In this document: positions 1-64,000 of the stretch, one piece after another
Numbering within the stretch: position 1 is the stretch's first letter
How the letters are laid out: every line of letters begins with the position of its first letter
Virus record (IMG/VR): IMGVR_UViG_3300035698_004757
Location: 1 to 64,000 of that record
Source: a virus
Reading direction: 5' to 3' (one strand)
DNA: 64,000 nt
Notes under the pieces: generated by a model
What the model was told of the DNA's origin: nothing
Seen by the model: the letters and a program-made list of their open reading frames with translations, nothing else
Database searches by the model: none
Position numbers and translations under genes: made by a program

Positions 1-10
1 AGGTACCAGC

Positions 11-214
11 ATGACTACTGCACTGCGGCAGGTCACGAGGGAGTGTGCGGTCATACTTGGCAATGTCAACGTCGCGCTGGGCAACCCGCGAGAGCATGTG
101 TGGACCCGGCGGGACAAGTACCCGCGCTGCATGGTGTGTGACATCGGGAAGCGTGCGGCCGGTCACGACATGCCATGCCCCGGTAAAGTTGACGCAGCGT
201 CAAAACAGGGTTGA
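11..214 (+). CDS. Small hypothetical protein, His/Cys-rich (possible Zn-binding)
   Basis: 67-aa ORF with HxW...CxxC...CPG; at window edge, start uncertain. Confidence 0.4.
   Translation: MTTALRQVTRECAVILGNVNVALGNPREHVWTRRDKYPRCMVCDIGKRAAGHDMPCPGKVDAASKQG
189..203. repeat. 15-bp palindrome TTGACGCAGCGTCAA (copy 1)
   Basis: Exact match; in ORF 11..214 (VDAASK), 7 bp upstream of TTGACA -35. Confidence 0.9.
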
Positions 215-239
215 CAGGTAATATGTCGTGTGGTACGGT
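211..239 (+). promoter_or_regulatory. Sigma70-type promoter TTGACA-17-TACGGT
   Basis: Perfect -35, 17-bp spacer, TG extension, upstream of ORF 302. Confidence 0.6.
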
Positions 240-301
240 ATATTCCACAAGTCGGGGAGCGCCGCCCGTAAACAGGTGCGACACGTATAGCAGGTGACAC
301 A

Positions 302-961
302 ATGAAACCGGAATCAAAGTATCAGCGCAAGTTGGAGCGAAAGTCCGCGAAGGCAGATCGGAGGCGTCGCAAACTTTCACGTATCGCACAGCAGGCCAAG
401 ACCGAAGCGACAGCGACTACGGATGAGTGGCAGCCGTTGCAGCGGGCCGCGATGTACAACGATACGGTCGCGCAGATGGTGACCGCGAAGCACGACGATA
501 CTTGGATGAATAACCTGTACACCGTGCAGGTGACACGCAACGTGCGGTACGAAGATTCGCCGACGCACCCGCAGGTTCACGAGTTGTCGATTCGCCGCAA
601 CGATCGCCAAGCGGCGTTGGACTGGCGACACTTACAAAAGATCAAAGATGAGTTGGTTGGCGAGAACCACGAAGGCGTGATGTTGTTCCCGCACAGGAAC
701 CGACTGGTGGACACGAGCAATCAGTTTTACGTTTACGTGCTGGCCGACGCTGACCAGACACACCCGTTCGGCATGGACGGCCGGTTGGTCAGTGAGGGTG
801 CGAGCGGCAACGTACAGCGACCTTTCCAGCCCGGGCTACGGCCGGACGACACAGTGGCGGCGTGTGGTGTGCATGTTGATGCAATCAAGGGCGGCGTGTA
901 TGGTGCGCCGTCTGCGTATGAAGTAGAAGTGGATTCGATTCTAAACCCCCCGAAGGAGTGA
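302..961 (+). CDS. Conserved phage hypothetical protein
   Basis: SD AGGTG; motif LSIRRNDR..DWRHLQKIKDELVG..E.V.LFP...RLVD.SNQ typical of a widespread phage family. Confidence 0.75.
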   Translation: MKPESKYQRKLERKSAKADRRRRKLSRIAQQAKTEATATTDEWQPLQRAAMYNDTVAQMVTAKHDDTWMNNLYTVQVTRNVRYEDSPTHPQVHELSIRRNDRQAALDWRHLQKIKDELVGENHEGVMLFPHRNRLVDTSNQFYVYVLADADQTHPFGMDGRLVSEGASGNVQRPFQPGLRPDDTVAACGVHVDAIKGGVYGAPSAYEVEVDSILNPPKE

Positions 962-968
962 CTACACG

Positions 969-1367
969 ATGCCCGATGAGATCCTTATTGTGAACGAGGA
1001 GAAGCACCCGAACCTGTGGAAGCTGACGGCGGGTGTTGTCCCGACTGTTGACGACTCCACGCAGCACCGCGCCGCGGCGCTGTACGCGCAGCTTGCGGGG
1101 CAGTTCGGTGGTGACGACGAAATCATCATGGCCAGCCGTTGGGGTGTGAGGCTCGGCGACGGTAAGAAGTACAACTACGTGGCCGTGAACGCGAACCTGT
1201 ACCGTACGCTCAACGACGCCGAGCGTATTCTGTTTACCGATGTGTTGACGGTGGCGTCACGCCCGAACATCAGCGCAGGTCTCATTGCAGGTGTTGTGAT
1301 GTGGCCCGCTGATCCGGAGACGTTCGATCACAAGACGTTCGACCCGAATACGTCCGACGACCTTTAA
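969..1367 (+). CDS. Hypothetical protein
   Basis: SD AAGGAG, 132 aa, followed by a terminator. Confidence 0.7.
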   Translation: MPDEILIVNEEKHPNLWKLTAGVVPTVDDSTQHRAAALYAQLAGQFGGDDEIIMASRWGVRLGDGKKYNYVAVNANLYRTLNDAERILFTDVLTVASRPNISAGLIAGVVMWPADPETFDHKTFDPNTSDDL

Positions 1368-1381
1368 TCACGTTGGTGCAA

Positions 1382-1419
1382 GGCCGCCCCACCCACGTCG
1401 GGTGGGGCGGTTGTTTTTT
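1382..1419 (+). terminator. Rho-independent terminator
   Basis: Stem CCGCCCCACCC/GGGTGGGGCGG, 5-nt loop, followed by TTGTTTTTT. Confidence 0.85.
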
Positions 1420-1438
1420 ATCTGTAGGGTTACGTCTG

Positions 1439-1834
1439 ATGAGTCTGGACGATTTACACGGATTACTATCACGCCGGTTGCAACAGCGCGAGGTGCAGTG
1501 GGTGCTGCCCAAGAGTGACGAAGGGATTGACTGGGGCGTGGAGCGAGTGGTGTTGGTGGAGGCCGGGACGAAGCAGTTGTGGTGGATGAAGTCGGGGATA
1601 GCGTACGCAGGTCGGATGTTGGGCAATGCGTACGTTGAGCCGAGGCTGACGCTGGTGGACTACGACGGTACCCGATCGAATTGGCGTCCGCGTCAACGAG
1701 AGTTGCACGTGGGTGGGCGACTGACCGTGACCTTGTTGTGCAGGTACGCGGTGACGATTGATGACTGGTTTGATTTTGTGGGGCTTACTGAACAATTGAA
1801 TCCGCATGTCACGACCGAAATCGTGACGGCTTGA
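1439..1834 (+). CDS. Hypothetical protein
   Basis: ATG 1439 chosen because the longer ORF start (1373) lies across the terminator. Confidence 0.55.
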   Translation: MSLDDLHGLLSRRLQQREVQWVLPKSDEGIDWGVERVVLVEAGTKQLWWMKSGIAYAGRMLGNAYVEPRLTLVDYDGTRSNWRPRQRELHVGGRLTVTLLCRYAVTIDDWFDFVGLTEQLNPHVTTEIVTA

Positions 1835-1845
1835 AAGGCAAGAAC

Positions 1846-2358
1846 ATGCTTGGACACACGACAGAGTTTAATTACCCGGTGCTTACTTGTGTCGTCATCG
1901 ACGGCGATACGGTTCGCGCGACGTTGGACTTTGGCTTTAACACCTACAAGGGGGTGTCGGTGCGCATTATGAATGTGGACACGCCGGAGGTGCGGAGCAG
2001 AGACCTGTATCACAAGGCTGTCGGCCACATGGTCAAGGCTGCCGTTGAGAAATGGATTATGAATCAGGGTGGCGTGGGCGGCTTGCGTGTGGAGTCGGCA
2101 GACGTGGGCAAATACTATGGCCGCGTTGTGGGTGACCTGTACGTGCCGAACCCAGCAGGGCCAGCCACGGTGTACTTGTCGAACTTCCTGCTATCGAAAG
2201 GCTTGGCGGTACCGTACGAAGGCGGGCAGCGCGAGTGGACGCGCCAAGCGCTGGAAGCGGCCGAAGGCGCGGCTGCCGAGTTGATCGGTCGCGAGACTAC
2301 GGCGCAGATCAGAGCCGAGTACAACGTGGACCCACCGCAGTTGTCTGACGATGATTGA
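1846..2358 (+). CDS. Thermonuclease (SNase-like) family nuclease
   Basis: VIDGDTV..LDFGF..VRI..VDTPE..KYYGRVVGD..LL.KGLA.PY.GG motifs. Confidence 0.85.
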   Translation: MLGHTTEFNYPVLTCVVIDGDTVRATLDFGFNTYKGVSVRIMNVDTPEVRSRDLYHKAVGHMVKAAVEKWIMNQGGVGGLRVESADVGKYYGRVVGDLYVPNPAGPATVYLSNFLLSKGLAVPYEGGQREWTRQALEAAEGAAAELIGRETTAQIRAEYNVDPPQLSDDD

Positions 2359-2390
2359 TTGGCGTTGGGGCTACGTTGCCCTAAGATACT

Positions 2391-2405
2391 TTGACGCAGC
2401 GTCAA
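2391..2405. repeat. 15-bp palindrome (copy 2)
   Basis: TTGACGCAGCGTCAA, between a candidate -10 (TAAGAT 2382-2387) and the SD of ORF 2413. Confidence 0.9.
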
Positions 2406-2412
2406 CTAGGAG

Positions 2413-2922
2413 ATGGCTATGTCACATACCGCTAAATCGAAGCACAAGCCCAAGTCGAGGGACCGTGTGGTGCGTCTGTTCACGCCGACACTGCCCGGGA
2501 TGGAGATGGGGTGGCAGAGGATTGTCAGGCAGGCCGACCGCTTGGTATTGCTCGCCCCGGGGTCTGACCCACAGCCGGACGGACGCAGTGGTTACCGGCA
2601 TCTGGTTGCAGGGGGCTGCCGCAAAGGCGGGGAGCCGTTACACCCAAAGCCCACGTGGACGCTTGCTGAGGGCACACAGGTGGCCGGTGCGGCGTTGATG
2701 GACGTGACGGGCACTGTGCTGGCCTATTTCCTGTACCGCGAGCCTGTGCGGCTGCTGACAGGCGACAGGGTCACAGTGGACCGTGTGGAGATTGACCGGA
2801 GCATCGCAAAGGTGCTGGCCTATTTCCTGTACCGCGAGCCTGTGCGGCTGCTGACAGGCGACGGGGTCACAGTGGACCGTGTGGAGATTGACCGGAGCAT
2901 CGCAAAAGGTGATGGCGGCTGA
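2413..2922 (+). CDS. Hypothetical protein with a 32-aa tandem duplication
   Basis: AGGAG upstream; C-terminal VLAYFLYREPVRLLTGD(R/G)VTVDRVEIDRSIAK occurs twice. Confidence 0.65.
   Translation: MAMSHTAKSKHKPKSRDRVVRLFTPTLPGMEMGWQRIVRQADRLVLLAPGSDPQPDGRSGYRHLVAGGCRKGGEPLHPKPTWTLAEGTQVAGAALMDVTGTVLAYFLYREPVRLLTGDRVTVDRVEIDRSIAKVLAYFLYREPVRLLTGDGVTVDRVEIDRSIAKGDGG
2716..2907 (+). repeat. 96-bp direct tandem repeat (2 copies)
   Basis: 2716-2811 vs 2812-2907 differ at 2 positions. Confidence 0.9.
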
Positions 2923-2949
2923 GTTGCGGCGCTGACGCAGGAGTCACGG

Positions 2950-3201
2950 ATGGCGTTGTCAGATATTTGGACTATCACACAACCCGGTGACTTACTGGCC
3001 AAGTTGGGGGCGCGGGGTGCGCGTGTGACGCACCATGAGTTGGGGAGCCGTATCGTAGTCCAGTCGGGTGAGATGGTGTTTCAGGTGCAGGCCGGGGTGT
3101 TGGAGAGAGCGATTGCGATGGGGCAACTTGAGTACGACCGGTACGAGAGCCAACCCTATCAACACATTTGGGTGTTGCGTCGTGATAAGCCCAGTCGTTG
3201 A
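2950..3201 (+). CDS. Hypothetical protein
   Basis: SD AGGAG, 83 aa. Confidence 0.6.
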   Translation: MALSDIWTITQPGDLLAKLGARGARVTHHELGSRIVVQSGEMVFQVQAGVLERAIAMGQLEYDRYESQPYQHIWVLRRDKPSR

Positions 3202-3269
3202 CATTTACACTGCATTCGGGGAAACTGTACAACGTACAGGGACTACCCACAGTTACAAGGAGCCTCGCG

Positions 3270-4406
3270 ATGCTGACTCGCGCTAATCTGTCCACTATGT
3301 TTGAGTCCGAACTCGACGGTAGCGAACTTTCTGACGTGACCCCAGTTACCCACCTTCCCGAAGACACAACGCATCCGGCCTACATTGCGGTTGAGCAGGC
3401 ACGCCCGGTGCTTGAAGAACTGTCTGACGAACCAATTTTTGTTACCGAGTCTGACGACGGTGCCGTGGTTGTAGTCGGGGAGGACAATGCCGTGCTGGTC
3501 GGTGCTGATGGCTCATTGCTGCTCAAAGACCTGACAACCGAAGGCGTGGGTGACGATTCGGACGATGACGTTGCGACCATGCTGGGACTTGACGACGATG
3601 ATGATGATGATGATGACCCTGACTGGGGTGACGATGACGACGATGATGATGATGGCGATGATGTGGATGACGATGACGACGATGATGACGAGCCGTTTGA
3701 AGGCGTCACGCTGGGCGGCATCACCGGCGTCATGCCGCAGTTGACCGAAGATCAGTGGGAGTCGGCGTCTGACGCAGCTTTTGACGCGATCCAAGACGCG
3801 ATTGAAAGCCAGACCGGGGACTACGACAGCGCACGGGAACTTGTGGCTCAGTTTGTGTCTGAACGCAAAGCCGGTGACTGGCGTGCATCGGTGTTGACTG
3901 CTGAGCGAATCGCCGAAGCGATGGGTCTTGACGCCACGGAATCCAAGGCCAAGTGCCCGGAGTGTGGGGAGGCGTTGGGTGCCGATGCAGACGAATGCGA
4001 AGAATGCGGATGGTCTGCCGATGACGACGAAGGTGACGACGACGATGATGAAACCGACGAAGAACTTGCCGAAGCTCGGCGTATGCCGCGCAAGAAGTCC
4101 GGCGCAGCCAAGGGCAACAATCAATTTGGTGGCAAAGGCCGCAGCCTCAAGACGCCCAAGGTGCCCAGTGATGTTGGCGGTGCATGGGCTACACATGAAG
4201 GTTGCACGTTCGCTATCTTCCCCAAGGGCCGCCTCCAAGAGTTTGTCACGTTGGCCAAGCAGGCCGGTGTGAAGACCGGCGACAATGTGGACCTGCAAAC
4301 CGAAGGCGACTATTACGGCGTTGAAGTGCCCGACGCAGTGGCCGATAAGATCGCGCCGTTGTTTGATGGCGATGATGTCGCGTACCGTACCCACGAATCT
4401 GACTGA
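3270..4406 (+). CDS. Very acidic protein with poly-Asp tracts, Zn-ribbon and a basic segment; putative internal head/scaffold-like protein
   Basis: SD AAGGAG before ATG 3270; poly-D runs; CPECG..CEECG; LAE|ARRMPRKK switch to a basic region. Confidence 0.7.
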   Translation: MLTRANLSTMFESELDGSELSDVTPVTHLPEDTTHPAYIAVEQARPVLEELSDEPIFVTESDDGAVVVVGEDNAVLVGADGSLLLKDLTTEGVGDDSDDDVATMLGLDDDDDDDDDPDWGDDDDDDDDGDDVDDDDDDDDEPFEGVTLGGITGVMPQLTEDQWESASDAAFDAIQDAIESQTGDYDSARELVAQFVSERKAGDWRASVLTAERIAEAMGLDATESKAKCPECGEALGADADECEECGWSADDDEGDDDDDETDEELAEARRMPRKKSGAAKGNNQFGGKGRSLKTPKVPSDVGGAWATHEGCTFAIFPKGRLQEFVTLAKQAGVKTGDNVDLQTEGDYYGVEVPDAVADKIAPLFDGDDVAYRTHESD

Positions 4407-4410
4407 TTGT

Positions 4411-4425
4411 TTGACGCCGCGTCAA
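4411..4425. repeat. 15-bp palindrome (copy 3, central C)
   Basis: TTGACGCCGCGTCAA, intergenic before SD GAGGTG. Confidence 0.85.
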
Positions 4426-4442
4426 TTGCCGAGGTGTGACTT

Positions 4443-6239
4443 ATGGCTGACTACGCACTTGCTTTCCGGAACGGGGCTTATGCCGTTTCTAGCACTGTGA
4501 ATATGTTCAATGCAGGTGCGGTGACGCGACCCGCATGGCTGAACGTATGGTTGCGACCGGACGTTGCGCCGGGAGCGTCGCGGAGTCTGGTTGGCTTTAC
4601 AAACGGCTCGCGGTGGTTCCTGTACATCACAAGTAGCACGATTCGCGTATATTGGGCAGGCTCACAATGGGACATCGGTCAGACGTTGACACAGTCCGTG
4701 TGGAATCATTTATTGTTTGTTGAGGTGTCTTCGACCGAGCGGTATTTTTACCTGAACGGCACCAAGTACAGCGACACGACCAGTTGGGGGTCTACGCCCA
4801 CGGGTCTCACAAAAGCGTACGTATTCAATAGCGGTGCTGGTTGGGACTGTGACGCGGACGACTTCGCAGCCCGGCACAACGTGGCTGGGTTCGACGAAGC
4901 TGCGGCCGACGCGATGGCGGCTGACATATGGTCAGGCGGGCCACCCACGGGTAAAGCCGTGGCACCGTATCTTCCTACACACCATTGGCTCATGGACAAC
5001 CGCTTTGGTGGCATCCCGGATCACGGCACGACTGCGGCACCTGTAATTATGATGGTCGAGGACGGTGGCGACCCCGACGATGTGGACTACACTGACACGC
5101 CGATGAGTCCACCGTCTGATTTGGTGGTGCTTGGTAATTCGATCGAACTAACACACGGTGACGTTACACCCGCAACGGCAGACCACACAGACTTCGGGGC
5201 CACGAACGTGACGGGCGGCACCGTGACACGTACGTTCTATGTCCGCAATGACGGTGGTGCAGACATTGCACAGGCTGTCGCGGCTGTCAGTGGCGACGAT
5301 GCCGGTGACTTCACTGTGTTGAGTCAGCCGACTACACCTCTTGCGGCCGAAGGGTTGACGAGTTTCCAAGTGCGGGCCGACCCCAGTGCGCGAGGTGTGC
5401 GTACAACGACTGTGCAGATCGACCACGACGACGCAGCCAAGGCTGACCCATTTACATTCAAAGTGCAGGTCACTGGCCAGAGTTCGTTGATTGTGGTCAA
5501 GGGCAATAGCCAAACAATCAGCGATGCAGACACCACACCCGACCCGGCCGATCACACCGATTTTGGCGATGTGTTGGCGGGCCTTGCTACGGTGACCCGC
5601 ACGTTTACAATTCAGAACACAGGCGAGCTAAGCCTAAACATCACCGACGTGGCGTTGTCAGGGACGGGCACTAGTGCTTACAGCATTGTGTCGCAACCGG
5701 ACGCAACCGTTGCCGCCGGGCAGACGACTACATTCGATGTCACCTTCGACCCCACCGGGGCCGGGGATTTTGACGCGACTGTAACAATCAGCAGCGACGG
5801 TCTCGGCAATGAGTCCTATACTTTTGACCTTACTGGTACGGCCACTGCGCCCGTCATCAGCGTCACGGGTGATGTGCTTAGCTTTGAGCATGAGGTTGGC
5901 GAGACTTCGGACACTGTAACTTTGACAGTGACCAACACAGGGTCCGCCAATCTCGCGCTTGAAGTTGACGGTGGCTTGTCGTGGGTTATCCCGTCTGTGC
6001 AGGCTACGGTTGTGGCACCCGCCGGGTCGGTGCAAATACAGTTCCGCGCTATCACAGTGGGCCTGCCGCTTGGTACACACGCTTCGACAGTGACGCTATC
6101 GGACGCCAACGGGGCTACGACTGACAAGACTCGCGTCATGGAGTTGGTTTTGAAAGAACGTGTGCGACCCAGCAAGACCGCAGGTGCGCAGGTGCGAATC
6201 GAAGAAGGCACACCTGTGTTGCCGTTGAAGGAGAATTGA
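4443..6239 (+). CDS. Putative virion surface protein: LamG/ConA-like N-domain plus choice-of-anchor-D-like Ig domains
   Basis: W.RP..WNHL.FV..YFYLNG LamG-like pattern; two GN..I..D.TP..ADHTDFG..TVTRTF.I.N.G repeats. Confidence 0.7.
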   Translation: MADYALAFRNGAYAVSSTVNMFNAGAVTRPAWLNVWLRPDVAPGASRSLVGFTNGSRWFLYITSSTIRVYWAGSQWDIGQTLTQSVWNHLLFVEVSSTERYFYLNGTKYSDTTSWGSTPTGLTKAYVFNSGAGWDCDADDFAARHNVAGFDEAAADAMAADIWSGGPPTGKAVAPYLPTHHWLMDNRFGGIPDHGTTAAPVIMMVEDGGDPDDVDYTDTPMSPPSDLVVLGNSIELTHGDVTPATADHTDFGATNVTGGTVTRTFYVRNDGGADIAQAVAAVSGDDAGDFTVLSQPTTPLAAEGLTSFQVRADPSARGVRTTTVQIDHDDAAKADPFTFKVQVTGQSSLIVVKGNSQTISDADTTPDPADHTDFGDVLAGLATVTRTFTIQNTGELSLNITDVALSGTGTSAYSIVSQPDATVAAGQTTTFDVTFDPTGAGDFDATVTISSDGLGNESYTFDLTGTATAPVISVTGDVLSFEHEVGETSDTVTLTVTNTGSANLALEVDGGLSWVIPSVQATVVAPAGSVQIQFRAITVGLPLGTHASTVTLSDANGATTDKTRVMELVLKERVRPSKTAGAQVRIEEGTPVLPLKEN

Positions 6240-6242
6240 CCC

Positions 6243-9200
6243 ATGCCCGCAACCGCAACAGTTAGTGGTGCCACGTTTGTGACTGTGCTTAACGCCGAAT
6301 GGCCGGTTACGGGCGGGTCTCGCAACGGCAAAGACATATTCAAGTGCCCCGGCAACCTTTATTGGATGTGGTACCACGACGATAGTGGCGACGGGTTCTA
6401 TGGGGGCGGTAACTTTTGGACGATTGGTGATGCTGATCCCACGAGTTCGCAGCCCGGTTGGATGAATGTTTGGTATTTGGGTTCGGACACTACGTGGCCG
6501 TGGGACGACGCATCGTGGGGCGCTAGTGGCGTGGGGCCGCCGGACGGACCGTTGACTGTGACGGGCAACGCCGTGGTAGGCGTGTACGCCGTCACGAGCG
6601 CAACCCCTGCCGGAGCCAATGGCAATTATCACTTGGTCGACAATACGGGTGAGGACGACTGGAAACAGGACGACACCGCCCGTTACATCTACAAGCAGGG
6701 TGGCTTCTGGCGTCGCGGACCAACACAGGGCGGTGGCGGTGACTACGAAGCAACCGGGCCAGCCGACTCTACTTCACCTGACGATGGTGCGTGGGACGAT
6801 GGGTCATCTGTTGCCGAGGGCACCGTGGCGCGGCAAGTTGTGTACATCGAGTACACGACCGACCCGGACGCAGCGGGTCAGTATTCAGCCCCCGTGTACG
6901 TCAAAGATGGCAACCTGTATTACACCGGACCTAACGGTTTTATCGCCGGTCGCGATCCCGGGACGCCTGACTGGCACATCGAAGCTGAGGATGGGACCGA
7001 AGGCGCGGGCGATGTTGCCGCCGACCACACAAACCCAAGTACCAGTGAATTACTGCCGATGAGCGGTTGGTCAGACGGCGTCGTTGTGCGCGATCCTTAC
7101 ATCACATTCCGCGAGAAGGTCACAAGCAAGTTTTATTCTGACAGTCCGGTTTTTAACGCGCAATACACGGCGTGCGACTTTGCAAACCGCATGGTTGTTT
7201 TGCAGCCGTACAATGACTACAGCAAGCCTGCCGCTGTGGGCGTGCAAGACGCACCGGGTGGCGATTTCACACTTGAGGCTTCGTTGCTACCTGACTTCGC
7301 GGGTCCGGGAAGCCACACGTGGACAGGTTGTGCGATGTCGCGCGTCGATCCGGATGACGACCAAGGTGGGTACCTTGCACTGTGTGGTGACGGCGGGACA
7401 CCTGCACAGATTGTGGTGGTGTATCACCGCGCAGCCGGGGAGACTACGTGGGTTAATGTGATGGTGGCCGAGATACCGACCGGCGGCGGCAACCACGAGC
7501 GCACATCGGTCGCGTTTTCCGACGACGGGCGTTGGGTCTTTGGCACACGCACCGGCGATGCGGCCCCCGGTAACAACTACGTGGTGGTGTGGGAAAACCA
7601 CCCGACGTTGGGTTGGCGTTACGTGCAGACGTTGGAGGCGACGGAGCCAAGCATTGCGCGCATGGGTGTGACAGTTGCATGCGATGGGTCGTACCTGTTC
7701 TTAGGCGCGCTGATGGCCAGCAACGATGACTCTGTCGCAATGTATTACCTTAACGGTGGTGTGTGGACGTACCTCGGCAAAGCACCTGACCCGGACCCCG
7801 GAGAAGTAGGTAAAGGGCGCGGGCAGATTGCGATGGTGTACAGCGACCCGTGGTTGTTCCTCCCCGCCGTTTATTATGGCCGTATTTACATCCACAAACG
7901 CAGTGGTGCCGCAGGTTCGGCGACGTTCCCGCATCACCAGACAATCGCACCCGTCGGTGTGCTATCGGGTTTAACTTTTGGTAACGATACCCGCGCGTAC
8001 AACGGCAACAACATTGTGTTTTCTGCGACGAGCGGGACGCACGGCTACGTGGGTCTGCTGACGTATGACGCAAACGGGGACACGTGGATTGCGGCTGAGT
8101 CCGCAAGCACGGATGACGATGTCGGTGGTGCCTATTCCGGCATCATCCCACTAGACGGCACAGTTGTGTATGGCACCCCCGCGTCCAACGGCCGCCAGAT
8201 GCAGGTGTTTAATTACACGGCTGCACTACCCCCCGGTCCTGATATTGAGGTGTACGGCAATAGCACGTTGATTGCCGACGCTGACGCAACACCTGATGCA
8301 GCCGATCACACTTCCGCAGGCAATGCACAGATTGGTGGCAGCACCGTGACGCGCACGTTGTACATCCGTAACGTGGGTGCGAGCGATTTGAACCTTACCG
8401 GGCCAACACCCGTGACTTTGACCGCAGGCCATACCGGTGACTTCACAATTGTGACGCAGCCGACGCTTGACCCGATTGACGTTGGCGAAGGCAACCAAGT
8501 ATCCGTGCCTGTGCGGTTCTCACCAGTAGCACGAGGCGCACGACAGGCTACGTTGGCGATCGCGAGTGACGACCCGACCGGTCCGTACACACTTGATGTG
8601 GGCGGCACGGGTCAGAGCGCGTTGATTGTTATCAAGGGCAACAGTCAAACGATTGCCAAGGGCGACGTGACACCTGACGCGGCCGATCACACCAGCTTTG
8701 GTGCCGCGACCGCAGGGCAGACCACCGTGGAGCGCACGTTTACGATTCACAACACCGGCGAGTACGACCTCACGATTACAGGTGTGTCGCTGACAACCGA
8801 AGTCAATTACACAATCAGCGAAGAGCCGTTACTTTCGACGGTGCCCGCTGGCCAGACGACTACGTTCAAGGTGCTGTTCGACCCGGCGGCGTCTGGATCA
8901 CTGGGCGACACAATCACGGTTGCCAGTAATGGCTTTGGCGACACGTCGTATGCCTTTGCGATCGACGGCACTGGTGTGGCTCCCGAGATTACGCTGACCG
9001 GCCCCGGCATTGACGTGGAAGTGAACAAGGGTGACTCACCGTCGCCGACTGTGCTTAATGTCGAGAACACCGGGGACGCCACGTTGAGCCTGCGCATCAC
9101 CAAGGGCAACGCAACGTGGCTGACGGTCGCCCCCGCTGCGAGCGAGGTGGCGTCCAGTGCCGACATCGACATCACAGTAAGCATCGCGACGGCTGGGCTG

Positions 9201-9392
9201 GATGAGGGGGACTACACAGCCACCCTGACATTCGCCGACGTAAATGATGCGACGGCCGAAGTGACCCGTGTGATTGCACTGTCGGTCAAACCGTCCGTGC
9301 ATCCCGGTAAGCTGGCGGGCGGCAATGTCGTGGTGGAAGAGTCTGACACAGCCAGTGACCCAGTTTCCGCTAACAGATATCGAACGCGATAG
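6243..9392 (+). CDS. Putative virion surface protein: Trp/Gly-rich N-domains, beta-propeller-like middle, choice-of-anchor-D-like Ig domains
   Basis: C-terminal ~380 aa paralogous to 4443..6239 (ADHTS.G..TVTRT..I.N.G repeats). Confidence 0.7.
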   Translation: MPATATVSGATFVTVLNAEWPVTGGSRNGKDIFKCPGNLYWMWYHDDSGDGFYGGGNFWTIGDADPTSSQPGWMNVWYLGSDTTWPWDDASWGASGVGPPDGPLTVTGNAVVGVYAVTSATPAGANGNYHLVDNTGEDDWKQDDTARYIYKQGGFWRRGPTQGGGGDYEATGPADSTSPDDGAWDDGSSVAEGTVARQVVYIEYTTDPDAAGQYSAPVYVKDGNLYYTGPNGFIAGRDPGTPDWHIEAEDGTEGAGDVAADHTNPSTSELLPMSGWSDGVVVRDPYITFREKVTSKFYSDSPVFNAQYTACDFANRMVVLQPYNDYSKPAAVGVQDAPGGDFTLEASLLPDFAGPGSHTWTGCAMSRVDPDDDQGGYLALCGDGGTPAQIVVVYHRAAGETTWVNVMVAEIPTGGGNHERTSVAFSDDGRWVFGTRTGDAAPGNNYVVVWENHPTLGWRYVQTLEATEPSIARMGVTVACDGSYLFLGALMASNDDSVAMYYLNGGVWTYLGKAPDPDPGEVGKGRGQIAMVYSDPWLFLPAVYYGRIYIHKRSGAAGSATFPHHQTIAPVGVLSGLTFGNDTRAYNGNNIVFSATSGTHGYVGLLTYDANGDTWIAAESASTDDDVGGAYSGIIPLDGTVVYGTPASNGRQMQVFNYTAALPPGPDIEVYGNSTLIADADATPDAADHTSAGNAQIGGSTVTRTLYIRNVGASDLNLTGPTPVTLTAGHTGDFTIVTQPTLDPIDVGEGNQVSVPVRFSPVARGARQATLAIASDDPTGPYTLDVGGTGQSALIVIKGNSQTIAKGDVTPDAADHTSFGAATAGQTTVERTFTIHNTGEYDLTITGVSLTTEVNYTISEEPLLSTVPAGQTTTFKVLFDPAASGSLGDTITVASNGFGDTSYAFAIDGTGVAPEITLTGPGIDVEVNKGDSPSPTVLNVENTGDATLSLRITKGNATWLTVAPAASEVASSADIDITVSIATAGLDEGDYTATLTFADVNDATAEVTRVIALSVKPSVHPGKLAGGNVVVEESDTASDPVSANRYRTR

Positions 9393-9400
9393 GAGTTCCA

Positions 9401-9883
9401 GTGGCGAAGAAGAGAAAAGCCAAGAAACGTAAGGCCAACACCGGGGAAGCGACAACGCCCGCCCCGGGCACGGAGACGGCTGCGCACGCCGTGTCACCCG
9501 GCGAGGTTCCCTGCCCACCCGCATTGCAGGAAGCCAACGCTGCGGCCTCTCCGTGCCCGGCTCGGCCTAACGTGGCGGTGATTGGACGGCCGTTCACCCT
9601 GATAGTCGATCCGCGACGCCGGGGCACCCCGGTAACGTCGGTCACGCTCCGCAATATGAGTCCGGACGCACTTGACCTTGCTGTGACGGTGGAAGCCCCG
9701 GGGGCAGCAGTACCCACTCAGTTGCACCTTGCCCGTAACGGGGAGGCTACGTTTCGGGTGGCTGTGACCGAAGAAGACGCCACAGGTGTTGTGAGATTGG
9801 TGGCCACGGTGGTGCAGGCCGGTACGGGAGAAGTGGTGCAGATGGTGCCCATTTTCCTGTCCCGTGAGGCACCCGAAAATTGA
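9401..9883 (+). CDS. Hypothetical protein, basic N-terminus plus possible Ig-like domain
   Basis: SD AGGAG, GTG start; VTLRN...L.VTVEAPG...F.V.V beta pattern. Confidence 0.6.
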   Translation: MAKKRKAKKRKANTGEATTPAPGTETAAHAVSPGEVPCPPALQEANAAASPCPARPNVAVIGRPFTLIVDPRRRGTPVTSVTLRNMSPDALDLAVTVEAPGAAVPTQLHLARNGEATFRVAVTEEDATGVVRLVATVVQAGTGEVVQMVPIFLSREAPEN

Positions 9884-9894
9884 CGCTGCGTCAA
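9880..9894. repeat. 15-bp palindrome (copy 4)
   Basis: TTGACGCTGCGTCAA; contains the TGA stop of 9401..9883. Confidence 0.9.
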
Positions 9895-9899
9895 TCCGC

Positions 9900-9928
9900 T
9901 TGGCAGAGACTACAAGGTGAGGTAATAT
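9900..9928 (+). promoter_or_regulatory. Candidate sigma70 promoter TTGGCA-17-TAATAT
   Basis: 17-bp spacing, 5 bp after palindrome copy 4, upstream of ORF 9981. Confidence 0.5.
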
Positions 9929-9980
9929 ACACGTGTCGGCCGCGAGGCCGCACCGAACAGAACAACAAGGAGCGCATCCC

Positions 9981-11102
9981 ATGCCCAGCATCATTGAAAG
10001 CACGCAGCCGCAAGGCGCAGACGACGAAATCACGGACGAGCAGGTTGAAAGCCTGTTGGTTGGCGAAGGGGACGAACTCTCCATCGCAGGTCGTGTCGTG
10101 GAAAGTTTCATCCAGTCAGTTGACTTTGGCGCACTGATGGACGACGCCGACGTGGCGGAACACATTGACGCCCGTCTCATCCCGGCTGAGTTGCTGGGCG
10201 AGTCCGCACTGGGCCTTGACGAACTCATCACACTTGCCGAGGCCAGCGGGCAAGACGTGGGCGAGGACGTTGCGGATGACGCCGTCATCATCGAGACGCT
10301 TGACGGCGATTATGCCGCCGCGTTCATCGACGAAGACGACTTGAGCGGCATGTTCGACGACTACGTCTCGATGGTCCTTCACGAAGACGCACAGGGCGAT
10401 GACCTTGACGCGAAAGCGTTGTACGTGGTCGCTCTCGAAATGCTCGATGACGGCGATGACGACAGCGACGAAGTCGATGAAGGAAGGAATCCGACTATCA
10501 CGAAGAAAAGCCCGAAACTGACCGGCAAGGGTGGTTGGAATCGTGGTGCGTTTCGCGCTATTCACAAGAACGGCGACAAGACGTTGGTCAACCGTATGCT
10601 TGGTGCGATGCTTCGCAAGCAGGCAATCACACGGTCCACGAAGGGGGCTGGTTATCGCCCAAACGCCGCGAGTGGTGCCAAAGGCGACTACGGCCCGGCA
10701 AAAGGTCCGCCACCCACGGTGTGGTCGAAGTACCCCACCGGCGGCGCTGCGGGCGAAGCTAAGAGCAAAGCCATCCAGAAGAAGGGGTCGAGCAAGGCTA
10801 AGTTGAAGCGCAATCAGAAGTCGAACAAGTCCCTGCGGCTTGCAGGCAAAGCTACCAAAGCCAAGGACGCTGCGAATAAAGTCGCGGCCAAGATCAAGGC
10901 CAAGAAATCCGAGAAGAAGCCCGGCGGCGGCAAGGCCAAAGAATCCCATGACGCGCCCGCCAACCTGACCGAAGGGGGCTACCCTGTTTCGTACGGCGGG
11001 ATTACCGAATCCGACGCCTGTCCCGGTCAGATGACTGCTGGCAGTGGCCAACACGTTGCAGCCAACGCCTTGAAATCGTTGGGTCATAAGCCCAAGGGCT
11101 GA
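9981..11102 (+). CDS. Bipartite acidic-N/Lys-rich-C protein; putative internal head protein
   Basis: SD AAGGAG before ATG 9981; D/E-rich first half, then EVDE|GRNPTITKK.. Lys/Gly-rich. Confidence 0.7.
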   Translation: MPSIIESTQPQGADDEITDEQVESLLVGEGDELSIAGRVVESFIQSVDFGALMDDADVAEHIDARLIPAELLGESALGLDELITLAEASGQDVGEDVADDAVIIETLDGDYAAAFIDEDDLSGMFDDYVSMVLHEDAQGDDLDAKALYVVALEMLDDGDDDSDEVDEGRNPTITKKSPKLTGKGGWNRGAFRAIHKNGDKTLVNRMLGAMLRKQAITRSTKGAGYRPNAASGAKGDYGPAKGPPPTVWSKYPTGGAAGEAKSKAIQKKGSSKAKLKRNQKSNKSLRLAGKATKAKDAANKVAAKIKAKKSEKKPGGGKAKESHDAPANLTEGGYPVSYGGITESDACPGQMTAGSGQHVAANALKSLGHKPKG

Positions 11103-11139
11103 GCCAACATCGCGTCCCGGCTGACGAATCGACGTACAT

Positions 11140-11194
11140 GGGCTGGGCATGGGCGACGGGTGTAAACCCGGACCGCGTGCCCAGCCTTTTTTTT
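11140..11194 (+). terminator. Rho-independent terminator
   Basis: GGCTGGGCATG...CGTGCCCAGCC stem with inner CGGGT-GTAA-ACCCG hairpin, then T8. Confidence 0.75.
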
Positions 11195-11205
11195 GAGGTA
11201 TCACG

Positions 11206-11505
11206 ATGTCACAAGCACCCGGCGGCGCATTACCACCAATCACCTCCACAAAGCAGGCCATGCAACAGCACCCTGCGAAGTATGGCGGCGATACCCCAGT
11301 CAGGGAGTCGCAAGCACCAGCGCCGACGACTACACCAACAAGCGGACGGCTGACGTTCGGGGAGTTGACCCGGATTGCTGAGGGCGCGAAGCCCAAGCCG
11401 GTACGACCGGTGGTTGTGGAGTCTGCAATACACACAGAAGACCCAGCGCACGGCATACGGTTGGCAGCACGTGGGTTGGCCGGTTTAACAGGGGGTGGAC
11501 ATTGA
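11206..11505 (+). CDS. Hypothetical protein
   Basis: SD GAGGT, 99 aa, several xxES/xxEG motifs. Confidence 0.6.
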   Translation: MSQAPGGALPPITSTKQAMQQHPAKYGGDTPVRESQAPAPTTTPTSGRLTFGELTRIAEGAKPKPVRPVVVESAIHTEDPAHGIRLAARGLAGLTGGGH

Positions 11506-11981
11506 AAGTACATGACCCGACTGCAAGTGCGCAGGTTGACTTGGACGATGTGAACACCCTGCCTGCCGTGGAGGGTTACACGCCCGTGTTGTCGCCGATC
11601 ACCAGTACGTGGTTTGTGACGAAGATGTGGACCAACGAGTCGTTTCTGGTTGCCAGCTTGGAAGAGGGTGTGGCAAACCGCGTTAAGTTCCGCATTGACG
11701 CCCACCTGTTGCAAGAGCGACTTGAACCGCGATGCCATTGGGTAAAACGCGGCGACAAGCTGCCGGTGGTTGAGACCGGCACGACTACGCGCATACTGGC
11801 GCAGGTGGACCCGGGCGTGGGAGCCGTGGTGGACCAAGCGTTGCGCCGTGAGGGCTACACACAACAGGAGATTGGAAAAGCGTACGCCATACTTGAATGG
11901 GAGCCGGGCGAGGGGTTGGACGGCGTTGAAGTGGTGAACATGGGCGATGATGACACAGGTGGTGGCGATGCCAACGATTGA
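11502..11981 (+). CDS. Hypothetical protein
   Basis: TTG start overlapping upstream stop, 159 aa. Confidence 0.55.
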   Translation: MKVHDPTASAQVDLDDVNTLPAVEGYTPVLSPITSTWFVTKMWTNESFLVASLEEGVANRVKFRIDAHLLQERLEPRCHWVKRGDKLPVVETGTTTRILAQVDPGVGAVVDQALRREGYTQQEIGKAYAILEWEPGEGLDGVEVVNMGDDDTGGGDAND

Positions 11982-13284
11982 CGAAGGCGTGAAAGATAAG
12001 CACCTCGGCAAAGCTGTATTCCTTGCAGGCACCGGCGGGTCGGGTAAGTCGGCGGTTGCTGATGCGATGTTCAGCGCGCTGCGATCACCCGGTGGCGGTT
12101 GGTTTAAGGTGGTTGACCGCGATCCACACCTCACACGATTGATGAAGTTGGCGGGCCAAGAGTTGTCTGCGGTAGGGGACTGGGAGAATCGGCCGCTCCG
12201 ACACAAAGCCAAAGACTTGAGTGCCAAGCAGCTTGAGCAGTGGGCAAATCGCAGGCTGCCTTTAATCATTGACGGTACCGCGTGGCAATCGCGCGTCGTC
12301 AAGGACATGTACAAGGTGTTGAAGCGATTGGGCTACGATTGTTACATGGTGGCCGTGGTGACGAAGCTAGACACTGCGCTGTCCCGCAATAAGGCTCGCG
12401 CAGACAAGGGTGGCCGCAATGTACCCGCTGACCAGTTAACAACGTCATGGCACGCAGTGAACTCAAACTTGCAGGGTTACAAGTCGTTGTTCGGGGCCAC
12501 GAACCTTGTGATCGTCAACAACGATCGAGACTACAAACCCGCAGACTGGGGCAAGTTTGCAGTGCCCGCGTTTCGCAAGGCTGCGCAGAAACTCATTGAC
12601 CGGCCGCTCAAGAATCCCGTGGGCGTGAAGTGGATGGCGAAGCAACAAGCCAAAGCCGCGAAGGGCGGCCCGGAGACCAAGCCCAGTCGCAGCGCGTTTG
12701 CTGCCGCTGATCGCGCAGAGAATCCACCGCCACCACCGAAGCCGGAGTGGACGCCGTCGCTGTACGACCCCAGCAGCAGCAGTGGCGGCAAGAAGGGCAA
12801 GCGACACCGGAGCGGTAAGAGGGGTAAGCGGTTCCTCAAGAAGCTAAAGGGGATGTTCAGCCGACCGGAGAAGGGCCACGACATACCTGCCAAGCCGTGG
12901 AAGCCGGGTGATGTTCCGGATGGCGTGGTGCCCCCTGTGACTACGAAGGATCACGACCCGGCCAACCCGTACGGCAAAGCCAAGAAGAAGAAGAAGCCTG
13001 ACGAGGCATCACAGGAGGTAACCACAATGGGCACACAAGCAGACGAAGCAACCCGATCACCGGCTGTCGGTGGCTTTCGCACCAAGACGTTAGGTGACCC
13101 CGGCAAGAAGATCAAAATCAGTATTGGCGGCCGTCGCATCACACGCGCCGTTGTGGACCAGAGCAACGCGAAGTGGGCTAAAGGTGCCAAGGTGAAGCGC
13201 AAAGGACGTAAGCTGATCGCGATTGGCGATGACGCACGCCGGATGTATGCAAATTGGCTGGCAGACAGTGATAGCCCGGGATAG
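11968..13284 (+). CDS. Zeta-toxin/AAA_33-like P-loop kinase with Lys/Pro-rich C-terminal extension
   Basis: KAVFLAGTGGSGKS Walker A, LIIDGT, LKRLGYDCYMV, ALSRNKAR..GGRNVP; start probably ATG 11968. Confidence 0.75.
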   Translation: MPTIDEGVKDKHLGKAVFLAGTGGSGKSAVADAMFSALRSPGGGWFKVVDRDPHLTRLMKLAGQELSAVGDWENRPLRHKAKDLSAKQLEQWANRRLPLIIDGTAWQSRVVKDMYKVLKRLGYDCYMVAVVTKLDTALSRNKARADKGGRNVPADQLTTSWHAVNSNLQGYKSLFGATNLVIVNNDRDYKPADWGKFAVPAFRKAAQKLIDRPLKNPVGVKWMAKQQAKAAKGGPETKPSRSAFAAADRAENPPPPPKPEWTPSLYDPSSSSGGKKGKRHRSGKRGKRFLKKLKGMFSRPEKGHDIPAKPWKPGDVPDGVVPPVTTKDHDPANPYGKAKKKKKPDEASQEVTTMGTQADEATRSPAVGGFRTKTLGDPGKKIKISIGGRRITRAVVDQSNAKWAKGAKVKRKGRKLIAIGDDARRMYANWLADSDSPG

Positions 13285-13351
13285 ACATTTGGCCGTGGAT
13301 CAGTGATAATGCAGGTCCACTAATTCGACTACACCGTACAGGAGACTCCGC

Positions 13352-13816
13352 ATGGCATTCCCCGCACCGATGAAACTCGTGTTTAGCACTTTCAAAGATG
13401 TGGCAACCCTGCTGACCGCGCTCATCACGGGCGGCACCTTCCGCCGGTCGTACACGTTCAACATTGCCACACAAGGCACCACTGCTACTGCCAGCATCGT
13501 TGACATTCAGGCTGTGGATGCGTCCGGCAATAACCTTGCTGGCGTCCACCCTGTCCGTGTGCGTGTGTGCAACGATGGTGCGCATGCTGACTCCACCAAT
13601 GCCACGGTTGGCGCTACCGGCGGCGGCGGGGCTTCGGTGGCCGAGGTGTTGACTACCGACATTGACCTTGTGTTCCTGTCGGACGCCAATGGTCGCGTGA
13701 AGATTGATGTGACCGATGCCACGGCCGAGACCGTGACACTCCGCACAGGTGCCGCACTGTCTGGCCCGAACGCAGACCACGTCACCGAAATCGACGTTAC
13801 CCACGCCGCGCCGTAA
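13352..13816 (+). CDS. Putative virion structural/decoration protein (Ig-like)
   Basis: SD AGGAG; Thr/Ala/Val-rich beta pattern, DASGN..G..VRV and SDANG.V.I.V motifs. Confidence 0.6.
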   Translation: MAFPAPMKLVFSTFKDVATLLTALITGGTFRRSYTFNIATQGTTATASIVDIQAVDASGNNLAGVHPVRVRVCNDGAHADSTNATVGATGGGGASVAEVLTTDIDLVFLSDANGRVKIDVTDATAETVTLRTGAALSGPNADHVTEIDVTHAAP

Positions 13817-13856
13817 GTGACTACGTCGGCCCGGTTGACTGCTTAACAAAGGAGAC

Positions 13857-14405
13857 GTGATGCCAGCTATTGCTGCAACACAAGTGTGCGTCGTATTGGC
13901 CGCCAGTGAGGCTCGCGTGAGCGCACTGGCAGGCGGTGTGGGCGCGGTTGGTGTACCCGGACGGGAAGAGCGGATGGTGTGCCTTGAGAACGCGGCACAT
14001 GCCCGTGACCTGCTGGGCGCTCTGCATCGCATTCTGTTGGCGACCCACACGCCCGAGCGGGCCAGTCAGTTGCCCGACCTTACCGCTTCGCTGGTGGGGT
14101 CAGTCGCGGACGAGGTGACGGCCAAGTACAGCGTGCTGTCTGCACAGGTGGACAAGCCGGTACACGGTGGAACTGCGGAGGGTGCCGTGCTGGCAATCCG
14201 TGAGTTGCAGTCGGCCGCGCCTGCTAAGCCCGTGGAGCCGCCCGTCGAACCCAAAGCGGCCGCGCCTTCTGCTGCGGTTGCGAAGCCCGGAGACGTGACA
14301 CCACCGAAGACGACTACGCCGGTACCAGCAGCCAAGACGCCCGCGAAGGCGACGTTGGGCAGCAAGCTGTCAAAGGCGTTTGGCGGGAAGAAGAAGAAAC
14401 GGTAA
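13857..14405 (+). CDS. Hypothetical protein with Pro/Ala/Lys-rich tail
   Basis: SD AAGGAG, 182 aa. Confidence 0.65.
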   Translation: MMPAIAATQVCVVLAASEARVSALAGGVGAVGVPGREERMVCLENAAHARDLLGALHRILLATHTPERASQLPDLTASLVGSVADEVTAKYSVLSAQVDKPVHGGTAEGAVLAIRELQSAAPAKPVEPPVEPKAAAPSAAVAKPGDVTPPKTTTPVPAAKTPAKATLGSKLSKAFGGKKKKR

Positions 14406-14414
14406 GTGGTAAGA

Positions 14415-14429
14415 TTGACGCAGTGTCAA
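14415..14429. repeat. 15-bp palindrome (copy 5, one mismatch)
   Basis: TTGACGCAGTGTCAA, 1 nt before ATG 14431. Confidence 0.8.
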
Positions 14430-14430
14430 A

Positions 14431-17400
14431 ATGAATCATGCGGTTCCGCAATCTGTACGCGCTACTGCTAAGCAGGCGCTTGAAGCACACGACGGCATGC
14501 CGGACCTCCACGGTGTGCGTGGTGTTATCACTGCCCGCGCATTGACTACGGGCAGTGTGGATGACGCGACCATTGCCCGGGTTCACCGGTTCCTCGCACG
14601 ACACACCCGGTTGTACGCGGCAGAACTTACACAATTGAGGACCGAAGCCGACAGCGCCATTGTGCAGTCGTACTTGCTGCACGGCGGCACCCCGGCCAAG
14701 CTGTGGGCAGCGGCAGCGTTCAAGGAAGCTGTGAGCGAAGGCCGCGTGCCCGAAGACCCCACGGCTGAATTGTTCCGTTTACAACCCGAGCAGTTGTATG
14801 ATCGCTTTCAGTTGGGTGGGTGGCGATACGAGTACGGGATGGACGCACGGCAAGCTGCCCGGTTTGTTGAGCATTACACCCGCGCCACGGGCTTACCAAT
14901 CGACTTACCCCAAGCGTTCGGTTCCGACGCATCGAATGTGTCGATGGCCATGCTTCGCCGGTTGAAGATCGCGAAGCCGGTGGCAGAGCAGCTTGTGGAG
15001 TTTTTGATCGACGATGACTACAAGGCAGCGGCGTCTGCTGACATGGCCGAGATAAATCACGGCCTTCGTCACGTGACTGAGTCGCTGCCTAAGAAGCTGT
15101 GGACTACGCAGAAGGTACAGGACAAAGCGTTGGCTAACTTGGTGTGGGGTCCGTACATCGCATACGCCGTGCTGGCTGTCGAAGACCCGAAGCGGCTTGA
15201 GGGGATGAACGGCACGTCCAAGCCGCCGTCACCCGGGGCAGTGAAGCCCAAGACGTACACGCAGTACCACGACGCGATTAACACTTACTTGACGTTCTTT
15301 CACCCGGACGGTCCGCGTTATGTATCGACCGGCGACGAAGGTCCGTATGCAGGTATCGCCAACGCTGCGTACAGTTGGCAATACCGCGCACACAAAGGTT
15401 TGCTGTTGCAGCGCGCGACGATGCTTAAACATCTGGCGCTGGTGCGGCGACTGCTGTCGTCGAACAAACTGTCAGGTGGTAATTTGTTTCATGTTCTGTT
15501 GCAGGCGTGGAAGCAAGAGGACTACCAGAAGATTCTCGATAACATCCCGGTTGACGCTGATGTGTATCCGCCGTTCAGTGCTTTCGTCACAGACCATTTG
15601 AGTGCGTCGGGCGATAAGACTACACCTGTTGAAGACCCTAGCTTCGCAGTACACACGGATGCAGTTAAGCAGTATCTATCTGATGTGGGTGTGACCGCCG
15701 ATCCGGTTCCGTTAGCGGCCACCGATGCGTTCGCGGCTGCGGCTCTTGCGGGCCTTGACTTCAAGCCGGGCGTGCGGATTCAGGTTGGCAGTGGTGGGGG
15801 GATTGGGGAGTTGCAGGGCGCGTACATGGCGGCGAGTGGTTCACATAGGATTGTGTACAAGTTGGTGACTGGCTCGATGACGGGCAAGCAGGCGATCGGG
15901 ACCGACGCGCAGTTTACACAGGGTATTAACAACGGGACGCTAAAGAAGGCAATCGAGAAGGCAACATCGGCACCTGAACCCGCGCCGGTTCCTGAGCCGC
16001 AACCCGAACCGACCGATGACGTTGATGGTGATGATGAGAATGATGTTATTCAGCAGTTCTTCAACGAGTTTGTGCCTGACTACGATTCCGATGTTTCATT
16101 CGTGGAGACCGACACCAATACAACATGGTTCGATGCACACGAGGATGGGGTCACCCCGGGTACTGAGTTCACAGACGGCACCACGGTGTTTGCCTTTGTG
16201 CGTGCGTTCCGTAAGAAGGGCAGCGCGGGTCTGTTCATTCTGTATGCCGATGACGATGGTGCGATGGATCACTCGACTGATAGTGAGATTGTGGGTTTGA
16301 TAACGGCGGGTACGATCAAACCGGTCAGTGACGACGGCGACGATGTGGGTGAAGACGAGATCGAGCCTTTTGCAGTGGGCGATGTTATCGGTGACGGTGA
16401 CGCAACGTCTCTGTACTTCCCGGCTTTGGTGCTGGCAGCGTATAACGACGGTACTGGTTTGCGGTACGTCCTATCCGTACTGCGCGCGAGCGTGACGTAC
16501 ACGCCGGTGTTTGAACCCAATGTATTTACACATGGCGAGTTGCGGGGCTACGCAGGGCTTAAAGTGCTTGCGCAGGACTCGATGGCGTTCTCTATGCAGG
16601 CGCATTGGGTGCGAGTCAGTACCAACAATCCGGAGGCGGTCATACCCCAGCAGACGTGGTCGGCTACCGTGCCCGGGGATTCAGTCATGTACAACGGGGT
16701 GGGTTATCGGCTGGTGATGGCAGTAGACGCGGGCGGTGAGGTACGCCCGGTGGCGGGTCGCAATATAGCGTGGGCCGCAGGCGGCAAGAGCGGCAGCGCT
16801 TATCGGTACGTGACGTTGCCCGCGAGCGCAGTGTTAGAACCCACGAGCGGGTCGTCGTACGCCCCGGAGGGGCCAGCACCAGAATCAGTGGATGCGTTTG
16901 ACGCAGCGTCAATACAGATGTGTGGCACACCGAGCGCAATGGACTACGCAACAAAGAAGGGTTGGAAACTTGCGTACCAAAGTGAGAGTCCGTTGTTTGT
17001 GTGGGAGTTGGGGCAGGTTCTCACCTACGGCGCTAAGACGCGGACCGTTATTGGCTATGCGTTTAACTCTAAGGCGGAGGACGCAACGTATATCACGACG
17101 ACCAATGTGGGTAATGTGAGTTTCAAGGGTGCGAAGTCGGGCAACACAGCTTACGGGCCGTCTCTGGGGTCCGACGACAAGGTGGTGGAGGCGCTGAAGT
17201 CGAAGCCCGACGATCAGGCCGCTGACGCCGAGAAGAAGAAGTACCCGAAGTTGAACTACGGTTTGACGAAGGAAGCCATTGAGGTCGCGAAGGCTGATGC
17301 GTTAACGTACGTGCCGTCCCCGGGTGGCTCGCCGTTCTATGTCGGCTCACATGTCCGGCTAAAGGCGGGTGGTGCCGAGGCAGCGACGTACGCCATTCTT

Positions 17401-20400
17401 GGTGTTGTTGAGGACGCATCACACCGGACCAAGTATGTGATGCTGGCAGAATCGGCGACGACCACGGCTATTTTGGTTAACGTGGCCGGTGCCGACGACG
17501 TATGGGCGATCAAGCATGACTACGTGTCGGCGTTGGACACCGAGACGGGTGCCGTCACCTTCGGCAAAGGCGACGATGTTGAGTACGCTCTCGCCATATC
17601 TGACGAGGTGATACTGCCCAGTGACTCCCCGGCGGGTTGGGCAATACCGACACCGGTTAAGCAGCCTGCGATGGCGACGTTGGGCAGTGGCCATGTTGCA
17701 ACAGGTGTGGTGGCAATCATCCCCCCGGGCACGGCAATAGCAGCGGTGGGTGTTGAGGGTGTTGAGGGGGTTGAGGGTGAAGACGAGGCAAGTGAGTTGC
17801 CGCATGCGATGTTCGTGATGCGGCACCCCCAGAATCAGTATGGTGGCACCAAGCTGAGTTTCCCGAAAGGCACCGTCGATATGGGCGAGCCGTTGGAGGA
17901 TGCAGCCGTCCGCGAATGCTGGGAAGAGACAGGCTTGACCATGAAGCCGATCGCGTGGTTGGGGGACTACAAAGGTAAGACCAGTGTGACGCGCATGTAC
18001 ATCGGGTACGTGACCGGTGGCAACCCGAAGAAGTCGGGAAAAGAAACAGACGCCGTGGCGTTTAAGCCGTTTGATTGGCTAGAAGATGGCGGCCCGGACT
18101 GGAAGCTGATGCCGTGGTACGAAGAACTCACCACACGCGACAAGAAGATTGTTGACGATGCGTTTGCGTGGCTTGAAGCCAAGGGTGATTGGCCGAATGA
18201 GATGCCGGTTGAGGAAGCGTCGTATGCGTCGATGGTGACCGGACCTCAAGATTTCAAGGGTCAGGGCGTCGCCAAGTACAACCCGAAAGCTGAGTATGCG
18301 CAGCCGGTGGATGCGCCGTTCGACGGCTCGATCACGGACTACGTTGTTGACCCGGACGTACGCAAGTTTGTGGCCAAGTCGTACGCAGAAGTGGGTCACA
18401 CAAAGACGGCCAAGTGGGTCGCGTACAAGGACGTGTTGGGCACTGGCAATGCTTATCCGCCGCCCGGCGTGGTGGTGACATTGGGTGCGGGTATCGCGTT
18501 CTCTAAATCCGAAGAAGGCGACGATGCGGCGTGGACTGTTGAAGGCTACGTGGAGCGCGTGCGGGCGACGCCGAAGCTGTCGCGGACCGTCCGGTCGATC
18601 GTGCTGCGGTCCGTGGGTGTAGGTGAGTTGCATGTGCTACGTGTGATGCAGCTTGGTGAGGCGGCGTCTGAGTGGGAGGTCATACTTGATGCGGCTATGT
18701 TCTTGCCTGTTGTGTCTGACAAGTTTGCAGACGTATCGCCGAAGTCGCTGCGACCTACGAAGGTTAACCCGTGGCACGCGCTGATATTGGCCGCGCCGTT
18801 CCCGGTGAACGATCCGATGGTGCAGAGGTTGACGAGTGCGTGGGGTCTCGCGACGAACGCGCTGGGTGCTGATCCAGTCGGTTTCAGGTGCGCTAAGAAC
18901 CGTAAGGGGTTCCCACCGTACGGCAGTGTTGTTACGTCAACGGCGGGTGTGACTTCTGAGGTGTTGGGCTACGTGGACGTGGCAATCGAGGACGGCAGCC
19001 CGGAACATAACGCGGCTGTGCTTAATGAGATTGTTGCGGGGGCACTGGTTGAGGTGATCGACCACCAGCCGTATTTGCGGTGGGTGGTGACGCGGTCTTT
19101 GAGTGACCCCGTTTATTTTGTGCAGCCCGCCGGTCCCGCGTCTGTTGGGAAGATGGAGGTGGATGATGCTGCCACGGCGACAAACAATGCCACAGGTGCG
19201 TTCTACACACACGCTGATCCGGACATTAACGCTGCAATCCAGAAGTTGGCCGGGTCAGGTGGCGATTTGTCGGTTGTGGGCACCTCGTTTGATGTGGTGA
19301 AGGGGTGGCTGTCCGAGGGTGCGCCTAACCCACCGTGGGGTGTGCTGACACCGGACTTGTTGGGTGTAGCCGCTATGGCGTTCGTCCCCGGTGGTATGTC
19401 GAACGTGCAGTATGCTGTGCTAGTTTCCAGCTTGGAGGCCGCGAAGGTTGCCAAGGGGTACGAAGCGATGGCGGCAAAGGAAGCCCCCATCGACGCCGTG
19501 GGGGTGAAGGGCATTGCCAATGACGTGACAGTGGTCACACCGCCTGCACCGACGACGACATCCACGGCGTCACAACCAGACTACGCATCGGCGACGGCGC
19601 TGTTGAAGTTAGCACACCTTGACCCAGACAAACTTACGGCGTCAACATCAGGCATCCAAGGCGGGTCCAACCCAGTCGGGTTCGTGGTATCAGCGGATGG
19701 CACAGAGTGGTTCGCGAAGGGCAGCAAGGAAGGCTCCGCCAGTCCGTGGTCGTATGTGCGGGCCAGCGCTGATGAAGCGTCGGCTACATTGGTCCGGATG
19801 CTCAATCCAGACCTCCCTGCGTCTCGCATGGTGGACCTCCAATCCAACTCAAACGTACAAGCCAGTTTGCGAGGCCCGGTGACATTGCAGACCAAGGTTC
19901 CCAGCGCTGAGTTTGCACCGAGCAACGTGTCCGATTTGAGTGACGACGATGTTGTGAACGTATTGCGGCAACACATGGTGGATATGTTTGTGGGTGACCA
20001 CGATGCCAAGTTTGATAACTGGTTGCGTGTGGGTGGCAAGCTGGTGCCCATTGACCGTAGTCAGGCGTTCCGGTTTCTTGCAGAGGGTAAGGCTGAGAGT
20101 TTGGACCCGTCGAACAACATGGGTAATCACGGACGACCGTTGGCCAAGCTGATCCTTGAGAAGTGGCGCGACGAAGAGACGTACAAGATTCCGGCACCTG
20201 TGTTTGTCGCAATGCGCGAGATGATCGCGAAGATTGTGGCGACGATGACGGATGAGGTGTTGGAGACGAACTTGGCCAAGTATTTTGACTACGTGGCGTC
20301 TGCGGCAAGTGTGAATCCGAAGAAGAAGGTGCTGGACGGCCTCAAGAAAAGGCGCAATGGTTACCACAAGGCGTGGGGTCTCATGCTCAACAAGTTGGCG

Positions 20401-28939: not shown

Positions 28940-29722
28940 GTGGCGGAAGAATCAGCCGATGAGGTGTTGACGATACAGTCCGTACGTGACTACGTGCTTG
29001 GGCACTTGGGCGCGTCACAAGTGGACATTGAGTTATTGTCTGGCGACATCGACCGCGCTGCGACACAAACGCTTCGCGTCTTCAATCGTTACTGCCCCCG
29101 ATTCTCGTGGTCGGCATTACCGTTTGCTGTCTCGCGGCGACGTTACGAAATTGTGCATCCCGGCTTGCTTGGTGTGACCGACGTGTCGTTTTTGACTCGT
29201 GACGACAACAATGAGTTCAGCGACCTGTTCGACCCGTTGGCACCCACTGCAACAGGTGGGCTGGGTGGCGGGTCCATGTACTCAGACTACGCGATGATCC
29301 TGAATTACCGCGAGATGGCGAGCCAAGTCGCGTCCACCGAAGCAGAGTGGCGAGGTGACTGGGAGCGCAGAGACGTGGGCGGGTCCGTTAAGCGGGTCTA
29401 TGCTCTTTACGTTAGCGCCACATCCGCAGTGCGCCGGGCGTCATACGAATACACTTGGCACATTAAGTTTGCCGATGGTGAGGACGGCGGGTTGACGTGG
29501 GTGCCCGCGCCGGATCACGACTGGTTTTTACGGCACACCTACAATGAAGTGTTACCGCCGTTGGTGCGGGCGCTCGACAAGTTCGGCGGTGTGATGACAC
29601 CCGAAGGTGGCAACGATCCGACGGACTCCGGCACGTTACAGTCGAAGTATGAATCGGATAAAGCGACGTTGTTGGAAGAGATTAAGTTGCGGTCACCCCC
29701 ACCCTTACCCAGCCTCGGGTAA
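28940..29722 (+). CDS. Neck/head-tail adaptor (T4 gp13-like)
   Basis: N-terminal VRDYVLGHLGA..VDIEL..DID.A..TL.VFNRY pattern; position after capsid. Confidence 0.7.
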   Translation: MAEESADEVLTIQSVRDYVLGHLGASQVDIELLSGDIDRAATQTLRVFNRYCPRFSWSALPFAVSRRRYEIVHPGLLGVTDVSFLTRDDNNEFSDLFDPLAPTATGGLGGGSMYSDYAMILNYREMASQVASTEAEWRGDWERRDVGGSVKRVYALYVSATSAVRRASYEYTWHIKFADGEDGGLTWVPAPDHDWFLRHTYNEVLPPLVRALDKFGGVMTPEGGNDPTDSGTLQSKYESDKATLLEEIKLRSPPPLPSLG

Positions 29723-29723
29723 T

Positions 29724-29738
29724 TTGACGCTGCGTCAA
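29724..29738. repeat. 15-bp palindrome (copy 9)
   Basis: TTGACGCTGCGTCAA, 1 nt before ATG 29740. Confidence 0.9.
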
Positions 29739-29739
29739 A

Positions 29740-30291
29740 ATGACTTACCACAAGCCACATATCCCGGACTTCCGCAAGGTGGCGAAGAGCCTGCGGGCGG
29801 TCGCGCGGACTACGGCCGTCGAGCATGCTGACGAGTTCGCTGAGGATGAGCGCATCGCGTTCCGGTCGCGGGTGCAAGCACAGCAGTTTGATTCGTTCGC
29901 GTCGGTCCCACTGTCTGAGAAGTGGTTGGCGAGGAAGAGAGCCGCTGGGGCTGACTTGCGCACCATGATCGCAACGCATCATTACCTCAACCAGATCAAG
30001 ATACAAAAGCGCGTCAACGCAAATGGATCGACGACCGTTGTGGTGAGCCACGACACGCAGACTCTTGCACGCAAGCTGGACGGCACCCCGGCAGATATAC
30101 TGTTGGCAGAAGTGGCACGGGTGCAAGAGCATGGGTCTGCAAACCACGTCGTCCCTGCCCGGCCGCATTGGGGTCCGCATTTTCATGGCATGCACCAGCG
30201 CGCCGTGCAACGACGCAAGGATGTTCGGGCGGACGTGGCAAAACGACTACAACTGTTGCACCCGACGATGCCGAAGATGAAAGGCGTGTGA
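29740..30291 (+). CDS. Virion morphogenesis / HK97 gp10-like neck protein
   Basis: PLS..W.ARK..L.T..AT..Y and A.VQEHGS..VPARPHW.P motifs. Confidence 0.65.
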   Translation: MTYHKPHIPDFRKVAKSLRAVARTTAVEHADEFAEDERIAFRSRVQAQQFDSFASVPLSEKWLARKRAAGADLRTMIATHHYLNQIKIQKRVNANGSTTVVVSHDTQTLARKLDGTPADILLAEVARVQEHGSANHVVPARPHWGPHFHGMHQRAVQRRKDVRADVAKRLQLLHPTMPKMKGV

Positions 30292-30875
30292 TGTCATATT
30301 TTCCACCCGAGGTACTGACCGGCACCGAGTTCCCCCTAGCGTGGGGCAAAGACGTGCAGACTGCGGCAAAGCTGATTGAGCGCAAGTATCGACGCCACGC
30401 CCCGCCGCTGTCGTATTACTCGATCAAGGCACAGGTGGACGTACCTGACGTTGAACTGGTGGACCCGTTGCTGGGTGGTATTGAGGGCTGGACCATGTTC
30501 GACCCGATTGAGGGTGAGACCGTGCCCGGTACCGCGAGTGGTGAGTGGGAGCAGCCGCATACATCTGACTCAGTGGATGCAGCCGCCCACAGGGTGTTTG
30601 AAGAAGCGGTTGTGATGCACATGTCGGTGAAGGCGGAGGCGAAGGAGACAGAATTAAAAACGTACGGCTTTGAGGAACTACGTGACCTGCTGGTTACAAT
30701 CCCGAAGACCATCCTTGACGCGGCTGGCGTGACTGTGACAAACGGGGACGAGTTGGTGTGGCGCAAGCAACGGTTTGAGGTGATTGAGTGGAACAACGCG
30801 GGGTACTGGAAGTCCAACCCGGACGTGCAATTCTTTATCGTCATCAATGCAACACATGCGAAGGTGGGGAGTTAA
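30291..30875 (+). CDS. Head closure/neck protein (gp14-like)
   Basis: ATG 30291 coupled to upstream stop; LK.YGF...DL.V.IP..L...G.....GD.L.W...FEV. Confidence 0.6.
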   Translation: MSYFPPEVLTGTEFPLAWGKDVQTAAKLIERKYRRHAPPLSYYSIKAQVDVPDVELVDPLLGGIEGWTMFDPIEGETVPGTASGEWEQPHTSDSVDAAAHRVFEEAVVMHMSVKAEAKETELKTYGFEELRDLLVTIPKTILDAAGVTVTNGDELVWRKQRFEVIEWNNAGYWKSNPDVQFFIVINATHAKVGS

Positions 30876-31300
30876 TGCCCGAGCCACGTACACACTACGG
30901 TAAGGTGCTATCGGTTGAGCCGAGACTGGGTACGTTGCGCGTTGACTTTGACCTTGGGTTTGGTGTGCGACTCAGCCGTCTGGTGGACATTGAAGGTGTG
31001 GCACCCGATATGGTGGACGAGCGGCACAGAAATGCGGTGCAGCATTGCTTGGTGGTTTTACTGGTGGGCCGTCGCGTGATTCTCAGGACAAGGCAGATCG
31101 AGGGCCGGACGATCGCAAGAGTTTATGTCGCCGACGTGATTAAGACGCCGCCGGATGACGAGGCCACGATGGTACGAGTTCCCGGCACTGACCACGCCGT
31201 GTTGGCCGTGGGTCCGTTCTTGCGGTGGTTGTCGGTGCGTAATTACAGGGCGTCGTTGGTGGCCAAAGTGTTGAACGGGAAATACTATGCCGCTGCCTAA
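30875..31300 (+). CDS. Degenerate thermonuclease-like protein
   Basis: TAATG coupling; KVLSV..GTLRVDFDLGFGV..VDIEGV..GRTIARVYV; the DGDT and DTPE motifs are not retained. Confidence 0.55.
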   Translation: MPEPRTHYGKVLSVEPRLGTLRVDFDLGFGVRLSRLVDIEGVAPDMVDERHRNAVQHCLVVLLVGRRVILRTRQIEGRTIARVYVADVIKTPPDDEATMVRVPGTDHAVLAVGPFLRWLSVRNYRASLVAKVLNGKYYAAA

Positions 31301-32867
31301 CAACTTTGAACAGTTTATCCGTGTTCACCACATTGCATTCTACACGTGGCTGCGCACGTGCCTCGTGGACTACGGTGAGGTGCCGCAAGGCAGTGGCAAC
31401 GACTATAAGGATGTCCCCATCATTGCGACGCGGTCTGGTGTGGAGCGTGCGTTTGGCACGATTGCACAGTTGTTGCTTAGGCACGGTTGGGTACCCGGGG
31501 ACTCGCAGTCGGAACGGGAGCAGAACGCAAAGAACTACGATGTGATCCCGGCTCCGTTTTGCACCTACAACATCACGGAAGACCCAACCCCCGATCCCGG
31601 CCGCGCGTTCGGCGCACCCATGACCATGCGCAAGCTGCGGTTTAACGCCGCGACCGGTGAGTACGAGTCGCATCGTGCGCCGACCCCGTGGCGGTGCGGT
31701 TTTGTGGTCAACCTGTTCTGCCGGAAGCGTTACACAGAGCAACATTTTCGGAACTGGCTGTACGAACAACTCGGAGCCGTCGGCGCAGGTAACGCGGAGA
31801 TATTTATCCCGGTCGCGCACGCGGAGCCGTGGGGGACGCTGGTGCAGGCGATCAAGTTCACAGGCAGTAGTGACAACAGCGAACTAGAAGGTGACAATCA
31901 GAGGTTCCTTCGTGTGGACTTCAATTTTGATTTCAGCATGTGGTACATGCACCCGCCGGTCGCAACAGCGCCGCCGGTATCGTCCAAGCAATTCCATATC
32001 GCCACCACCGGCGTGAACTACGGCGTGGATCATTTGGAGAATGTGACGGTGCAGGGTGCCACGTTCTCCCAGTCAGAGAATATGGCTGGGTTCATGGCGG
32101 CCCGCACAGGAAGGCCGGATGCGTGGAATAAGACGCTTGCTACGACCGTGGCCAAGGTGGATGTCCGCCCGGTGAAAGCAACAATGCTACATCCGGATGT
32201 ACAACCCACATTGAAGATTGACTACGTGGGGGGTGACCCTGAGTTTGTGACCGTGGCAGATGGGTTGGCAGCAGTGGGGGCGAATGGGCTGGGTGTGACG
32301 ACGGTCCAGTTCCAGTATCGGTCAACGCGGCCCGTGTACCTGACAGTGGCTCACGGGACGGGTGCAGATGCGTCTGTGCCGACCCAGTTGTATCGTGCAA
32401 CCCTGCCCATTGCGACTGCATGGCGTAAGTTCAGCCGGGCTATTGTGACTGACCTCCCAGTTTATTTCGTGGCGTTGGAGACGATGGAGGGTAGTCTACC
32501 TTGTACAACGTACGTGTTTGACTTGGACGTGCGTAACATTTATGCCTCCCCGCACATGCCGCCGACCGAGAAGCGGTCACACGGGGACAACTGGCAGTAC
32601 GTGTGGAAGGCTGTGGGGGCGTTGAACCACCTGTTGGTGTGCAAGGCTGACCACGACGCTGAGATTGCTGTGGGCGTGTTTGCAGACGCGGATGACGCGG
32701 CCCCAGTCGTAACCCGTACCCTGAATGGGACCGATGATGAGTGGCGGACAGCTATGCTGGTACGCCCAACAGGCACTACTTTGGGCTTGACCGTGCCAAA
32801 ATCGGTGGCCTCGCCGGTGGTATATGCCTTGCCGTTTTTGGGTGCTTACGAAGGTCACACGATTTGA
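31287..32867 (+). CDS. Tail terminator/sheath stabiliser (gp15-like) with C-terminal extension
   Basis: Position before sheath; P.P...F.VNLFC..DNSELEGD.QRF.R.DF.F pattern. Confidence 0.6.
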   Translation: MPLPNNFEQFIRVHHIAFYTWLRTCLVDYGEVPQGSGNDYKDVPIIATRSGVERAFGTIAQLLLRHGWVPGDSQSEREQNAKNYDVIPAPFCTYNITEDPTPDPGRAFGAPMTMRKLRFNAATGEYESHRAPTPWRCGFVVNLFCRKRYTEQHFRNWLYEQLGAVGAGNAEIFIPVAHAEPWGTLVQAIKFTGSSDNSELEGDNQRFLRVDFNFDFSMWYMHPPVATAPPVSSKQFHIATTGVNYGVDHLENVTVQGATFSQSENMAGFMAARTGRPDAWNKTLATTVAKVDVRPVKATMLHPDVQPTLKIDYVGGDPEFVTVADGLAAVGANGLGVTTVQFQYRSTRPVYLTVAHGTGADASVPTQLYRATLPIATAWRKFSRAIVTDLPVYFVALETMEGSLPCTTYVFDLDVRNIYASPHMPPTEKRSHGDNWQYVWKAVGALNHLLVCKADHDAEIAVGVFADADDAAPVVTRTLNGTDDEWRTAMLVRPTGTTLGLTVPKSVASPVVYALPFLGAYEGHTI

Positions 32868-32878
32868 CGCAGCGTCAA
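32864..32878. repeat. 15-bp palindrome (copy 10)
   Basis: Exact; contains TGA stop of 31287..32867. Confidence 0.9.
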
Positions 32879-32882
32879 GTGA

Positions 32883-32911
32883 TTGCAGCCGGGGAGCGTC
32901 TCCGGTATCAT
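32883..32911 (+). promoter_or_regulatory. Candidate sigma70 promoter TTGCAG-17-TATCAT
   Basis: 17-bp spacing, 4 bp after palindrome copy 10, upstream of the sheath operon. Confidence 0.5.
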
Positions 32912-32949
32912 TTAGAGAGAGTCGGACTACGAACTTGGAGATATCACCA

Positions 32950-33141
32950 ATGGCACAAGTTACTATCCACAATAAAACATCGCAATCCTTGAAGATCGCG
33001 GTCCTCGCCCAAGGGGCGCAACGGCCACATGCTGTGGTTATTGCCGCTCGCGGTAAGATCGGCCCGATCAATCGCGCGACGTTGACACAGTACACCGAAA
33101 ACCTATGCGCTCAGGGGCATTTGAGAATCGTCAAGTCTTGA
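32950..33141 (+). CDS. Small hypothetical protein preceding sheath
   Basis: SD GGAG before ATG 32950; 63 aa MAQVTIHNKTSQ...GHLRIV. Confidence 0.6.
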   Translation: MAQVTIHNKTSQSLKIAVLAQGAQRPHAVVIAARGKIGPINRATLTQYTENLCAQGHLRIVKS

Positions 33142-33211
33142 CGATCGAAGCCAGACCGACAGCGTACTACCACGAACCAGCTTGAACGTGTGAACCACAG
33201 GAGTCCTTGAC

Positions 33212-35557
33212 ATGCCCACGACGATCCGTAGCTCTGGCGTATTCGTGCAAGAGTACGATTTCTCACAACGCGCCCAGCAACTCGGCCTTGCCCGCGTCCT
33301 CTGCTTAGGTGCAGCGACCAAAGGCCCGTTGAACGAACCCACCCTTATCACCTCGGAGTCCGACTTGGTTCGCCAATTCGGTATTCCTGTGAGCGACGAC
33401 TACGGCCTGCATGCTGCTCTGCGGTTTCTGGCCAAGGGCAACAACCTGCTGTATCTGCGCGTCGCCGACGACGACGTAGTGGTAGGTGCTGCGGCTGCTG
33501 ATGTTCCGGTTCCCGGCTTAGCAGGTGGCACGTCCGCCGTTGCTGCGTCCGGCACCATTACGGTTGCTGCAAACCCCGACGACGCCGAAGTTATCACGCT
33601 GGAAGACGGCACGGACCCGGCTGTTGCCGCGACCGCGACCATCACGCTTGATGGGGCCGCCAACCCGACCGACACCGAGACCATCACTATTGACGACGGC
33701 ATTGTTGGCGCAGCGATTGTGTTTGAGTTTGACGACAACGCAGGTATCACGGGCGACGTGTCCGTGACCATCGGCGGTTCGGCTGCCGCGACGCTGGCTA
33801 CGCTCAAGACCGCTATTGAAGGCACCGCGCTGGCTGTGACCGTGACTGACACGTCGGGTGTCGGCGACCCGCAGTTGACGCTGACCCATACCACCCCCGG
33901 CATTGCAGCCAACGGTGAAGCCGTGACCGAAGCGGCCGCCGCGATCACCACCACAAACTTTGCGTCGGGTGCTGACAGCATAAGCGCCGTCACATTCGAG
34001 TTCGACGACGACGGCAGCGTGGTCTCGGGTAACGTCGCCGTACTGATTGGTGCGACTACCAGCGACACCGCGTCGAGTCTCGCAGCCGCCATTGCGGCCT
34101 CTGCGTTGGCCATCACCGTCAACACCAACCTGCAAGGCGCGTCTCCGATCCTGTCGCTGACGAACAACGCGACCGGCACCGCAGGCAACCAAGCCATCAC
34201 GACCGATGCAAATCCGGACGTGGCCCCTGTCGGCATGGTCAACGGTGCAGCGGCCGTGGCCGCAACGTCGCAAGCCAACGTGCTGACCTTCCGTGCCAAG
34301 ACGCCCGGCACACACGGCAACAACATTCAAATCGTTATCCAAGCCACTACGCAGACCGGCGGTACCGGTAAGGATGTTCTGGTTTACGCAGTCAAGGATG
34401 CGACCGTTGCGCAGACCCGGCAACTGGTCGAGCGTTACGTGGACATCAACCTGTCGGCTGCATCGCTGACGAAGTACATCGAGACCGTCATCGAAGACGG
34501 CACCGACACTGGGTTCCCTGCGAGCCGTTACGTTGAAGTGGACGTGCATCACGATGGTGCCACGCCGACCAACGGCACGTACACGCTGGGTGCAGGCGGT
34601 GGTGAAGTGGGCCGTAACGGTATCGACGGTCTGGCTGATGCGGACTACGTTGGCACCGTGAGCGGCACCGTCTCAACCGGCTTGCAAGCCGCTGCCAACT
34701 CTGAAAAGTATTCGTTCAACTTTGTCATGGTGCCGGGCGTGTCCACCAAGACCGTCATTGGGGCTATGATCGACCTGTGCGAGTCCCGTGGCGACGCCGT
34801 TGCATTGATCGACCCCCCGCTGGGCCTGTCCAAGCAAGGCGTGCTGGACTGGCACAACGGTTTGGACCAAGTCTCCGTCGAAGCGCCTATCGCTGCGATT
34901 GACAGCAGCTATGCTGCCGTCAACTGGCCGTGGGTGTATGACCATGACGCTTACACTAAAACTCAGTTGTGGCTGCCGCCGTCTGGCTTCATCGCCGGTG
35001 TCATGTCGTACAGCTTCGCAGCTTCCGCACCGCACTACGCAGCCGCCGGGCATAAGCGTGGTCGCGTGGGTGGCATCAAGATTGAGTACAGTGCCACGCA
35101 AGACGATCGCGCTGAACTGAACGGACAAGGCAACCGCGTCAATGCCGTCGTGGACTACGCAGTTGGGGACAGCCCCGGCTTCTTCATGTACGGCAACCGT
35201 ACCTGTCATCGCCCCGAGTCCATGTTGTCGGACCTGAACATTCGCAACGGTCTGTTGTACGCCGAGACGCTGTGCGCTAATGCGACGCGCGTGCTGGTGT
35301 TCGACCCCAACGACCCGGCGACGTGGGCCGAGTTCGCGGCTATCTGCAACCGCATCCTCAACGCAATCAAGTCCGATCGTGGGTTCAAAGACTTGCTTGT
35401 CATCTGTGATGAGTCCACCAACCCGCCTGACCAAGTCCGCGATCGCCGCATGGAAGCCAAGTTACTCGTCTCGCCGGTTCGCGCCACCGAGACCATCGTG
35501 CTGAACTTCGGTGTGTTCGAGTCCGGTGCCGAGTTCGATGAATCGTTGATCCCATAA
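33212..35557 (+). CDS. Tail sheath protein with inserted TFEFD modules
   Basis: SSGVFVQEYDFS..GAATKGPLNEPTLITS; AKTPG..GN; ID.CESRGD..ALIDPP; SSYAA..WPWV; LPPSG; GNRT; FDPND..W. Confidence 0.93.
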   Translation: MPTTIRSSGVFVQEYDFSQRAQQLGLARVLCLGAATKGPLNEPTLITSESDLVRQFGIPVSDDYGLHAALRFLAKGNNLLYLRVADDDVVVGAAAADVPVPGLAGGTSAVAASGTITVAANPDDAEVITLEDGTDPAVAATATITLDGAANPTDTETITIDDGIVGAAIVFEFDDNAGITGDVSVTIGGSAAATLATLKTAIEGTALAVTVTDTSGVGDPQLTLTHTTPGIAANGEAVTEAAAAITTTNFASGADSISAVTFEFDDDGSVVSGNVAVLIGATTSDTASSLAAAIAASALAITVNTNLQGASPILSLTNNATGTAGNQAITTDANPDVAPVGMVNGAAAVAATSQANVLTFRAKTPGTHGNNIQIVIQATTQTGGTGKDVLVYAVKDATVAQTRQLVERYVDINLSAASLTKYIETVIEDGTDTGFPASRYVEVDVHHDGATPTNGTYTLGAGGGEVGRNGIDGLADADYVGTVSGTVSTGLQAAANSEKYSFNFVMVPGVSTKTVIGAMIDLCESRGDAVALIDPPLGLSKQGVLDWHNGLDQVSVEAPIAAIDSSYAAVNWPWVYDHDAYTKTQLWLPPSGFIAGVMSYSFAASAPHYAAAGHKRGRVGGIKIEYSATQDDRAELNGQGNRVNAVVDYAVGDSPGFFMYGNRTCHRPESMLSDLNIRNGLLYAETLCANATRVLVFDPNDPATWAEFAAICNRILNAIKSDRGFKDLLVICDESTNPPDQVRDRRMEAKLLVSPVRATETIVLNFGVFESGAEFDESLIP

Positions 35558-35642
35558 ATTATGGGTTCGGGACGCAGGCCGCCCAAGTATGACGGATGAT
35601 TGATCCCTCACGACAGATAACCCCCGAGTAGGAGACTACATT

Positions 35643-36239
35643 ATGCCCCTCAGCGATCTATCCATGAACCACCTTGACGGACCGGCCGCACGGTACGAAC
35701 CACAGCGGGCAAACCACGGGGTACTGCGCATCCACGGGTTCGACTTCGGCGGTAACGACGCGAGCGTGCTGGAACTGGCTGTCAAGACGTTCCCGATGCC
35801 GAAAAGCACCACGAACGTGTCTGAGATTGATTTCATCAATCACAAGCGCAAGTTCCCCGGCAAAACCACGTACGACGACATCGCCGTTACGTTCAACGAC
35901 TACATCGACGGCGGCACCGCCCGGGCGATCGCTATCTGGCGTGAGCGCATCAAGGGTGGTCGGGACGGGCGCGTCGGGCTTAAAAGTGAAATTGCCCGTG
36001 ACGGCCTCGCGATCATGTTCGCGCCGGACGGCTCCAAGACCCGGTCCTTTGTCCTCAAGGGCATCTGGCCCAGTTCTGACGACTTCGGCGACATTGACTA
36101 CGCTTCGGACGAGCCGGTCATCATCAACGTGACCTTCACCATTGACCTTGCCATTCCGGGCATCGCGAACGTGAAGCTGCCGCTGCTTGAGCAAGCCGGT
36201 GCCGTTGGGCTGAGTACCCCGCTTGGTTCGACTGGTTGA
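35643..36239 (+). CDS. Tail tube protein (T4 gp19-like)
   Basis: YEPQRAN..P......I.FIN.KRKFPGK..YDDI.VTF.D..LKGIWP...GDIDY. Confidence 0.88.
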   Translation: MPLSDLSMNHLDGPAARYEPQRANHGVLRIHGFDFGGNDASVLELAVKTFPMPKSTTNVSEIDFINHKRKFPGKTTYDDIAVTFNDYIDGGTARAIAIWRERIKGGRDGRVGLKSEIARDGLAIMFAPDGSKTRSFVLKGIWPSSDDFGDIDYASDEPVIINVTFTIDLAIPGIANVKLPLLEQAGAVGLSTPLGSTG

Positions 36240-36303
36240 TCCATTTGACCCTTTTCAGCCACCAGTGGTGGTTGGTTGCTATTCAGTCGCTTTGTACGTG
36301 GTG

Positions 36304-36318
36304 TTGACGCAGCGTCAA
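36304..36318. repeat. 15-bp palindrome (copy 11)
   Basis: Exact; intergenic. Confidence 0.9.
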
Positions 36319-36367
36319 GCCGGGCGACTACAAACTTATTACTCCTTCAATCGTAGGAGACTGACTG

Positions 36368-37198
36368 ATGTCCGAACCGCAATGGATCGAACAGACCTTA
36401 CCGTCCGAGGGTGCCTTTTACGGACCCGACGCACTGTTACCCACACCTGAACTGCCTAATGGCGCAGTGAGCGTGCGGGCGTTTGCGTTCCGTGAGGAAG
36501 AGATGCTGGCTACGTCCGGCTCCCGTGGGGCGCAACGTATCCGCACGATCATCACCAACTGCCTTCGGTTGCCCGAAGGGTTCGACCCGAACATGTTGCT
36601 TGTGACCGATCAGATGGCATTGCTCTTGTACCAACGCATGTATAGCTTCGGTGCTGACCTGACGGTGCCGTGGACCTGCGAGAGTTGCAACACTGCCAAC
36701 ATGGACAAGGTTGACTTGGCTGAGTCGCTGGAAGATCGCAAGCCACGCGACGTGCAGCGCGTCATGCACACGGCCTACCCTGACCGGTATCCGGACAACA
36801 CCTCGTTTCCGTTGACCGAGCCGTTTGAACTGAACTTGGGTGGCCGCGTCGTAGGGCTACGCTACCTGCGGGTCAGTGACGAGATTGCGGTGGAGTCCGC
36901 GACCCGGCGAGCGAAGGCGCAGAGTGATTCACCTAGCGCACGTGCCGATCCGAGTTTCCGAGAGCATCGTATTCGCAGGATTGTGTCGATCGACGGCAAG
37001 GATAATCTGACGTACGAGGACCGTGAAGACTTTGTGGAAAGTTTGTCGTTTCTCGACGGCCGGGTCTACCAGAACTTTGTCAACAAGGCCGACACGGGCA
37101 TTGACCAGCGCGTGCTGCTGGCGTGCAAAGCGTGCGGCGCTGACCAGAACGTGACTATCGGGTTCGGGAACGAGTTTTTTTGGCCAACCGACGTATGA
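36368..37198 (+). CDS. Tail/baseplate hub assembly chaperone (T4 gp26-like)
   Basis: LPS.G.FY, REEE.L, R..SFG, CxxC twice, C-terminal FFWP; between tube and tape measure. Confidence 0.8.
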   Translation: MSEPQWIEQTLPSEGAFYGPDALLPTPELPNGAVSVRAFAFREEEMLATSGSRGAQRIRTIITNCLRLPEGFDPNMLLVTDQMALLLYQRMYSFGADLTVPWTCESCNTANMDKVDLAESLEDRKPRDVQRVMHTAYPDRYPDNTSFPLTEPFELNLGGRVVGLRYLRVSDEIAVESATRRAKAQSDSPSARADPSFREHRIRRIVSIDGKDNLTYEDREDFVESLSFLDGRVYQNFVNKADTGIDQRVLLACKACGADQNVTIGFGNEFFWPTDV

Positions 37199-37391
37199 TG
37201 CGTCGGAATTACGAGCCAACGAGTTTTTCCTGCTGTACCACGGAAAGGGATTCGATCAGGAAGGTATTGGCGTCATGTCGATGGAGTCTGTGCGATGGCA
37301 CACACAACGGCTGGCCGACCAGATTAAGCAGGAACATGACGCGCACGAGGAAGCAACACGTAAGGCTCGATCACAGCAACGACGGAGGTAG
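37176..37391 (+). CDS. Frameshift-accessed C-terminal extension of the chaperone (GT-like), not in ORF track
   Basis: +1 frame reads FFGQPTYDASELRANEFFLLYHGKGF..MS....W...L..QIKQE..A.E.A.RK*; no ATG/GTG/TTG before 37275; T7 run at 37175-37181. Confidence 0.6.
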   Translation, partial: FFGQPTYDASELRANEFFLLYHGKGFDQEGIGVMSMESVRWHTQRLADQIKQEHDAHEEATRKARSQQRRR

Positions 37392-37393
37392 CC

Positions 37394-40300
37394 TTGAGTT
37401 TTTCAGACGATGCAATTGGCTTCTTCCTTCAAATTGAGGACCAACTCTCCCCGGGTCTCGACACCGCTGTCGGTAACTACGAGTCGTACGTCAAGCAGAT
37501 TGATAAACTCAACCAGAAGGCGTACGCCAAGCACAACGCGATGTTTGGTGGCGTCGCGCAATTAGTGCATGACTTTGCGTCACTCCCGGCCGCTGCCGAG
37601 AAGGCGTACAAGAAAACGATACAGGTATTGCGGAAGAAGGTGGCACCTGTCCGGCAGCCCGTTGAGGTGACGATGACGTTCAAGGGTGAGCGGGCAATGG
37701 GGGCTGTGGTGTCGGAGGCAATCACCAAGTCGCTGCGCCGGTCTACGCTTCGCATGTCTGCGGTACCCCCGTTACGCAAGAGTCCATTCTTTGACACGTC
37801 ACAACCGCTGCGCCCGCGATACCGTGAGATGCCGCAACCGCCCGACCTGCGCGGCAAGTTTCAGAATCTACCTAAGTTCGCAGAGGGTGGTGAGGTGCTG
37901 GGGTCGAAGAAGGATATGGACAGCGTCCTTGCGTGGCTCACCCCCGGTGAGATTGTGTTGCCAGTGTCGATCGCGGCCCAGCTAAAAGGCGTGACTGGCC
38001 GGAAGAATCTACCCAAAGACCTCGCCAAGAGTATCGCCAACGTGCAGAACCTTGCGGCAGCGCTGCCCAGCTTGAAGCAGGCTGCCGATTTGGGACTCGA
38101 CCCGGCAGCCGCCGAACGCTACGCCAAGGGTATGACGCTGATCGAGACGAACATGACTGCGGTCAGTGAAGCGGCTGTGAAGATGGGGATGGACAGCAAG
38201 AGGAAAGTGCTGCCGATACTGAGCAAGTTGCACACACAGTACAAGTCCACCACCGACCAGCTTGAAGATATGGCGAAGGTGTCGAGCAAGGACGTACCGA
38301 AGGGTGCGAAGAAGGCGGAGGACGCAATAGAGAACCTCGGCGACTCGGCGGAGGACGCGGGCGCTGGGATCAGTAAAGTCTTCAAGGATATCTTTGGCAC
38401 TACCCGGTTTATTGCAATGAACAGGGCGCTGCGCGACACAGGCAACTTGGTGTCCAAGGTGTTCTCCAGCGCGTCCGAGACATTTAGTCGCGGGGAGGGC
38501 GACAAGGTGATGAGTTACGTGGAGGCGTTCAATAGCATGAATCAGTCGTTGGGCATCACGCGACCAGAGTTGCGCAAGTTTAAGAATGATATGTTTGAGG
38601 TGGTGGCCGCGACGGGTAGCGCCGGTAATATCACCAATTTCGCGAGTGCTGCTGCTGCGCTGGTGGACGCGGGCGTCCGTGACAAGGGTCGGCTGTTACG
38701 GACACACGCCGACATTGCTTTGATGGCGGATGCGTCTACGGCAGAGTTGGGTGGTCTGGCAGATATGTCTTATCGGTTGGGCGATGCCTACAAGTTTGCG
38801 GACGACGGGATAGGCAGTGTGTTTGCCAACATCCACCTGTCTTCAACAAAGGCCGCAGTTTCCGCGCAGGAACTGTCGGAGACTACGATGGACAGCGTGG
38901 CAAATATGCAGGCCGCCTTTGTGGCGTTGGCCGCGAGCGACGACGTTAAGGCGGCGAAGATGCTCACGAACCTCAATATGTTCCATGCAGCGGTTGCGGA
39001 TAACTGGGGCGGAGCAAAAGCGATTGTGGAGTTGGCGACCAAGGCGATTGGTCGGGATCAAGAGTCGATGATAAAGATGCAGCAGTTGACGGGTATGAGC
39101 GCGGACCAAGTGCAGCAAGCGTTTATTGACGGCGACCCGACGCAGATACTTTCGCGGGTTGCGTCGCAGATAGATCGGATTATGTCGTCGGATCGTTACT
39201 CAGACGGCGACAAAGCATTCCAGTTGAAGAACCTCAAAGAAGCGATGGGCGCGTCGGAGATGACGGATGTTGCGTTCATCAAGCTGGGGACTACTCTCGA
39301 TTCTGCCACTGCTAAGTACAACGAACTGACGGCAGGCACGATCGCGGCCGCAGACGCCACTGCTTATCTGCAACAAGGTGCGCTGAACACCAAGACGCTG
39401 TGGGAGCGCGCGTCAAGCATGTTCAACAAGTTTGCGGGGCAGGCTGGTTTGCTGGAAGTCATGGACTTCGTAAACGAGTTCAACCCGGCGCTGTTGCTGT
39501 CGGCGCTGTACCTCGGAAAGAATGTGGCGTGGGGGGCAGCGAAGATGGCTATTGGGTTGGCTAAGACGACGGGCGTTGGGGGTGTGGTTGTCGATATGTT
39601 CAAGAAGATGACGCACGGCGCGCTGAAACTCATCCCGGGTTTAGGGGGTGCAGCAAAGGCGGCGGAGGCCCATGCAGTTGCCACGACCGTGCAGTCAACG
39701 GCGGTGGCCGGGGGCACGAAAGCGGGCAAAGGGTTCGGCACCATGCTGGGCAACCTCGGCAAAGGTATCGGTAAGTTCATGTCGGGCATTGGTCGCGGTG
39801 CGGGCCAAGCTGTACATGGGTTCCTGTCGGGCGTTGCCGGTGGGCTACGTGCATTGGCCAACCCGTACGTGTTGGCGGGTGTGGGCGTGGCTGCGCTGAT
39901 TGGTGTGACGATAGCAGGCACCGCGTGGGGACTAGCACACGCCGCCCGGATCGCAGAGCCGGCGATACAAACATTGGTGGGCGGGGTCGTGGATGTCTTT
40001 GGTGTGCTGTCGGTGATGGAGCCGAGTCAGATACTCGCAACCACGTTGGCCATGCTGACACTAGGGCCGTCGCTGACCACGATTGGCGCAGGGGCAGCGT
40101 TGATGGGGCAGGGTATGTTGATTGCGGCACCGGGCATTGCAGTGTTCGCAGGGGCGATGCTGCTGCTGAGTCGCACAGGTGGTGGGAAAGGTGGAGGGAT
40201 TGGTGGGGCGATTGCGTCGTTGGCGGATACGTTCACGCTCGATCGCAAGGATGTGTCGCGTGTGGTGGAGGGTATGGCGTCGGTGCGGGTTGTCGTGACC

Positions 40301-42145
40301 CGGCTGGCCGTGACTACGCCGATGATGTTGGCGGCCGTGCCGCTGCTGGTTGCATTTGCAGTGGCCGATGTGGCGCTGGGGGCCGCACCGGTGCGTGGCG
40401 ATGGTGTGGTGGCGTTTGTTGACGCAGCGTCAAGCACGTTCGGGAAGATCGACAAGGCCAAGGCAGACAAAGCCGTGGTCGGCATGGATGTGGCAGGCGG
40501 CATGATGGTGCGCATGATGGGGTTGGACGCGATGTCGATGGGCCAGCGCATGTTGGGCCGTGTGGGTCAGGTGCAGGACATGTCCGATGCGGTGCTGGGG
40601 TGGTTTGGCGTCCAGTCCCCGATGCAGCGGATGGCTGATCAGGGCCGGGAGATTGCAGCCACAGCGGTGTCGTTGCAGGCCAGTTTTGCGCCGTTAGCAA
40701 ACGACAAGAAGAAGCTGGCAGACTCGGCCGAAGCGATTGACGTGATCGGTAAGTTCATCCACGGCTACGCAGCCGCCGCCAAGGGTATGCGAGGTGCAGC
40801 CCCGGGCATTGGGTCCAAGATGGCAGATGGGATCAGGGGTTGGTTCTACGGCGGTAATTCACCGATGCAGTCGTTGTACGCGATGGCCCCTGTGATGATC
40901 GACACAGCCAAAGGTATTTCAGACAAGTTCGCTGAGGTGGATCAGGCTACGTGGGACAGCATCGAAAGCGCGTCTAAGCCCCTCAAGTCAGTAAGCGAGA
41001 TGGTGGGTGGGTTTGCAGCCACGGCGGCTGCGATGCGAGATGCCTCACCCGGTGTGTTGACGTTTGTGGCTGAGGCGTTCCGGAGTATGTTCTACGGGGG
41101 TGACGATTCGCCCGCAGGTCGTTTGCTGGCGTCGTCCGGCGACATTGTGAAGCTGGGTACGAAACTGCCAGAGGCTTTAGCCCCGTTGGCAACGATGAAG
41201 CAGGGCGACATTGACGCGGCCACGCTGGGCCTAAAGCATGTCGGTGATTTGCTGGGGGGCATGCTCCCCGCGATGGAGTCGCTGAACAAAGCTGGTGACG
41301 TGGCGGACGATTTGACGGATGGGTGGGTGTTCAGTGGTGGTTTGACCAAGGTCACGGAGATGATGCCGGGCTTGGTGCAGGCTGCACGTGACATACAGGT
41401 GGCGCTGGGTCCGTTGGCGGCTATCCCACAAGAGGGCCGCGATCGGGCGATGGCTGCGCTGACGGGCACGAAGGACTTGACTACGAAGGTGGCAGAGGCG
41501 CTGCATGGTGCGGCGGTGCTAAGCATTGCGGTGGGCGAGCATGGGCCAGCTATCCGACGAGCCTCACGCACACGCGGGGACGTGATGGTTGAAGTCGCGT
41601 CGATCGTGACCGATGTTAAGGCGTTTGCTTCGCAGATCAACGTGCCCATTCCTGTGATCCTGCAACCGGAGGTGACTACGCAGGCGGTGTCCGATGTGAA
41701 GGTGCCCAAACCCGACGAGTTGGTGGATGTGCCCGCCCGCCCAGTTGTGGCGAGTACGGCGATGGCTGCGCTGAAACTTGACGCACCACCTGCGGGTGTG
41801 TTTGCATCGCCGATGGATGTACCAGTCCCGGTAACGCTGCGGCCAGAGGTGGCGATGGCGAACACAAGGATCAACACCCAAGTTGCCGCAGGCGACCTAG
41901 TGACTGATGCAGTGAAACCACTGTTGACCGAGACAGAGGTTAATCGGTTGATAACGTTGCAGATCGAAGCCAAGGCCACAGACGAAGCGGTCCGCGCCGA
42001 GTTGTTGGATATTAAGAGTTTGCTGTCACAGCAGCTTGAGGTGATGCGCCGACCCAGCGCACCCGCAGGCGCAAAAGTAACAGTCGCGTCCCGACCGGCG
42101 AGCGCTTCGGCGGCGCTGAACCATGTGGCCGGAGGGCATAATTGA
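37394..42145 (+). CDS. Tape measure protein
   Basis: 1583 aa, Ala/Gly-rich helical with hydrophobic central segments; SD GGAGG, TTG start; after tube and chaperone. Confidence 0.88.
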   Translation: MSFSDDAIGFFLQIEDQLSPGLDTAVGNYESYVKQIDKLNQKAYAKHNAMFGGVAQLVHDFASLPAAAEKAYKKTIQVLRKKVAPVRQPVEVTMTFKGERAMGAVVSEAITKSLRRSTLRMSAVPPLRKSPFFDTSQPLRPRYREMPQPPDLRGKFQNLPKFAEGGEVLGSKKDMDSVLAWLTPGEIVLPVSIAAQLKGVTGRKNLPKDLAKSIANVQNLAAALPSLKQAADLGLDPAAAERYAKGMTLIETNMTAVSEAAVKMGMDSKRKVLPILSKLHTQYKSTTDQLEDMAKVSSKDVPKGAKKAEDAIENLGDSAEDAGAGISKVFKDIFGTTRFIAMNRALRDTGNLVSKVFSSASETFSRGEGDKVMSYVEAFNSMNQSLGITRPELRKFKNDMFEVVAATGSAGNITNFASAAAALVDAGVRDKGRLLRTHADIALMADASTAELGGLADMSYRLGDAYKFADDGIGSVFANIHLSSTKAAVSAQELSETTMDSVANMQAAFVALAASDDVKAAKMLTNLNMFHAAVADNWGGAKAIVELATKAIGRDQESMIKMQQLTGMSADQVQQAFIDGDPTQILSRVASQIDRIMSSDRYSDGDKAFQLKNLKEAMGASEMTDVAFIKLGTTLDSATAKYNELTAGTIAAADATAYLQQGALNTKTLWERASSMFNKFAGQAGLLEVMDFVNEFNPALLLSALYLGKNVAWGAAKMAIGLAKTTGVGGVVVDMFKKMTHGALKLIPGLGGAAKAAEAHAVATTVQSTAVAGGTKAGKGFGTMLGNLGKGIGKFMSGIGRGAGQAVHGFLSGVAGGLRALANPYVLAGVGVAALIGVTIAGTAWGLAHAARIAEPAIQTLVGGVVDVFGVLSVMEPSQILATTLAMLTLGPSLTTIGAGAALMGQGMLIAAPGIAVFAGAMLLLSRTGGGKGGGIGGAIASLADTFTLDRKDVSRVVEGMASVRVVVTRLAVTTPMMLAAVPLLVAFAVADVALGAAPVRGDGVVAFVDAASSTFGKIDKAKADKAVVGMDVAGGMMVRMMGLDAMSMGQRMLGRVGQVQDMSDAVLGWFGVQSPMQRMADQGREIAATAVSLQASFAPLANDKKKLADSAEAIDVIGKFIHGYAAAAKGMRGAAPGIGSKMADGIRGWFYGGNSPMQSLYAMAPVMIDTAKGISDKFAEVDQATWDSIESASKPLKSVSEMVGGFAATAAAMRDASPGVLTFVAEAFRSMFYGGDDSPAGRLLASSGDIVKLGTKLPEALAPLATMKQGDIDAATLGLKHVGDLLGGMLPAMESLNKAGDVADDLTDGWVFSGGLTKVTEMMPGLVQAARDIQVALGPLAAIPQEGRDRAMAALTGTKDLTTKVAEALHGAAVLSIAVGEHGPAIRRASRTRGDVMVEVASIVTDVKAFASQINVPIPVILQPEVTTQAVSDVKVPKPDELVDVPARPVVASTAMAALKLDAPPAGVFASPMDVPVPVTLRPEVAMANTRINTQVAAGDLVTDAVKPLLTETEVNRLITLQIEAKATDEAVRAELLDIKSLLSQQLEVMRRPSAPAGAKVTVASRPASASAALNHVAGGHN
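40419..40433. repeat. 15-bp palindrome (copy 12, intragenic)
   Basis: Exact; encodes VDAASS. Confidence 0.9.
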
Positions 42146-42858
42146 TGAGTACCTTTTCCGAATCCATTGCAAAACCGCTGGGCGAAAGACTACGTGTCTT
42201 TGTGGACCCTAGCTGGCAGTACCTTGACGTGTGGAACCGCCACGCTCGCGGGTCCACAGGTGAAATCGGGGAGTCGCTATCGTTTGCGTTTATGGACCTT
42301 GAGGGTGGTATTAGCGAAGACGCCTCACCGAACTACGGCGATATTGATGTGACCGGCCGCGCGGAGGGGTACAAAACATGGGTCAATACCGCTAATCGCG
42401 AAGTGTCCATTACCTTCAAGTTGCGCGCACAAGAGGCTGGCCCGTCGCGGCGAGTGGTAGCACGGTTACTTGGTGCTTTGGCGTTCCGCGATGTAACTGA
42501 CACACAAGAGGCGTTGTTGCGGCAGGTCAAGATGCCCGCGATGTGGTTGGAATCACTCAAGTATCCGATCATGGGTGACGATGGGTTATCGCATGCACCA
42601 CCGCCGGTGTATCTGCAACTGGGCGCGTTGATGTTGATGCGGTCCGTGGTGACGGCAGCAAGTGTGACATGGGAAGAGCCATTTGATCCTGAGACGATGT
42701 TGCCACACGGCGCGTCGGTGCAAGCGACGTTCACGGCTGTGAGTACCGGTTATCACGGTGTTGAACTACGTGGCCCGAATCGTTTTCGTGGTGCCCGTGC
42801 AGCGCCAACTTCACGACCCGGCCGCCGCACTTTGACGCGGAGGGCGATCAGTGGTTGA
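42142..42858 (+). CDS. Tube-initiator/baseplate tube-like protein
   Basis: ISE....Y....V.GR.E....W.NT..R.V...F..L.SL.YP..PP.V.LQLG..VVT..SVTW. Confidence 0.7.
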   Translation: MMSTFSESIAKPLGERLRVFVDPSWQYLDVWNRHARGSTGEIGESLSFAFMDLEGGISEDASPNYGDIDVTGRAEGYKTWVNTANREVSITFKLRAQEAGPSRRVVARLLGALAFRDVTDTQEALLRQVKMPAMWLESLKYPIMGDDGLSHAPPPVYLQLGALMLMRSVVTAASVTWEEPFDPETMLPHGASVQATFTAVSTGYHGVELRGPNRFRGARAAPTSRPGRRTLTRRAISG

Positions 42859-43189
42859 CACCTTTACAGTTGCACCGAATGACCGTTACAAAGACACCGC
42901 TGCATTTACAGGACCGCGCGGACCTGAGTTTGCATTGCTTGTCGATCCCGATGAGTTGCAGGTTTTGCATCCGGACTACGTCACGCACCGGGTGACCGCC
43001 GACGAGGTGGGTATGTTGGACCGTGTGGCTGCGGCGTATTACGGACCCGGCAATGAAGATTTGTGGTGGTTCATTGCGCGGGCGAACAACATGGTGGACA
43101 TGGAAGTGGACATGGTGCCCGGGAAGGTGATCGTCATACCACCACGGGCGTTGATATTGGAGTTCTCGTCGAGGCGTGGCCGTGGTTGA
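42851..43189 (+). CDS. LysM-like baseplate protein (gp53/tail X-like)
   Basis: H.V...G.LD.VA..YYG...LWWFIA.AN...PG..I.IP. Confidence 0.8.
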   Translation: MVDTFTVAPNDRYKDTAAFTGPRGPEFALLVDPDELQVLHPDYVTHRVTADEVGMLDRVAAAYYGPGNEDLWWFIARANNMVDMEVDMVPGKVIVIPPRALILEFSSRRGRG

Positions 43190-44477
43190 TAGTTACGCAC
43201 CTTTCATTTTTGAGTTACGCATTCGGTTGGCGGACGGCACCGAAGAGGTCATACCTGCGCATGAGTTTTTTCAGTCGTTGACGATTGATGAGACTACGAA
43301 CGCCGCGTGGAAGGGGACGTTGACCCTGTTCGACAAATTGGACGGTAAGGGGTATCTGGCGGGCCTGATTTTTGCGACTGGGTACAACAGCCGACTGCGG
43401 ATGCGATGGAATTGGGATGTGCCGAGTGCAGGTCTGGCACGCGCGCCGATGTATGAGGCGAAGATTCTCAAGTTCCTACCCACGTTCAGCCATACCGGCG
43501 ACACGATCGTGTTGGAGTTCATGGCTGACGCCCCGGCGGTTGCCGTGTTGGATAAGCAGTCCCGGCAGGGTTGGGGGGGCGGAAAGAAGGCCAGTGAAAT
43601 TGTTGCGGAGATTGCAGCGTCCCGTGATTGGATTGTGACAGACGACGAAGGCAATTCGACAATCGACACAACTGATCCACCGTTGGAGCGCGCAATTAGT
43701 TACAGCGGTGAAAGCGACCTGCGACTGATCCGGGAGAAGTTGCTGCCGTACACTGTGAGCAGTGATGGTAGGCACTACGAGTTTTACTTTGACCGGAACA
43801 ATGTGTTGCACTTCCATCCGATCGACCACGGTAAGCGCGCTCGCGTCGCACAGCGTTCCTACACGAAGCTGCGAGACCCGATGGGCGAGGTGATTGAGTT
43901 CGCCCCGGAGGACGATGCGGTGTACAGCGCTTTGTGGGGTTCAGCGTCGGCTGAGTATGTGGCGGCGGACGCAGGCACGGGTGTGTTCACGCAAGAGACA
44001 ACAACAAGCACCAAGGGCGGGGAAGCCGATGCAATTACACACACGCCCGACGAAGGCTACGTGCATCCTGTTGCACCCGATGGCCAGCGGCAAGCCCGCA
44101 TCCCGTTGATGACGCGAGACCGCAATGAGATGGCCCGTATGGCGCAGGCGCGGTATAGCTGGGTGACCGCACACGCGGTGAAGGCGAAGCTGGTGGTGAA
44201 AGGCTCGCACGACCTGACCTTGTTAAGCGTGGTGAATATCGAGCATCTGACCGGTGCGGGGACGAAGCATTGGCTTGCCGGTTTGTACGAAGTGTTCAGT
44301 ATTCAACATGAGATGGGCGAGTCGGCGTGGCAGACAACATATACGCTGGGTCGCGGTGGTGTGGCAGCGAACGCGCCCGGAGCCGTGAAGAAGGAAGGCG
44401 CAGAGCGATCTATTGAGTTGGACCCGCAACCCCGGCGTGGTGTTAAATCACGGCAGACGACTACAACGACTGAGTAA
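43176..44477 (+). CDS. Baseplate hub protein (gp27/late control D-like)
   Basis: Position; GESD...I..L, YEFYFD....LHF, L.GLYEV..I.H.....W.T...L. Confidence 0.7.
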   Translation: MAVVDSYAPFIFELRIRLADGTEEVIPAHEFFQSLTIDETTNAAWKGTLTLFDKLDGKGYLAGLIFATGYNSRLRMRWNWDVPSAGLARAPMYEAKILKFLPTFSHTGDTIVLEFMADAPAVAVLDKQSRQGWGGGKKASEIVAEIAASRDWIVTDDEGNSTIDTTDPPLERAISYSGESDLRLIREKLLPYTVSSDGRHYEFYFDRNNVLHFHPIDHGKRARVAQRSYTKLRDPMGEVIEFAPEDDAVYSALWGSASAEYVAADAGTGVFTQETTTSTKGGEADAITHTPDEGYVHPVAPDGQRQARIPLMTRDRNEMARMAQARYSWVTAHAVKAKLVVKGSHDLTLLSVVNIEHLTGAGTKHWLAGLYEVFSIQHEMGESAWQTTYTLGRGGVAANAPGAVKKEGAERSIELDPQPRRGVKSRQTTTTTE

Positions 44478-44479
44478 CC

Positions 44480-45562
44480 ATGACTGAACTGACTCACAGC
44501 CCGCCGGGGATGCCGCACGCACAGCCATACGACGGTGTGTTTCGTGGCATTGTCGAAAGCGTGAACGACCCCGAGAAGCGAGGGCGCTATCGTGTCCGCG
44601 TTCGGGTGGCGCATGAAGATACAACCCCGGCGGACCATTTGCCGTGGGCAGAAATCTGCGGGTACGGCGGGCGAGGGTTCGGAGACGTGGCACATTATGA
44701 GATTGGCGACCGTGTGTGGGTGCAGTTCGAGGGTGGCATGACGCATTTGCCCGTTATCTTGGGTGGGTGGGTCAGCAACCGACATGGAATCCATGACCTG
44801 AACCCCGAGCAAACACTGGACTACGAAACTGACCGGCGGCGATGGCACCGGGTGGACCGCGCCAGCAATCTGATCGAGATGTCGGAGCGAGGGGATGAGT
44901 TGCACATCCGGCTCAAGAGTGGGAACTCGCAGCTTGTCATATCGCAGGTGGACGATTCGATCCGTGTGGACTGTGCAGGCAGCGTGAGGATTAACGCGGA
45001 GCAGGTGAATGTGACCGCCAAGCAGGCGTTCACGGTGGCTGAGGACATTGTGACGACCGCACACGGCACAGACGCAGAGGGTGTGGCTGACGGCCAGAAT
45101 AACATGTACGCGAGTGACGAAGCCCGTGTGGTGGCGGGACGGCGTGTTGACATTGGCCAGTACGAGGATGACACCCCCGGGAAGACCCCGCACCAGAGTG
45201 ATGAAGTGGTTGTGCAGCCGAGGCACGCGCAGGTGGGCGTGAAGGAAACGGGGAATCGCAAGCGCACGTTCACGGTGAACATCGAGGGTCACACGAAAGT
45301 GGACCTGACCTCAAACGGGGATGTCCACATTGGCGCGCCCCGCACACATATACAGGGCTACGAAAAGCTGGACCTTGATGGTAATTGGATCACGGTGACG
45401 GCAGGCAAGAAGCTGACGCTTAAAGCCCCTGAGATTGTGATCGAAGCTGCGCGGAAGTTGTCGATGTTGGCCCCGTACATCCGCAGGGTCACCGATTACT
45501 TGTGGCACTGGACCTACTTCACACGGTCGTACACACATAGCGGGAAGGGCACACGTATCTGA
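44480..45562 (+). CDS. Baseplate spike (gp5/VgrG OB-fold plus beta-helix)
   Basis: GIV..VNDPEKRGR.RVRV..LPWA..IGDRVWV.FEGG...PV..G. Confidence 0.85.
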   Translation: MTELTHSPPGMPHAQPYDGVFRGIVESVNDPEKRGRYRVRVRVAHEDTTPADHLPWAEICGYGGRGFGDVAHYEIGDRVWVQFEGGMTHLPVILGGWVSNRHGIHDLNPEQTLDYETDRRRWHRVDRASNLIEMSERGDELHIRLKSGNSQLVISQVDDSIRVDCAGSVRINAEQVNVTAKQAFTVAEDIVTTAHGTDAEGVADGQNNMYASDEARVVAGRRVDIGQYEDDTPGKTPHQSDEVVVQPRHAQVGVKETGNRKRTFTVNIEGHTKVDLTSNGDVHIGAPRTHIQGYEKLDLDGNWITVTAGKKLTLKAPEIVIEAARKLSMLAPYIRRVTDYLWHWTYFTRSYTHSGKGTRI

Positions 45563-46560
45563 TGGCGGACAAAGTCATACAAGGTGGTGTGGTGCTGGCC
45601 CCGGCGATGGGGGCGGGGATCGTGTCCGGAGAGGCTGCGTATGCTGACACAGCAGGTGTTAGTGCGCATGTGCAGGTCGGGTACAACGCGATGTTCATTA
45701 CCAGAGCCGGTGATGCGTTCAAGATTGTGCTTGGTAACTATGTTGCCGCGCACCATTACACGGGGATCGCAACCCGGGTGGAGAGCGAGGACCGAACGCA
45801 CGGGGCAATGAGACTACGCATTCAGATGGGCGGGAACATTGTGCCGTCGCACGGGCAAGTTGGGTCAGTGACCGGCGAGTCACAACACAGCAGCAAGACG
45901 CAGGGTGGTGTGACGATCGTGATGGAGAAGTTGCGGCAGATCAACGCGAGGACGGCTGAGATGGACAGCGCTCTATCCCTGTTGCTCCGAGACCCGACGA
46001 CGCAAGGTGCCACAGCCGCCGAAGACTTGAACAGTTTGGCTGCGGCAATGACACGGCCGGTGGGCGCACTGTCAGACTACGCAGACCTCGGGCCGCTGCG
46101 GCCGCTGGACACGGTGACCCAGTCGATCGAACTTACGTCGCCCGTATCAAGTGTGGTTTTCCGATCGTTGGACCCAAAGATACAGGCCCACCTTGACCGG
46201 CAGCAGGCGACTCGGGTTCTTAACGCCGTGGTGGGTGAGTTTCGCACACTGCTGCGAGGCAAGCCCAGTTGGCCGGTGGGCAAAGTGGCGTTGCAATATC
46301 TTGATGACTTGAAGCGGATTGGCTTGACGAATAAACGGATCAGCGATGCACGCACGCTGTCCACGACGGTGCAGGCCCAAAGTCCCGACGAGTATGCAAA
46401 CGGCCCGTACGCGGCGTTTGTGGTGTTGTCTGAGGGCGTGACGTTGAACGGGTATGTACCGACTAATCTGACCAGTGATGTGCAAGCAGTGATGGATGCT
46501 GCGATGACGTGTGAGCGTGTGGTGGATGAGTGGCGATTGAAAGTAACCGAACGGATGTAA
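45562..46560 (+). CDS. Hypothetical baseplate-region protein
   Basis: TGATG-coupled, 332 aa. Confidence 0.65.
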   Translation: MADKVIQGGVVLAPAMGAGIVSGEAAYADTAGVSAHVQVGYNAMFITRAGDAFKIVLGNYVAAHHYTGIATRVESEDRTHGAMRLRIQMGGNIVPSHGQVGSVTGESQHSSKTQGGVTIVMEKLRQINARTAEMDSALSLLLRDPTTQGATAAEDLNSLAAAMTRPVGALSDYADLGPLRPLDTVTQSIELTSPVSSVVFRSLDPKIQAHLDRQQATRVLNAVVGEFRTLLRGKPSWPVGKVALQYLDDLKRIGLTNKRISDARTLSTTVQAQSPDEYANGPYAAFVVLSEGVTLNGYVPTNLTSDVQAVMDAAMTCERVVDEWRLKVTERM

Positions 46561-46563
46561 CGA

Positions 46564-46578
46564 TTGACGCTGCGTCAA
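46564..46578. repeat. 15-bp palindrome (copy 13)
   Basis: TTGACGCTGCGTCAA; intergenic. Confidence 0.9.
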
Positions 46579-46604
46579 TTCCTTCGATCAGGTAGAATGA
46601 CCCC

Positions 46605-47021
46605 ATGCCGATAGCAGGACTACAACCAAAACAGAAATTGCGGGGCTTAACATACCCTGTGACGCGGTACCCGGGCGGGTACTGGGGTTCGAGCGGACCC
46701 GTAGATTGTGCGTGGGGCGACCTGTTGTCGGCGATTCTGACTCCCGTGGGGAGCCGCATCATGCAGCGTGAGTACGGGAGTGGTTTGCACCGCGTGTTGT
46801 TCGACCCGAACACCGTGGCGCAGGGAGCCGTCGTGCAAGAGATCATCTTTACCGCTGCGGAGCAATGGTGCCCGCACGTGGTGGTACATGAGGTGGGTGT
46901 GCAGCAGGAAGGCCGCACGATTCAGGTGGCTGTGTCGTTCAGTCTCGCGGACGACAACACAGAGCATACGCGCAGTTTCTCGACCGTGAACGCAGCAGCG
47001 CTGGGGGCACAACACGTATGA
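46605..47021 (+). CDS. Baseplate wedge gp25-like (sheath initiator)
   Basis: ILTPVGSRIM..EYGS.L...LFDP...I..A..QW.P.V.V. Confidence 0.85.
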   Translation: MPIAGLQPKQKLRGLTYPVTRYPGGYWGSSGPVDCAWGDLLSAILTPVGSRIMQREYGSGLHRVLFDPNTVAQGAVVQEIIFTAAEQWCPHVVVHEVGVQQEGRTIQVAVSFSLADDNTEHTRSFSTVNAAALGAQHV

Positions 47022-49507
47022 GTACACCGACCACCCCACTAATCCCAATGACTTCGCGACAGTACGCCACGATCCGCGAAGACCTTGAGGGTGTAGTCCA
47101 ACAAACTAACCCGGACCTGTGGAGCGACTTCTTCGGGTCGAACTTAGGGCAACAGCTTATTGAGTTGATGGCGGTGGTTGGTGACCTTACGTCGTACAGC
47201 ATCGACGCCGCCGCAAGTGAGACCTTCTTGTCCACGTGCCGACGCTTGGACTCGGCGTTGCGATTTGCGAGGTCAGTGGGCTACACCCCGCGATCCGCAT
47301 CGGCGGCTGAGGTGGTCCTCACGTCGGTGGCCTTGCCCGACGCGGTGACCGACAACGGGGCGCTCATCCCGGCCGGTACCGTGATTACGAGTGGGACAGC
47401 GGGCGTGCAATACGAGTTGTTGGCGGACAAGCTGATCCCGGCCGGGTCTGGAACTGCCGACGCATTGTTGACGCTCAAAGAGGGCAAGAGTTTTTCTGAG
47501 GTGTTCGACCCCATTCGCCAACCAAACCAAGAGGTGACGACTGCAAACGGTGTGGTCGAGCAAAGTTCATGGGGTGTGTACGTCGGGACAGTGACCGACG
47601 CAAACAATTTGTGGGCGCAGGTCACTGACCTGACTACACAGGTTCCTACGGCTAAAGTGTATGAGGTCGCGTTTGATGGCGGCGGCCGACTTAGCTTGCG
47701 CTTCGGTGACAACGTGGCGGGCAAAATACCGACAGCCACTATCACGGTGAATTACCGAACCACGGCAGGTCTGTTGGGTAACGCGCCTGTGCGATCCATC
47801 CGAGGCACGGTGCAAGCAACACTGACCGGCGGGCTGGGTACCGCGTCGATTACATACGAGAACAGCGGGTACACAACACCAGACGAGGTGGTCATTCTTG
47901 GCGCGGCCGCAGGCGGCGAGGACCGCGAGTCATTGGCCGAGTTGAAAACCCACGTCCCCGCATTCCTATCCACACTGGACAAGATTATCACGCTGGCTGA
48001 CTACGATTTGAACGTGGTACGTGTGCCCGGCGTGGCATTGTCCTTCTCCAACATTTTTGAAGCTGGCCCGTTTGTCAATGCCGTGCGTGTGCATGTGTGG
48101 GGCAACGAGATTGTGACCTTCTCCGCTGAGTCGCTTAACGGTGAGCAGCAAAGCGCATCGTCTTACACGCGGTACGCAGAGTTGCCGTTGTCGCTGGTGG
48201 ACGACATCCAAGGGTATGTGGCTGATCGCACGATGGTCACGACGCACGCTGTCATCATCCGACCCGATGTTGCGTGGGTGGACTTGTACTTGGACACGGT
48301 CATATACGAGAGTGGCTACGACCCGGATGCGATTCATGCAGCGGTGTCGGCTGCGGTGGTGGGCGTGTTCGAGAGCAGTAGCGGGTTTGCCATTCGCATA
48401 TCCGATGTTTATGACGCGATCGAAGCGGTGGAGGGTGTGCAACACTTCCACATTGACCGCGCCGTGTTTGAACATATTGTGAAGGCTCACGCGATCGGCA
48501 CAGTTCAGTTTGTCAATGCCGCCCAGCCGGTGGACGGCGATACGCTTGAGATTGACGACGGCACGATATTGGTGACGTTCGAGTTTGACGACGATGGCGC
48601 ATTGGCCGACAGCGCACATCACAGCATCACGATTGGGGCAAACGCAGAGGCGACCGCGACTACGTTGATGCAGGCAATCCGCGATAACCTTTCGATTGAC
48701 GCTTACCGGGACACGGCCGAGTCAGAACCAATTATTAAGTTGGAGCAGCGCACGGCCGGTGATGCGTTCAACGTCGCGATCCAGACCAACAGCGAAGCGC
48801 TGGCAGTGGTGGGCATGCACGGCGGATCAAATGCCGTTGGTGGCGGGGCCAACGCGGCCGGGCACATCACACTTGCGTTTACGCCGACCGATAGTGACAC
48901 GCTGACGTTGAGCGATGGTGACACTTCCGTGACGTTTGAGTTTGATACCGGCGACGGTGTACTAACCGGCAATACGAAGGTGGACATCATTGCGGGTGAC
49001 GACACGGCCACGATGGCGCGTCTGATCGACGAGATAAATGGGTCTGTGCTGACCATGACTGCAAATGATGCCACGACCGATCGACCGCGACTGGTTGTGG
49101 TGAATGACCGCGTTGGCGTCGAGGGTAATGTGGTGGTCACCAAGGTAGAAGCCACACCCGGTGCTGTCATCGTGAGTGGCATGGCGGGCGGCACGGGTTC
49201 GTTCGGTGCATTCCTTGAAGACATGCGACGTGAGATGGTCCCAGCGCCCGATGCTTGGCCCGTGGGTGACTACGTTCCCGGCACGCCGTACGTGGATGCT
49301 GGTGGTGCGTGGCAAGACGGCGGTATCCAACCCTACCGCCGGATCAAAGATATTGAAGTGGGTGCGGTGGCAGACACGCGGCACTATTACGACGAGACGT
49401 ATTTGTACAACAACGAGATTTACTATGACTCTGGTGAGGCGCTTGCTACTGAGGTTCAGCCGTTGAACCTTCGACGCCTCGTTTTTAATGTTCAGGCAAC
49501 GACCTGA
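47018..49507 (+). CDS. Baseplate wedge protein (gp6/baseplate J-like) with two TFEFD modules
   Basis: WSDF..SNLG..LIEL.A.VGD..SY.ID....E.FL.T; FGDN..GKIP; GGEDRES..E; ITLADY. Confidence 0.88.
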   Translation: MSTPTTPLIPMTSRQYATIREDLEGVVQQTNPDLWSDFFGSNLGQQLIELMAVVGDLTSYSIDAAASETFLSTCRRLDSALRFARSVGYTPRSASAAEVVLTSVALPDAVTDNGALIPAGTVITSGTAGVQYELLADKLIPAGSGTADALLTLKEGKSFSEVFDPIRQPNQEVTTANGVVEQSSWGVYVGTVTDANNLWAQVTDLTTQVPTAKVYEVAFDGGGRLSLRFGDNVAGKIPTATITVNYRTTAGLLGNAPVRSIRGTVQATLTGGLGTASITYENSGYTTPDEVVILGAAAGGEDRESLAELKTHVPAFLSTLDKIITLADYDLNVVRVPGVALSFSNIFEAGPFVNAVRVHVWGNEIVTFSAESLNGEQQSASSYTRYAELPLSLVDDIQGYVADRTMVTTHAVIIRPDVAWVDLYLDTVIYESGYDPDAIHAAVSAAVVGVFESSSGFAIRISDVYDAIEAVEGVQHFHIDRAVFEHIVKAHAIGTVQFVNAAQPVDGDTLEIDDGTILVTFEFDDDGALADSAHHSITIGANAEATATTLMQAIRDNLSIDAYRDTAESEPIIKLEQRTAGDAFNVAIQTNSEALAVVGMHGGSNAVGGGANAAGHITLAFTPTDSDTLTLSDGDTSVTFEFDTGDGVLTGNTKVDIIAGDDTATMARLIDEINGSVLTMTANDATTDRPRLVVVNDRVGVEGNVVVTKVEATPGAVIVSGMAGGTGSFGAFLEDMRREMVPAPDAWPVGDYVPGTPYVDAGGAWQDGGIQPYRRIKDIEVGAVADTRHYYDETYLYNNEIYYDSGEALATEVQPLNLRRLVFNVQATT

Positions 49508-49523
49508 TTAGGAGACTACCCCG

Positions 49524-49934
49524 ATGGCCAATTCCCTTACGGAACACGGCGAAGAACTGATGTTGTTTGGTGACGGCTCAAGCGATGGCTCACTTGCACG
49601 CCTTGCGGCGAAAGTGAAGTTGTACCTAAACACGTCCACCCCGGACAAAGATGGTACCGGCTTCAACGAAGTCGCAAACGGCAACGGCTATGTCACGGAC
49701 GGCAAAGCAATCACCGTCGCATCATGGACGTTCTCGGTTGTTGGTGGCTTCGGTCGCATCACGCTGGATGACCAGACGTGGACCGCATCCGGCAGCACGA
49801 TCGACAACGTCCAAGGTGCGTTTATCACCGACTCCGCCGACGCGGCGATGGCATGGTGGGAGCGATCGCTGGCGACGACCCTGTCACCCGGTGACTCCTT
49901 GACCCTTGACGACCTGTACGTTAGCGCTGGCTAA
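49524..49934 (+). CDS. Small structural protein (tail/baseplate region)
   Basis: SD AGGAG; E..GNGY..G..I....QTWTASG...LSPGDSLTL. Confidence 0.65.
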   Translation: MANSLTEHGEELMLFGDGSSDGSLARLAAKVKLYLNTSTPDKDGTGFNEVANGNGYVTDGKAITVASWTFSVVGGFGRITLDDQTWTASGSTIDNVQGAFITDSADAAMAWWERSLATTLSPGDSLTLDDLYVSAG

Positions 49935-49955
49935 TCCCCATAGAAAGGGGACGCT

Positions 49956-52781
49956 GTGGCTAACATCACTATGACAGGCGGCATTGTCCTGTCGGTGATG
50001 GTCGATGGGACTACGAAGGCGGCCCAGTCATCGACTGGTACCGTCAACGTGATACCTGCGCTCGGAGGTGGCTTTACAACGGGCCTCTCGGGCGGCATCG
50101 ACTTGTCACTTGACATGGACGGTGGGCAACCGGCGGGTGGTGTGATTGGCTCGGTCAATCTTGCCCCGGGCGTGGGCGGTTTGTTCGCGTGGACATGGCA
50201 GCCCGGGGTGGCTTTGTCTGCGAAGGTGCAAGGTGCCCCACGACGGGACGTGCCTATCACTGGTGGTGTCGCCGTGACGATGGCGTTGGGCGGCGACATT
50301 GAACGCGCAGCCGAAGAGATTGAAGGCGGCGTGGATTTGGCCCCCTCACTGGGGGGCACGCTGGCTCGGGCCTTTAGCGGTGCTGGCCCCGGACTCATTA
50401 CGAACGTGTTTCTCGGGGGGCGCATCCGCACGGTCCGGCCGTCAACAGGTACAGGCGGTGAGGATCGCCGTGCTGCGTTGGGGTATCGCCCAAACATACC
50501 TTTGCTGGTTCGCAGTATTGACGCAGCGTCAATCGCAGAAGTGGCCGCAGCAAATGTGTCCGATGGCGGGCGCTTCCTTGTTGCAGCGGACTACTCCGAA
50601 GGCGACGAGGTAACGTGGGATGGTGCTGGCGCTATGGCCGGTGCCATTGGCCAATACGTGGAGCCTGCGATTGGCGACCCCTACTATGTGTTCTTGCAGC
50701 CCAAGCCTTACGAGGTGGTGTGGTACACACCCTTGACGGGTGACGGTGTCCCGTCTGATGGCGGGATGTATCGAATTGAAGACGGCGCGTGGATGCCGTA
50801 TCGGTCATTCCCGGAACGCGCCGTCTTGTCGCAATGGGCGATCGAGATACTGGACCCGGACGGTGCGTTGGGTTACCTGACCCGCTTGCTCGGAGCCGCG
50901 CACACACAGTGGACCCGTGACGCAACCGACTTGAGTTTTTTACTCGACTCGCGATCGTGCCCGGACCGTTTCCTGACGCAGTTGGCGAAGCAATGGAACT
51001 TGCGTCTGCGTACCAGCGACCCAGCCATGCAGCGACGGCGTCTCCGTGGTGTGGTGCCGCGACATCGGGCCAAGGGTTTGCCGTCACTGGTTACGACTAC
51101 GCTTCGTGAACTTGGGTACGACGGTTATCCGATGGAGGTGTGGGTCGATCCGACGCATGCTGATAATTGGTTGGACCCGACTGGTGCCCCGGCGGCGGTG
51201 CAAGCCGAGATTGCAGCGCGTGGGTTGGTCATCGACCCGACGAACGGTGAAAAGGGTACCGCGTGGATTCCTAAGTTTCATGGGTGGTCACCCGACCTGC
51301 CGGACACGTATTGGCCTGCGAGCCGCGTGGGCATCCACCTAACGACGGCCACGGGCGCATCACTTCCACTTAACATGCCTGAGTCCGCGTTTGACGAAGT
51401 GCGGCAAATGCTTGCGGAGGAACTGATACGCGACACACTCCCAGCGCATGTGGACATCCGATACTTCGCGACTGATGTGTCACCGGACGCAGGCGACAGT
51501 ATCGGTGTGACGGATGAGTTGGCGTTTGTGGACTTTGGCACGGGTGCAACTTACACGTTGGGCGGCTTCGGTATGGCCGCGACCGGGTCGATCACGTTCA
51601 CGGGTCAGCCCGACGATGGCGACACAGTGACGATCGACGACGGGACTACCACTGTGACGTTTGAGTTCGACACAGGGGATGGTGTGACGCCCGGCAACGT
51701 CGCGGTGTTGATTGGAGCCACGACACAAGACACGGCTGACAATCTTGAAGCTGCGATCGACAGTTCAGCTTTGGACGTGGATGCTGTGGACGCCACGGTG
51801 ACGGACCCGCGCGTGGGGATCATTCACGGTTCGATCGGCGTCGGGGGCAATGAAACAATTACAACCGACTCAGGTGCAGTGACCGTGACGGGTATGCAGT
51901 TCGGGTCAGGTGACATTGGCGACGAGTCAGTGCGCCGCGTTCTGTTTGAGCCTGAAATAGACGGTCGGTTTGACGAAGACTACGCCATCGAGGGTGAAGT
52001 GCCGGTGGTGTGGACCACGGGTGGCACCGCGTACGCAGCACAACGGATCACCGGCGGCGTCAATGTTACAACCACGATGGGTGGCGTCATCGGCATGAGC
52101 ATGGGCGGCGGCGTCGTTCTCGGTGTTGACGTGGGTGGTACGTTTGCACTGGTGCCCGGCGTGGACCCTGTGCTGGTGCTGAGCATGGTGCTTGGTGGCC
52201 ATGAGACGGTGGACCCGGCTGACGACGTGGCGGCCAGTTATGTCCTGTCAGGCGGCGTTGCACTGGGTATGGACGTGCAGGGCGGCACACCTTCGCTTAT
52301 TGGCGTGGACAGTCCGGCAATCGTGTTGAGTCTGAACCCCGGGGTGAAGTTCACCACGTCTGTGACCGGCGTCGAAGTCGGTATGGTTCTTGGTGGGCAG
52401 ATCACAGTCAACCGTGCAGTGACCGGTGGGTCTACGTCGTCGATGGCACTGGGTGGTGGCGTGGGCGGCGCAGACACGATGACGGGTTCAATCATCCTGT
52501 CGCCGGTGTTGGGCGTCGTATGGATCAGGGACACGATTGAAGGCGGCATCGCACCCAGTATGGTTATTGGTGGTGGCTTCTTCTGGACGCAGACGGGTGC
52601 TATCGTTCTCAGTCCGCAGGTGATCGGCAGCGTCGTTGTTCCGGACGAAGAATTGTGGGCTGCGTTTATTACGCTCGGACCCGCAGTCGTGGGCGGCATC
52701 CCCGGGGGCTACGTGGTGGCAGGTGACATATCACCTACAATGGTGCTTGGTGGCACCCTGAACGTACAACGCATTTTGTAA
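49956..52781 (+). CDS. Baseplate/tail protein (P2 gpI/gp7-like core) with Gly-rich repeats and a TFEFD module
   Basis: LLD...CP.RFL..LA..W......QRRRL...V..H..KG..S....L..LGY core. Confidence 0.7.
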   Translation: MANITMTGGIVLSVMVDGTTKAAQSSTGTVNVIPALGGGFTTGLSGGIDLSLDMDGGQPAGGVIGSVNLAPGVGGLFAWTWQPGVALSAKVQGAPRRDVPITGGVAVTMALGGDIERAAEEIEGGVDLAPSLGGTLARAFSGAGPGLITNVFLGGRIRTVRPSTGTGGEDRRAALGYRPNIPLLVRSIDAASIAEVAAANVSDGGRFLVAADYSEGDEVTWDGAGAMAGAIGQYVEPAIGDPYYVFLQPKPYEVVWYTPLTGDGVPSDGGMYRIEDGAWMPYRSFPERAVLSQWAIEILDPDGALGYLTRLLGAAHTQWTRDATDLSFLLDSRSCPDRFLTQLAKQWNLRLRTSDPAMQRRRLRGVVPRHRAKGLPSLVTTTLRELGYDGYPMEVWVDPTHADNWLDPTGAPAAVQAEIAARGLVIDPTNGEKGTAWIPKFHGWSPDLPDTYWPASRVGIHLTTATGASLPLNMPESAFDEVRQMLAEELIRDTLPAHVDIRYFATDVSPDAGDSIGVTDELAFVDFGTGATYTLGGFGMAATGSITFTGQPDDGDTVTIDDGTTTVTFEFDTGDGVTPGNVAVLIGATTQDTADNLEAAIDSSALDVDAVDATVTDPRVGIIHGSIGVGGNETITTDSGAVTVTGMQFGSGDIGDESVRRVLFEPEIDGRFDEDYAIEGEVPVVWTTGGTAYAAQRITGGVNVTTTMGGVIGMSMGGGVVLGVDVGGTFALVPGVDPVLVLSMVLGGHETVDPADDVAASYVLSGGVALGMDVQGGTPSLIGVDSPAIVLSLNPGVKFTTSVTGVEVGMVLGGQITVNRAVTGGSTSSMALGGGVGGADTMTGSIILSPVLGVVWIRDTIEGGIAPSMVIGGGFFWTQTGAIVLSPQVIGSVVVPDEELWAAFITLGPAVVGGIPGGYVVAGDISPTMVLGGTLNVQRIL
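50518..50532. repeat. 15-bp palindrome (copy 14, intragenic)
   Basis: Exact; encodes IDAASI. Confidence 0.9.
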
Positions 52782-52790
52782 GGCAGCAGC

Positions 52791-53699
52791 ATGCAAGCAA
52801 GCAGCGGTATTAAAGTTCGAGGCATTGTCGAAGTCTTCGCGTCGCATCGCCGGATGAACGGCCCGATGTCGCGGACGATGTTGCAACGTCTCCGCATGCG
52901 AGACCCGTCTGCGTTCCAGCGCGTCCTGCGACATAGGAACATCGTTACCGATGCCGGTATCCAGACCGTGAGTGCTTTGCTTGCAGGAGCCGTGGGCAGC
53001 CCGTCCGTGGGAGGCACCCCACGTAGCCCGGCTGTGCTGGATACGATGCACATCAACACGTTGAAGGCTGGCGGCGTGGCGTCACCTGCGGAGCCAACTG
53101 CGGGTGACACCTTACTGGCGTCCACTGGAAACGACCTGCTAGGGACGTGGACCGGTATTGACTTGAACATCGCATACATCAACAGCGAGCCGGGCAAGAC
53201 CGGTACTCGGTTTTATGGGTTTGTGCCGACCGTGGAGAACGTGGGCGACACGTACACGGAGATTGGTTTGTTCGCAGGCGACGGCACATTGATAGCACGG
53301 TCACTGCTGGCGCAACGAGCCACCGGGTCCATCACTTTTGCTGATCAACCCGCCGCCGAAGAGATTGTGACAATCAACGACGGGTTCACCACAAAGATAT
53401 TTGAGTTCGACGGCTTGGGGCCGGACCCGATCCCAGTTGTGATTGACGCATCTAAAGAAGACACGGCGGAAAACCTGAAAGCAGAGATTAACCTGTCATC
53501 TTTGGCTGTGACCGCGACACGCAGCGGGGCCGTCATTACGTTGACCCACGACCAGACGACGGCGCTGGCCAACAATGCAGTGACCACCGACGCGGGTAAC
53601 ATTACGGTGGCAGGCTTGACCGGGGGCTACGACGGGGTGTTGAAGACAGGCGTCTTTGCACTTCACTTCTACCACACGCTTTGGTTCGAGAGGCAATGA
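52791..53699 (+). CDS. Baseplate/fibre-attachment protein with inserted TFEFD module
   Basis: N.VTD.G; TEIGLF..DG.LIAR...[insert]..KT....L.F...L.F. Confidence 0.65.
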   Translation: MQASSGIKVRGIVEVFASHRRMNGPMSRTMLQRLRMRDPSAFQRVLRHRNIVTDAGIQTVSALLAGAVGSPSVGGTPRSPAVLDTMHINTLKAGGVASPAEPTAGDTLLASTGNDLLGTWTGIDLNIAYINSEPGKTGTRFYGFVPTVENVGDTYTEIGLFAGDGTLIARSLLAQRATGSITFADQPAAEEIVTINDGFTTKIFEFDGLGPDPIPVVIDASKEDTAENLKAEINLSSLAVTATRSGAVITLTHDQTTALANNAVTTDAGNITVAGLTGGYDGVLKTGVFALHFYHTLWFERQ

Positions 53700-53700
53700 T

Positions 53701-56700
53701 ATGGCTGAGACGTCGCCCGACTACTCTGTACTTCCTCACGTGTCGATTGGTGGTGTGCCCCCGATCGGCGGGTATGACATTGACGCCAATGACTTGCCCG
53801 CGCTCCGCGCTATCAAGGTGACCAACCTTGTCGGCCCGGGTGCTGCGAACATGCAGCCGAACGCGCTGCACAAACGCGACCTATTCATACTCGACCGTCT
53901 CATGTCTCTGGTCGCGAACATGAACGCGCTAACCGGCAAGGATTCAACCGGGCAGGACATCACCGGTGACGGTTTGCCCGTGTACCTATCGCGCTTCGGC
54001 GAGTTGCCCATGCAGGCCGATTTGAAGATGGGTGATAACAAGATCACCGGACTCAAGGCAGCTACGGCGGGGTCCGATGCTGTGCGACTCGATCAGTTGA
54101 CCGGCGTGGACACGAGCAACTTCCTACTGCGCACGGGTGCCAACACATGGACCGGCCCGGCTCCGTTGAAGATGTCCCCTGACAATGGGACTACTCGGTT
54201 TCAGATCAAAGAGGGTGCGGCAGGCACAGACCCAACTGACTTTGTTGTTTTGTCCCAGCTTCAAGACGTGGCAGTAGAAGGCGGTGTGGGGGGCATGCTG
54301 GTGGACTACCGCACGGGGCGCGTGGAGAATCCGCAGGACGTGGGCGATGCGGTAAACGACCCTGCTATTACATTCGTTTTGGACAACCCTTACGCAACTG
54401 TGTACGCATTCGATGCCACGTTCTTTGTGACTGATACTGGCGGTTCTTTTGCACACACATTTTTGGACTTCAAGTACGACGTGGCGACGCGGCAGATGAC
54501 CGGCGGGCTGCTGTACACCGGCAACAACCTGTCACATGACCCTACGGGTTCATTTGACGTGACCATCCCCGAGAACGGAACACTGACAGATGTCATCACA
54601 TTGCTGAGCAACGACAATGGTGGGTCAGCCGGATCACCTAACTACGTGATTATCCGTGCCGCGTACATCACCTCGTCTGGTGCGCCGTCACAGCTTGTCA
54701 TCAACATCTTCTTCTCAAACAACGGGACTACGGCGTTTCACCATCGCGCAGGAACATGGCGCGCATTAGGCTTCAACGGTTTTGGCGGCGTGGGTCAACC
54801 AACCCAAGCAGGCACCACATACATCCCTGTGACCGCACATTCAAGTGGCGTGGCGCTGCGACAGTATTCCGACGCCGCTGGTAACCATGACTTTAGCTAT
54901 GCGCTCGACGGATTCCCGGGCGTGGACAAGGACCGCATCATTGGCGCGTTTGTGCGTGTGTGGGTGCAGGGCCGCAACGGTAAGTATTCACGTTTGCTCG
55001 CCCGCGTCGGTAACGACGCGGGTGCGTTCACAACCATCTTTTCGTCAGAGGGTGCCAATAATGGCGACGATTGCGGCAGTGAGTCGCTTGTGTTGGTGCC
55101 GATCAATCGGCAACAGTCGTTGCTTGATTTTCGCTTATCTCTTGAAACCACCAGTACAGGTGGCGACGTGGATGCGAGAACCGCGACGCAGGCTGTGGAC
55201 TACACCATCGAAGGCTTCCTTGTCACGGCGACGCCGCAGTCGGGTGGGTCAGGTGGCTCGGGCGGTTCTGGTGGCGGGGGCTTGGTGTACCGCAGTCCGT
55301 GGACGCCAGTTGACGCCACGGTCGCAGCGCAACGGGTGCAGACCTTCGCACACAACCTTGGCATCATCCCCGACTTCATTTCGGTGTACTTTCGTTACGA
55401 GACCTCACCCGGCGTGTATAACGTCGTGCAGTTGCAGCGCACCGAAGGCGACGCGGGTGACGACGAGAATGTGTCTGTAACCAGCATCGACACAGCAGCC
55501 CTAACGGCGCAGATTGCGCCCGCAGGCTTTAGCTTTACCGACGCCAACGTGAACCCGGGGTACGAGACTTCGCTAACCGCCGGTGAGATTCAAGTCGTGG
55601 CCGGTGCAATTGTCCCCAGCGCGTCCGCCGGGCTTGGCGCACAGTTGTACGCGGCACCGGTGTTCATCGGTGGCGACAGTGACGACAACTATTGGCAGCA
55701 GTACACATCACCATCGGACTACCACGTGGTTGACACGGTGCGACCTAATGGCATTGCACTGTTGCAAGTTGACCTGTTCAGCGCAGGTCCGGATGTGCAA
55801 GTGTACGATGCTGCGCATCCGCGTTATTACCTTGACGGTGCTGCGGGGTTCTCCCGCGAGTTGGTAGTCTCCGCAGTCTCCTTCGGCGACGGTGTGGGCC
55901 AGTCAACGCAGGCCATCGCAAAATTAGACGACGGGGGTGGCTTGACCTTCCGTGTGGACGGCACCCCTGCTGGCAGCTTCCGGTACCGCATCCAACACCT
56001 CGGTTGGGTGACAGAGGGTGCCGATCCGATTGCGCCTTCCACGGCCCCGCTAATGTTTGCAGACTACCAGCATGGCTCGTTCGGGCATGACGACACAGTG
56101 CCGTTCACGCTGAATCTTGGCGACGCGGACACTTACATTATCAATGGCGCGTTTGGTATGTGGGGTGTGTCGGCATCCAGTGAAGAAGATCACGCAAGCA
56201 TCCAGTTGCGATACGATGCCGCGACACGTCAATTGACTGGCGAACTGCTGTACGTGCCCGGTACCAATGTGGACGCAGCGACGGTTGCCGATGTCATTCT
56301 CCCCACCAATGGCGACGTGACGTTGTGCGCACTGCATGGCGGTGGGTCTGCCACGAAGGGTGTGCGATTGCGTGCTGCGTATGTGACAGGCGACCCCAAC
56401 ACGCTCAAGGTCTACGTTAATTACTTCGATACCGCGATCAACGGCAACGACTCGGTCACCGGCCGGGGCATGGCGGGTCGCTGGTCGGCCGTGGGTTACT
56501 TGCAAGATGTGACGGCTGCGCTGGGCACCAACGAGCAAGGCACGCTTCTGTACCAGACAGGTGACACGGGTGCGGCGGGCGTCAATCAGAACATTTATGA
56601 CACGTGGGTGGCAGTGGATGCGTCGGCCAAGATCGTCGGCACGGCTAAACGACTACTGGTGTGGGTGGACGCGACGGAGGCCGCCGTGCGCATCCGCGAT

Positions 56701-56985
56701 CAGAAATTGCGCACGACCCCGCTTAAAGCGGTGGCGTCGTTTGAAGCGGACCACCTCGGCCGGACGCCCGGGTCAACGTCACCATCCACGGTGCAAACTG
56801 AATTGGACATGTACGCCGCAGGGTACGGCCGCGAGAGGGAAGTGGTCACGGCCGGGATCAATGTGCGCGATGCGGCTGTGGTTGAAGTCGAGCCGGACAG
56901 CGACGGCAAGTTCCGTGTGCGGGTGTCGCGCACTGACCCGACTGCATATTCCGCTCGCCTGTGGCTGCTTGACGTTATTGATTAA
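53701..56985 (+). CDS. Tail fibre / receptor-binding protein
   Basis: ATG 53701; N.QPN.L..RD..; two KIT.L.A....DAV...QL-type neck motifs; modular C-terminal beta domains. Confidence 0.75.
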   Translation: MAETSPDYSVLPHVSIGGVPPIGGYDIDANDLPALRAIKVTNLVGPGAANMQPNALHKRDLFILDRLMSLVANMNALTGKDSTGQDITGDGLPVYLSRFGELPMQADLKMGDNKITGLKAATAGSDAVRLDQLTGVDTSNFLLRTGANTWTGPAPLKMSPDNGTTRFQIKEGAAGTDPTDFVVLSQLQDVAVEGGVGGMLVDYRTGRVENPQDVGDAVNDPAITFVLDNPYATVYAFDATFFVTDTGGSFAHTFLDFKYDVATRQMTGGLLYTGNNLSHDPTGSFDVTIPENGTLTDVITLLSNDNGGSAGSPNYVIIRAAYITSSGAPSQLVINIFFSNNGTTAFHHRAGTWRALGFNGFGGVGQPTQAGTTYIPVTAHSSGVALRQYSDAAGNHDFSYALDGFPGVDKDRIIGAFVRVWVQGRNGKYSRLLARVGNDAGAFTTIFSSEGANNGDDCGSESLVLVPINRQQSLLDFRLSLETTSTGGDVDARTATQAVDYTIEGFLVTATPQSGGSGGSGGSGGGGLVYRSPWTPVDATVAAQRVQTFAHNLGIIPDFISVYFRYETSPGVYNVVQLQRTEGDAGDDENVSVTSIDTAALTAQIAPAGFSFTDANVNPGYETSLTAGEIQVVAGAIVPSASAGLGAQLYAAPVFIGGDSDDNYWQQYTSPSDYHVVDTVRPNGIALLQVDLFSAGPDVQVYDAAHPRYYLDGAAGFSRELVVSAVSFGDGVGQSTQAIAKLDDGGGLTFRVDGTPAGSFRYRIQHLGWVTEGADPIAPSTAPLMFADYQHGSFGHDDTVPFTLNLGDADTYIINGAFGMWGVSASSEEDHASIQLRYDAATRQLTGELLYVPGTNVDAATVADVILPTNGDVTLCALHGGGSATKGVRLRAAYVTGDPNTLKVYVNYFDTAINGNDSVTGRGMAGRWSAVGYLQDVTAALGTNEQGTLLYQTGDTGAAGVNQNIYDTWVAVDASAKIVGTAKRLLVWVDATEAAVRIRDQKLRTTPLKAVASFEADHLGRTPGSTSPSTVQTELDMYAAGYGREREVVTAGINVRDAAVVEVEPDSDGKFRVRVSRTDPTAYSARLWLLDVID

Positions 56986-56995
56986 GGACTACGCG

Positions 56996-57622
56996 ATGCC
57001 CGAAGCAACGAAGACTGTGATTGTGAACTTGGACGCCGACCGCCATATCTATTTGGAGGTGTTTGAGGGTGAGGACTTGCAGACGCCCTTGCAACTCAAC
57101 AAGGGTCACGTCGCGTGGGACTTATCCGATGCGACAGAGGTTCACGTCGAATACTCGTATCGCGACACATTCGTGTGGGAGGAAGTTTGGACGGCGCAGC
57201 GCACCGGCGAGGATTGGGCGACTGGGCTTTTGCTGCTCAATACACCCGCTCAAGTAACGGGACAAGCTGCGGGCACCTTCCGCGTCACAATGGCCGTCAG
57301 CTTCCCTAATGCTTTGGAGGTCATCATCGACCCCAGCTTTGTCGAGGTTCACCCTCAGCGGGGCTACACCGCTCGCAAGCTGGCTACCCATGTGGACGTG
57401 CCTGTGGACGTGTCAGGGGCACCTACGGCTGCACAGGCGATTGAAGGTGGCGTGGTGTCAACCGTGGCAATGGGTGGCCGGATTGAAGACCTCGGTGACA
57501 TTATCGACGGCGGTGTGGTTGTTGCACACGCTACGGGCGGTACAATGCCCGTGACGCGAAAAGTTGCGGGGCAAGTCGTGGTGACGCCTACTGTGGGTGG
57601 CCAACTGCCGCGTAACATTTGA
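56996..57622 (+). CDS. Structural protein (BppU-like N-domain plus Gly-rich repeats)
   Basis: SD AAGGA before ATG 56996; GED....L.L......DLS.A pattern; I.GGVV...MGG repeats. Confidence 0.55.
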   Translation: MPEATKTVIVNLDADRHIYLEVFEGEDLQTPLQLNKGHVAWDLSDATEVHVEYSYRDTFVWEEVWTAQRTGEDWATGLLLLNTPAQVTGQAAGTFRVTMAVSFPNALEVIIDPSFVEVHPQRGYTARKLATHVDVPVDVSGAPTAAQAIEGGVVSTVAMGGRIEDLGDIIDGGVVVAHATGGTMPVTRKVAGQVVVTPTVGGQLPRNI

Positions 57623-57633
57623 CGCAGCGTCAA
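57619..57633. repeat. 15-bp palindrome (copy 15)
   Basis: Exact; contains TGA stop of 56996..57622. Confidence 0.9.
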
Positions 57634-57661
57634 AACCAAGTCCCCTGAAAGGAGACTACCC

Positions 57662-58342
57662 ATGCTTATGCTTGCGATGTTTAACCTATTCCTATTGGCG
57701 CAGGATGTCGCGCCTGCTGCTGCGGCCGCACCCGCAGTGGACCCCACCATGCCCATATGGTTGCAAGGCTTGCTTGGCCTTATTTCAACCGTCATCACGC
57801 TCGCGCTGATCCCTTACCTGACTCGCAAGGCCAACGAAGCCGAAGCCGAGATGGAGCGGGCACAGGCGGAGACCACCAACGCCAACGTGACGACCCAAAG
57901 CATCATCATCCAACGGCTCAAAGCGTTCATCTATCGCGTCGTCGCCGATGTGATGGAACGCGAGTTTATGCGTGTCGTCGAAGCCATCGCACGCGGTGAG
58001 TTGCGAACAACCGAACAGATAAAAACTGAGTTGTCGCGGTTACATGCCATTGTGCGTGATCGCGCTATCGCTCACTTCGACGGGCAAGGCATCAACATCA
58101 TTGCCGCCGCCGGTGACGAATTACTGGACAGCTTCATTGAGTCTGCCGTTAACAAGTTCAGCCCCTTCCCCGGAAGCGACACTGCAAAAACCTTGCTCAC
58201 TGAACATGTGTCGAATTGGCTTGTGAACAAAGGTGTGGACTACGCACGTAATCGGTGGATCACTGGGCAGGGGCAGGAATCTGTTGCAGCGCACGCTGCT
58301 GCAACAGGCCCGGTTACGACGGGTGAACCTCAGCCGGAGTAA
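57662..58342 (+). CDS. Holin-like membrane protein (LL-H-like)
   Basis: SD AAGGAG; TM segment LLGLISTVITLALIPYL followed by a soluble helical domain ending LD.FIESAV. Confidence 0.5.
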   Translation: MLMLAMFNLFLLAQDVAPAAAAAPAVDPTMPIWLQGLLGLISTVITLALIPYLTRKANEAEAEMERAQAETTNANVTTQSIIIQRLKAFIYRVVADVMEREFMRVVEAIARGELRTTEQIKTELSRLHAIVRDRAIAHFDGQGINIIAAAGDELLDSFIESAVNKFSPFPGSDTAKTLLTEHVSNWLVNKGVDYARNRWITGQGQESVAAHAAATGPVTTGEPQPE

Positions 58343-58345
58343 GGC

Positions 58346-58885
58346 ATGGCGGGTACCAAGCGCAATCTGGTATTCACCGCCGTGGTGGGCATTATCACGG
58401 CGGTGTTGGGCGGCATCGCAGTGCAGGCTGTGTTGTCAGTGGTGCGGTCGTACAGGGAGAACGCAACCAAGGTCATAGGTTTGGATTCATCCGTGACGGC
58501 AGCGTTCGGTGAGATGCAGACTATTGACCAACGATCGCAGGCCACACACACCCGGTCGATCGAGACGGCAGCCAAGATCGACGTGTTGCTCCGTTTGTTG
58601 GACAAGGGCTACTTACACGTACCTAACATCGACGGTCCGGGCAGTAAAAGCCCTGAGTTGGGGGGCGCACAGGTGCCAGACGGCACATCCGGGCACGCAG
58701 GTAGCCCTCCTGACGCCCCGCCTGCTGATCCGGTACGGACACCGTCGCCGAAGCCTGCACCGCCAGAGCGGCGTACAGAGGCTCCTACGATCATCCTCCC
58801 CGTACCGCCGATGCAGCAACAAGCCCCCATCGACCCGGACCTGTACCGGCAGCAGATTGAAATCAAGCGCGGATCGAAGAAGTAA
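58346..58885 (+). CDS. Membrane-anchored protein with Pro-rich C-terminus (lysis cluster)
   Basis: N-terminal TM, short coiled coil, Pro-rich tail. Confidence 0.6.
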   Translation: MAGTKRNLVFTAVVGIITAVLGGIAVQAVLSVVRSYRENATKVIGLDSSVTAAFGEMQTIDQRSQATHTRSIETAAKIDVLLRLLDKGYLHVPNIDGPGSKSPELGGAQVPDGTSGHAGSPPDAPPADPVRTPSPKPAPPERRTEAPTIILPVPPMQQQAPIDPDLYRQQIEIKRGSKK

Positions 58886-58907
58886 CAACCCCGAAAGGAC
58901 TACCACC

Positions 58908-59795
58908 ATGTGGCTATCAGGTATCATCCAAGGTCTCCTTACTGCCTTGCTCAAGTATTGGGACTCAACCAACAAGCAGAAGACGGCGCAAGCCAACGAA
59001 TACCGCGCGATCGGCCGCGAGGCCCAACTCGAAAGCGTCAAGACCAACACACAAGTACAGGCCCGCATCAAAGCGGCCGTGGAGGCACCACGTCCGCCGA
59101 TACGCACGGCTGCGCAGTGGAATGCTGCGGGCATGTTGCTGCTGGTGTGCATGCTGTCACTTACGGGATGCGGGGCATGGACCAAAGTGGTTTATGCGAC
59201 GCACCCCATGCCATACATTGCGATGCCGGAACGTCCGGTACTCGACGAACAAGCACCGCCCATGACGGCCAACGGCCAGCGGGTCATGGACTACGCGATG
59301 CAATTAGAAGCGGGCATCAATGCCTACAACAAGGAAGCGAACAAACACAATGTCCTGTACAGCTACGAAGACGCAGATATCCGAAACGATCCGGCAGACG
59401 ACCAAGGGCCGCCTACTGGGCCTGTGGAAAGTATTGAACGACCTGCGGACCCAGTCGGTTCCAGCGCCATTCGCACTACTGATCCTCAAGAACTTTGCGC
59501 TGATTCAGGGGCAAGTTCTGCCGCACGTGCAAGAGGTCGAAGCCCCCGCAAACATATGCGATTATGTCGCGGGGCTACATCAGGTACAGGTCAAGAGCGC
59601 TGGCGACGACCGCGAGGCGAACATTGCGACGTACCAACAGGCGCACCCGGAAGAACACGCGATGCACGTGGCGCACTTGAGCAAGATCGAAACATTGTTG
59701 GCCGAAGCGATCGACGTAACGACGCACACGATGCCGCTGGAAGCATTCCCGGATATGTCGCCGGAACAACTCAACCGCTTGCTGCTGTTGGTTGA
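58908..59795 (+). CDS. Spanin-like protein: N-terminal anchor and coiled coil fused in frame to a lipobox-containing segment
   Basis: SD AAGGA before ATG 58908; MLLLVCMLSLTGC (Cys 59169-59171) then Pro-rich MPERP.L; 3' half overlaps the next gene. Confidence 0.5.
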   Translation: MWLSGIIQGLLTALLKYWDSTNKQKTAQANEYRAIGREAQLESVKTNTQVQARIKAAVEAPRPPIRTAAQWNAAGMLLLVCMLSLTGCGAWTKVVYATHPMPYIAMPERPVLDEQAPPMTANGQRVMDYAMQLEAGINAYNKEANKHNVLYSYEDADIRNDPADDQGPPTGPVESIERPADPVGSSAIRTTDPQELCADSGASSAARARGRSPRKHMRLCRGATSGTGQERWRRPRGEHCDVPTGAPGRTRDARGALEQDRNIVGRSDRRNDAHDAAGSIPGYVAGTTQPLAAVG

Positions 59796-59832
59796 CGACG
59801 AACCTAAGAAAGCCGATCCAACCGAAGGGTGA
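59350..59832 (+). CDS. Hypothetical helical protein common at phage tail-module ends
   Basis: AAGGA upstream; FAL.I.KN...I ... LL.E.IDV......LE.FP..SPEQL..L..LV.D pattern; terminator follows. Confidence 0.65.
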   Translation: MSCTATKTQISETIRQTTKGRLLGLWKVLNDLRTQSVPAPFALLILKNFALIQGQVLPHVQEVEAPANICDYVAGLHQVQVKSAGDDREANIATYQQAHPEEHAMHVAHLSKIETLLAEAIDVTTHTMPLEAFPDMSPEQLNRLLLLVDDEPKKADPTEG

Positions 59833-59857
59833 CTACCCCCGCTTGGCTTCCTTTCCC

Positions 59858-59903
59858 TACCCGGCACCCCCTATGGTCCACACCACGGGTGCCGGGTATT
59901 TTT
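59858..59903 (+). terminator. Terminator ending the late/structural region
   Basis: TACCCGGCACCC...GGGTGCCGGGTA stem, then TTTTT. Confidence 0.75.
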
Positions 59904-59965
59904 ATGCGCGTCACGGCCGGGTGGGGGCATAATCATTGTTTTTCGTATAATCCGGGATATGCCGC

Positions 59966-59993
59966 TTGACACGGGGAAGCGGCGCGGTATCAT
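59966..59993 (+). promoter_or_regulatory. Sigma70-type promoter TTGACA-16-TATCAT
   Basis: Upstream of ORF 60042, after terminator. Confidence 0.6.
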
Positions 59994-60041
59994 GCACGGG
60001 TCAAGCGGAAGAATCGAACCCTCAGATAAGGACACACAACA

Positions 60042-60809
60042 ATGGCAACTTTCACACCTTTCGGTCTGGTGGAACTTCGCGACCTGCTCAAACAATCAAA
60101 AGGTTGGTTTGAAGCTGACGCAAGTACAATCCCCGCAAACACAGGTGAGGTGGTGCTGGACTTCTGGCCCGGTTCATTCAAAGCTGCGGGTCGCAATATC
60201 GTTATCCGTGTGTACACGCGTATCGACCCGAATACCGGGCAGGTGCGGACCTGTGGCGCTGACGCAATCCGGGTGTGCGCTGTGGACCTCGACCATAACA
60301 AGGGGTACATCAAGGCGCGCCGCGTGCATCGTGTAAAGGGCTGGCGTGATAATATGACAAATCGCATCATGGACGTTGTGCAAGCGGCGCTCGATCGCTG
60401 CGCAAGAGAGGCAAGCACGACTACTGTGGCACCGGCCCCGCTGAAACCTGCGCACCCCACAATCCCGGCCGACTGCAAGACGAAGAAGTCCAAGCTGGCG
60501 TGGCTTCGCGATCAGTGCAGCGCGGACGATGCGGTGGCGCTGGCCGTCGTGCAAACCATATTCAATTTCCAGACCGTGTATGAGCAAGACGCGGGTACGA
60601 CGGTCGAAGATAACGGTGTTGGGTTCTCGGGCATCGACGCGGAACTGCTGACCAGTTTTGTGCAGCAGTTTGAGGCGCGTCACGGGCTGTCGCCGAAACA
60701 ACTCGTGCTGCTGCGGGCCAAGGCCGCGAAGTACGCGAAGCAATACCTGACGGTCACCGGGAAGTTTGACGCTGCGTCAATTTTCGCTGTGCAAGAGGTG
60801 GCGAGATGA
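60042..60809 (+). CDS. Two-domain phage hypothetical protein
   Basis: SD AAGGA; IRVYT.I...G..R..G.DAIRV..RV.R..GWR.N domain plus NGVGFSG.DA..L.SF..LS.KQ..KYA.Q domain. Confidence 0.75.
   Translation: MATFTPFGLVELRDLLKQSKGWFEADASTIPANTGEVVLDFWPGSFKAAGRNIVIRVYTRIDPNTGQVRTCGADAIRVCAVDLDHNKGYIKARRVHRVKGWRDNMTNRIMDVVQAALDRCAREASTTTVAPAPLKPAHPTIPADCKTKKSKLAWLRDQCSADDAVALAVVQTIFNFQTVYEQDAGTTVEDNGVGFSGIDAELLTSFVQQFEARHGLSPKQLVLLRAKAAKYAKQYLTVTGKFDAASIFAVQEVAR
60766..60780. repeat. 15-bp palindrome (copy 16, intragenic)
   Basis: TTGACGCTGCGTCAA; encodes FDAASI. Confidence 0.9.
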
Positions 60810-61108
60810 AGTGCCTTGACCAACTAGAACAACGTGTAACGGAATTGGGCGGCTCGATGGATCGGCAAGGGCTACCGGGCTTCGTTAACCTCGACGCGCC
60901 GGACGGCAAGGTGTGGGGTTGCAGCTTCATACAGTCGTTGTGTGTCAACGGTGCGAGCTATGACGAGACTTGGTGGGTCGAAGCGTGCAAGGATGCCCGC
61001 GAGAGGTTGGCATACGGCGTGTGCGACGATCCGGACCCCGAACTATCGGCTCATGGCCGAGGCACCTGCGATACCGCAACGTGCCAGCATTGCAAAGGGT
61101 GTGCATGA
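60806..61108 (+). CDS. Hypothetical Cys-rich protein
   Basis: SD GAGGTG, ATGA coupling. Confidence 0.6.
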   Translation: MKCLDQLEQRVTELGGSMDRQGLPGFVNLDAPDGKVWGCSFIQSLCVNGASYDETWWVEACKDARERLAYGVCDDPDPELSAHGRGTCDTATCQHCKGCA

Positions 61109-61374
61109 TGGCTAAACCGACTACGGGCGAAAAATACTTTGCGACGCCGCACCGCATCAACGTCCGGGGCGCGGACGACACGGTGACGATCGACTTAAAA
61201 GGACCGAAGTGGGAATGCAAAGTGGTGCTGCCCGCACGGGAACTAATGGGGTGCCTCGACTTGCACGAATACCTTGTAACGGCTGCAAAGGCTGTGGGTT
61301 TTACAAGACCGAAAATGGTTGCCGCAAGCATTACCCAGCTTGTGGCCGAGATGGTGTGGAGCGAGAAATTATGA
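61105..61374 (+). CDS. Hypothetical protein
   Basis: ATGA coupling at 61105. Confidence 0.55.
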   Translation: MMAKPTTGEKYFATPHRINVRGADDTVTIDLKGPKWECKVVLPARELMGCLDLHEYLVTAAKAVGFTRPKMVAASITQLVAEMVWSEKL

Positions 61375-61637
61375 GTGACCAAGAAGACGGACTACAAACC
61401 CTGACCGATACGGTTGAAGCGGCGCGCGAACTGGCCGAGGAACTGGGCGTGCCGATACCGGTGGCATGGAGCCAGCCTGAGTACCGCGCTGTGATGGACG
61501 CGATCCACATGGGCGTCGGCACAGGGGCACTGCGTGACAGCACGGAAACTATGGCGGAGCAAGCGCTGCGCAAGATCGGTGTGGACAAGGCCGACTTGGA
61601 ATTGATTTTTGGTGCCGAGTTCGACCCGGACGCATGA
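61371..61637 (+). CDS. Hypothetical acidic protein
   Basis: ATGA coupling at 61371. Confidence 0.55.
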   Translation: MSDQEDGLQTLTDTVEAARELAEELGVPIPVAWSQPEYRAVMDAIHMGVGTGALRDSTETMAEQALRKIGVDKADLELIFGAEFDPDA

Positions 61638-61715
61638 CTAAGCCTTATCCCCGGTCAGGTGGGACCGCTTGACAACGCCCCACCTGACTTGGGTTTTTAC
61701 TTTGCGAGGTGACTG

Positions 61716-62036
61716 ATGTTAATTGACGATTTTATGCGGGGCGTTGCCGTACTGCGGCGATCGAGTGGGCCGCAGGGGTTCTCCGTGAACCACAACCGAC
61801 TTGACGACGCGACACAGGGGCAGTGGTTCAAGCCGCGACGCGAAGGCCAAGGCATAGGGTCGCAGGTCTACCTCGATTGCGAGCCTCCGACGACGTTTGA
61901 TCGCCCCGACATTCACACGGCTGCGGCAAACGGTGAACTGCGAATGCGCGACTATCTGCCGGGCACGAACACAGGTCAGTACGACGAACTTTTGGCGGCA
62001 ACACAAGACGGGGTGCCGGGTATTGCACCAAATTGA
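61716..62036 (+). CDS. Hypothetical protein
   Basis: SD GAGGTG, 106 aa. Confidence 0.5.
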   Translation: MLIDDFMRGVAVLRRSSGPQGFSVNHNRLDDATQGQWFKPRREGQGIGSQVYLDCEPPTTFDRPDIHTAAANGELRMRDYLPGTNTGQYDELLAATQDGVPGIAPN

Positions 62037-62061
62037 CACACAAGCGTATTTACCGTACAGT
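62033..62061 (+). promoter_or_regulatory. Sigma70-type promoter TTGACA-17-TACAGT
   Basis: Upstream of recQ-like gene. Confidence 0.6.
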
Positions 62062-62134
62062 ACGCAAACTTAATTACACGCTCGGGAACCCCCACCAACG
62101 CAATGTTGTGGGCACCCGTAAAAAGGACAATCCG

Positions 62135-64000
62135 ATGACCGTTGCAACTTCCAATTTGGTGCGCGCCCGTAAAATACTCAAGGACGTATGGGGCTACGAC
62201 GACTTCCGCAAAGGCCAAGGCGATATCATCGCCAGCCTTGTCGCAGGTGAAGACACACTGGCGGTGCTGCCCACGGGCGCAGGCAAGTCAGTGTGCTTTC
62301 AAATACCTGCGTTATTAAGCGACGGCACAACCGTTGTCATATCGCCGCTGATTGCGCTGATGAAGGATCAGGTGGACGACTTAAACGCGATCGGCATCCC
62401 GGCCGCGTTTATCAACTCGACGCAAGACGATACAGAGCAGCAAGAGGTGCTGATTGATTTCACATCGGGTGCCTATAAGCTGTTGTACGTCGCACCCGAG
62501 CGGTTGCGCAACAAGGCATTCCGCGAAGCCATGAGCGGGGCAATGATTAACCTACTGGCCGTGGACGAAGCGCACGCACATCGGCAGGGTAGCGCAATCA
62601 CCACAACACGGGGCGTAAAGCCAGCCGAGCGCGTACAAGTGGGGGATGTCTTACCGGGCGTCGATCACACAACCGGTCGCGTAGCAACTGTCACCGTCCA
62701 CCGGGTGCGCAAGCGGCCCTTGCGGGTTGGTGAGGGCGTTGACATCTATGTGTCCACAGGCACACTGCGTGTAACTTGCGACCACCCTGTATTTGTGGTG
62801 GGTGTGGGCTACGTGCCTGCTGCGTCCGTTCAACCGGGAGACGAGGTGATTACCAATGCCGACTTGTCTAATGTGCAAACAGACGTTTTCGTTGGGGCAG
62901 CCTGTTCATTCGTCGCGTCCGAAGTCGCTAACGAGCCACGTATGTTCGTGCAGATGCCTACGGCTGTACCGGTTGAGCGTGACGCAGTGCTTAAACTGTT
63001 CCGCACCGTTGCTGCCAAACTCGAACCGAGTTTGTTGCTCCGTTCAGTGTGGGCGTGCGCGGCAGGGCGCTGGTTCGTCGCGGCGCATGAACGAGGACAA
63101 TCCTATGAAGTCGCCCGCAGTACGCTTGAAAGTATCCAAAGCGCTGAAGCGACGCGGCGACCCGTTCACCGAAGCGACTCGGGGAGGAAATGGGCGGAAA
63201 ATGCCCAAACCAGCGGCCCGTGTGTTGAAGTGGTTTCCGAGACTACTCCCGGAACATTTGGTTTGTATTGGCGAGAAGAGGAACGGGCACCCGTGGTACA
63301 TCAAAGCCGACTTCGCCGACCCACAACAAAAGAAGATCGTCGAAGTGGACGGGGGTTCGCACAAGCCGCTGGCTGCGAAGAAGCGGGATCGCAATCGCGA
63401 TGTGCTGTGCGTCAAAGCCGGGTGGTGCGTGTTGCGCGTGACCAACCAAGAGGTGCTGACACAACCACGGGAGACGAAATCGCGGATCAAAGCGTATTTA
63501 CGTTCGAGACCGACGGCGCGCAAACGTATTTCGCGGACGGCGTCTTGACGCACAATTGCGTCAGTCAGTGGGGGCACGACTTCCGCCCGGCGTACCAACG
63601 CATTCGTGACGTGGTGGCTGAGATGGATGCAGCGGGTAACCGCCCGACCATTCTCGCATGCACAGCCACATGCCCGACAGGTCTGGAAGACGACGTGGCC
63701 AAAGGCATCGGCATGCGGGAGGACTACACGCGGGTGGTGGCTGATCCGATTCGCCCGAACTTCACATACAACGTGATGCACGGCAACATGTGGGCCAACG
63801 TCACAGGCATCGTGCGCCGGTTCGATGTGGCAACAGGTCGATACCTTGTGTACACCACCACACGTCGGGCTGCGGAGATTATTGCGACCAAGATTGAGGA
63901 CGAACTCGGCAAGAACGTTGTGGCGTTCTATCACGCAGGGCTGCCCAGCCAAGACCGCGAAACAGTACAAGACCAATTCAAGAGCGGCGAGCGCCCCGTG
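62135..64000 (+). CDS. recQ: RecQ-family ATP-dependent DNA helicase, intein-containing, 3'-truncated by window end
   Basis: Hand translation from ATG 62135 (SD AAGGA): WGYDDFRKGQ, LPTGAGKS.CFQ.PAL, VISPLIALMKDQV, LLYVAPERL, AVDEAH|intein|CVSQWGHDFRPAY, ACTAT, FYHAGL; no stop to 64000. Confidence 0.93.
   Translation, partial: MTVATSNLVRARKILKDVWGYDDFRKGQGDIIASLVAGEDTLAVLPTGAGKSVCFQIPALLSDGTTVVISPLIALMKDQVDDLNAIGIPAAFINSTQDDTEQQEVLIDFTSGAYKLLYVAPERLRNKAFREAMSGAMINLLAVDEAHAHRQGSAITTTRGVKPAERVQVGDVLPGVDHTTGRVATVTVHRVRKRPLRVGEGVDIYVSTGTLRVTCDHPVFVVGVGYVPAASVQPGDEVITNADLSNVQTDVFVGAACSFVASEVANEPRMFVQMPTAVPVERDAVLKLFRTVAAKLEPSLLLRSVWACAAGRWFVAAHERGQSYEVARSTLESIQSAEATRRPVHRSDSGRKWAENAQTSGPCVEVVSETTPGTFGLYWREEERAPVVHQSRLRRPTTKEDRRSGRGFAQAAGCEEAGSQSRCAVRQSRVVRVARDQPRGADTTTGDEIADQSVFTFETDGAQTYFADGVLTHNCVSQWGHDFRPAYQRIRDVVAEMDAAGNRPTILACTATCPTGLEDDVAKGIGMREDYTRVVADPIRPNFTYNVMHGNMWANVTGIVRRFDVATGRYLVYTTTRRAAEIIATKIEDELGKNVVAFYHAGLPSQDRETVQDQFKSGERPV
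62576..63556 (+). mobile_element. Intein (327 aa, Ala1, C-terminal His-Asn, +1 Cys) in RecQ motif II
   Basis: Interrupts DEAH|C; AHRQGSAITTTRG.KP.E.V.VGD.L N-block, LRVTCDHPVFV (TxxH), VFTFET....YFADGVLTHN/C. Confidence 0.9.
62856..63548 (+). CDS. Putative homing endonuclease (Zn-finger + NUMOD3-like + Vsr/DUF559-like), nested in +1 frame inside the intein
   Basis: Own SD GAGGTG at 62843-62848; CxxC/CSxxC pairs; NPMKSPAVRLKVSKALK; ADFADP..K.IVEVDGGSH..RD..RD....GWCVLRVTNQEV. Confidence 0.85.
   Translation: MPTCLMCKQTFSLGQPVHSSRPKSLTSHVCSCRCLRLYRLSVTQCLNCSAPLLPNSNRVCCSVQCGRARQGAGSSRRMNEDNPMKSPAVRLKVSKALKRRGDPFTEATRGGNGRKMPKPAARVLKWFPRLLPEHLVCIGEKRNGHPWYIKADFADPQQKKIVEVDGGSHKPLAAKKRDRNRDVLCVKAGWCVLRVTNQEVLTQPRETKSRIKAYLRSRPTARKRISRTAS

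Follow-up and report, generated by a model that had tools for sequence, protein, structure and literature searches.

Evenly spaced palindromes in a T4-like phage genome as putative loading sites for a phage-encoded ParB-type protein

What reads a perfect palindrome that recurs every few kilobases along a phage genome, between genes as well as deep inside them? The question comes from a first-pass annotation of a 64-kb stretch of viral DNA (the window), which reported 16 copies of TTGACGC-N-GCGTCAA together with their coordinates. Every copy was found in place, 15 exact and one (14415) with a single mismatch. The chance expectation had been put far below one, and dinucleotide shuffles agree: 0.02 copies are expected in the window, and none of 100 shuffles reaches 16. 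The window is the first 64 kb of a 97,672-bp contig, which is an uncultured T4-like myovirus, apparently virulent. The contig is about 70% complete; the full genome is put at ~140 kb with roughly 40 sites. No integrase was found in the contig or in the relatives searched (five genomes). G000 denotes the contig, and other G and L labels denote the relatives and lineages compared with it.

The palindrome array and selection on DNA

The genomic contexts are also as first described: six copies in the window are intergenic, four supply a TGA stop and six are read in frame as D-A-A-S. They are given here by position, without strand. Exact intergenic copies stand 7 nt ahead of ORF 2413-2922 (2391-2405), 17 nt ahead of ORF 4443-6239 (4411-4425, center C), 1 nt before the ATG at 29740 (29724-29738), 49 nt ahead of ORF 36368-37198 (36304-36318), and 26 nt ahead of ORF 46605-47021 (46564-46578). 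The mismatched copy (14415-14429) ends 1 nt short of the ATG of a 2740-aa gene. Exact copies provide the stop of ORF 9401-9883 (9880-9894), with a sigma70-like promoter, TTGGCA-N17-TAATAT, from 9900; of ORF 22650-23393 (23390-23404), 19 nt before the next gene; of ORF 31287-32867 (32864-32878), with a promoter-like TTGCAG-N17-TATCAT 5 nt downstream; and of ORF 56561-57622 (57619-57633), 28 nt ahead of ORF 57662-58342. Close to the contig start, another exact copy (189-203) lies at the end of a short open frame, with TTGACA 7 nt downstream. The array is no artefact, because copies lie in frame within long ORFs and act as stop codons.

Extending the scan to the rest of the contig, as the annotation had proposed, raises the total to 27 copies. 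There are 25 exact copies, 2 with one mismatch and none with two; the 6 with three mismatches are at chance level. The unit is exactly 15 bp, because the positions flanking the copies are unconserved, and its center base has no significant bias (A in 15, T in 8). Equal frequency of the motif in unrelated genomes had been named as a refuting outcome; across IMG/VR, 80 of 80 stretches among the matches listed hold the same pattern in single copy. The sites are spread evenly over 97.7 kb and are not confined to one chromosomal domain. Gaps range from 1,224 to 7,101 bp with a mean of 3,714 bp, and their CV of 0.48 is lower than in all 5,000 random placements (p<2e-4), whether placement is uniform or restricted to gene ends. 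The suspected selection on spacing is indirectly supported by this regularity, which is seen in the contig and in its relatives.

The copies inside genes are selected at the DNA level. Two exact D-A-A-S copies lie deep in the 2740-aa gene, at 16898-16912, where orthologues have no conserved peptide, and at 21065-21079, in a segment that orthologues lack. The copy deep in a 1583-aa tape-measure-like gene (40419-40433) is likewise in a segment missing from orthologues, and at the position of the copy within a 941-aa gene (50518-50532) orthologues have SVLN, DVSH, DVAT or DIQS. A further D-A-A-S copy (60766-60780) occupies the final 44 nt of ORF 60042-60809. In-gene copies fall in protein segments that are non-conserved or inserted, and the proposed check of orthologues for the peptide finds it not conserved.

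A palindrome may be read as duplex or folded as a single strand. This one has the potential for a 6-bp stem and a 3-nt loop, its copies are mostly at gene ends in a genome transcribed from one strand, and slightly asymmetric variants of the site are strand-oriented (35:5 in G018, 19:1 in G001). These features would suit a stem-loop in RNA or ssDNA, such as a PeSL-like cassette, a signal for mRNA processing or stability, or one for priming or a hairpin promoter. So would a methylase cassette flanked by repeats, each with palindrome and promoter, which recalls T4-type shuffling cassettes. The G001 copies argue instead for recognition of double-stranded half-sites and against a hairpin: arm positions 1/15 and 3/13 are unpaired in 9 and 8 of 20 copies, A-C mispairs included, with no covariation between the arms. 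Where the center varies freely, in G003 and G007, the arm sequence itself, not just its pairing, is fixed; a structural hairpin needs no such strict identity. The palindrome is followed by no fixed-distance -10, T-run, conserved flank or fixed promoter spacing, and PeSL-type promoter/stem-loop cassettes were rejected on the flanks, the promoter distance and the G001 arms. We give the stem-loop explanation only a very slight chance. The strand orientation in G018 and G001 also counts against the ParB reading developed below, since a symmetric dimer has no obvious need for it.

The annotation had suggested binding sites for a dimeric protein. The even spacing, the unconserved D-A-A-S peptide and the independent arms in G001 support this indirectly, and the palindromes look like putative binding sites of a dimeric protein, selected on the DNA, spacing included. 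The binder itself we infer from the gene content of the phage and its relatives.

A ParB-type protein and its covariation with the site

No cognate DNA-binding protein had been recognized in the window, and the candidate binder sits outside it. A canonical ParB/Noc/KorB-type protein is encoded at contig 81063-82175, 17 kb beyond the window, with Pfam matches to ParB_N (32.5 bits, cut-off 26.3) and HTH_ParB (34.4 bits, cut-off 22.6). Its N-terminal ParB/Srx fold contains a GxxR nucleotide-binding box, here GERR, which is kept across the ParBs of the clade with the exception of GHRR in G018. The nearest solved structures are Caulobacter ParB (6T1F, 5e-11), Spo0J and Noc, and the helix-turn-helix (HTH) aligns with the DNA-binding domains of Caulobacter ParB and Spo0J. 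The AF2 model has a pLDDT of about 90 over residues 51-260, and Foldseek matches it to KorB (8QA9, TM 0.71), Noc (7NFU, TM 0.65-0.67) and also ParB. Box III, which the CTP-dependent clamp cycle requires, is ENSE[DE]GR in all clade ParBs, two residues longer ahead of the Arg than the canonical ENxxR, and use of CTP by the phage protein is therefore not assured. Where the family has its C-terminal dimerization domain, residues 285-360 form a confidently predicted three-helix domain, conserved in the clade (LLWDRG) and outside the coverage of all solved matches listed.

The N-terminus is a disordered Lys-rich tail in which the ParA-activating LG[KR]GL peptide is absent. Searches with PF13614 and PF01656 found no ParA ATPase in G000, G001, G007, G018 or G012, with positive controls. 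Canonical ParABS partition was rejected on the absence of ParA and of this peptide, and on 27 sites spread evenly rather than clustered near an origin or par operon.

ParB homologues occur in 3/3 relatives that are at least 90% complete. HTH_ParB yields one match per genome, except in G007, whose ParB is missed by the Pfam model, and parB lies between uvsX-like and FEN genes in 13/13 loci. Every relative carries a dyad motif of its own, evenly spaced, with at least eight different motifs among these related phages, and the ParB recognition helix changes together with the motif across lineages. The helix HQxVRR pairs with ACGC-W-GCGT cores in G000 and G012, two lineages that do not group as sisters in the ParB tree, and HP/HV-x-K pairs with GACA(C) cores; lineages with the same helix have the same motif (L195 and L209; L207 and L211). 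This covariation is largely confounded by phylogeny, with one independent contrast (n=2, long branches). All complete clade members have both ParB and the array, which leaves no natural negative control, and the link between the two is correlative. In 7-8 of 13 lineages a site is found no more than about 100 bp ahead of the parB frame; of other site positions, by contrast, only ~26% are conserved among relatives.

On this evidence, the palindromes are probably genome-wide parS/OB-like putative loading sites for the phage's own orphan ParB clamp, in the manner of KorB on RK2. They could instead be operators of another dimeric DNA-binding protein, an unannotated one of the phage (perhaps encoded in the missing ~30%) or one of the host, with ParB having some unconnected task in the replication module. 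The dyad symmetry and the independence of the arms demand no more than some dimeric reader, many small ORFs of this incomplete contig have no family match or annotation, and there is an HU/IHF-like gene at contig 89934-90392. A Cro/C1-type gene (HTH_3) was not found in G000 and was found in only some relatives, G001 among them. ParB, however, is the sole sequence-specific HTH family found in all near-complete relatives, in most lineages its promoter keeps a site whereas positions elsewhere turn over, and the motif class tracks its recognition helix. A host factor, moreover, is unlikely to follow eight or more different motifs among related phages. We regard a reader other than ParB as unlikely.

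Enzymes encoded by the phage were also considered. The contig specifies a PDDEXK_15 nuclease, an SNase homologue, two N6/N4 methyltransferases and Rad50/Mre11-like proteins, and the palindromes might be targets of a PD-(D/E)XK nuclease that breaks DNA for recombination-dependent replication, or of a methyltransferase or other modifier. Type II-like enzymes recognize exact palindromes as dimers, and this would account for the all-or-none conservation. Sites of such enzymes are usually 4-8 bp, though, and self-cutting at 27 sites would require tight control. No link was found between these enzyme genes and the motif. The methyltransferase adjoining parB occurs only in G000 and G012, and the other is a recent low-GC3 insertion. 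An enzyme target is highly improbable in our judgment.

Sites at promoters

The parB promoter of the contig is sigma70-like and has a palindrome copy as its -35 box. The upstream site has this role at parB in G000, G001, L201 and L194. Four sites in G000, that of parB included, act as -35 boxes, each followed 16-18 bp on by a -10-like hexamer. A further four are found no more than 60 bp ahead of strong sigma70-like promoters, and the remaining sites are promoter-free nearby or in genes. In G001 (5/11 vs 8/170) and G004 (6/17 vs 10/156), a site is more likely than an isolated hexamer to act as a -35 box with a -10 at the proper spacing. Some observations count against the ParB reading: the parB promoters of G007 and L214 have no site, most sites adjoin no recognizable promoter, and promoter enrichment downstream of sites is not significant against the gene-end null.

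These data bear on the idea of a motif that is chiefly a promoter element, with the arm TTGACG as a -35-like hexamer for host RNA polymerase, perhaps with a phage activator, at one copy per transcription unit. Half-sites resemble TTGACA in nearly all lineages, the sites are about as numerous as transcription units would be expected to be, and the spaced -10 hexamers in G000, G001 and G004 fit as well. Yet 23 of the 27 sites in G000 have no spaced -10, and neither a -10 nor anything else is conserved at a set distance from the site. Several sites stop 1-19 nt short of a start codon, too near for a -35 box, and copies lie deep in genes, with positions at orthologous genes not conserved. A promoter has no need of perfect two-fold symmetry, and no sigma70-family gene was found. 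A promoter element as the main function is quite improbable; promoter overlap at some sites is also part of the ParB mechanism proposed below.

Known systems and a proposed mechanism

CTP clamps of the ParB family take part in the segregation of chromosomes and plasmids (ParB), in nucleoid occlusion (Noc) and in control of plasmid or ICE genes (KorB, BisD). The annotation had compared the array with matS and RacA sites; the closest analogues are instead KorB-OB, Noc-NBS and parS, because the likely binder is of the ParB/Noc/KorB type. KorB of the IncP plasmid RK2 (PMC11790492, PMC13768133) is, like the phage protein, a ParB-family protein with an HTH (AF2 model vs 8QA9, TM 0.71), and its OB core, TTTAGCSGCTAAA, is an odd-length palindrome, as is the phage site. 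OB and phage sites alike are dispersed over the replicon, at, upstream of and far from promoters, that of the regulator itself included. KorB-CTP slides up to 1.5 kb from OB sites and silences promoters (PMC11790492). Unlike the phage ParB, KorB works with a ParA partner (IncC) and with KorA and TrbA, which lock the clamp, on a plasmid replicon, whereas the phage has no ParA, a ~140-kb virulent-looking T4-like replicon and roughly 40 evenly spaced sites, some in coding sequence. We make no claim of orthology between the two proteins at the sequence level.

Noc of Bacillus (7NFU, 7OL9), among the best structural matches of the phage ParB, is also an orphan ParB paralogue with no ParA-binding motif and many scattered palindromes. 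It differs in its N-terminal membrane-targeting helix, where the phage protein has its Lys-rich tail, in its role in division-site selection, and in its 16-bp, even-length NBS. Chromosomal parS/ParB and BisD/bisS of ICEclc share with the phage a strict palindrome, a ParB-fold clamp and sites that may lie in genes (PMC12409273). BisD loads at odd-length palindromes, as in the phage, then spreads about 50 kb and regulates promoters at a distance (PMC12409273). Both systems use few clustered sites and long-range spreading, in contrast to the many evenly spaced phage sites, and canonical ParB works with ParA and SMC in segregation.

The annotation's comparison with stoperators fits poorly. Those of Cluster A mycobacteriophages are similar in being tens of near-identical short sites, also within genes, with a lineage consensus that co-evolves with the binder. 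They lack symmetry, point in the direction of transcription and are bound by a temperate phage's immunity repressor; here the site is a perfect palindrome, the phage looks virulent, with no integrase found in the five genomes searched, and no Cro/C1-type or other immunity-type repressor was found in the contig.

In the literature, the only comparable case found is the 17-bp dyad TGTTCGG-N3-CCGAACA of Cluster O mycobacteriophages, of which more than 30 copies with invariant arms are dispersed in a non-temperate genome, many away from promoters (PMC4351075, PMC6439249). Its authors predicted a dimeric binder and left the function open; the genomes hold a gene with a ParB-like domain, for which they judged a role in genome stability unlikely and proposed no link to the repeat (PMC4351075, PMC6439249). 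Cluster O phages are unrelated Mycobacterium siphoviruses, and even spacing and motif-reader turnover were not analyzed there.

If the palindromes are ParB loading sites, parB would be transcribed early by host sigma70 RNA polymerase, with the left arm of a palindrome copy as the -35 hexamer of its promoter. A ParB dimer would bind each 15-bp dyad through its HTH domains and repress its own promoter along with a subset of promoters that overlap or adjoin a site. Should it behave like ParB, Noc, KorB and BisD, it would then close as a CTP-dependent clamp and slide off the site. With sites every ~3.7 kb and no gap above 7.1 kb, sliding clamps could reach the entire chromosome, which would explain the extra copies inside the longest genes. 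Such coating may silence early genes; chromatin-like, it could mark, compact or shield replicating phage DNA. Alternatively, it could be a sliding signal that times gene expression, as does the T4 gp45 clamp, which acts on late promoters.

More tentatively, a clade of uncultured, apparently virulent T4-like phages may have recruited an orphan ParB clamp into the core of its replication/recombination module. A self-renewing lattice of sites, with clamps over every kilobase, would then form a phage-specific chromatin and give ParB a role beyond segregation and plasmids; we consider this possible but doubtful. To our knowledge, no study has worked out how a lytic phage employs a chromosome-segregation protein in this way. 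The even spacing, retained although single sites come and go, is a rare example of selection that acts on how far apart sites are and not on where they lie. If the ParB reading is true, lytic phages use the ParB switch in another geometry, with many evenly spaced loading sites in place of few clustered ones, and site sequence and recognition helix drift together between lineages, yielding a natural set of orthogonal ParB-site pairs. Genome-wide phage dyad repeats, unexplained since the description of Cluster O in 2015, would gain a testable explanation, and there would be a new angle on how large phages organize or time their replicating DNA.

A perfect, evenly spaced palindrome in a T4-like phage

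All 16 positions at which the first-pass annotation had placed the palindrome TTGACGC-N-GCGTCAA hold a copy, 15 exact and the one at 14415 with a single mismatch; dinucleotide-preserving shuffles predict 0.02 copies in the window. The window makes up the first 64 kb of an IMG/VR contig of 97,672 bp, which contains 25 exact copies and two with one mismatch in total. No copies have two mismatches, and the six with three correspond to chance level, indicating that the palindrome is either perfect or absent. Flanking positions are uninformative across the 27 copies, which limits the unit to exactly 15 bp, with A (16), T (9), C (1) or G (1) at its centre. Isolated half-sites are only mildly over expectation, an excess accounted for by Asp-Ala codons. 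In an exact-motif scan of IMG/VR, 80 of 80 stretches among the matches listed have a single copy, and relatives are thus not recovered by this route.

The gaps between sites range from 1,224 to 7,101 bp, with a mean of 3,714 bp and a coefficient of variation of 0.48. None of 5,000 random placements gave a coefficient this low, whether the null was uniform or restricted to gene ends, and the smallest and largest gaps are likewise extreme compared with random placement.

The genes of the contig are all on the + strand. According to the ORF maps made in this analysis, nine of the 27 copies are intergenic, six contain the TGA that ends the preceding gene (seven if the copy at 57619, the stop of ORF 56561-57622, is counted), seven are no further than 150 nt from the start or end of a gene, and five lie deep within genes, four of these in the longest (2,740, 1,583, and 941 aa). 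The gene contexts tallied in the first-pass annotation agree with this map. Every in-frame copy is read as Asp-Ala-Ala-Ser. The annotation had also proposed looking for this peptide in orthologous proteins, and in the relatives its residues are replaced or the whole segment is absent; the DNA sequence, not the peptide, is therefore what is kept. The motif also provides TGA stop codons in four related uncultured phages (G001, G004, G007, and G018). Conservation of site position at orthologous genes is weak (Fisher p 0.06 to 1), with about 26% of the contig's gene-start sites recurring at an orthologue in some other genome.

The contig, about 70% complete according to CheckV, is that of a T4-like myovirus. 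Its structural genes encode a gp23-type capsid protein, gp21-type prohead protease, tail sheath, and gp20-type portal, and its replication genes a DnaB-like helicase, primase, gp32-like and RecA/UvsX-like proteins, and a FEN-type exonuclease. A family-A DNA polymerase, in which an N-terminal uracil-DNA-glycosylase (UDG)-superfamily domain is fused to exonuclease and polymerase domains, is encoded at contig 74272-77418 (locus L005:14272-17418) on the + strand. Rad50/Mre11-like proteins and two N6/N4 DNA methyltransferases are also present. No cultured close relatives were found by megablast of 20 kb; the capsid is at most 28% identical to that of any cultured phage, and the ParB protein at most 31% across half its length. 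Judged from its gene content, with neither a tyrosine integrase nor ParA found in the contig or in three near-complete relatives, the phage looks virulent. No tRNA genes were found as a hint to the host.

Several other loci deserve mention. The 2,740-aa protein (14431-22653), encoded in the head-gene region, has a NUDIX domain (residues 1127-1229) as its sole family match, and its orthologues in relatives are 2,589-3,298 aa long. Two large proteins of 598 and 1,049 aa (4443-9392) contain HYDIN/DUF1573-type Ig-like domains, one also with a weak viral BACON match; they may serve in surface decoration or adhesion and offer a weak clue to the host. A zeta-toxin/AAA_33-type kinase-like protein (11947-13284) with a faint match to 5-hmdU DNA kinase possibly hints at DNA base modification. 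The DEAD/RecQ-like helicase at 62033-64000, the gene of which continues to contig position 64933, includes a HINT/intein-like insert (weak PT-HINT match, residues 189-276). Past the window end, a low-GC3 (0.42) N6/N4 DNA methyltransferase gene at contig 71157-72600 (L005:11157-12600) lies between two direct repeats, each composed of a palindrome copy and a TTGACA-N16-TATACT promoter. The region looks like a recent gene capture via promoter-cassette duplication.

Relatives and their own motifs

Relatives were recovered by an alignment-based search of IMG/VR; a single-protein capsid search of the same database found none. Their capsid homologues are 45-57% identical and reside on contigs of 140-157 kb, and the closest relative is a 5.8-kb contig with an 80% identical capsid. 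Every relative has its own repeated dyad motif: KTRACAC-W-GTGTYAM in G001, GTGACA-N3-TGTCAC in G007 (17 exact copies), TTTACGC-W-GCGTAAA in G012, TTGACA-N3-TGTCAA in G004 and L201, GGTGAC-N5-GTCAC in G003, L195, and L209, CTAGACA...TGTCTAG in L207 and L211, and ATTAACGA-N-TCGTTAAT in L214. The G018 motif, the 17-mer GTGAACCGCCGTTTCAC, is present in about 40 copies and has one fixed asymmetric position; the fully symmetric form GTGAAACGSCGTTTCAC is found too, in one case directly after parB. Spacing is over-regular in G007 and G018 as well (p<2e-4) and more weakly so in G001, G003, and G004 (p between 0.007 and 0.05 according to the null used). For G012, which contains tandem pairs, regularity is not significant.

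The variation within these motifs bears on how they are read. Two arm positions in G001 alternate between two bases, with no dependence of one side on the other, and eight to nine of the 20 copies would mispair there, A-C included. A hairpin or selected stem is rejected, as the arms do not covary. The G003 motif has a fixed arm sequence and five central bases that are free to vary. The arm patterns of both phages fit a dimeric protein that would read two half-sites on duplex DNA.

A different repeated signal is probably represented by the GC-rich, non-palindromic 12-mer TTCGCCGTCCAA, found six to seven times per 20 kb in the 32%-GC DNA of distant AT-rich T4-like fragments (L145, L147, and L148). 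ParB_N was not detected in a 136-kb fragment from this group.

A ParB-like protein as candidate reader

ParB, a 370-aa protein encoded at contig 81063-82175 on the + strand, scores above the curated Pfam thresholds for ParB_N and HTH_ParB and has a GERR box. By sequence, the closest solved structures are those of Caulobacter ParB, Thermus Spo0J, and Noc. High confidence in the AlphaFold2 model extends over residues 51-260, and the model superposes on KorB (TM 0.71), Noc (0.65-0.67), and ParB structures. Residues 285-360 form a confidently predicted three-helix domain that is not covered by any of the solved matches listed, and residues 1-50 are modeled as a disordered Lys-rich tail. This tail lacks the LG[KR]GL peptide, the usual means by which ParB activates ParA. 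Box III of all clade members reads ENSE[DE]GR, exceeding the canonical ENxxR by two residues, which makes CTP use by the phage protein plausible, not assured.

Each of the three relatives with a completeness of 90% or more encodes a ParB homologue, as does a 74-kb fragment, and in 13 of 13 loci parB lies between the uvsX-like and FEN genes, within the replication/recombination module. Among sequence-specific HTH families, only ParB was found in every near-complete genome; the genomes searched yielded no sigma70-family gene, and a Cro/C1-type HTH gene occurs only in G001, with a weak match in G012. ParB and the array occur together in all complete members of the clade, so there is no natural negative control; the ParB-less distant T4-like records are uninformative in that role, all being fragments of at most 42% completeness.

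The link between ParB and the motif is correlative. HQxVRR recognition helices accompany ACGC-W-GCGT cores (the contig under study and G012), and H[PV]x[K]VRR helices accompany GACA(C) cores. Identical helices go with the same motif class in L195 and L209 and in L207 and L211. The ParB tree places our phage with G001, L201, and L214, apart from G012 (support 93/95, long branches), so the HQ/ACGC pairing is not simply inherited, although this is one contrast only. In seven to eight of 13 lineages the parB frame has a site up to about 100 bp upstream, which contrasts with the low share (about 26%) of gene-start sites in our contig that recur at orthologous genes elsewhere. In our contig, G001, L201, and L194, the left arm of the parB site supplies the -35 hexamer of a sigma70-like parB promoter whose -10 box follows at 16-17 bp, and the G012 parB promoter is surrounded by three half-sites. 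In three relatives (L195:10227, L208:2100, and L209:10101) the conserved parB codons for G-D-I-E-S-L spell the motif GGTGACATCGAGTCACT, placing a site inside parB that resembles the parS site within Bacillus spo0J. Two observations do not fit ParB as the reader: the promoter of parB lacks a site in both G007 and L214, and slightly asymmetric variants are strongly strand-oriented (35:5 relative to genes in G018, 19:1 in G001). On balance, ParB is moderately favored as the protein that reads the palindromes.

Promoters, known systems, and a possible sliding clamp

Of the 22 strong sigma70-like promoter candidates in the contig, eight either use a site as their -35 box or have one no more than 60 bp upstream; the sites concerned include the two copies that flank the captured low-GC3 methyltransferase gene. 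The proportion of sites acting as a -35 box followed by a -10 at the right distance exceeds that of isolated TTGAC[AG] hexamers, at 5/11 against 8/170 in G001, 6/17 against 10/156 in G004, and 4/27 against 7/140 in our contig. Most sites have no recognizable promoter nearby. Downstream of sites, sigma70-like promoters are significantly enriched relative to uniform placement but not relative to the gene-end null, and a fixed promoter cassette is rejected because the flanks are not conserved.

Sites at, near, and far from promoters are the mix described for KorB operators on RK2, where KorB-CTP, loaded at OB sites, silences promoters by sliding as far as 1.5 kb (PMC11790492). Another ParB-like clamp, BisD of ICEclc, uses odd-length palindromes for loading and has distant regulatory effects (PMC12409273). 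A 17-bp dyad, TGTTCGG-N3-CCGAACA, is present in more than 30 copies in Cluster O mycobacteriophages; the authors predicted a dimeric binder but left the repeat unexplained, and they considered a role in genome stability improbable for the ParB-like domain protein of these phages (PMC4351075; see also PMC6439249). Phages are included in a 2025 survey of the ParB-CTPase fold, and the parts consulted do not describe a genome-wide site array (PMC12704722).

We propose that ParB, made early, would bind the dyads and repress its own promoter together with some other early promoters. Provided that its cycle resembles that of its relatives, the protein would then leave each site as a sliding clamp, and with sites every ~3.7 kb and a maximum gap of 7.1 kb, short-range sliding could cover the whole chromosome. 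Such coverage may serve silencing, compaction, the marking of phage DNA in a replication/recombination factory, or timing, each of these purposes being far less probable than the binding of the palindromes by ParB. Chromosome-wide coverage by a clamp would account for the even spacing, the copies in the longest genes, and the turnover of site positions with spacing kept.

Follow-up and report, generated by a model that had tools for sequence, protein, structure and literature searches.

Can a single stretch of phage DNA encode, on one strand, both an uninterrupted intein and a complete homing endonuclease read in another frame, and could such an intein still splice? This question is raised by the end of the window, the stretch of 64,000 nucleotides of viral DNA analysed here, where the frame of a helicase gene stays open across an intact endonuclease gene. 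Taken as a whole, the locus is very probably a mobile overprinted intein inserted into motif II of a phage RecQ-like helicase, at the DEAH^C site, with a separate EDxHD/Vsr-like endonuclease in the +1 frame. The element belongs to a large phage family of such 'overprinted' inteins. The overprinted layout has been published before and is common among phages; what is unusual in the window is the alanine at intein position 1.

Results

The RecQ-like helicase ORF starts with the ATG at position 62135 on the plus strand, on which all features lie unless stated otherwise, is free of stops to position 64000, and continues beyond the window to 64933 (62135-64933, 932 codons). A promoter-like site upstream of the gene, TTGACA-17-TACAGT (62033..62061), is the sole sigma-70-like match between 61600 and 64000, with none within the intein, as judged by consensus matching only. 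The N-extein (62135..62575) covers motifs I to II of a RecQ-like SF2 helicase, matches Pfam DEAD (E 9e-19) and ends in VDEAH, and the C-extein, which starts with CVSQWGHDFRP (63557..64000 in the window, extending to 64933), carries the Helicase_C domain. As originally predicted, an insert of 981 nt (62576..63556) sits exactly between these two parts, and its removal restores DEAH followed by CVSQWGHDFRP, the motif II region of RecQ. The same insertion point is occupied by inteins in three RecQ relatives (L005, L010 and L015). Read in the helicase frame, the insert corresponds to a contiguous intein of 327 codons that begins with Ala1, ends in THN and is followed by Cys+1.

Within this frame, the N-terminal splicing domain (62576..62855, 93 residues) contains blocks A and B and ends in PGDEVITN, as delimited by a PT-HINT match over residues 8-95 and by alignment with relatives. 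The predicted T-x-x-H of block B was located at 62774..62785; T67 and H70 align with the Thr and His columns of the family (T in 46 of 56 relatives, H in 53 of 56). The N-terminal splicing domain is followed by a linker of about 207 codons (62858..63478), which corresponds to the endonuclease gene read in the -1 frame, is stop-free and matches no family, and by the C-terminal splicing blocks F and G (63479..63556, 26 residues, ending in SVFTFETDGAQTYFADGVLTHN). The predicted C-terminal junction is also present, with VLTHN and then Cys at 63542-63559, which provides the terminal His-Asn and Cys+1 of an intein.

The +1 ORF of 230 amino acids (62856..63548) was found intact, including the predicted Shine-Dalgarno-like GAGGTG (62843..62848), which is contained in the intein codons D-E-V and separated by 7 nt from the endonuclease ATG; its context GACGAGGT recurs in three relatives (L001, L003 and L004). 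Its stop codon TGA (63546..63548) falls within the block G codons L-T, and the last intein base follows 8 nt further, as predicted; this distance is also the commonest among relatives. The two reading frames thereby overlap across approximately 0.69 kb of the helicase gene.

Judged by its protein sequence, the +1 ORF is a genuine member of the DUF559 / EDxHD / Vsr-like homing endonuclease family. It matches Pfam DUF559 with 39.1 bits (E 7.7e-10, cut-off 20.6), and the core residues D152, E163, D165, H169 and D178, which are invariant in 47 family members, are all kept. A similarity search of representative proteins with the endonuclease returned 1314 at E <= 1e-3, of which 314 at E <= 1e-10. 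The alignment-based AlphaFold model of the protein has a pLDDT of 83.6 and supersedes a single-sequence model with a pLDDT of 34. Its best PDB match is the catalytic domain of I-Bth0305I (3r3p, probability 1.00, TM 0.66-0.69 on target); 3hrl is another top match, and Vsr (1cw0/1vsr) ranked lower. As the alignment covers no more than the C-terminal half of the endonuclease, the Foldseek E-values are weak (3.7e-3); the family profile matches the DUF559 structure 3hrl with E 5e-13. The Vsr/DUF559-like core of the original prediction is thus confirmed, as are the two pairs of Cys motifs, which are present as zinc-ribbon-like CxxC...C pairs, together with a helical DNA-binding-like region and RGGNG. 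The proposed NUMOD3-like helix fared less well; helices are present in the model, but Pfam NUMOD3 gave no match at E <= 1. No second copy of the endonuclease was found in the 97.7-kb genome.

Of 80 related IMG/VR viral loci, collected by endonuclease similarity alone, 76 place the endonuclease in that same +1 frame within a long open host ORF, and four GenBank phages of Vibrio, Corynebacterium and Pseudomonas share the overprinted layout. The host genes of these related elements include those for RecQ, other SF2 helicases and terminase. At nearly all related loci the intein ends, at the endonuclease stop, with VYNLEVE..HNYFANG.LVHN followed by C. The sister element of the window intein, L005, occupies the same site of RecQ (tree support 0.995, FastTree). 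Single-protein queries of viral and metagenome contigs gave no close relatives of the window element or its helicase, and a homologous-protein search gave no match of similar length. Matches of 34-40 nt on the conserved flanks belong to intein-less RecQ genes of other organisms and were rejected as alleles of the window phage.

In the relatives, the pattern of substitutions is that of the endonuclease frame over the core, and that of the intein frame at either end. Among seven diverged pairs of relatives, substitutions in the exteins and splicing domains are most frequent at host codon position 3 (0.44), and the maximum for the endonuclease core is at host position 1, which is the wobble position of the endonuclease (0.39 vs 0.20 and 0.19). 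The comparison of the window with L005 gives the same picture: identity in the endonuclease core is 38.9% (z 25.7) and in the linker frame 24.8% (z 6.5), and over the C-terminal blocks it is 34.6% for the intein (z 7.5) and 9.1% for the endonuclease tail (z 1.7). Both comparisons bear out the original prediction that conservation in the centre tracks the +1 frame. It had further been claimed that even the C-terminal splicing motifs are double-coded. The overlap is real, as these blocks coincide with the last 22 residues and the stop of the endonuclease, but the double coding is only nominal; the endonuclease tail is unconserved and poorly modelled there, and it is the intein frame that is conserved.

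The helicase frame across the endonuclease is held open by selection on synonymous codon choice in the endonuclease. The central 207 codons of the intein frame are, as predicted, rich in Arg and devoid of motifs (12% Arg, 13% Ala, no match in Pfam). The original prediction had also proposed to count NNT codons followed by AAN, AGN or GAN; none was seen, whereas shuffling the synonymous codons of the endonuclease gives 7.2 frame-0 stops on average in 230 codons, and none of 2000 shuffles was stop-free. Accordingly, T ends 0 of the 49 endonuclease codons that precede AA, AG or GA, and 35 of 180 elsewhere. The linker is slightly more hydrophilic than its synonymous shuffles in 93% of loci, which I do not count as separate evidence for selection, as an excess of Gln and Glu is expected from replacing the T in TAA, TAG and TGA.

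An open frame of this length could also be a chance outcome of G+C-rich DNA. The genome has 58% G+C and does contain long spurious ORFs, for example an antisense ORF of 310 amino acids at 63044-63976. However, at the stop rate in alternative frames of the other genes of this genome (4.8% per codon), 230 open codons have a probability of about 1e-5, and open runs of at least 205 codons in the same alternative frame occur in only one of 60 other genes. The stops within 62856-63548 number 0 in the endonuclease frame, 12 in its +1 frame and 0 in its +2 frame, which is that of the helicase, so the remaining alternative frame is far from open. The same codon-pair avoidance is observed across 71 loci, including those of phages with 42-44% G+C, and chance is negligible as an explanation. 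An artefact is equally hard to credit, in which two compensating indels from sequencing or assembly moved an in-frame endonuclease out of frame. Metagenome-derived viral contigs can in principle carry indels, and nothing else was found in favour; contigs from four metagenome runs are identical to the window where they cover 61900-64000, without indels or gaps and with both junctions included. The overprinting therefore stands this check, which the original prediction had named among the possible refutations. In addition, the same +1 relation is present in the 76 independent loci and the four isolate phage genomes, and the endonuclease has its own ATG and Shine-Dalgarno-like motif, with its stop in the block G codons as in relatives.

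It might further be supposed that the locus is a fractured gene with a split intein, or that a programmed frameshift fuses the endonuclease to the N-terminal intein part, the helicase halves being joined in trans. Vsr-like endonucleases are known between split-intein halves (PMC2677866), and in one relative (L071) the N-extein and N-terminal intein part are in frame with the endonuclease, with the C-terminal part in the other frame. In the window, however, no stop follows the N-terminal splicing domain, no start codon with a preceding Shine-Dalgarno motif lies ahead of the C-terminal splicing blocks, and the endonuclease begins at a conserved start of its own. The systematic avoidance of stops in frame 0 would moreover be without purpose unless that frame is read through. 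I therefore regard a split arrangement as very improbable, and return to the contiguous overprinted intein, for which the identity and activity of the splicing domains have to be considered.

The intein models in Pfam score below their curated cut-offs (PT-HINT 22.8 bits, cut-off 27.7; Intein_splicing 14.7, cut-off 35.8), and the identification as an intein is consequently based on motifs and on alignment to relatives. Of the profile searches suggested originally for both frames, only that for DUF559 thus passed its threshold. An HMM built from the N-terminal domains of 58 relatives matches the window intein, from model position 10 only. Intein position 1 is Ala (GCA, 62576-62578), which aligns with Cys1 of the relatives (Cys in 67 of 67) and is none of the nucleophiles Cys, Ser or Thr; contigs from four runs agree on this residue. 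At splicing columns that are at least 80% conserved, the window departs in 6 of 11 in the N-terminal domain and in 3 of 9 in the C-terminal domain, and two of these nine columns are invariant. Class 3 inteins are defined by Trp at block B position 12, Cys at block F position 4 and Thr at block G position 5 (PMC2807308); the window has Val72, Thr and Thr, respectively, such that only the last fits. The signatures of class 2 are all present, at the level of sequence signatures: no N-terminal nucleophile, no W-C-T triplet, a Thr and a His within block B, and Cys+1.

The alanine makes splicing of the window copy uncertain, as standard inteins with a mutated residue 1 do not splice (PMC2807308). 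If the intein splices, it must do so in the manner of class 2 inteins, with Cys+1 attacking the N-terminal junction directly. I consider it reasonably likely that the copy splices. More tentatively, it may be a working intein with a changed mechanism, which would have gone from a Cys1 class 1 ancestry to Ala1, without W-C-T and with direct attack by Cys+1. Alternatively, though this seems rather unlikely, the layout is read correctly but the copy is a relic, in which the change of Cys1 to Ala and the other changes in the splicing blocks killed splicing. RecQ would then be inactive, or would work with the insert retained or cut only at the C-terminal junction, the open frame would be inherited and no longer selected, and the endonuclease may or may not be active. 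Such decay would agree with Ala1, with the nine departures from highly conserved columns and with the missing W-C-T triplet. It would also agree with the Thr at block F position 4, where relatives have Asn or Asp and where Asp is important in the class 2 KlbA intein (PMC2807308). A helicase-type intein that lacks an N-terminal nucleophile was subsequently judged a pseudogene (PMC3196547). On the other hand, the ORF of 932 codons is intact, as are the helicase motifs and Helicase_C, frame 0 is without any of the stops expected under free codon choice, and Thr and His of block B, the terminal His-Asn and Cys+1 are all retained. The identity of about 39% to the nearest relative implies a long divergence, during which stops or frameshifts should have accumulated if the intein were dead and its gene dispensable.

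Discussion

The proposed overprinted intein would work as follows. In frame 0, the N-extein, N-terminal splicing domain, a meaningless hydrophilic linker, the C-terminal splicing domain and the C-extein follow one another in this order. Selection on synonymous choice in the endonuclease purges the pairs NNT-AA, NNT-AG and NNT-GA, and with every such pair removed, frame 0 is left without stops. The splicing halves of the full-length precursor may fold around the linker, which would occupy the usual place of in-frame endonuclease domains, and the intein would be excised. Ribosomes may initiate at GAGG-N7-ATG, in the last codons of the N-terminal splicing domain, to produce the endonuclease. Since the intein contains no promoter-like site and an SD-like motif precedes the endonuclease in 36 of 69 relatives (with a crude choice of start codons), this mode of translation is inferred only. 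The free endonuclease would then cut intein-less RecQ alleles at the junction between GACGAAGCGCAC and TGCGTCAGTCAG, and repair of the cut allele would copy in the whole intein-endonuclease module.

The original prediction regarded this arrangement as a possible intermediate on the way to split inteins. The occurrence of the nested layout in the same frame at 76 of 80 related loci speaks against this, and indicates a stable and old design; the nested overprinted state looks stable rather than a short-lived step. The family supports the acquisition of endonucleases by inteins through invasion by free-standing genes, and provides a natural example of overlapping genes in which each stretch is constrained in one frame and merely stop-free in the other. 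That annotation would miss one of the two frames was foreseen correctly; the GenBank records of the four phages list the helicase CDS alone over the homologous endonuclease. Since the nuclease gene goes unnoticed when routine annotation reports a single long helicase gene, counts of homing endonucleases and mini-inteins in phage genomes are biased. If splicing is shown, an arbitrary linker of approximately 200 residues would be tolerated inside an intein, which is of interest to intein engineers. The Ala1 copy is a test case for a class 1 lineage moving to a nucleophile-free N-terminus. If the switch of mechanism is true, it would give an intein of class 2 type in addition to the five archaeal KlbA orthologues, beside class 1 relatives, and with its endonuclease still out of frame.

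Several known systems share parts of this arrangement. In the fractured genes of Dassa et al. 2009 (PMC2677866), split inteins flank a free-standing Vsr-like or GIY-YIG endonuclease gene, which shares 6-69 bp at its 3' end with the downstream intein part. The endonuclease family, its position between splicing halves and the phage DNA-metabolism hosts are the same as here, but their host frame is interrupted, with the halves being joined in trans, whereas that of the window is stop-free through the endonuclease. I-Bth0305I of Bacillus phage 0305phi8-36 (PDB 3r3p; Taylor et al. 2011, PMC3239194) represents the family named after the EDxHD catalytic motif. It resembles the window protein in its nuclease core fold, its acidic and His residues and the N-terminal DNA-binding-type motifs that precede the nuclease; however, its gene resides within a group I intron of recA and does not overprint an intein, and identity in the aligned core is about 22%. 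The class 2 KlbA-type inteins (Tori et al. 2010, PMC2807308), known from five archaeal KlbA orthologues, splice by direct attack of Cys+1. The window intein shares Ala1, the lack of W-C-T, a Thr and a His within block B and Cys+1 with them, a likeness at the level of sequence signature only, and differs in its phage helicase host, its Cys1 relatives and the Thr instead of Asp at block F position 4. In the ShiLan-type phage methylase insertion (Arsenault et al. 2025, PMC11855218) an out-of-frame endonuclease is likewise hidden in an open host frame, but the nuclease is of the HNH type and there are no detectable splicing domains.

The closest counterparts are the non-canonical inteins, and because of these the claim of a third architecture in the original prediction does not hold; out-of-frame and antisense intein endonucleases have already been published (bioRxiv 10.1101/2025.01.02.630785, bioRxiv 10.64898/2026.09.14.751524). 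An out-of-frame endonuclease in the Synechocystis/cyanobacterial dnaX intein is ascribed to Gorbalenya 1998, as cited in bioRxiv 10.1101/2025.01.02.630785. Phillips, DeSimone and Gogarten described cyanobacterial dnaX inteins whose endonuclease is read from a different frame or strand (bioRxiv 10.64898/2026.09.14.751524), and Gosselin, Arsenault and Gogarten described non-canonical inteins of actinobacteriophages (bioRxiv 10.1101/2025.01.02.630785). The authors from the Gogarten laboratory trace their origin to a free-standing endonuclease invading a mini-intein. The published cases comprise LAGLIDADG enzymes (+2 or antisense), antisense Vsr-like and frame-3 endonuclease VII-like enzymes, in dnaX, DNA polymerase, minor capsid, terminase and thymidylate synthase genes; among them I found no same-strand +1 EDxHD endonuclease in a helicase intein. 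Like these, the window has a contiguous intein whose host-frame linker is of low confidence, and an overlapping endonuclease ORF that is intact; its host frame is open over an endonuclease ORF with its own start and stop, and purifying selection follows the endonuclease frame. It differs from them in its same-strand +1 EDxHD/Vsr-like enzyme, in its site at motif II of an SF2 helicase, and in belonging to a family in which the overprinted layout is the rule.

Results

The RecQ-like helicase gene lies on the plus strand of a single-contig source record (97,672 bp, 58.3% G+C), and runs from the ATG at 62135 to 64933 (932 codons), open to the window end at 64000 and then beyond. It contains the Pfam domains DEAD and Helicase_C, and its motif II region, ...VDEAH / CVSQWGHDFRP..., a RecQ signature, is split exactly between H and C by an insert of 981 nt (62576-63556, plus strand). 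In the helicase frame this insert starts with AHRQGSAITTTRGVKP...VGDVL, shows the block B T-x-x-H at 62774-62785, reads ...PGDEVITN at the end of its N-domain and closes with ...SVFTFETDGAQTYFADGVLTHN, followed by Cys. Since its Hint/intein matches in Pfam are all sub-threshold, I identify the insert as an intein from these motifs and from alignment with relatives. A second open reading frame of 230 aa is found in the +1 frame (62856-63548, plus strand), with GAGGTG 7 nt 5' of its ATG and a TGA 8 nt before the intein end. The position of the insert, its end motifs with the Cys that follows, and the +1 ORF with its GAGGTG agree with the original prediction. An antisense ORF of 310 aa (63044-63976, minus strand), which overlaps the 3' half of the intein and the C-extein, is probably a spurious product of G+C-rich coding DNA. 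The window also holds 15 exact copies of the palindrome TTGACGCNGCGTCAA between 189 and 60780 (0 expected from shuffles), all listed on the plus strand and none within the intein; its half-site TTGACGC at 63545-63551 provides the TGA of the +1 ORF, and the complement of this half-site, GCGTCAA, occurs at 63409-63415.

The +1 ORF represents a genuine gene, a member of the EDxHD family. It matches DUF559 above the curated Pfam threshold (E 7.7e-10), and in a library of 1.84 billion proteins it matches 1314 representative proteins at E <= 1e-3 and 314 at E <= 1e-10, most of the listed matches being 140-280 aa long. The invariant columns of a 47-member alignment are all kept, including D152, E163, D165, H169 and D178. 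The AlphaFold model made with this alignment (mean pLDDT 83.6) has as its top solved-structure match 3r3p, the catalytic domain of the EDxHD homing endonuclease I-Bth0305I, followed by 3hrl, a DUF559 protein, with Vsr further down; the DUF559 match and these Vsr-type structural matches bear out the proposed DUF559/Vsr-like nature of the protein. The last 22 residues overlie intein blocks F and G and show no conservation; residues 223-230 have pLDDT <50.

Along the 230 codons of the endonuclease gene there are no stops in the helicase frame and 12 in the remaining one. In 60 other long ORFs of the same genome the equivalent alternative frame has 4.8% stops per codon, a rate at which 230 open codons have a chance of P ~1e-5, and only one of the 60 has an open run of at least 205 codons. 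An endonuclease codon ending in T creates a helicase-frame stop when the next codon starts with AA, AG or GA, and the count of such pairs that had been proposed as a check showed a T ending in 0/49 codons that precede AA/AG/GA, against 35/180 that precede other codons; synonymous shuffling within the gene gives a mean of 7.2 stops, with 0 of 2000 trials stop-free. For 71 distinct related loci taken together, these counts are 20/4324 and 2721/11382. The helicase frame across the endonuclease gene is thus kept open by selection.

Differences per site by codon position, measured in seven pairs of diverged relatives, show which frame is constrained where. They are most frequent at the third host codon position in the exteins (0.44), in the N-splicing domain (0.44) and in the last 25 intein codons (0.24 vs 0.09 and 0.04), whereas in the endonuclease core the peak is at host position 1, the endonuclease wobble (0.39 vs 0.20 and 0.19). 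Between the window copy and its sister element L005, a RecQ relative at the same site (tree support 0.995), the endonuclease core is 38.9% identical (z 25.7) and the linker frame over the same DNA 24.8% (z 6.5), while the intein C blocks are 34.6% identical (z 7.5) and the endonuclease tail 9.1% (z 1.7). Constraint on any given stretch of DNA therefore falls on one frame, and the other is only held clear of stop codons; conservation in the central region tracks the +1 frame, as anticipated.

Nearly all members of a large family of related elements share the nested, overprinted layout. A tblastn search with the +1 protein found GenBank relatives inside annotated helicase genes of Vibrio phages 159E43-1b and CP-T1, Corynebacterium phage phi673 and Pseudomonas phage MR14. 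Each of the four matches is in frame +1 relative to the annotated CDS, which reads DE|CFPAGT...VHN|CHH, and none of the records lists the endonuclease as a gene of its own. Of 80 IMG/VR loci gathered by endonuclease similarity alone, 76 have an ORF of 490-2200 aa that runs through the endonuclease gene in the frame one base behind it, with intein C-terminal motifs at the endonuclease stop or just 3' of it; in the largest group this stop falls 8 nt before the intein end, as here. In several relatives, as in the window, the GAGG of the endonuclease start region falls within the intein D-E-V codons. Among the hosts are RecQ, DEAD, SNF2 and XPD-like helicases and terminase, and three RecQ hosts (L005, L010, L015) carry the element at the same DEAH^C point. 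Compensating indel errors, which the original prediction had named as a possible refutation, are ruled out by these 76 independent loci together with Logan contigs from four salt-lake metagenome runs (one of which may be the source sample), which show no differing letters and no gaps over 61900-64000 where the match is >=99%, with pieces spanning both intein junctions and the endonuclease start.

Other states are seen among the exceptions. At L067:2818-3444 an endonuclease gene of the same clade stands alone, outside any intein, with unrelated genes on either side and a long ORF downstream. At L071:2260-4493 the endonuclease continues the reading frame of the N-extein and N-intein (387 aa), and the other frame encodes the C-intein and C-extein, an arrangement that is either a natural variant of the fractured-gene type or a one-base contig error. 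Other intein-like regions accompany the element in two hosts: the 1645-aa RecQ ORF at L015:978-5912 apparently has three, two with in-frame LAGLIDADG/Hom_end domains and the third being the overprinted EDxHD element at DEAH^C, and in the SNF2 helicase ORF at L037:570-4484 the overprinted element is preceded by two Intein_splicing stretches and an HNH_3 domain in frame. In phage phi673 (L002:1672-4182) the region of the +1 endonuclease also has an antisense frame without stops over 342 codons, which may be a G+C effect.

Discussion

The unusual point of the window copy is its start. Intein position 1 is Ala, aligned with the Cys1 of relatives including L005 (AHRQGSAITT vs CHPEGTFIKT), and Cys occupies this position in all 67 distinct relatives whose alignment starts at model position 1. 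Standard inteins cannot splice after mutation of residue 1 (PMC2807308), and a later report (PMC3196547) describes one helicase-type intein without an N-terminal nucleophile as judged a pseudogene. The window intein also departs from columns conserved at >=80% in 6/11 cases in the N-domain and 3/9 in the C-domain. However, the block B Thr and His, the His-Asn and Cys+1 are all kept, and decay is disfavoured by the integrity of the 932-codon ORF, of the helicase motifs and of the stop-free overlap, although the nearest relative is only ~39% identical. The class 3 Trp-Cys-Thr triplet was sought in the window intein and is absent; under the criteria that Tori et al. (PMC2807308) give, the lack of an N-terminal nucleophile and of the triplet, combined with Cys+1, makes the intein class 2-like. 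I consider it somewhat more likely than not that the intein can splice.

The two overlapping ORFs are both under selection as described, and a single mRNA could serve both. The transcript may start at 62033-62061, the only promoter-like site found; none was found inside the intein. Internal initiation at 62856 would yield free endonuclease, and read-through in frame 0 a precursor in which two splicing halves would fold around a linker of ~207 residues and excise the intein from the helicase. The endonuclease would cleave intein-less RecQ alleles, with repair copying the module in. That related elements are still mobile is suggested by two terminase-borne copies (L025 and L027), in which wobble-site differences amount to 12-18% in the exteins and 8% in the intein N-domains, against 1/477 sites in the endonuclease cores; this pattern is consistent with a recent move of the element between hosts that had already diverged.

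The original reading thus stands as to double coding at 62576-63556, but not as to a new, third architecture, as out-of-frame endonucleases in contiguous inteins are already published. A survey of actinobacteriophages describes contiguous inteins that contain antisense LAGLIDADG, antisense Vsr-like and frame-3 endonuclease VII-like genes (bioRxiv 10.1101/2025.01.02.630785), and credits the first out-of-frame case to Gorbalenya 1998. In a cyanobacterial dnaX intein a LAGLIDADG gene occupies the +2 ORF, and selection follows that ORF (bioRxiv 10.64898/2026.09.14.751524). The same endonuclease family as in the window was found between split-intein halves by Dassa et al. 2009 (PMC2677866). In the literature examined, of which coverage is incomplete, I found no description of a same-strand +1 EDxHD gene in SF2-helicase motif II inteins, nor of the nested layout as the dominant state of an EDxHD endonuclease clade. 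In contrast to the actinobacteriophage and dnaX inteins, the window has just such a same-strand +1 EDxHD gene in an SF2-helicase motif II intein, and the nested +1 layout is the dominant state of this endonuclease clade.
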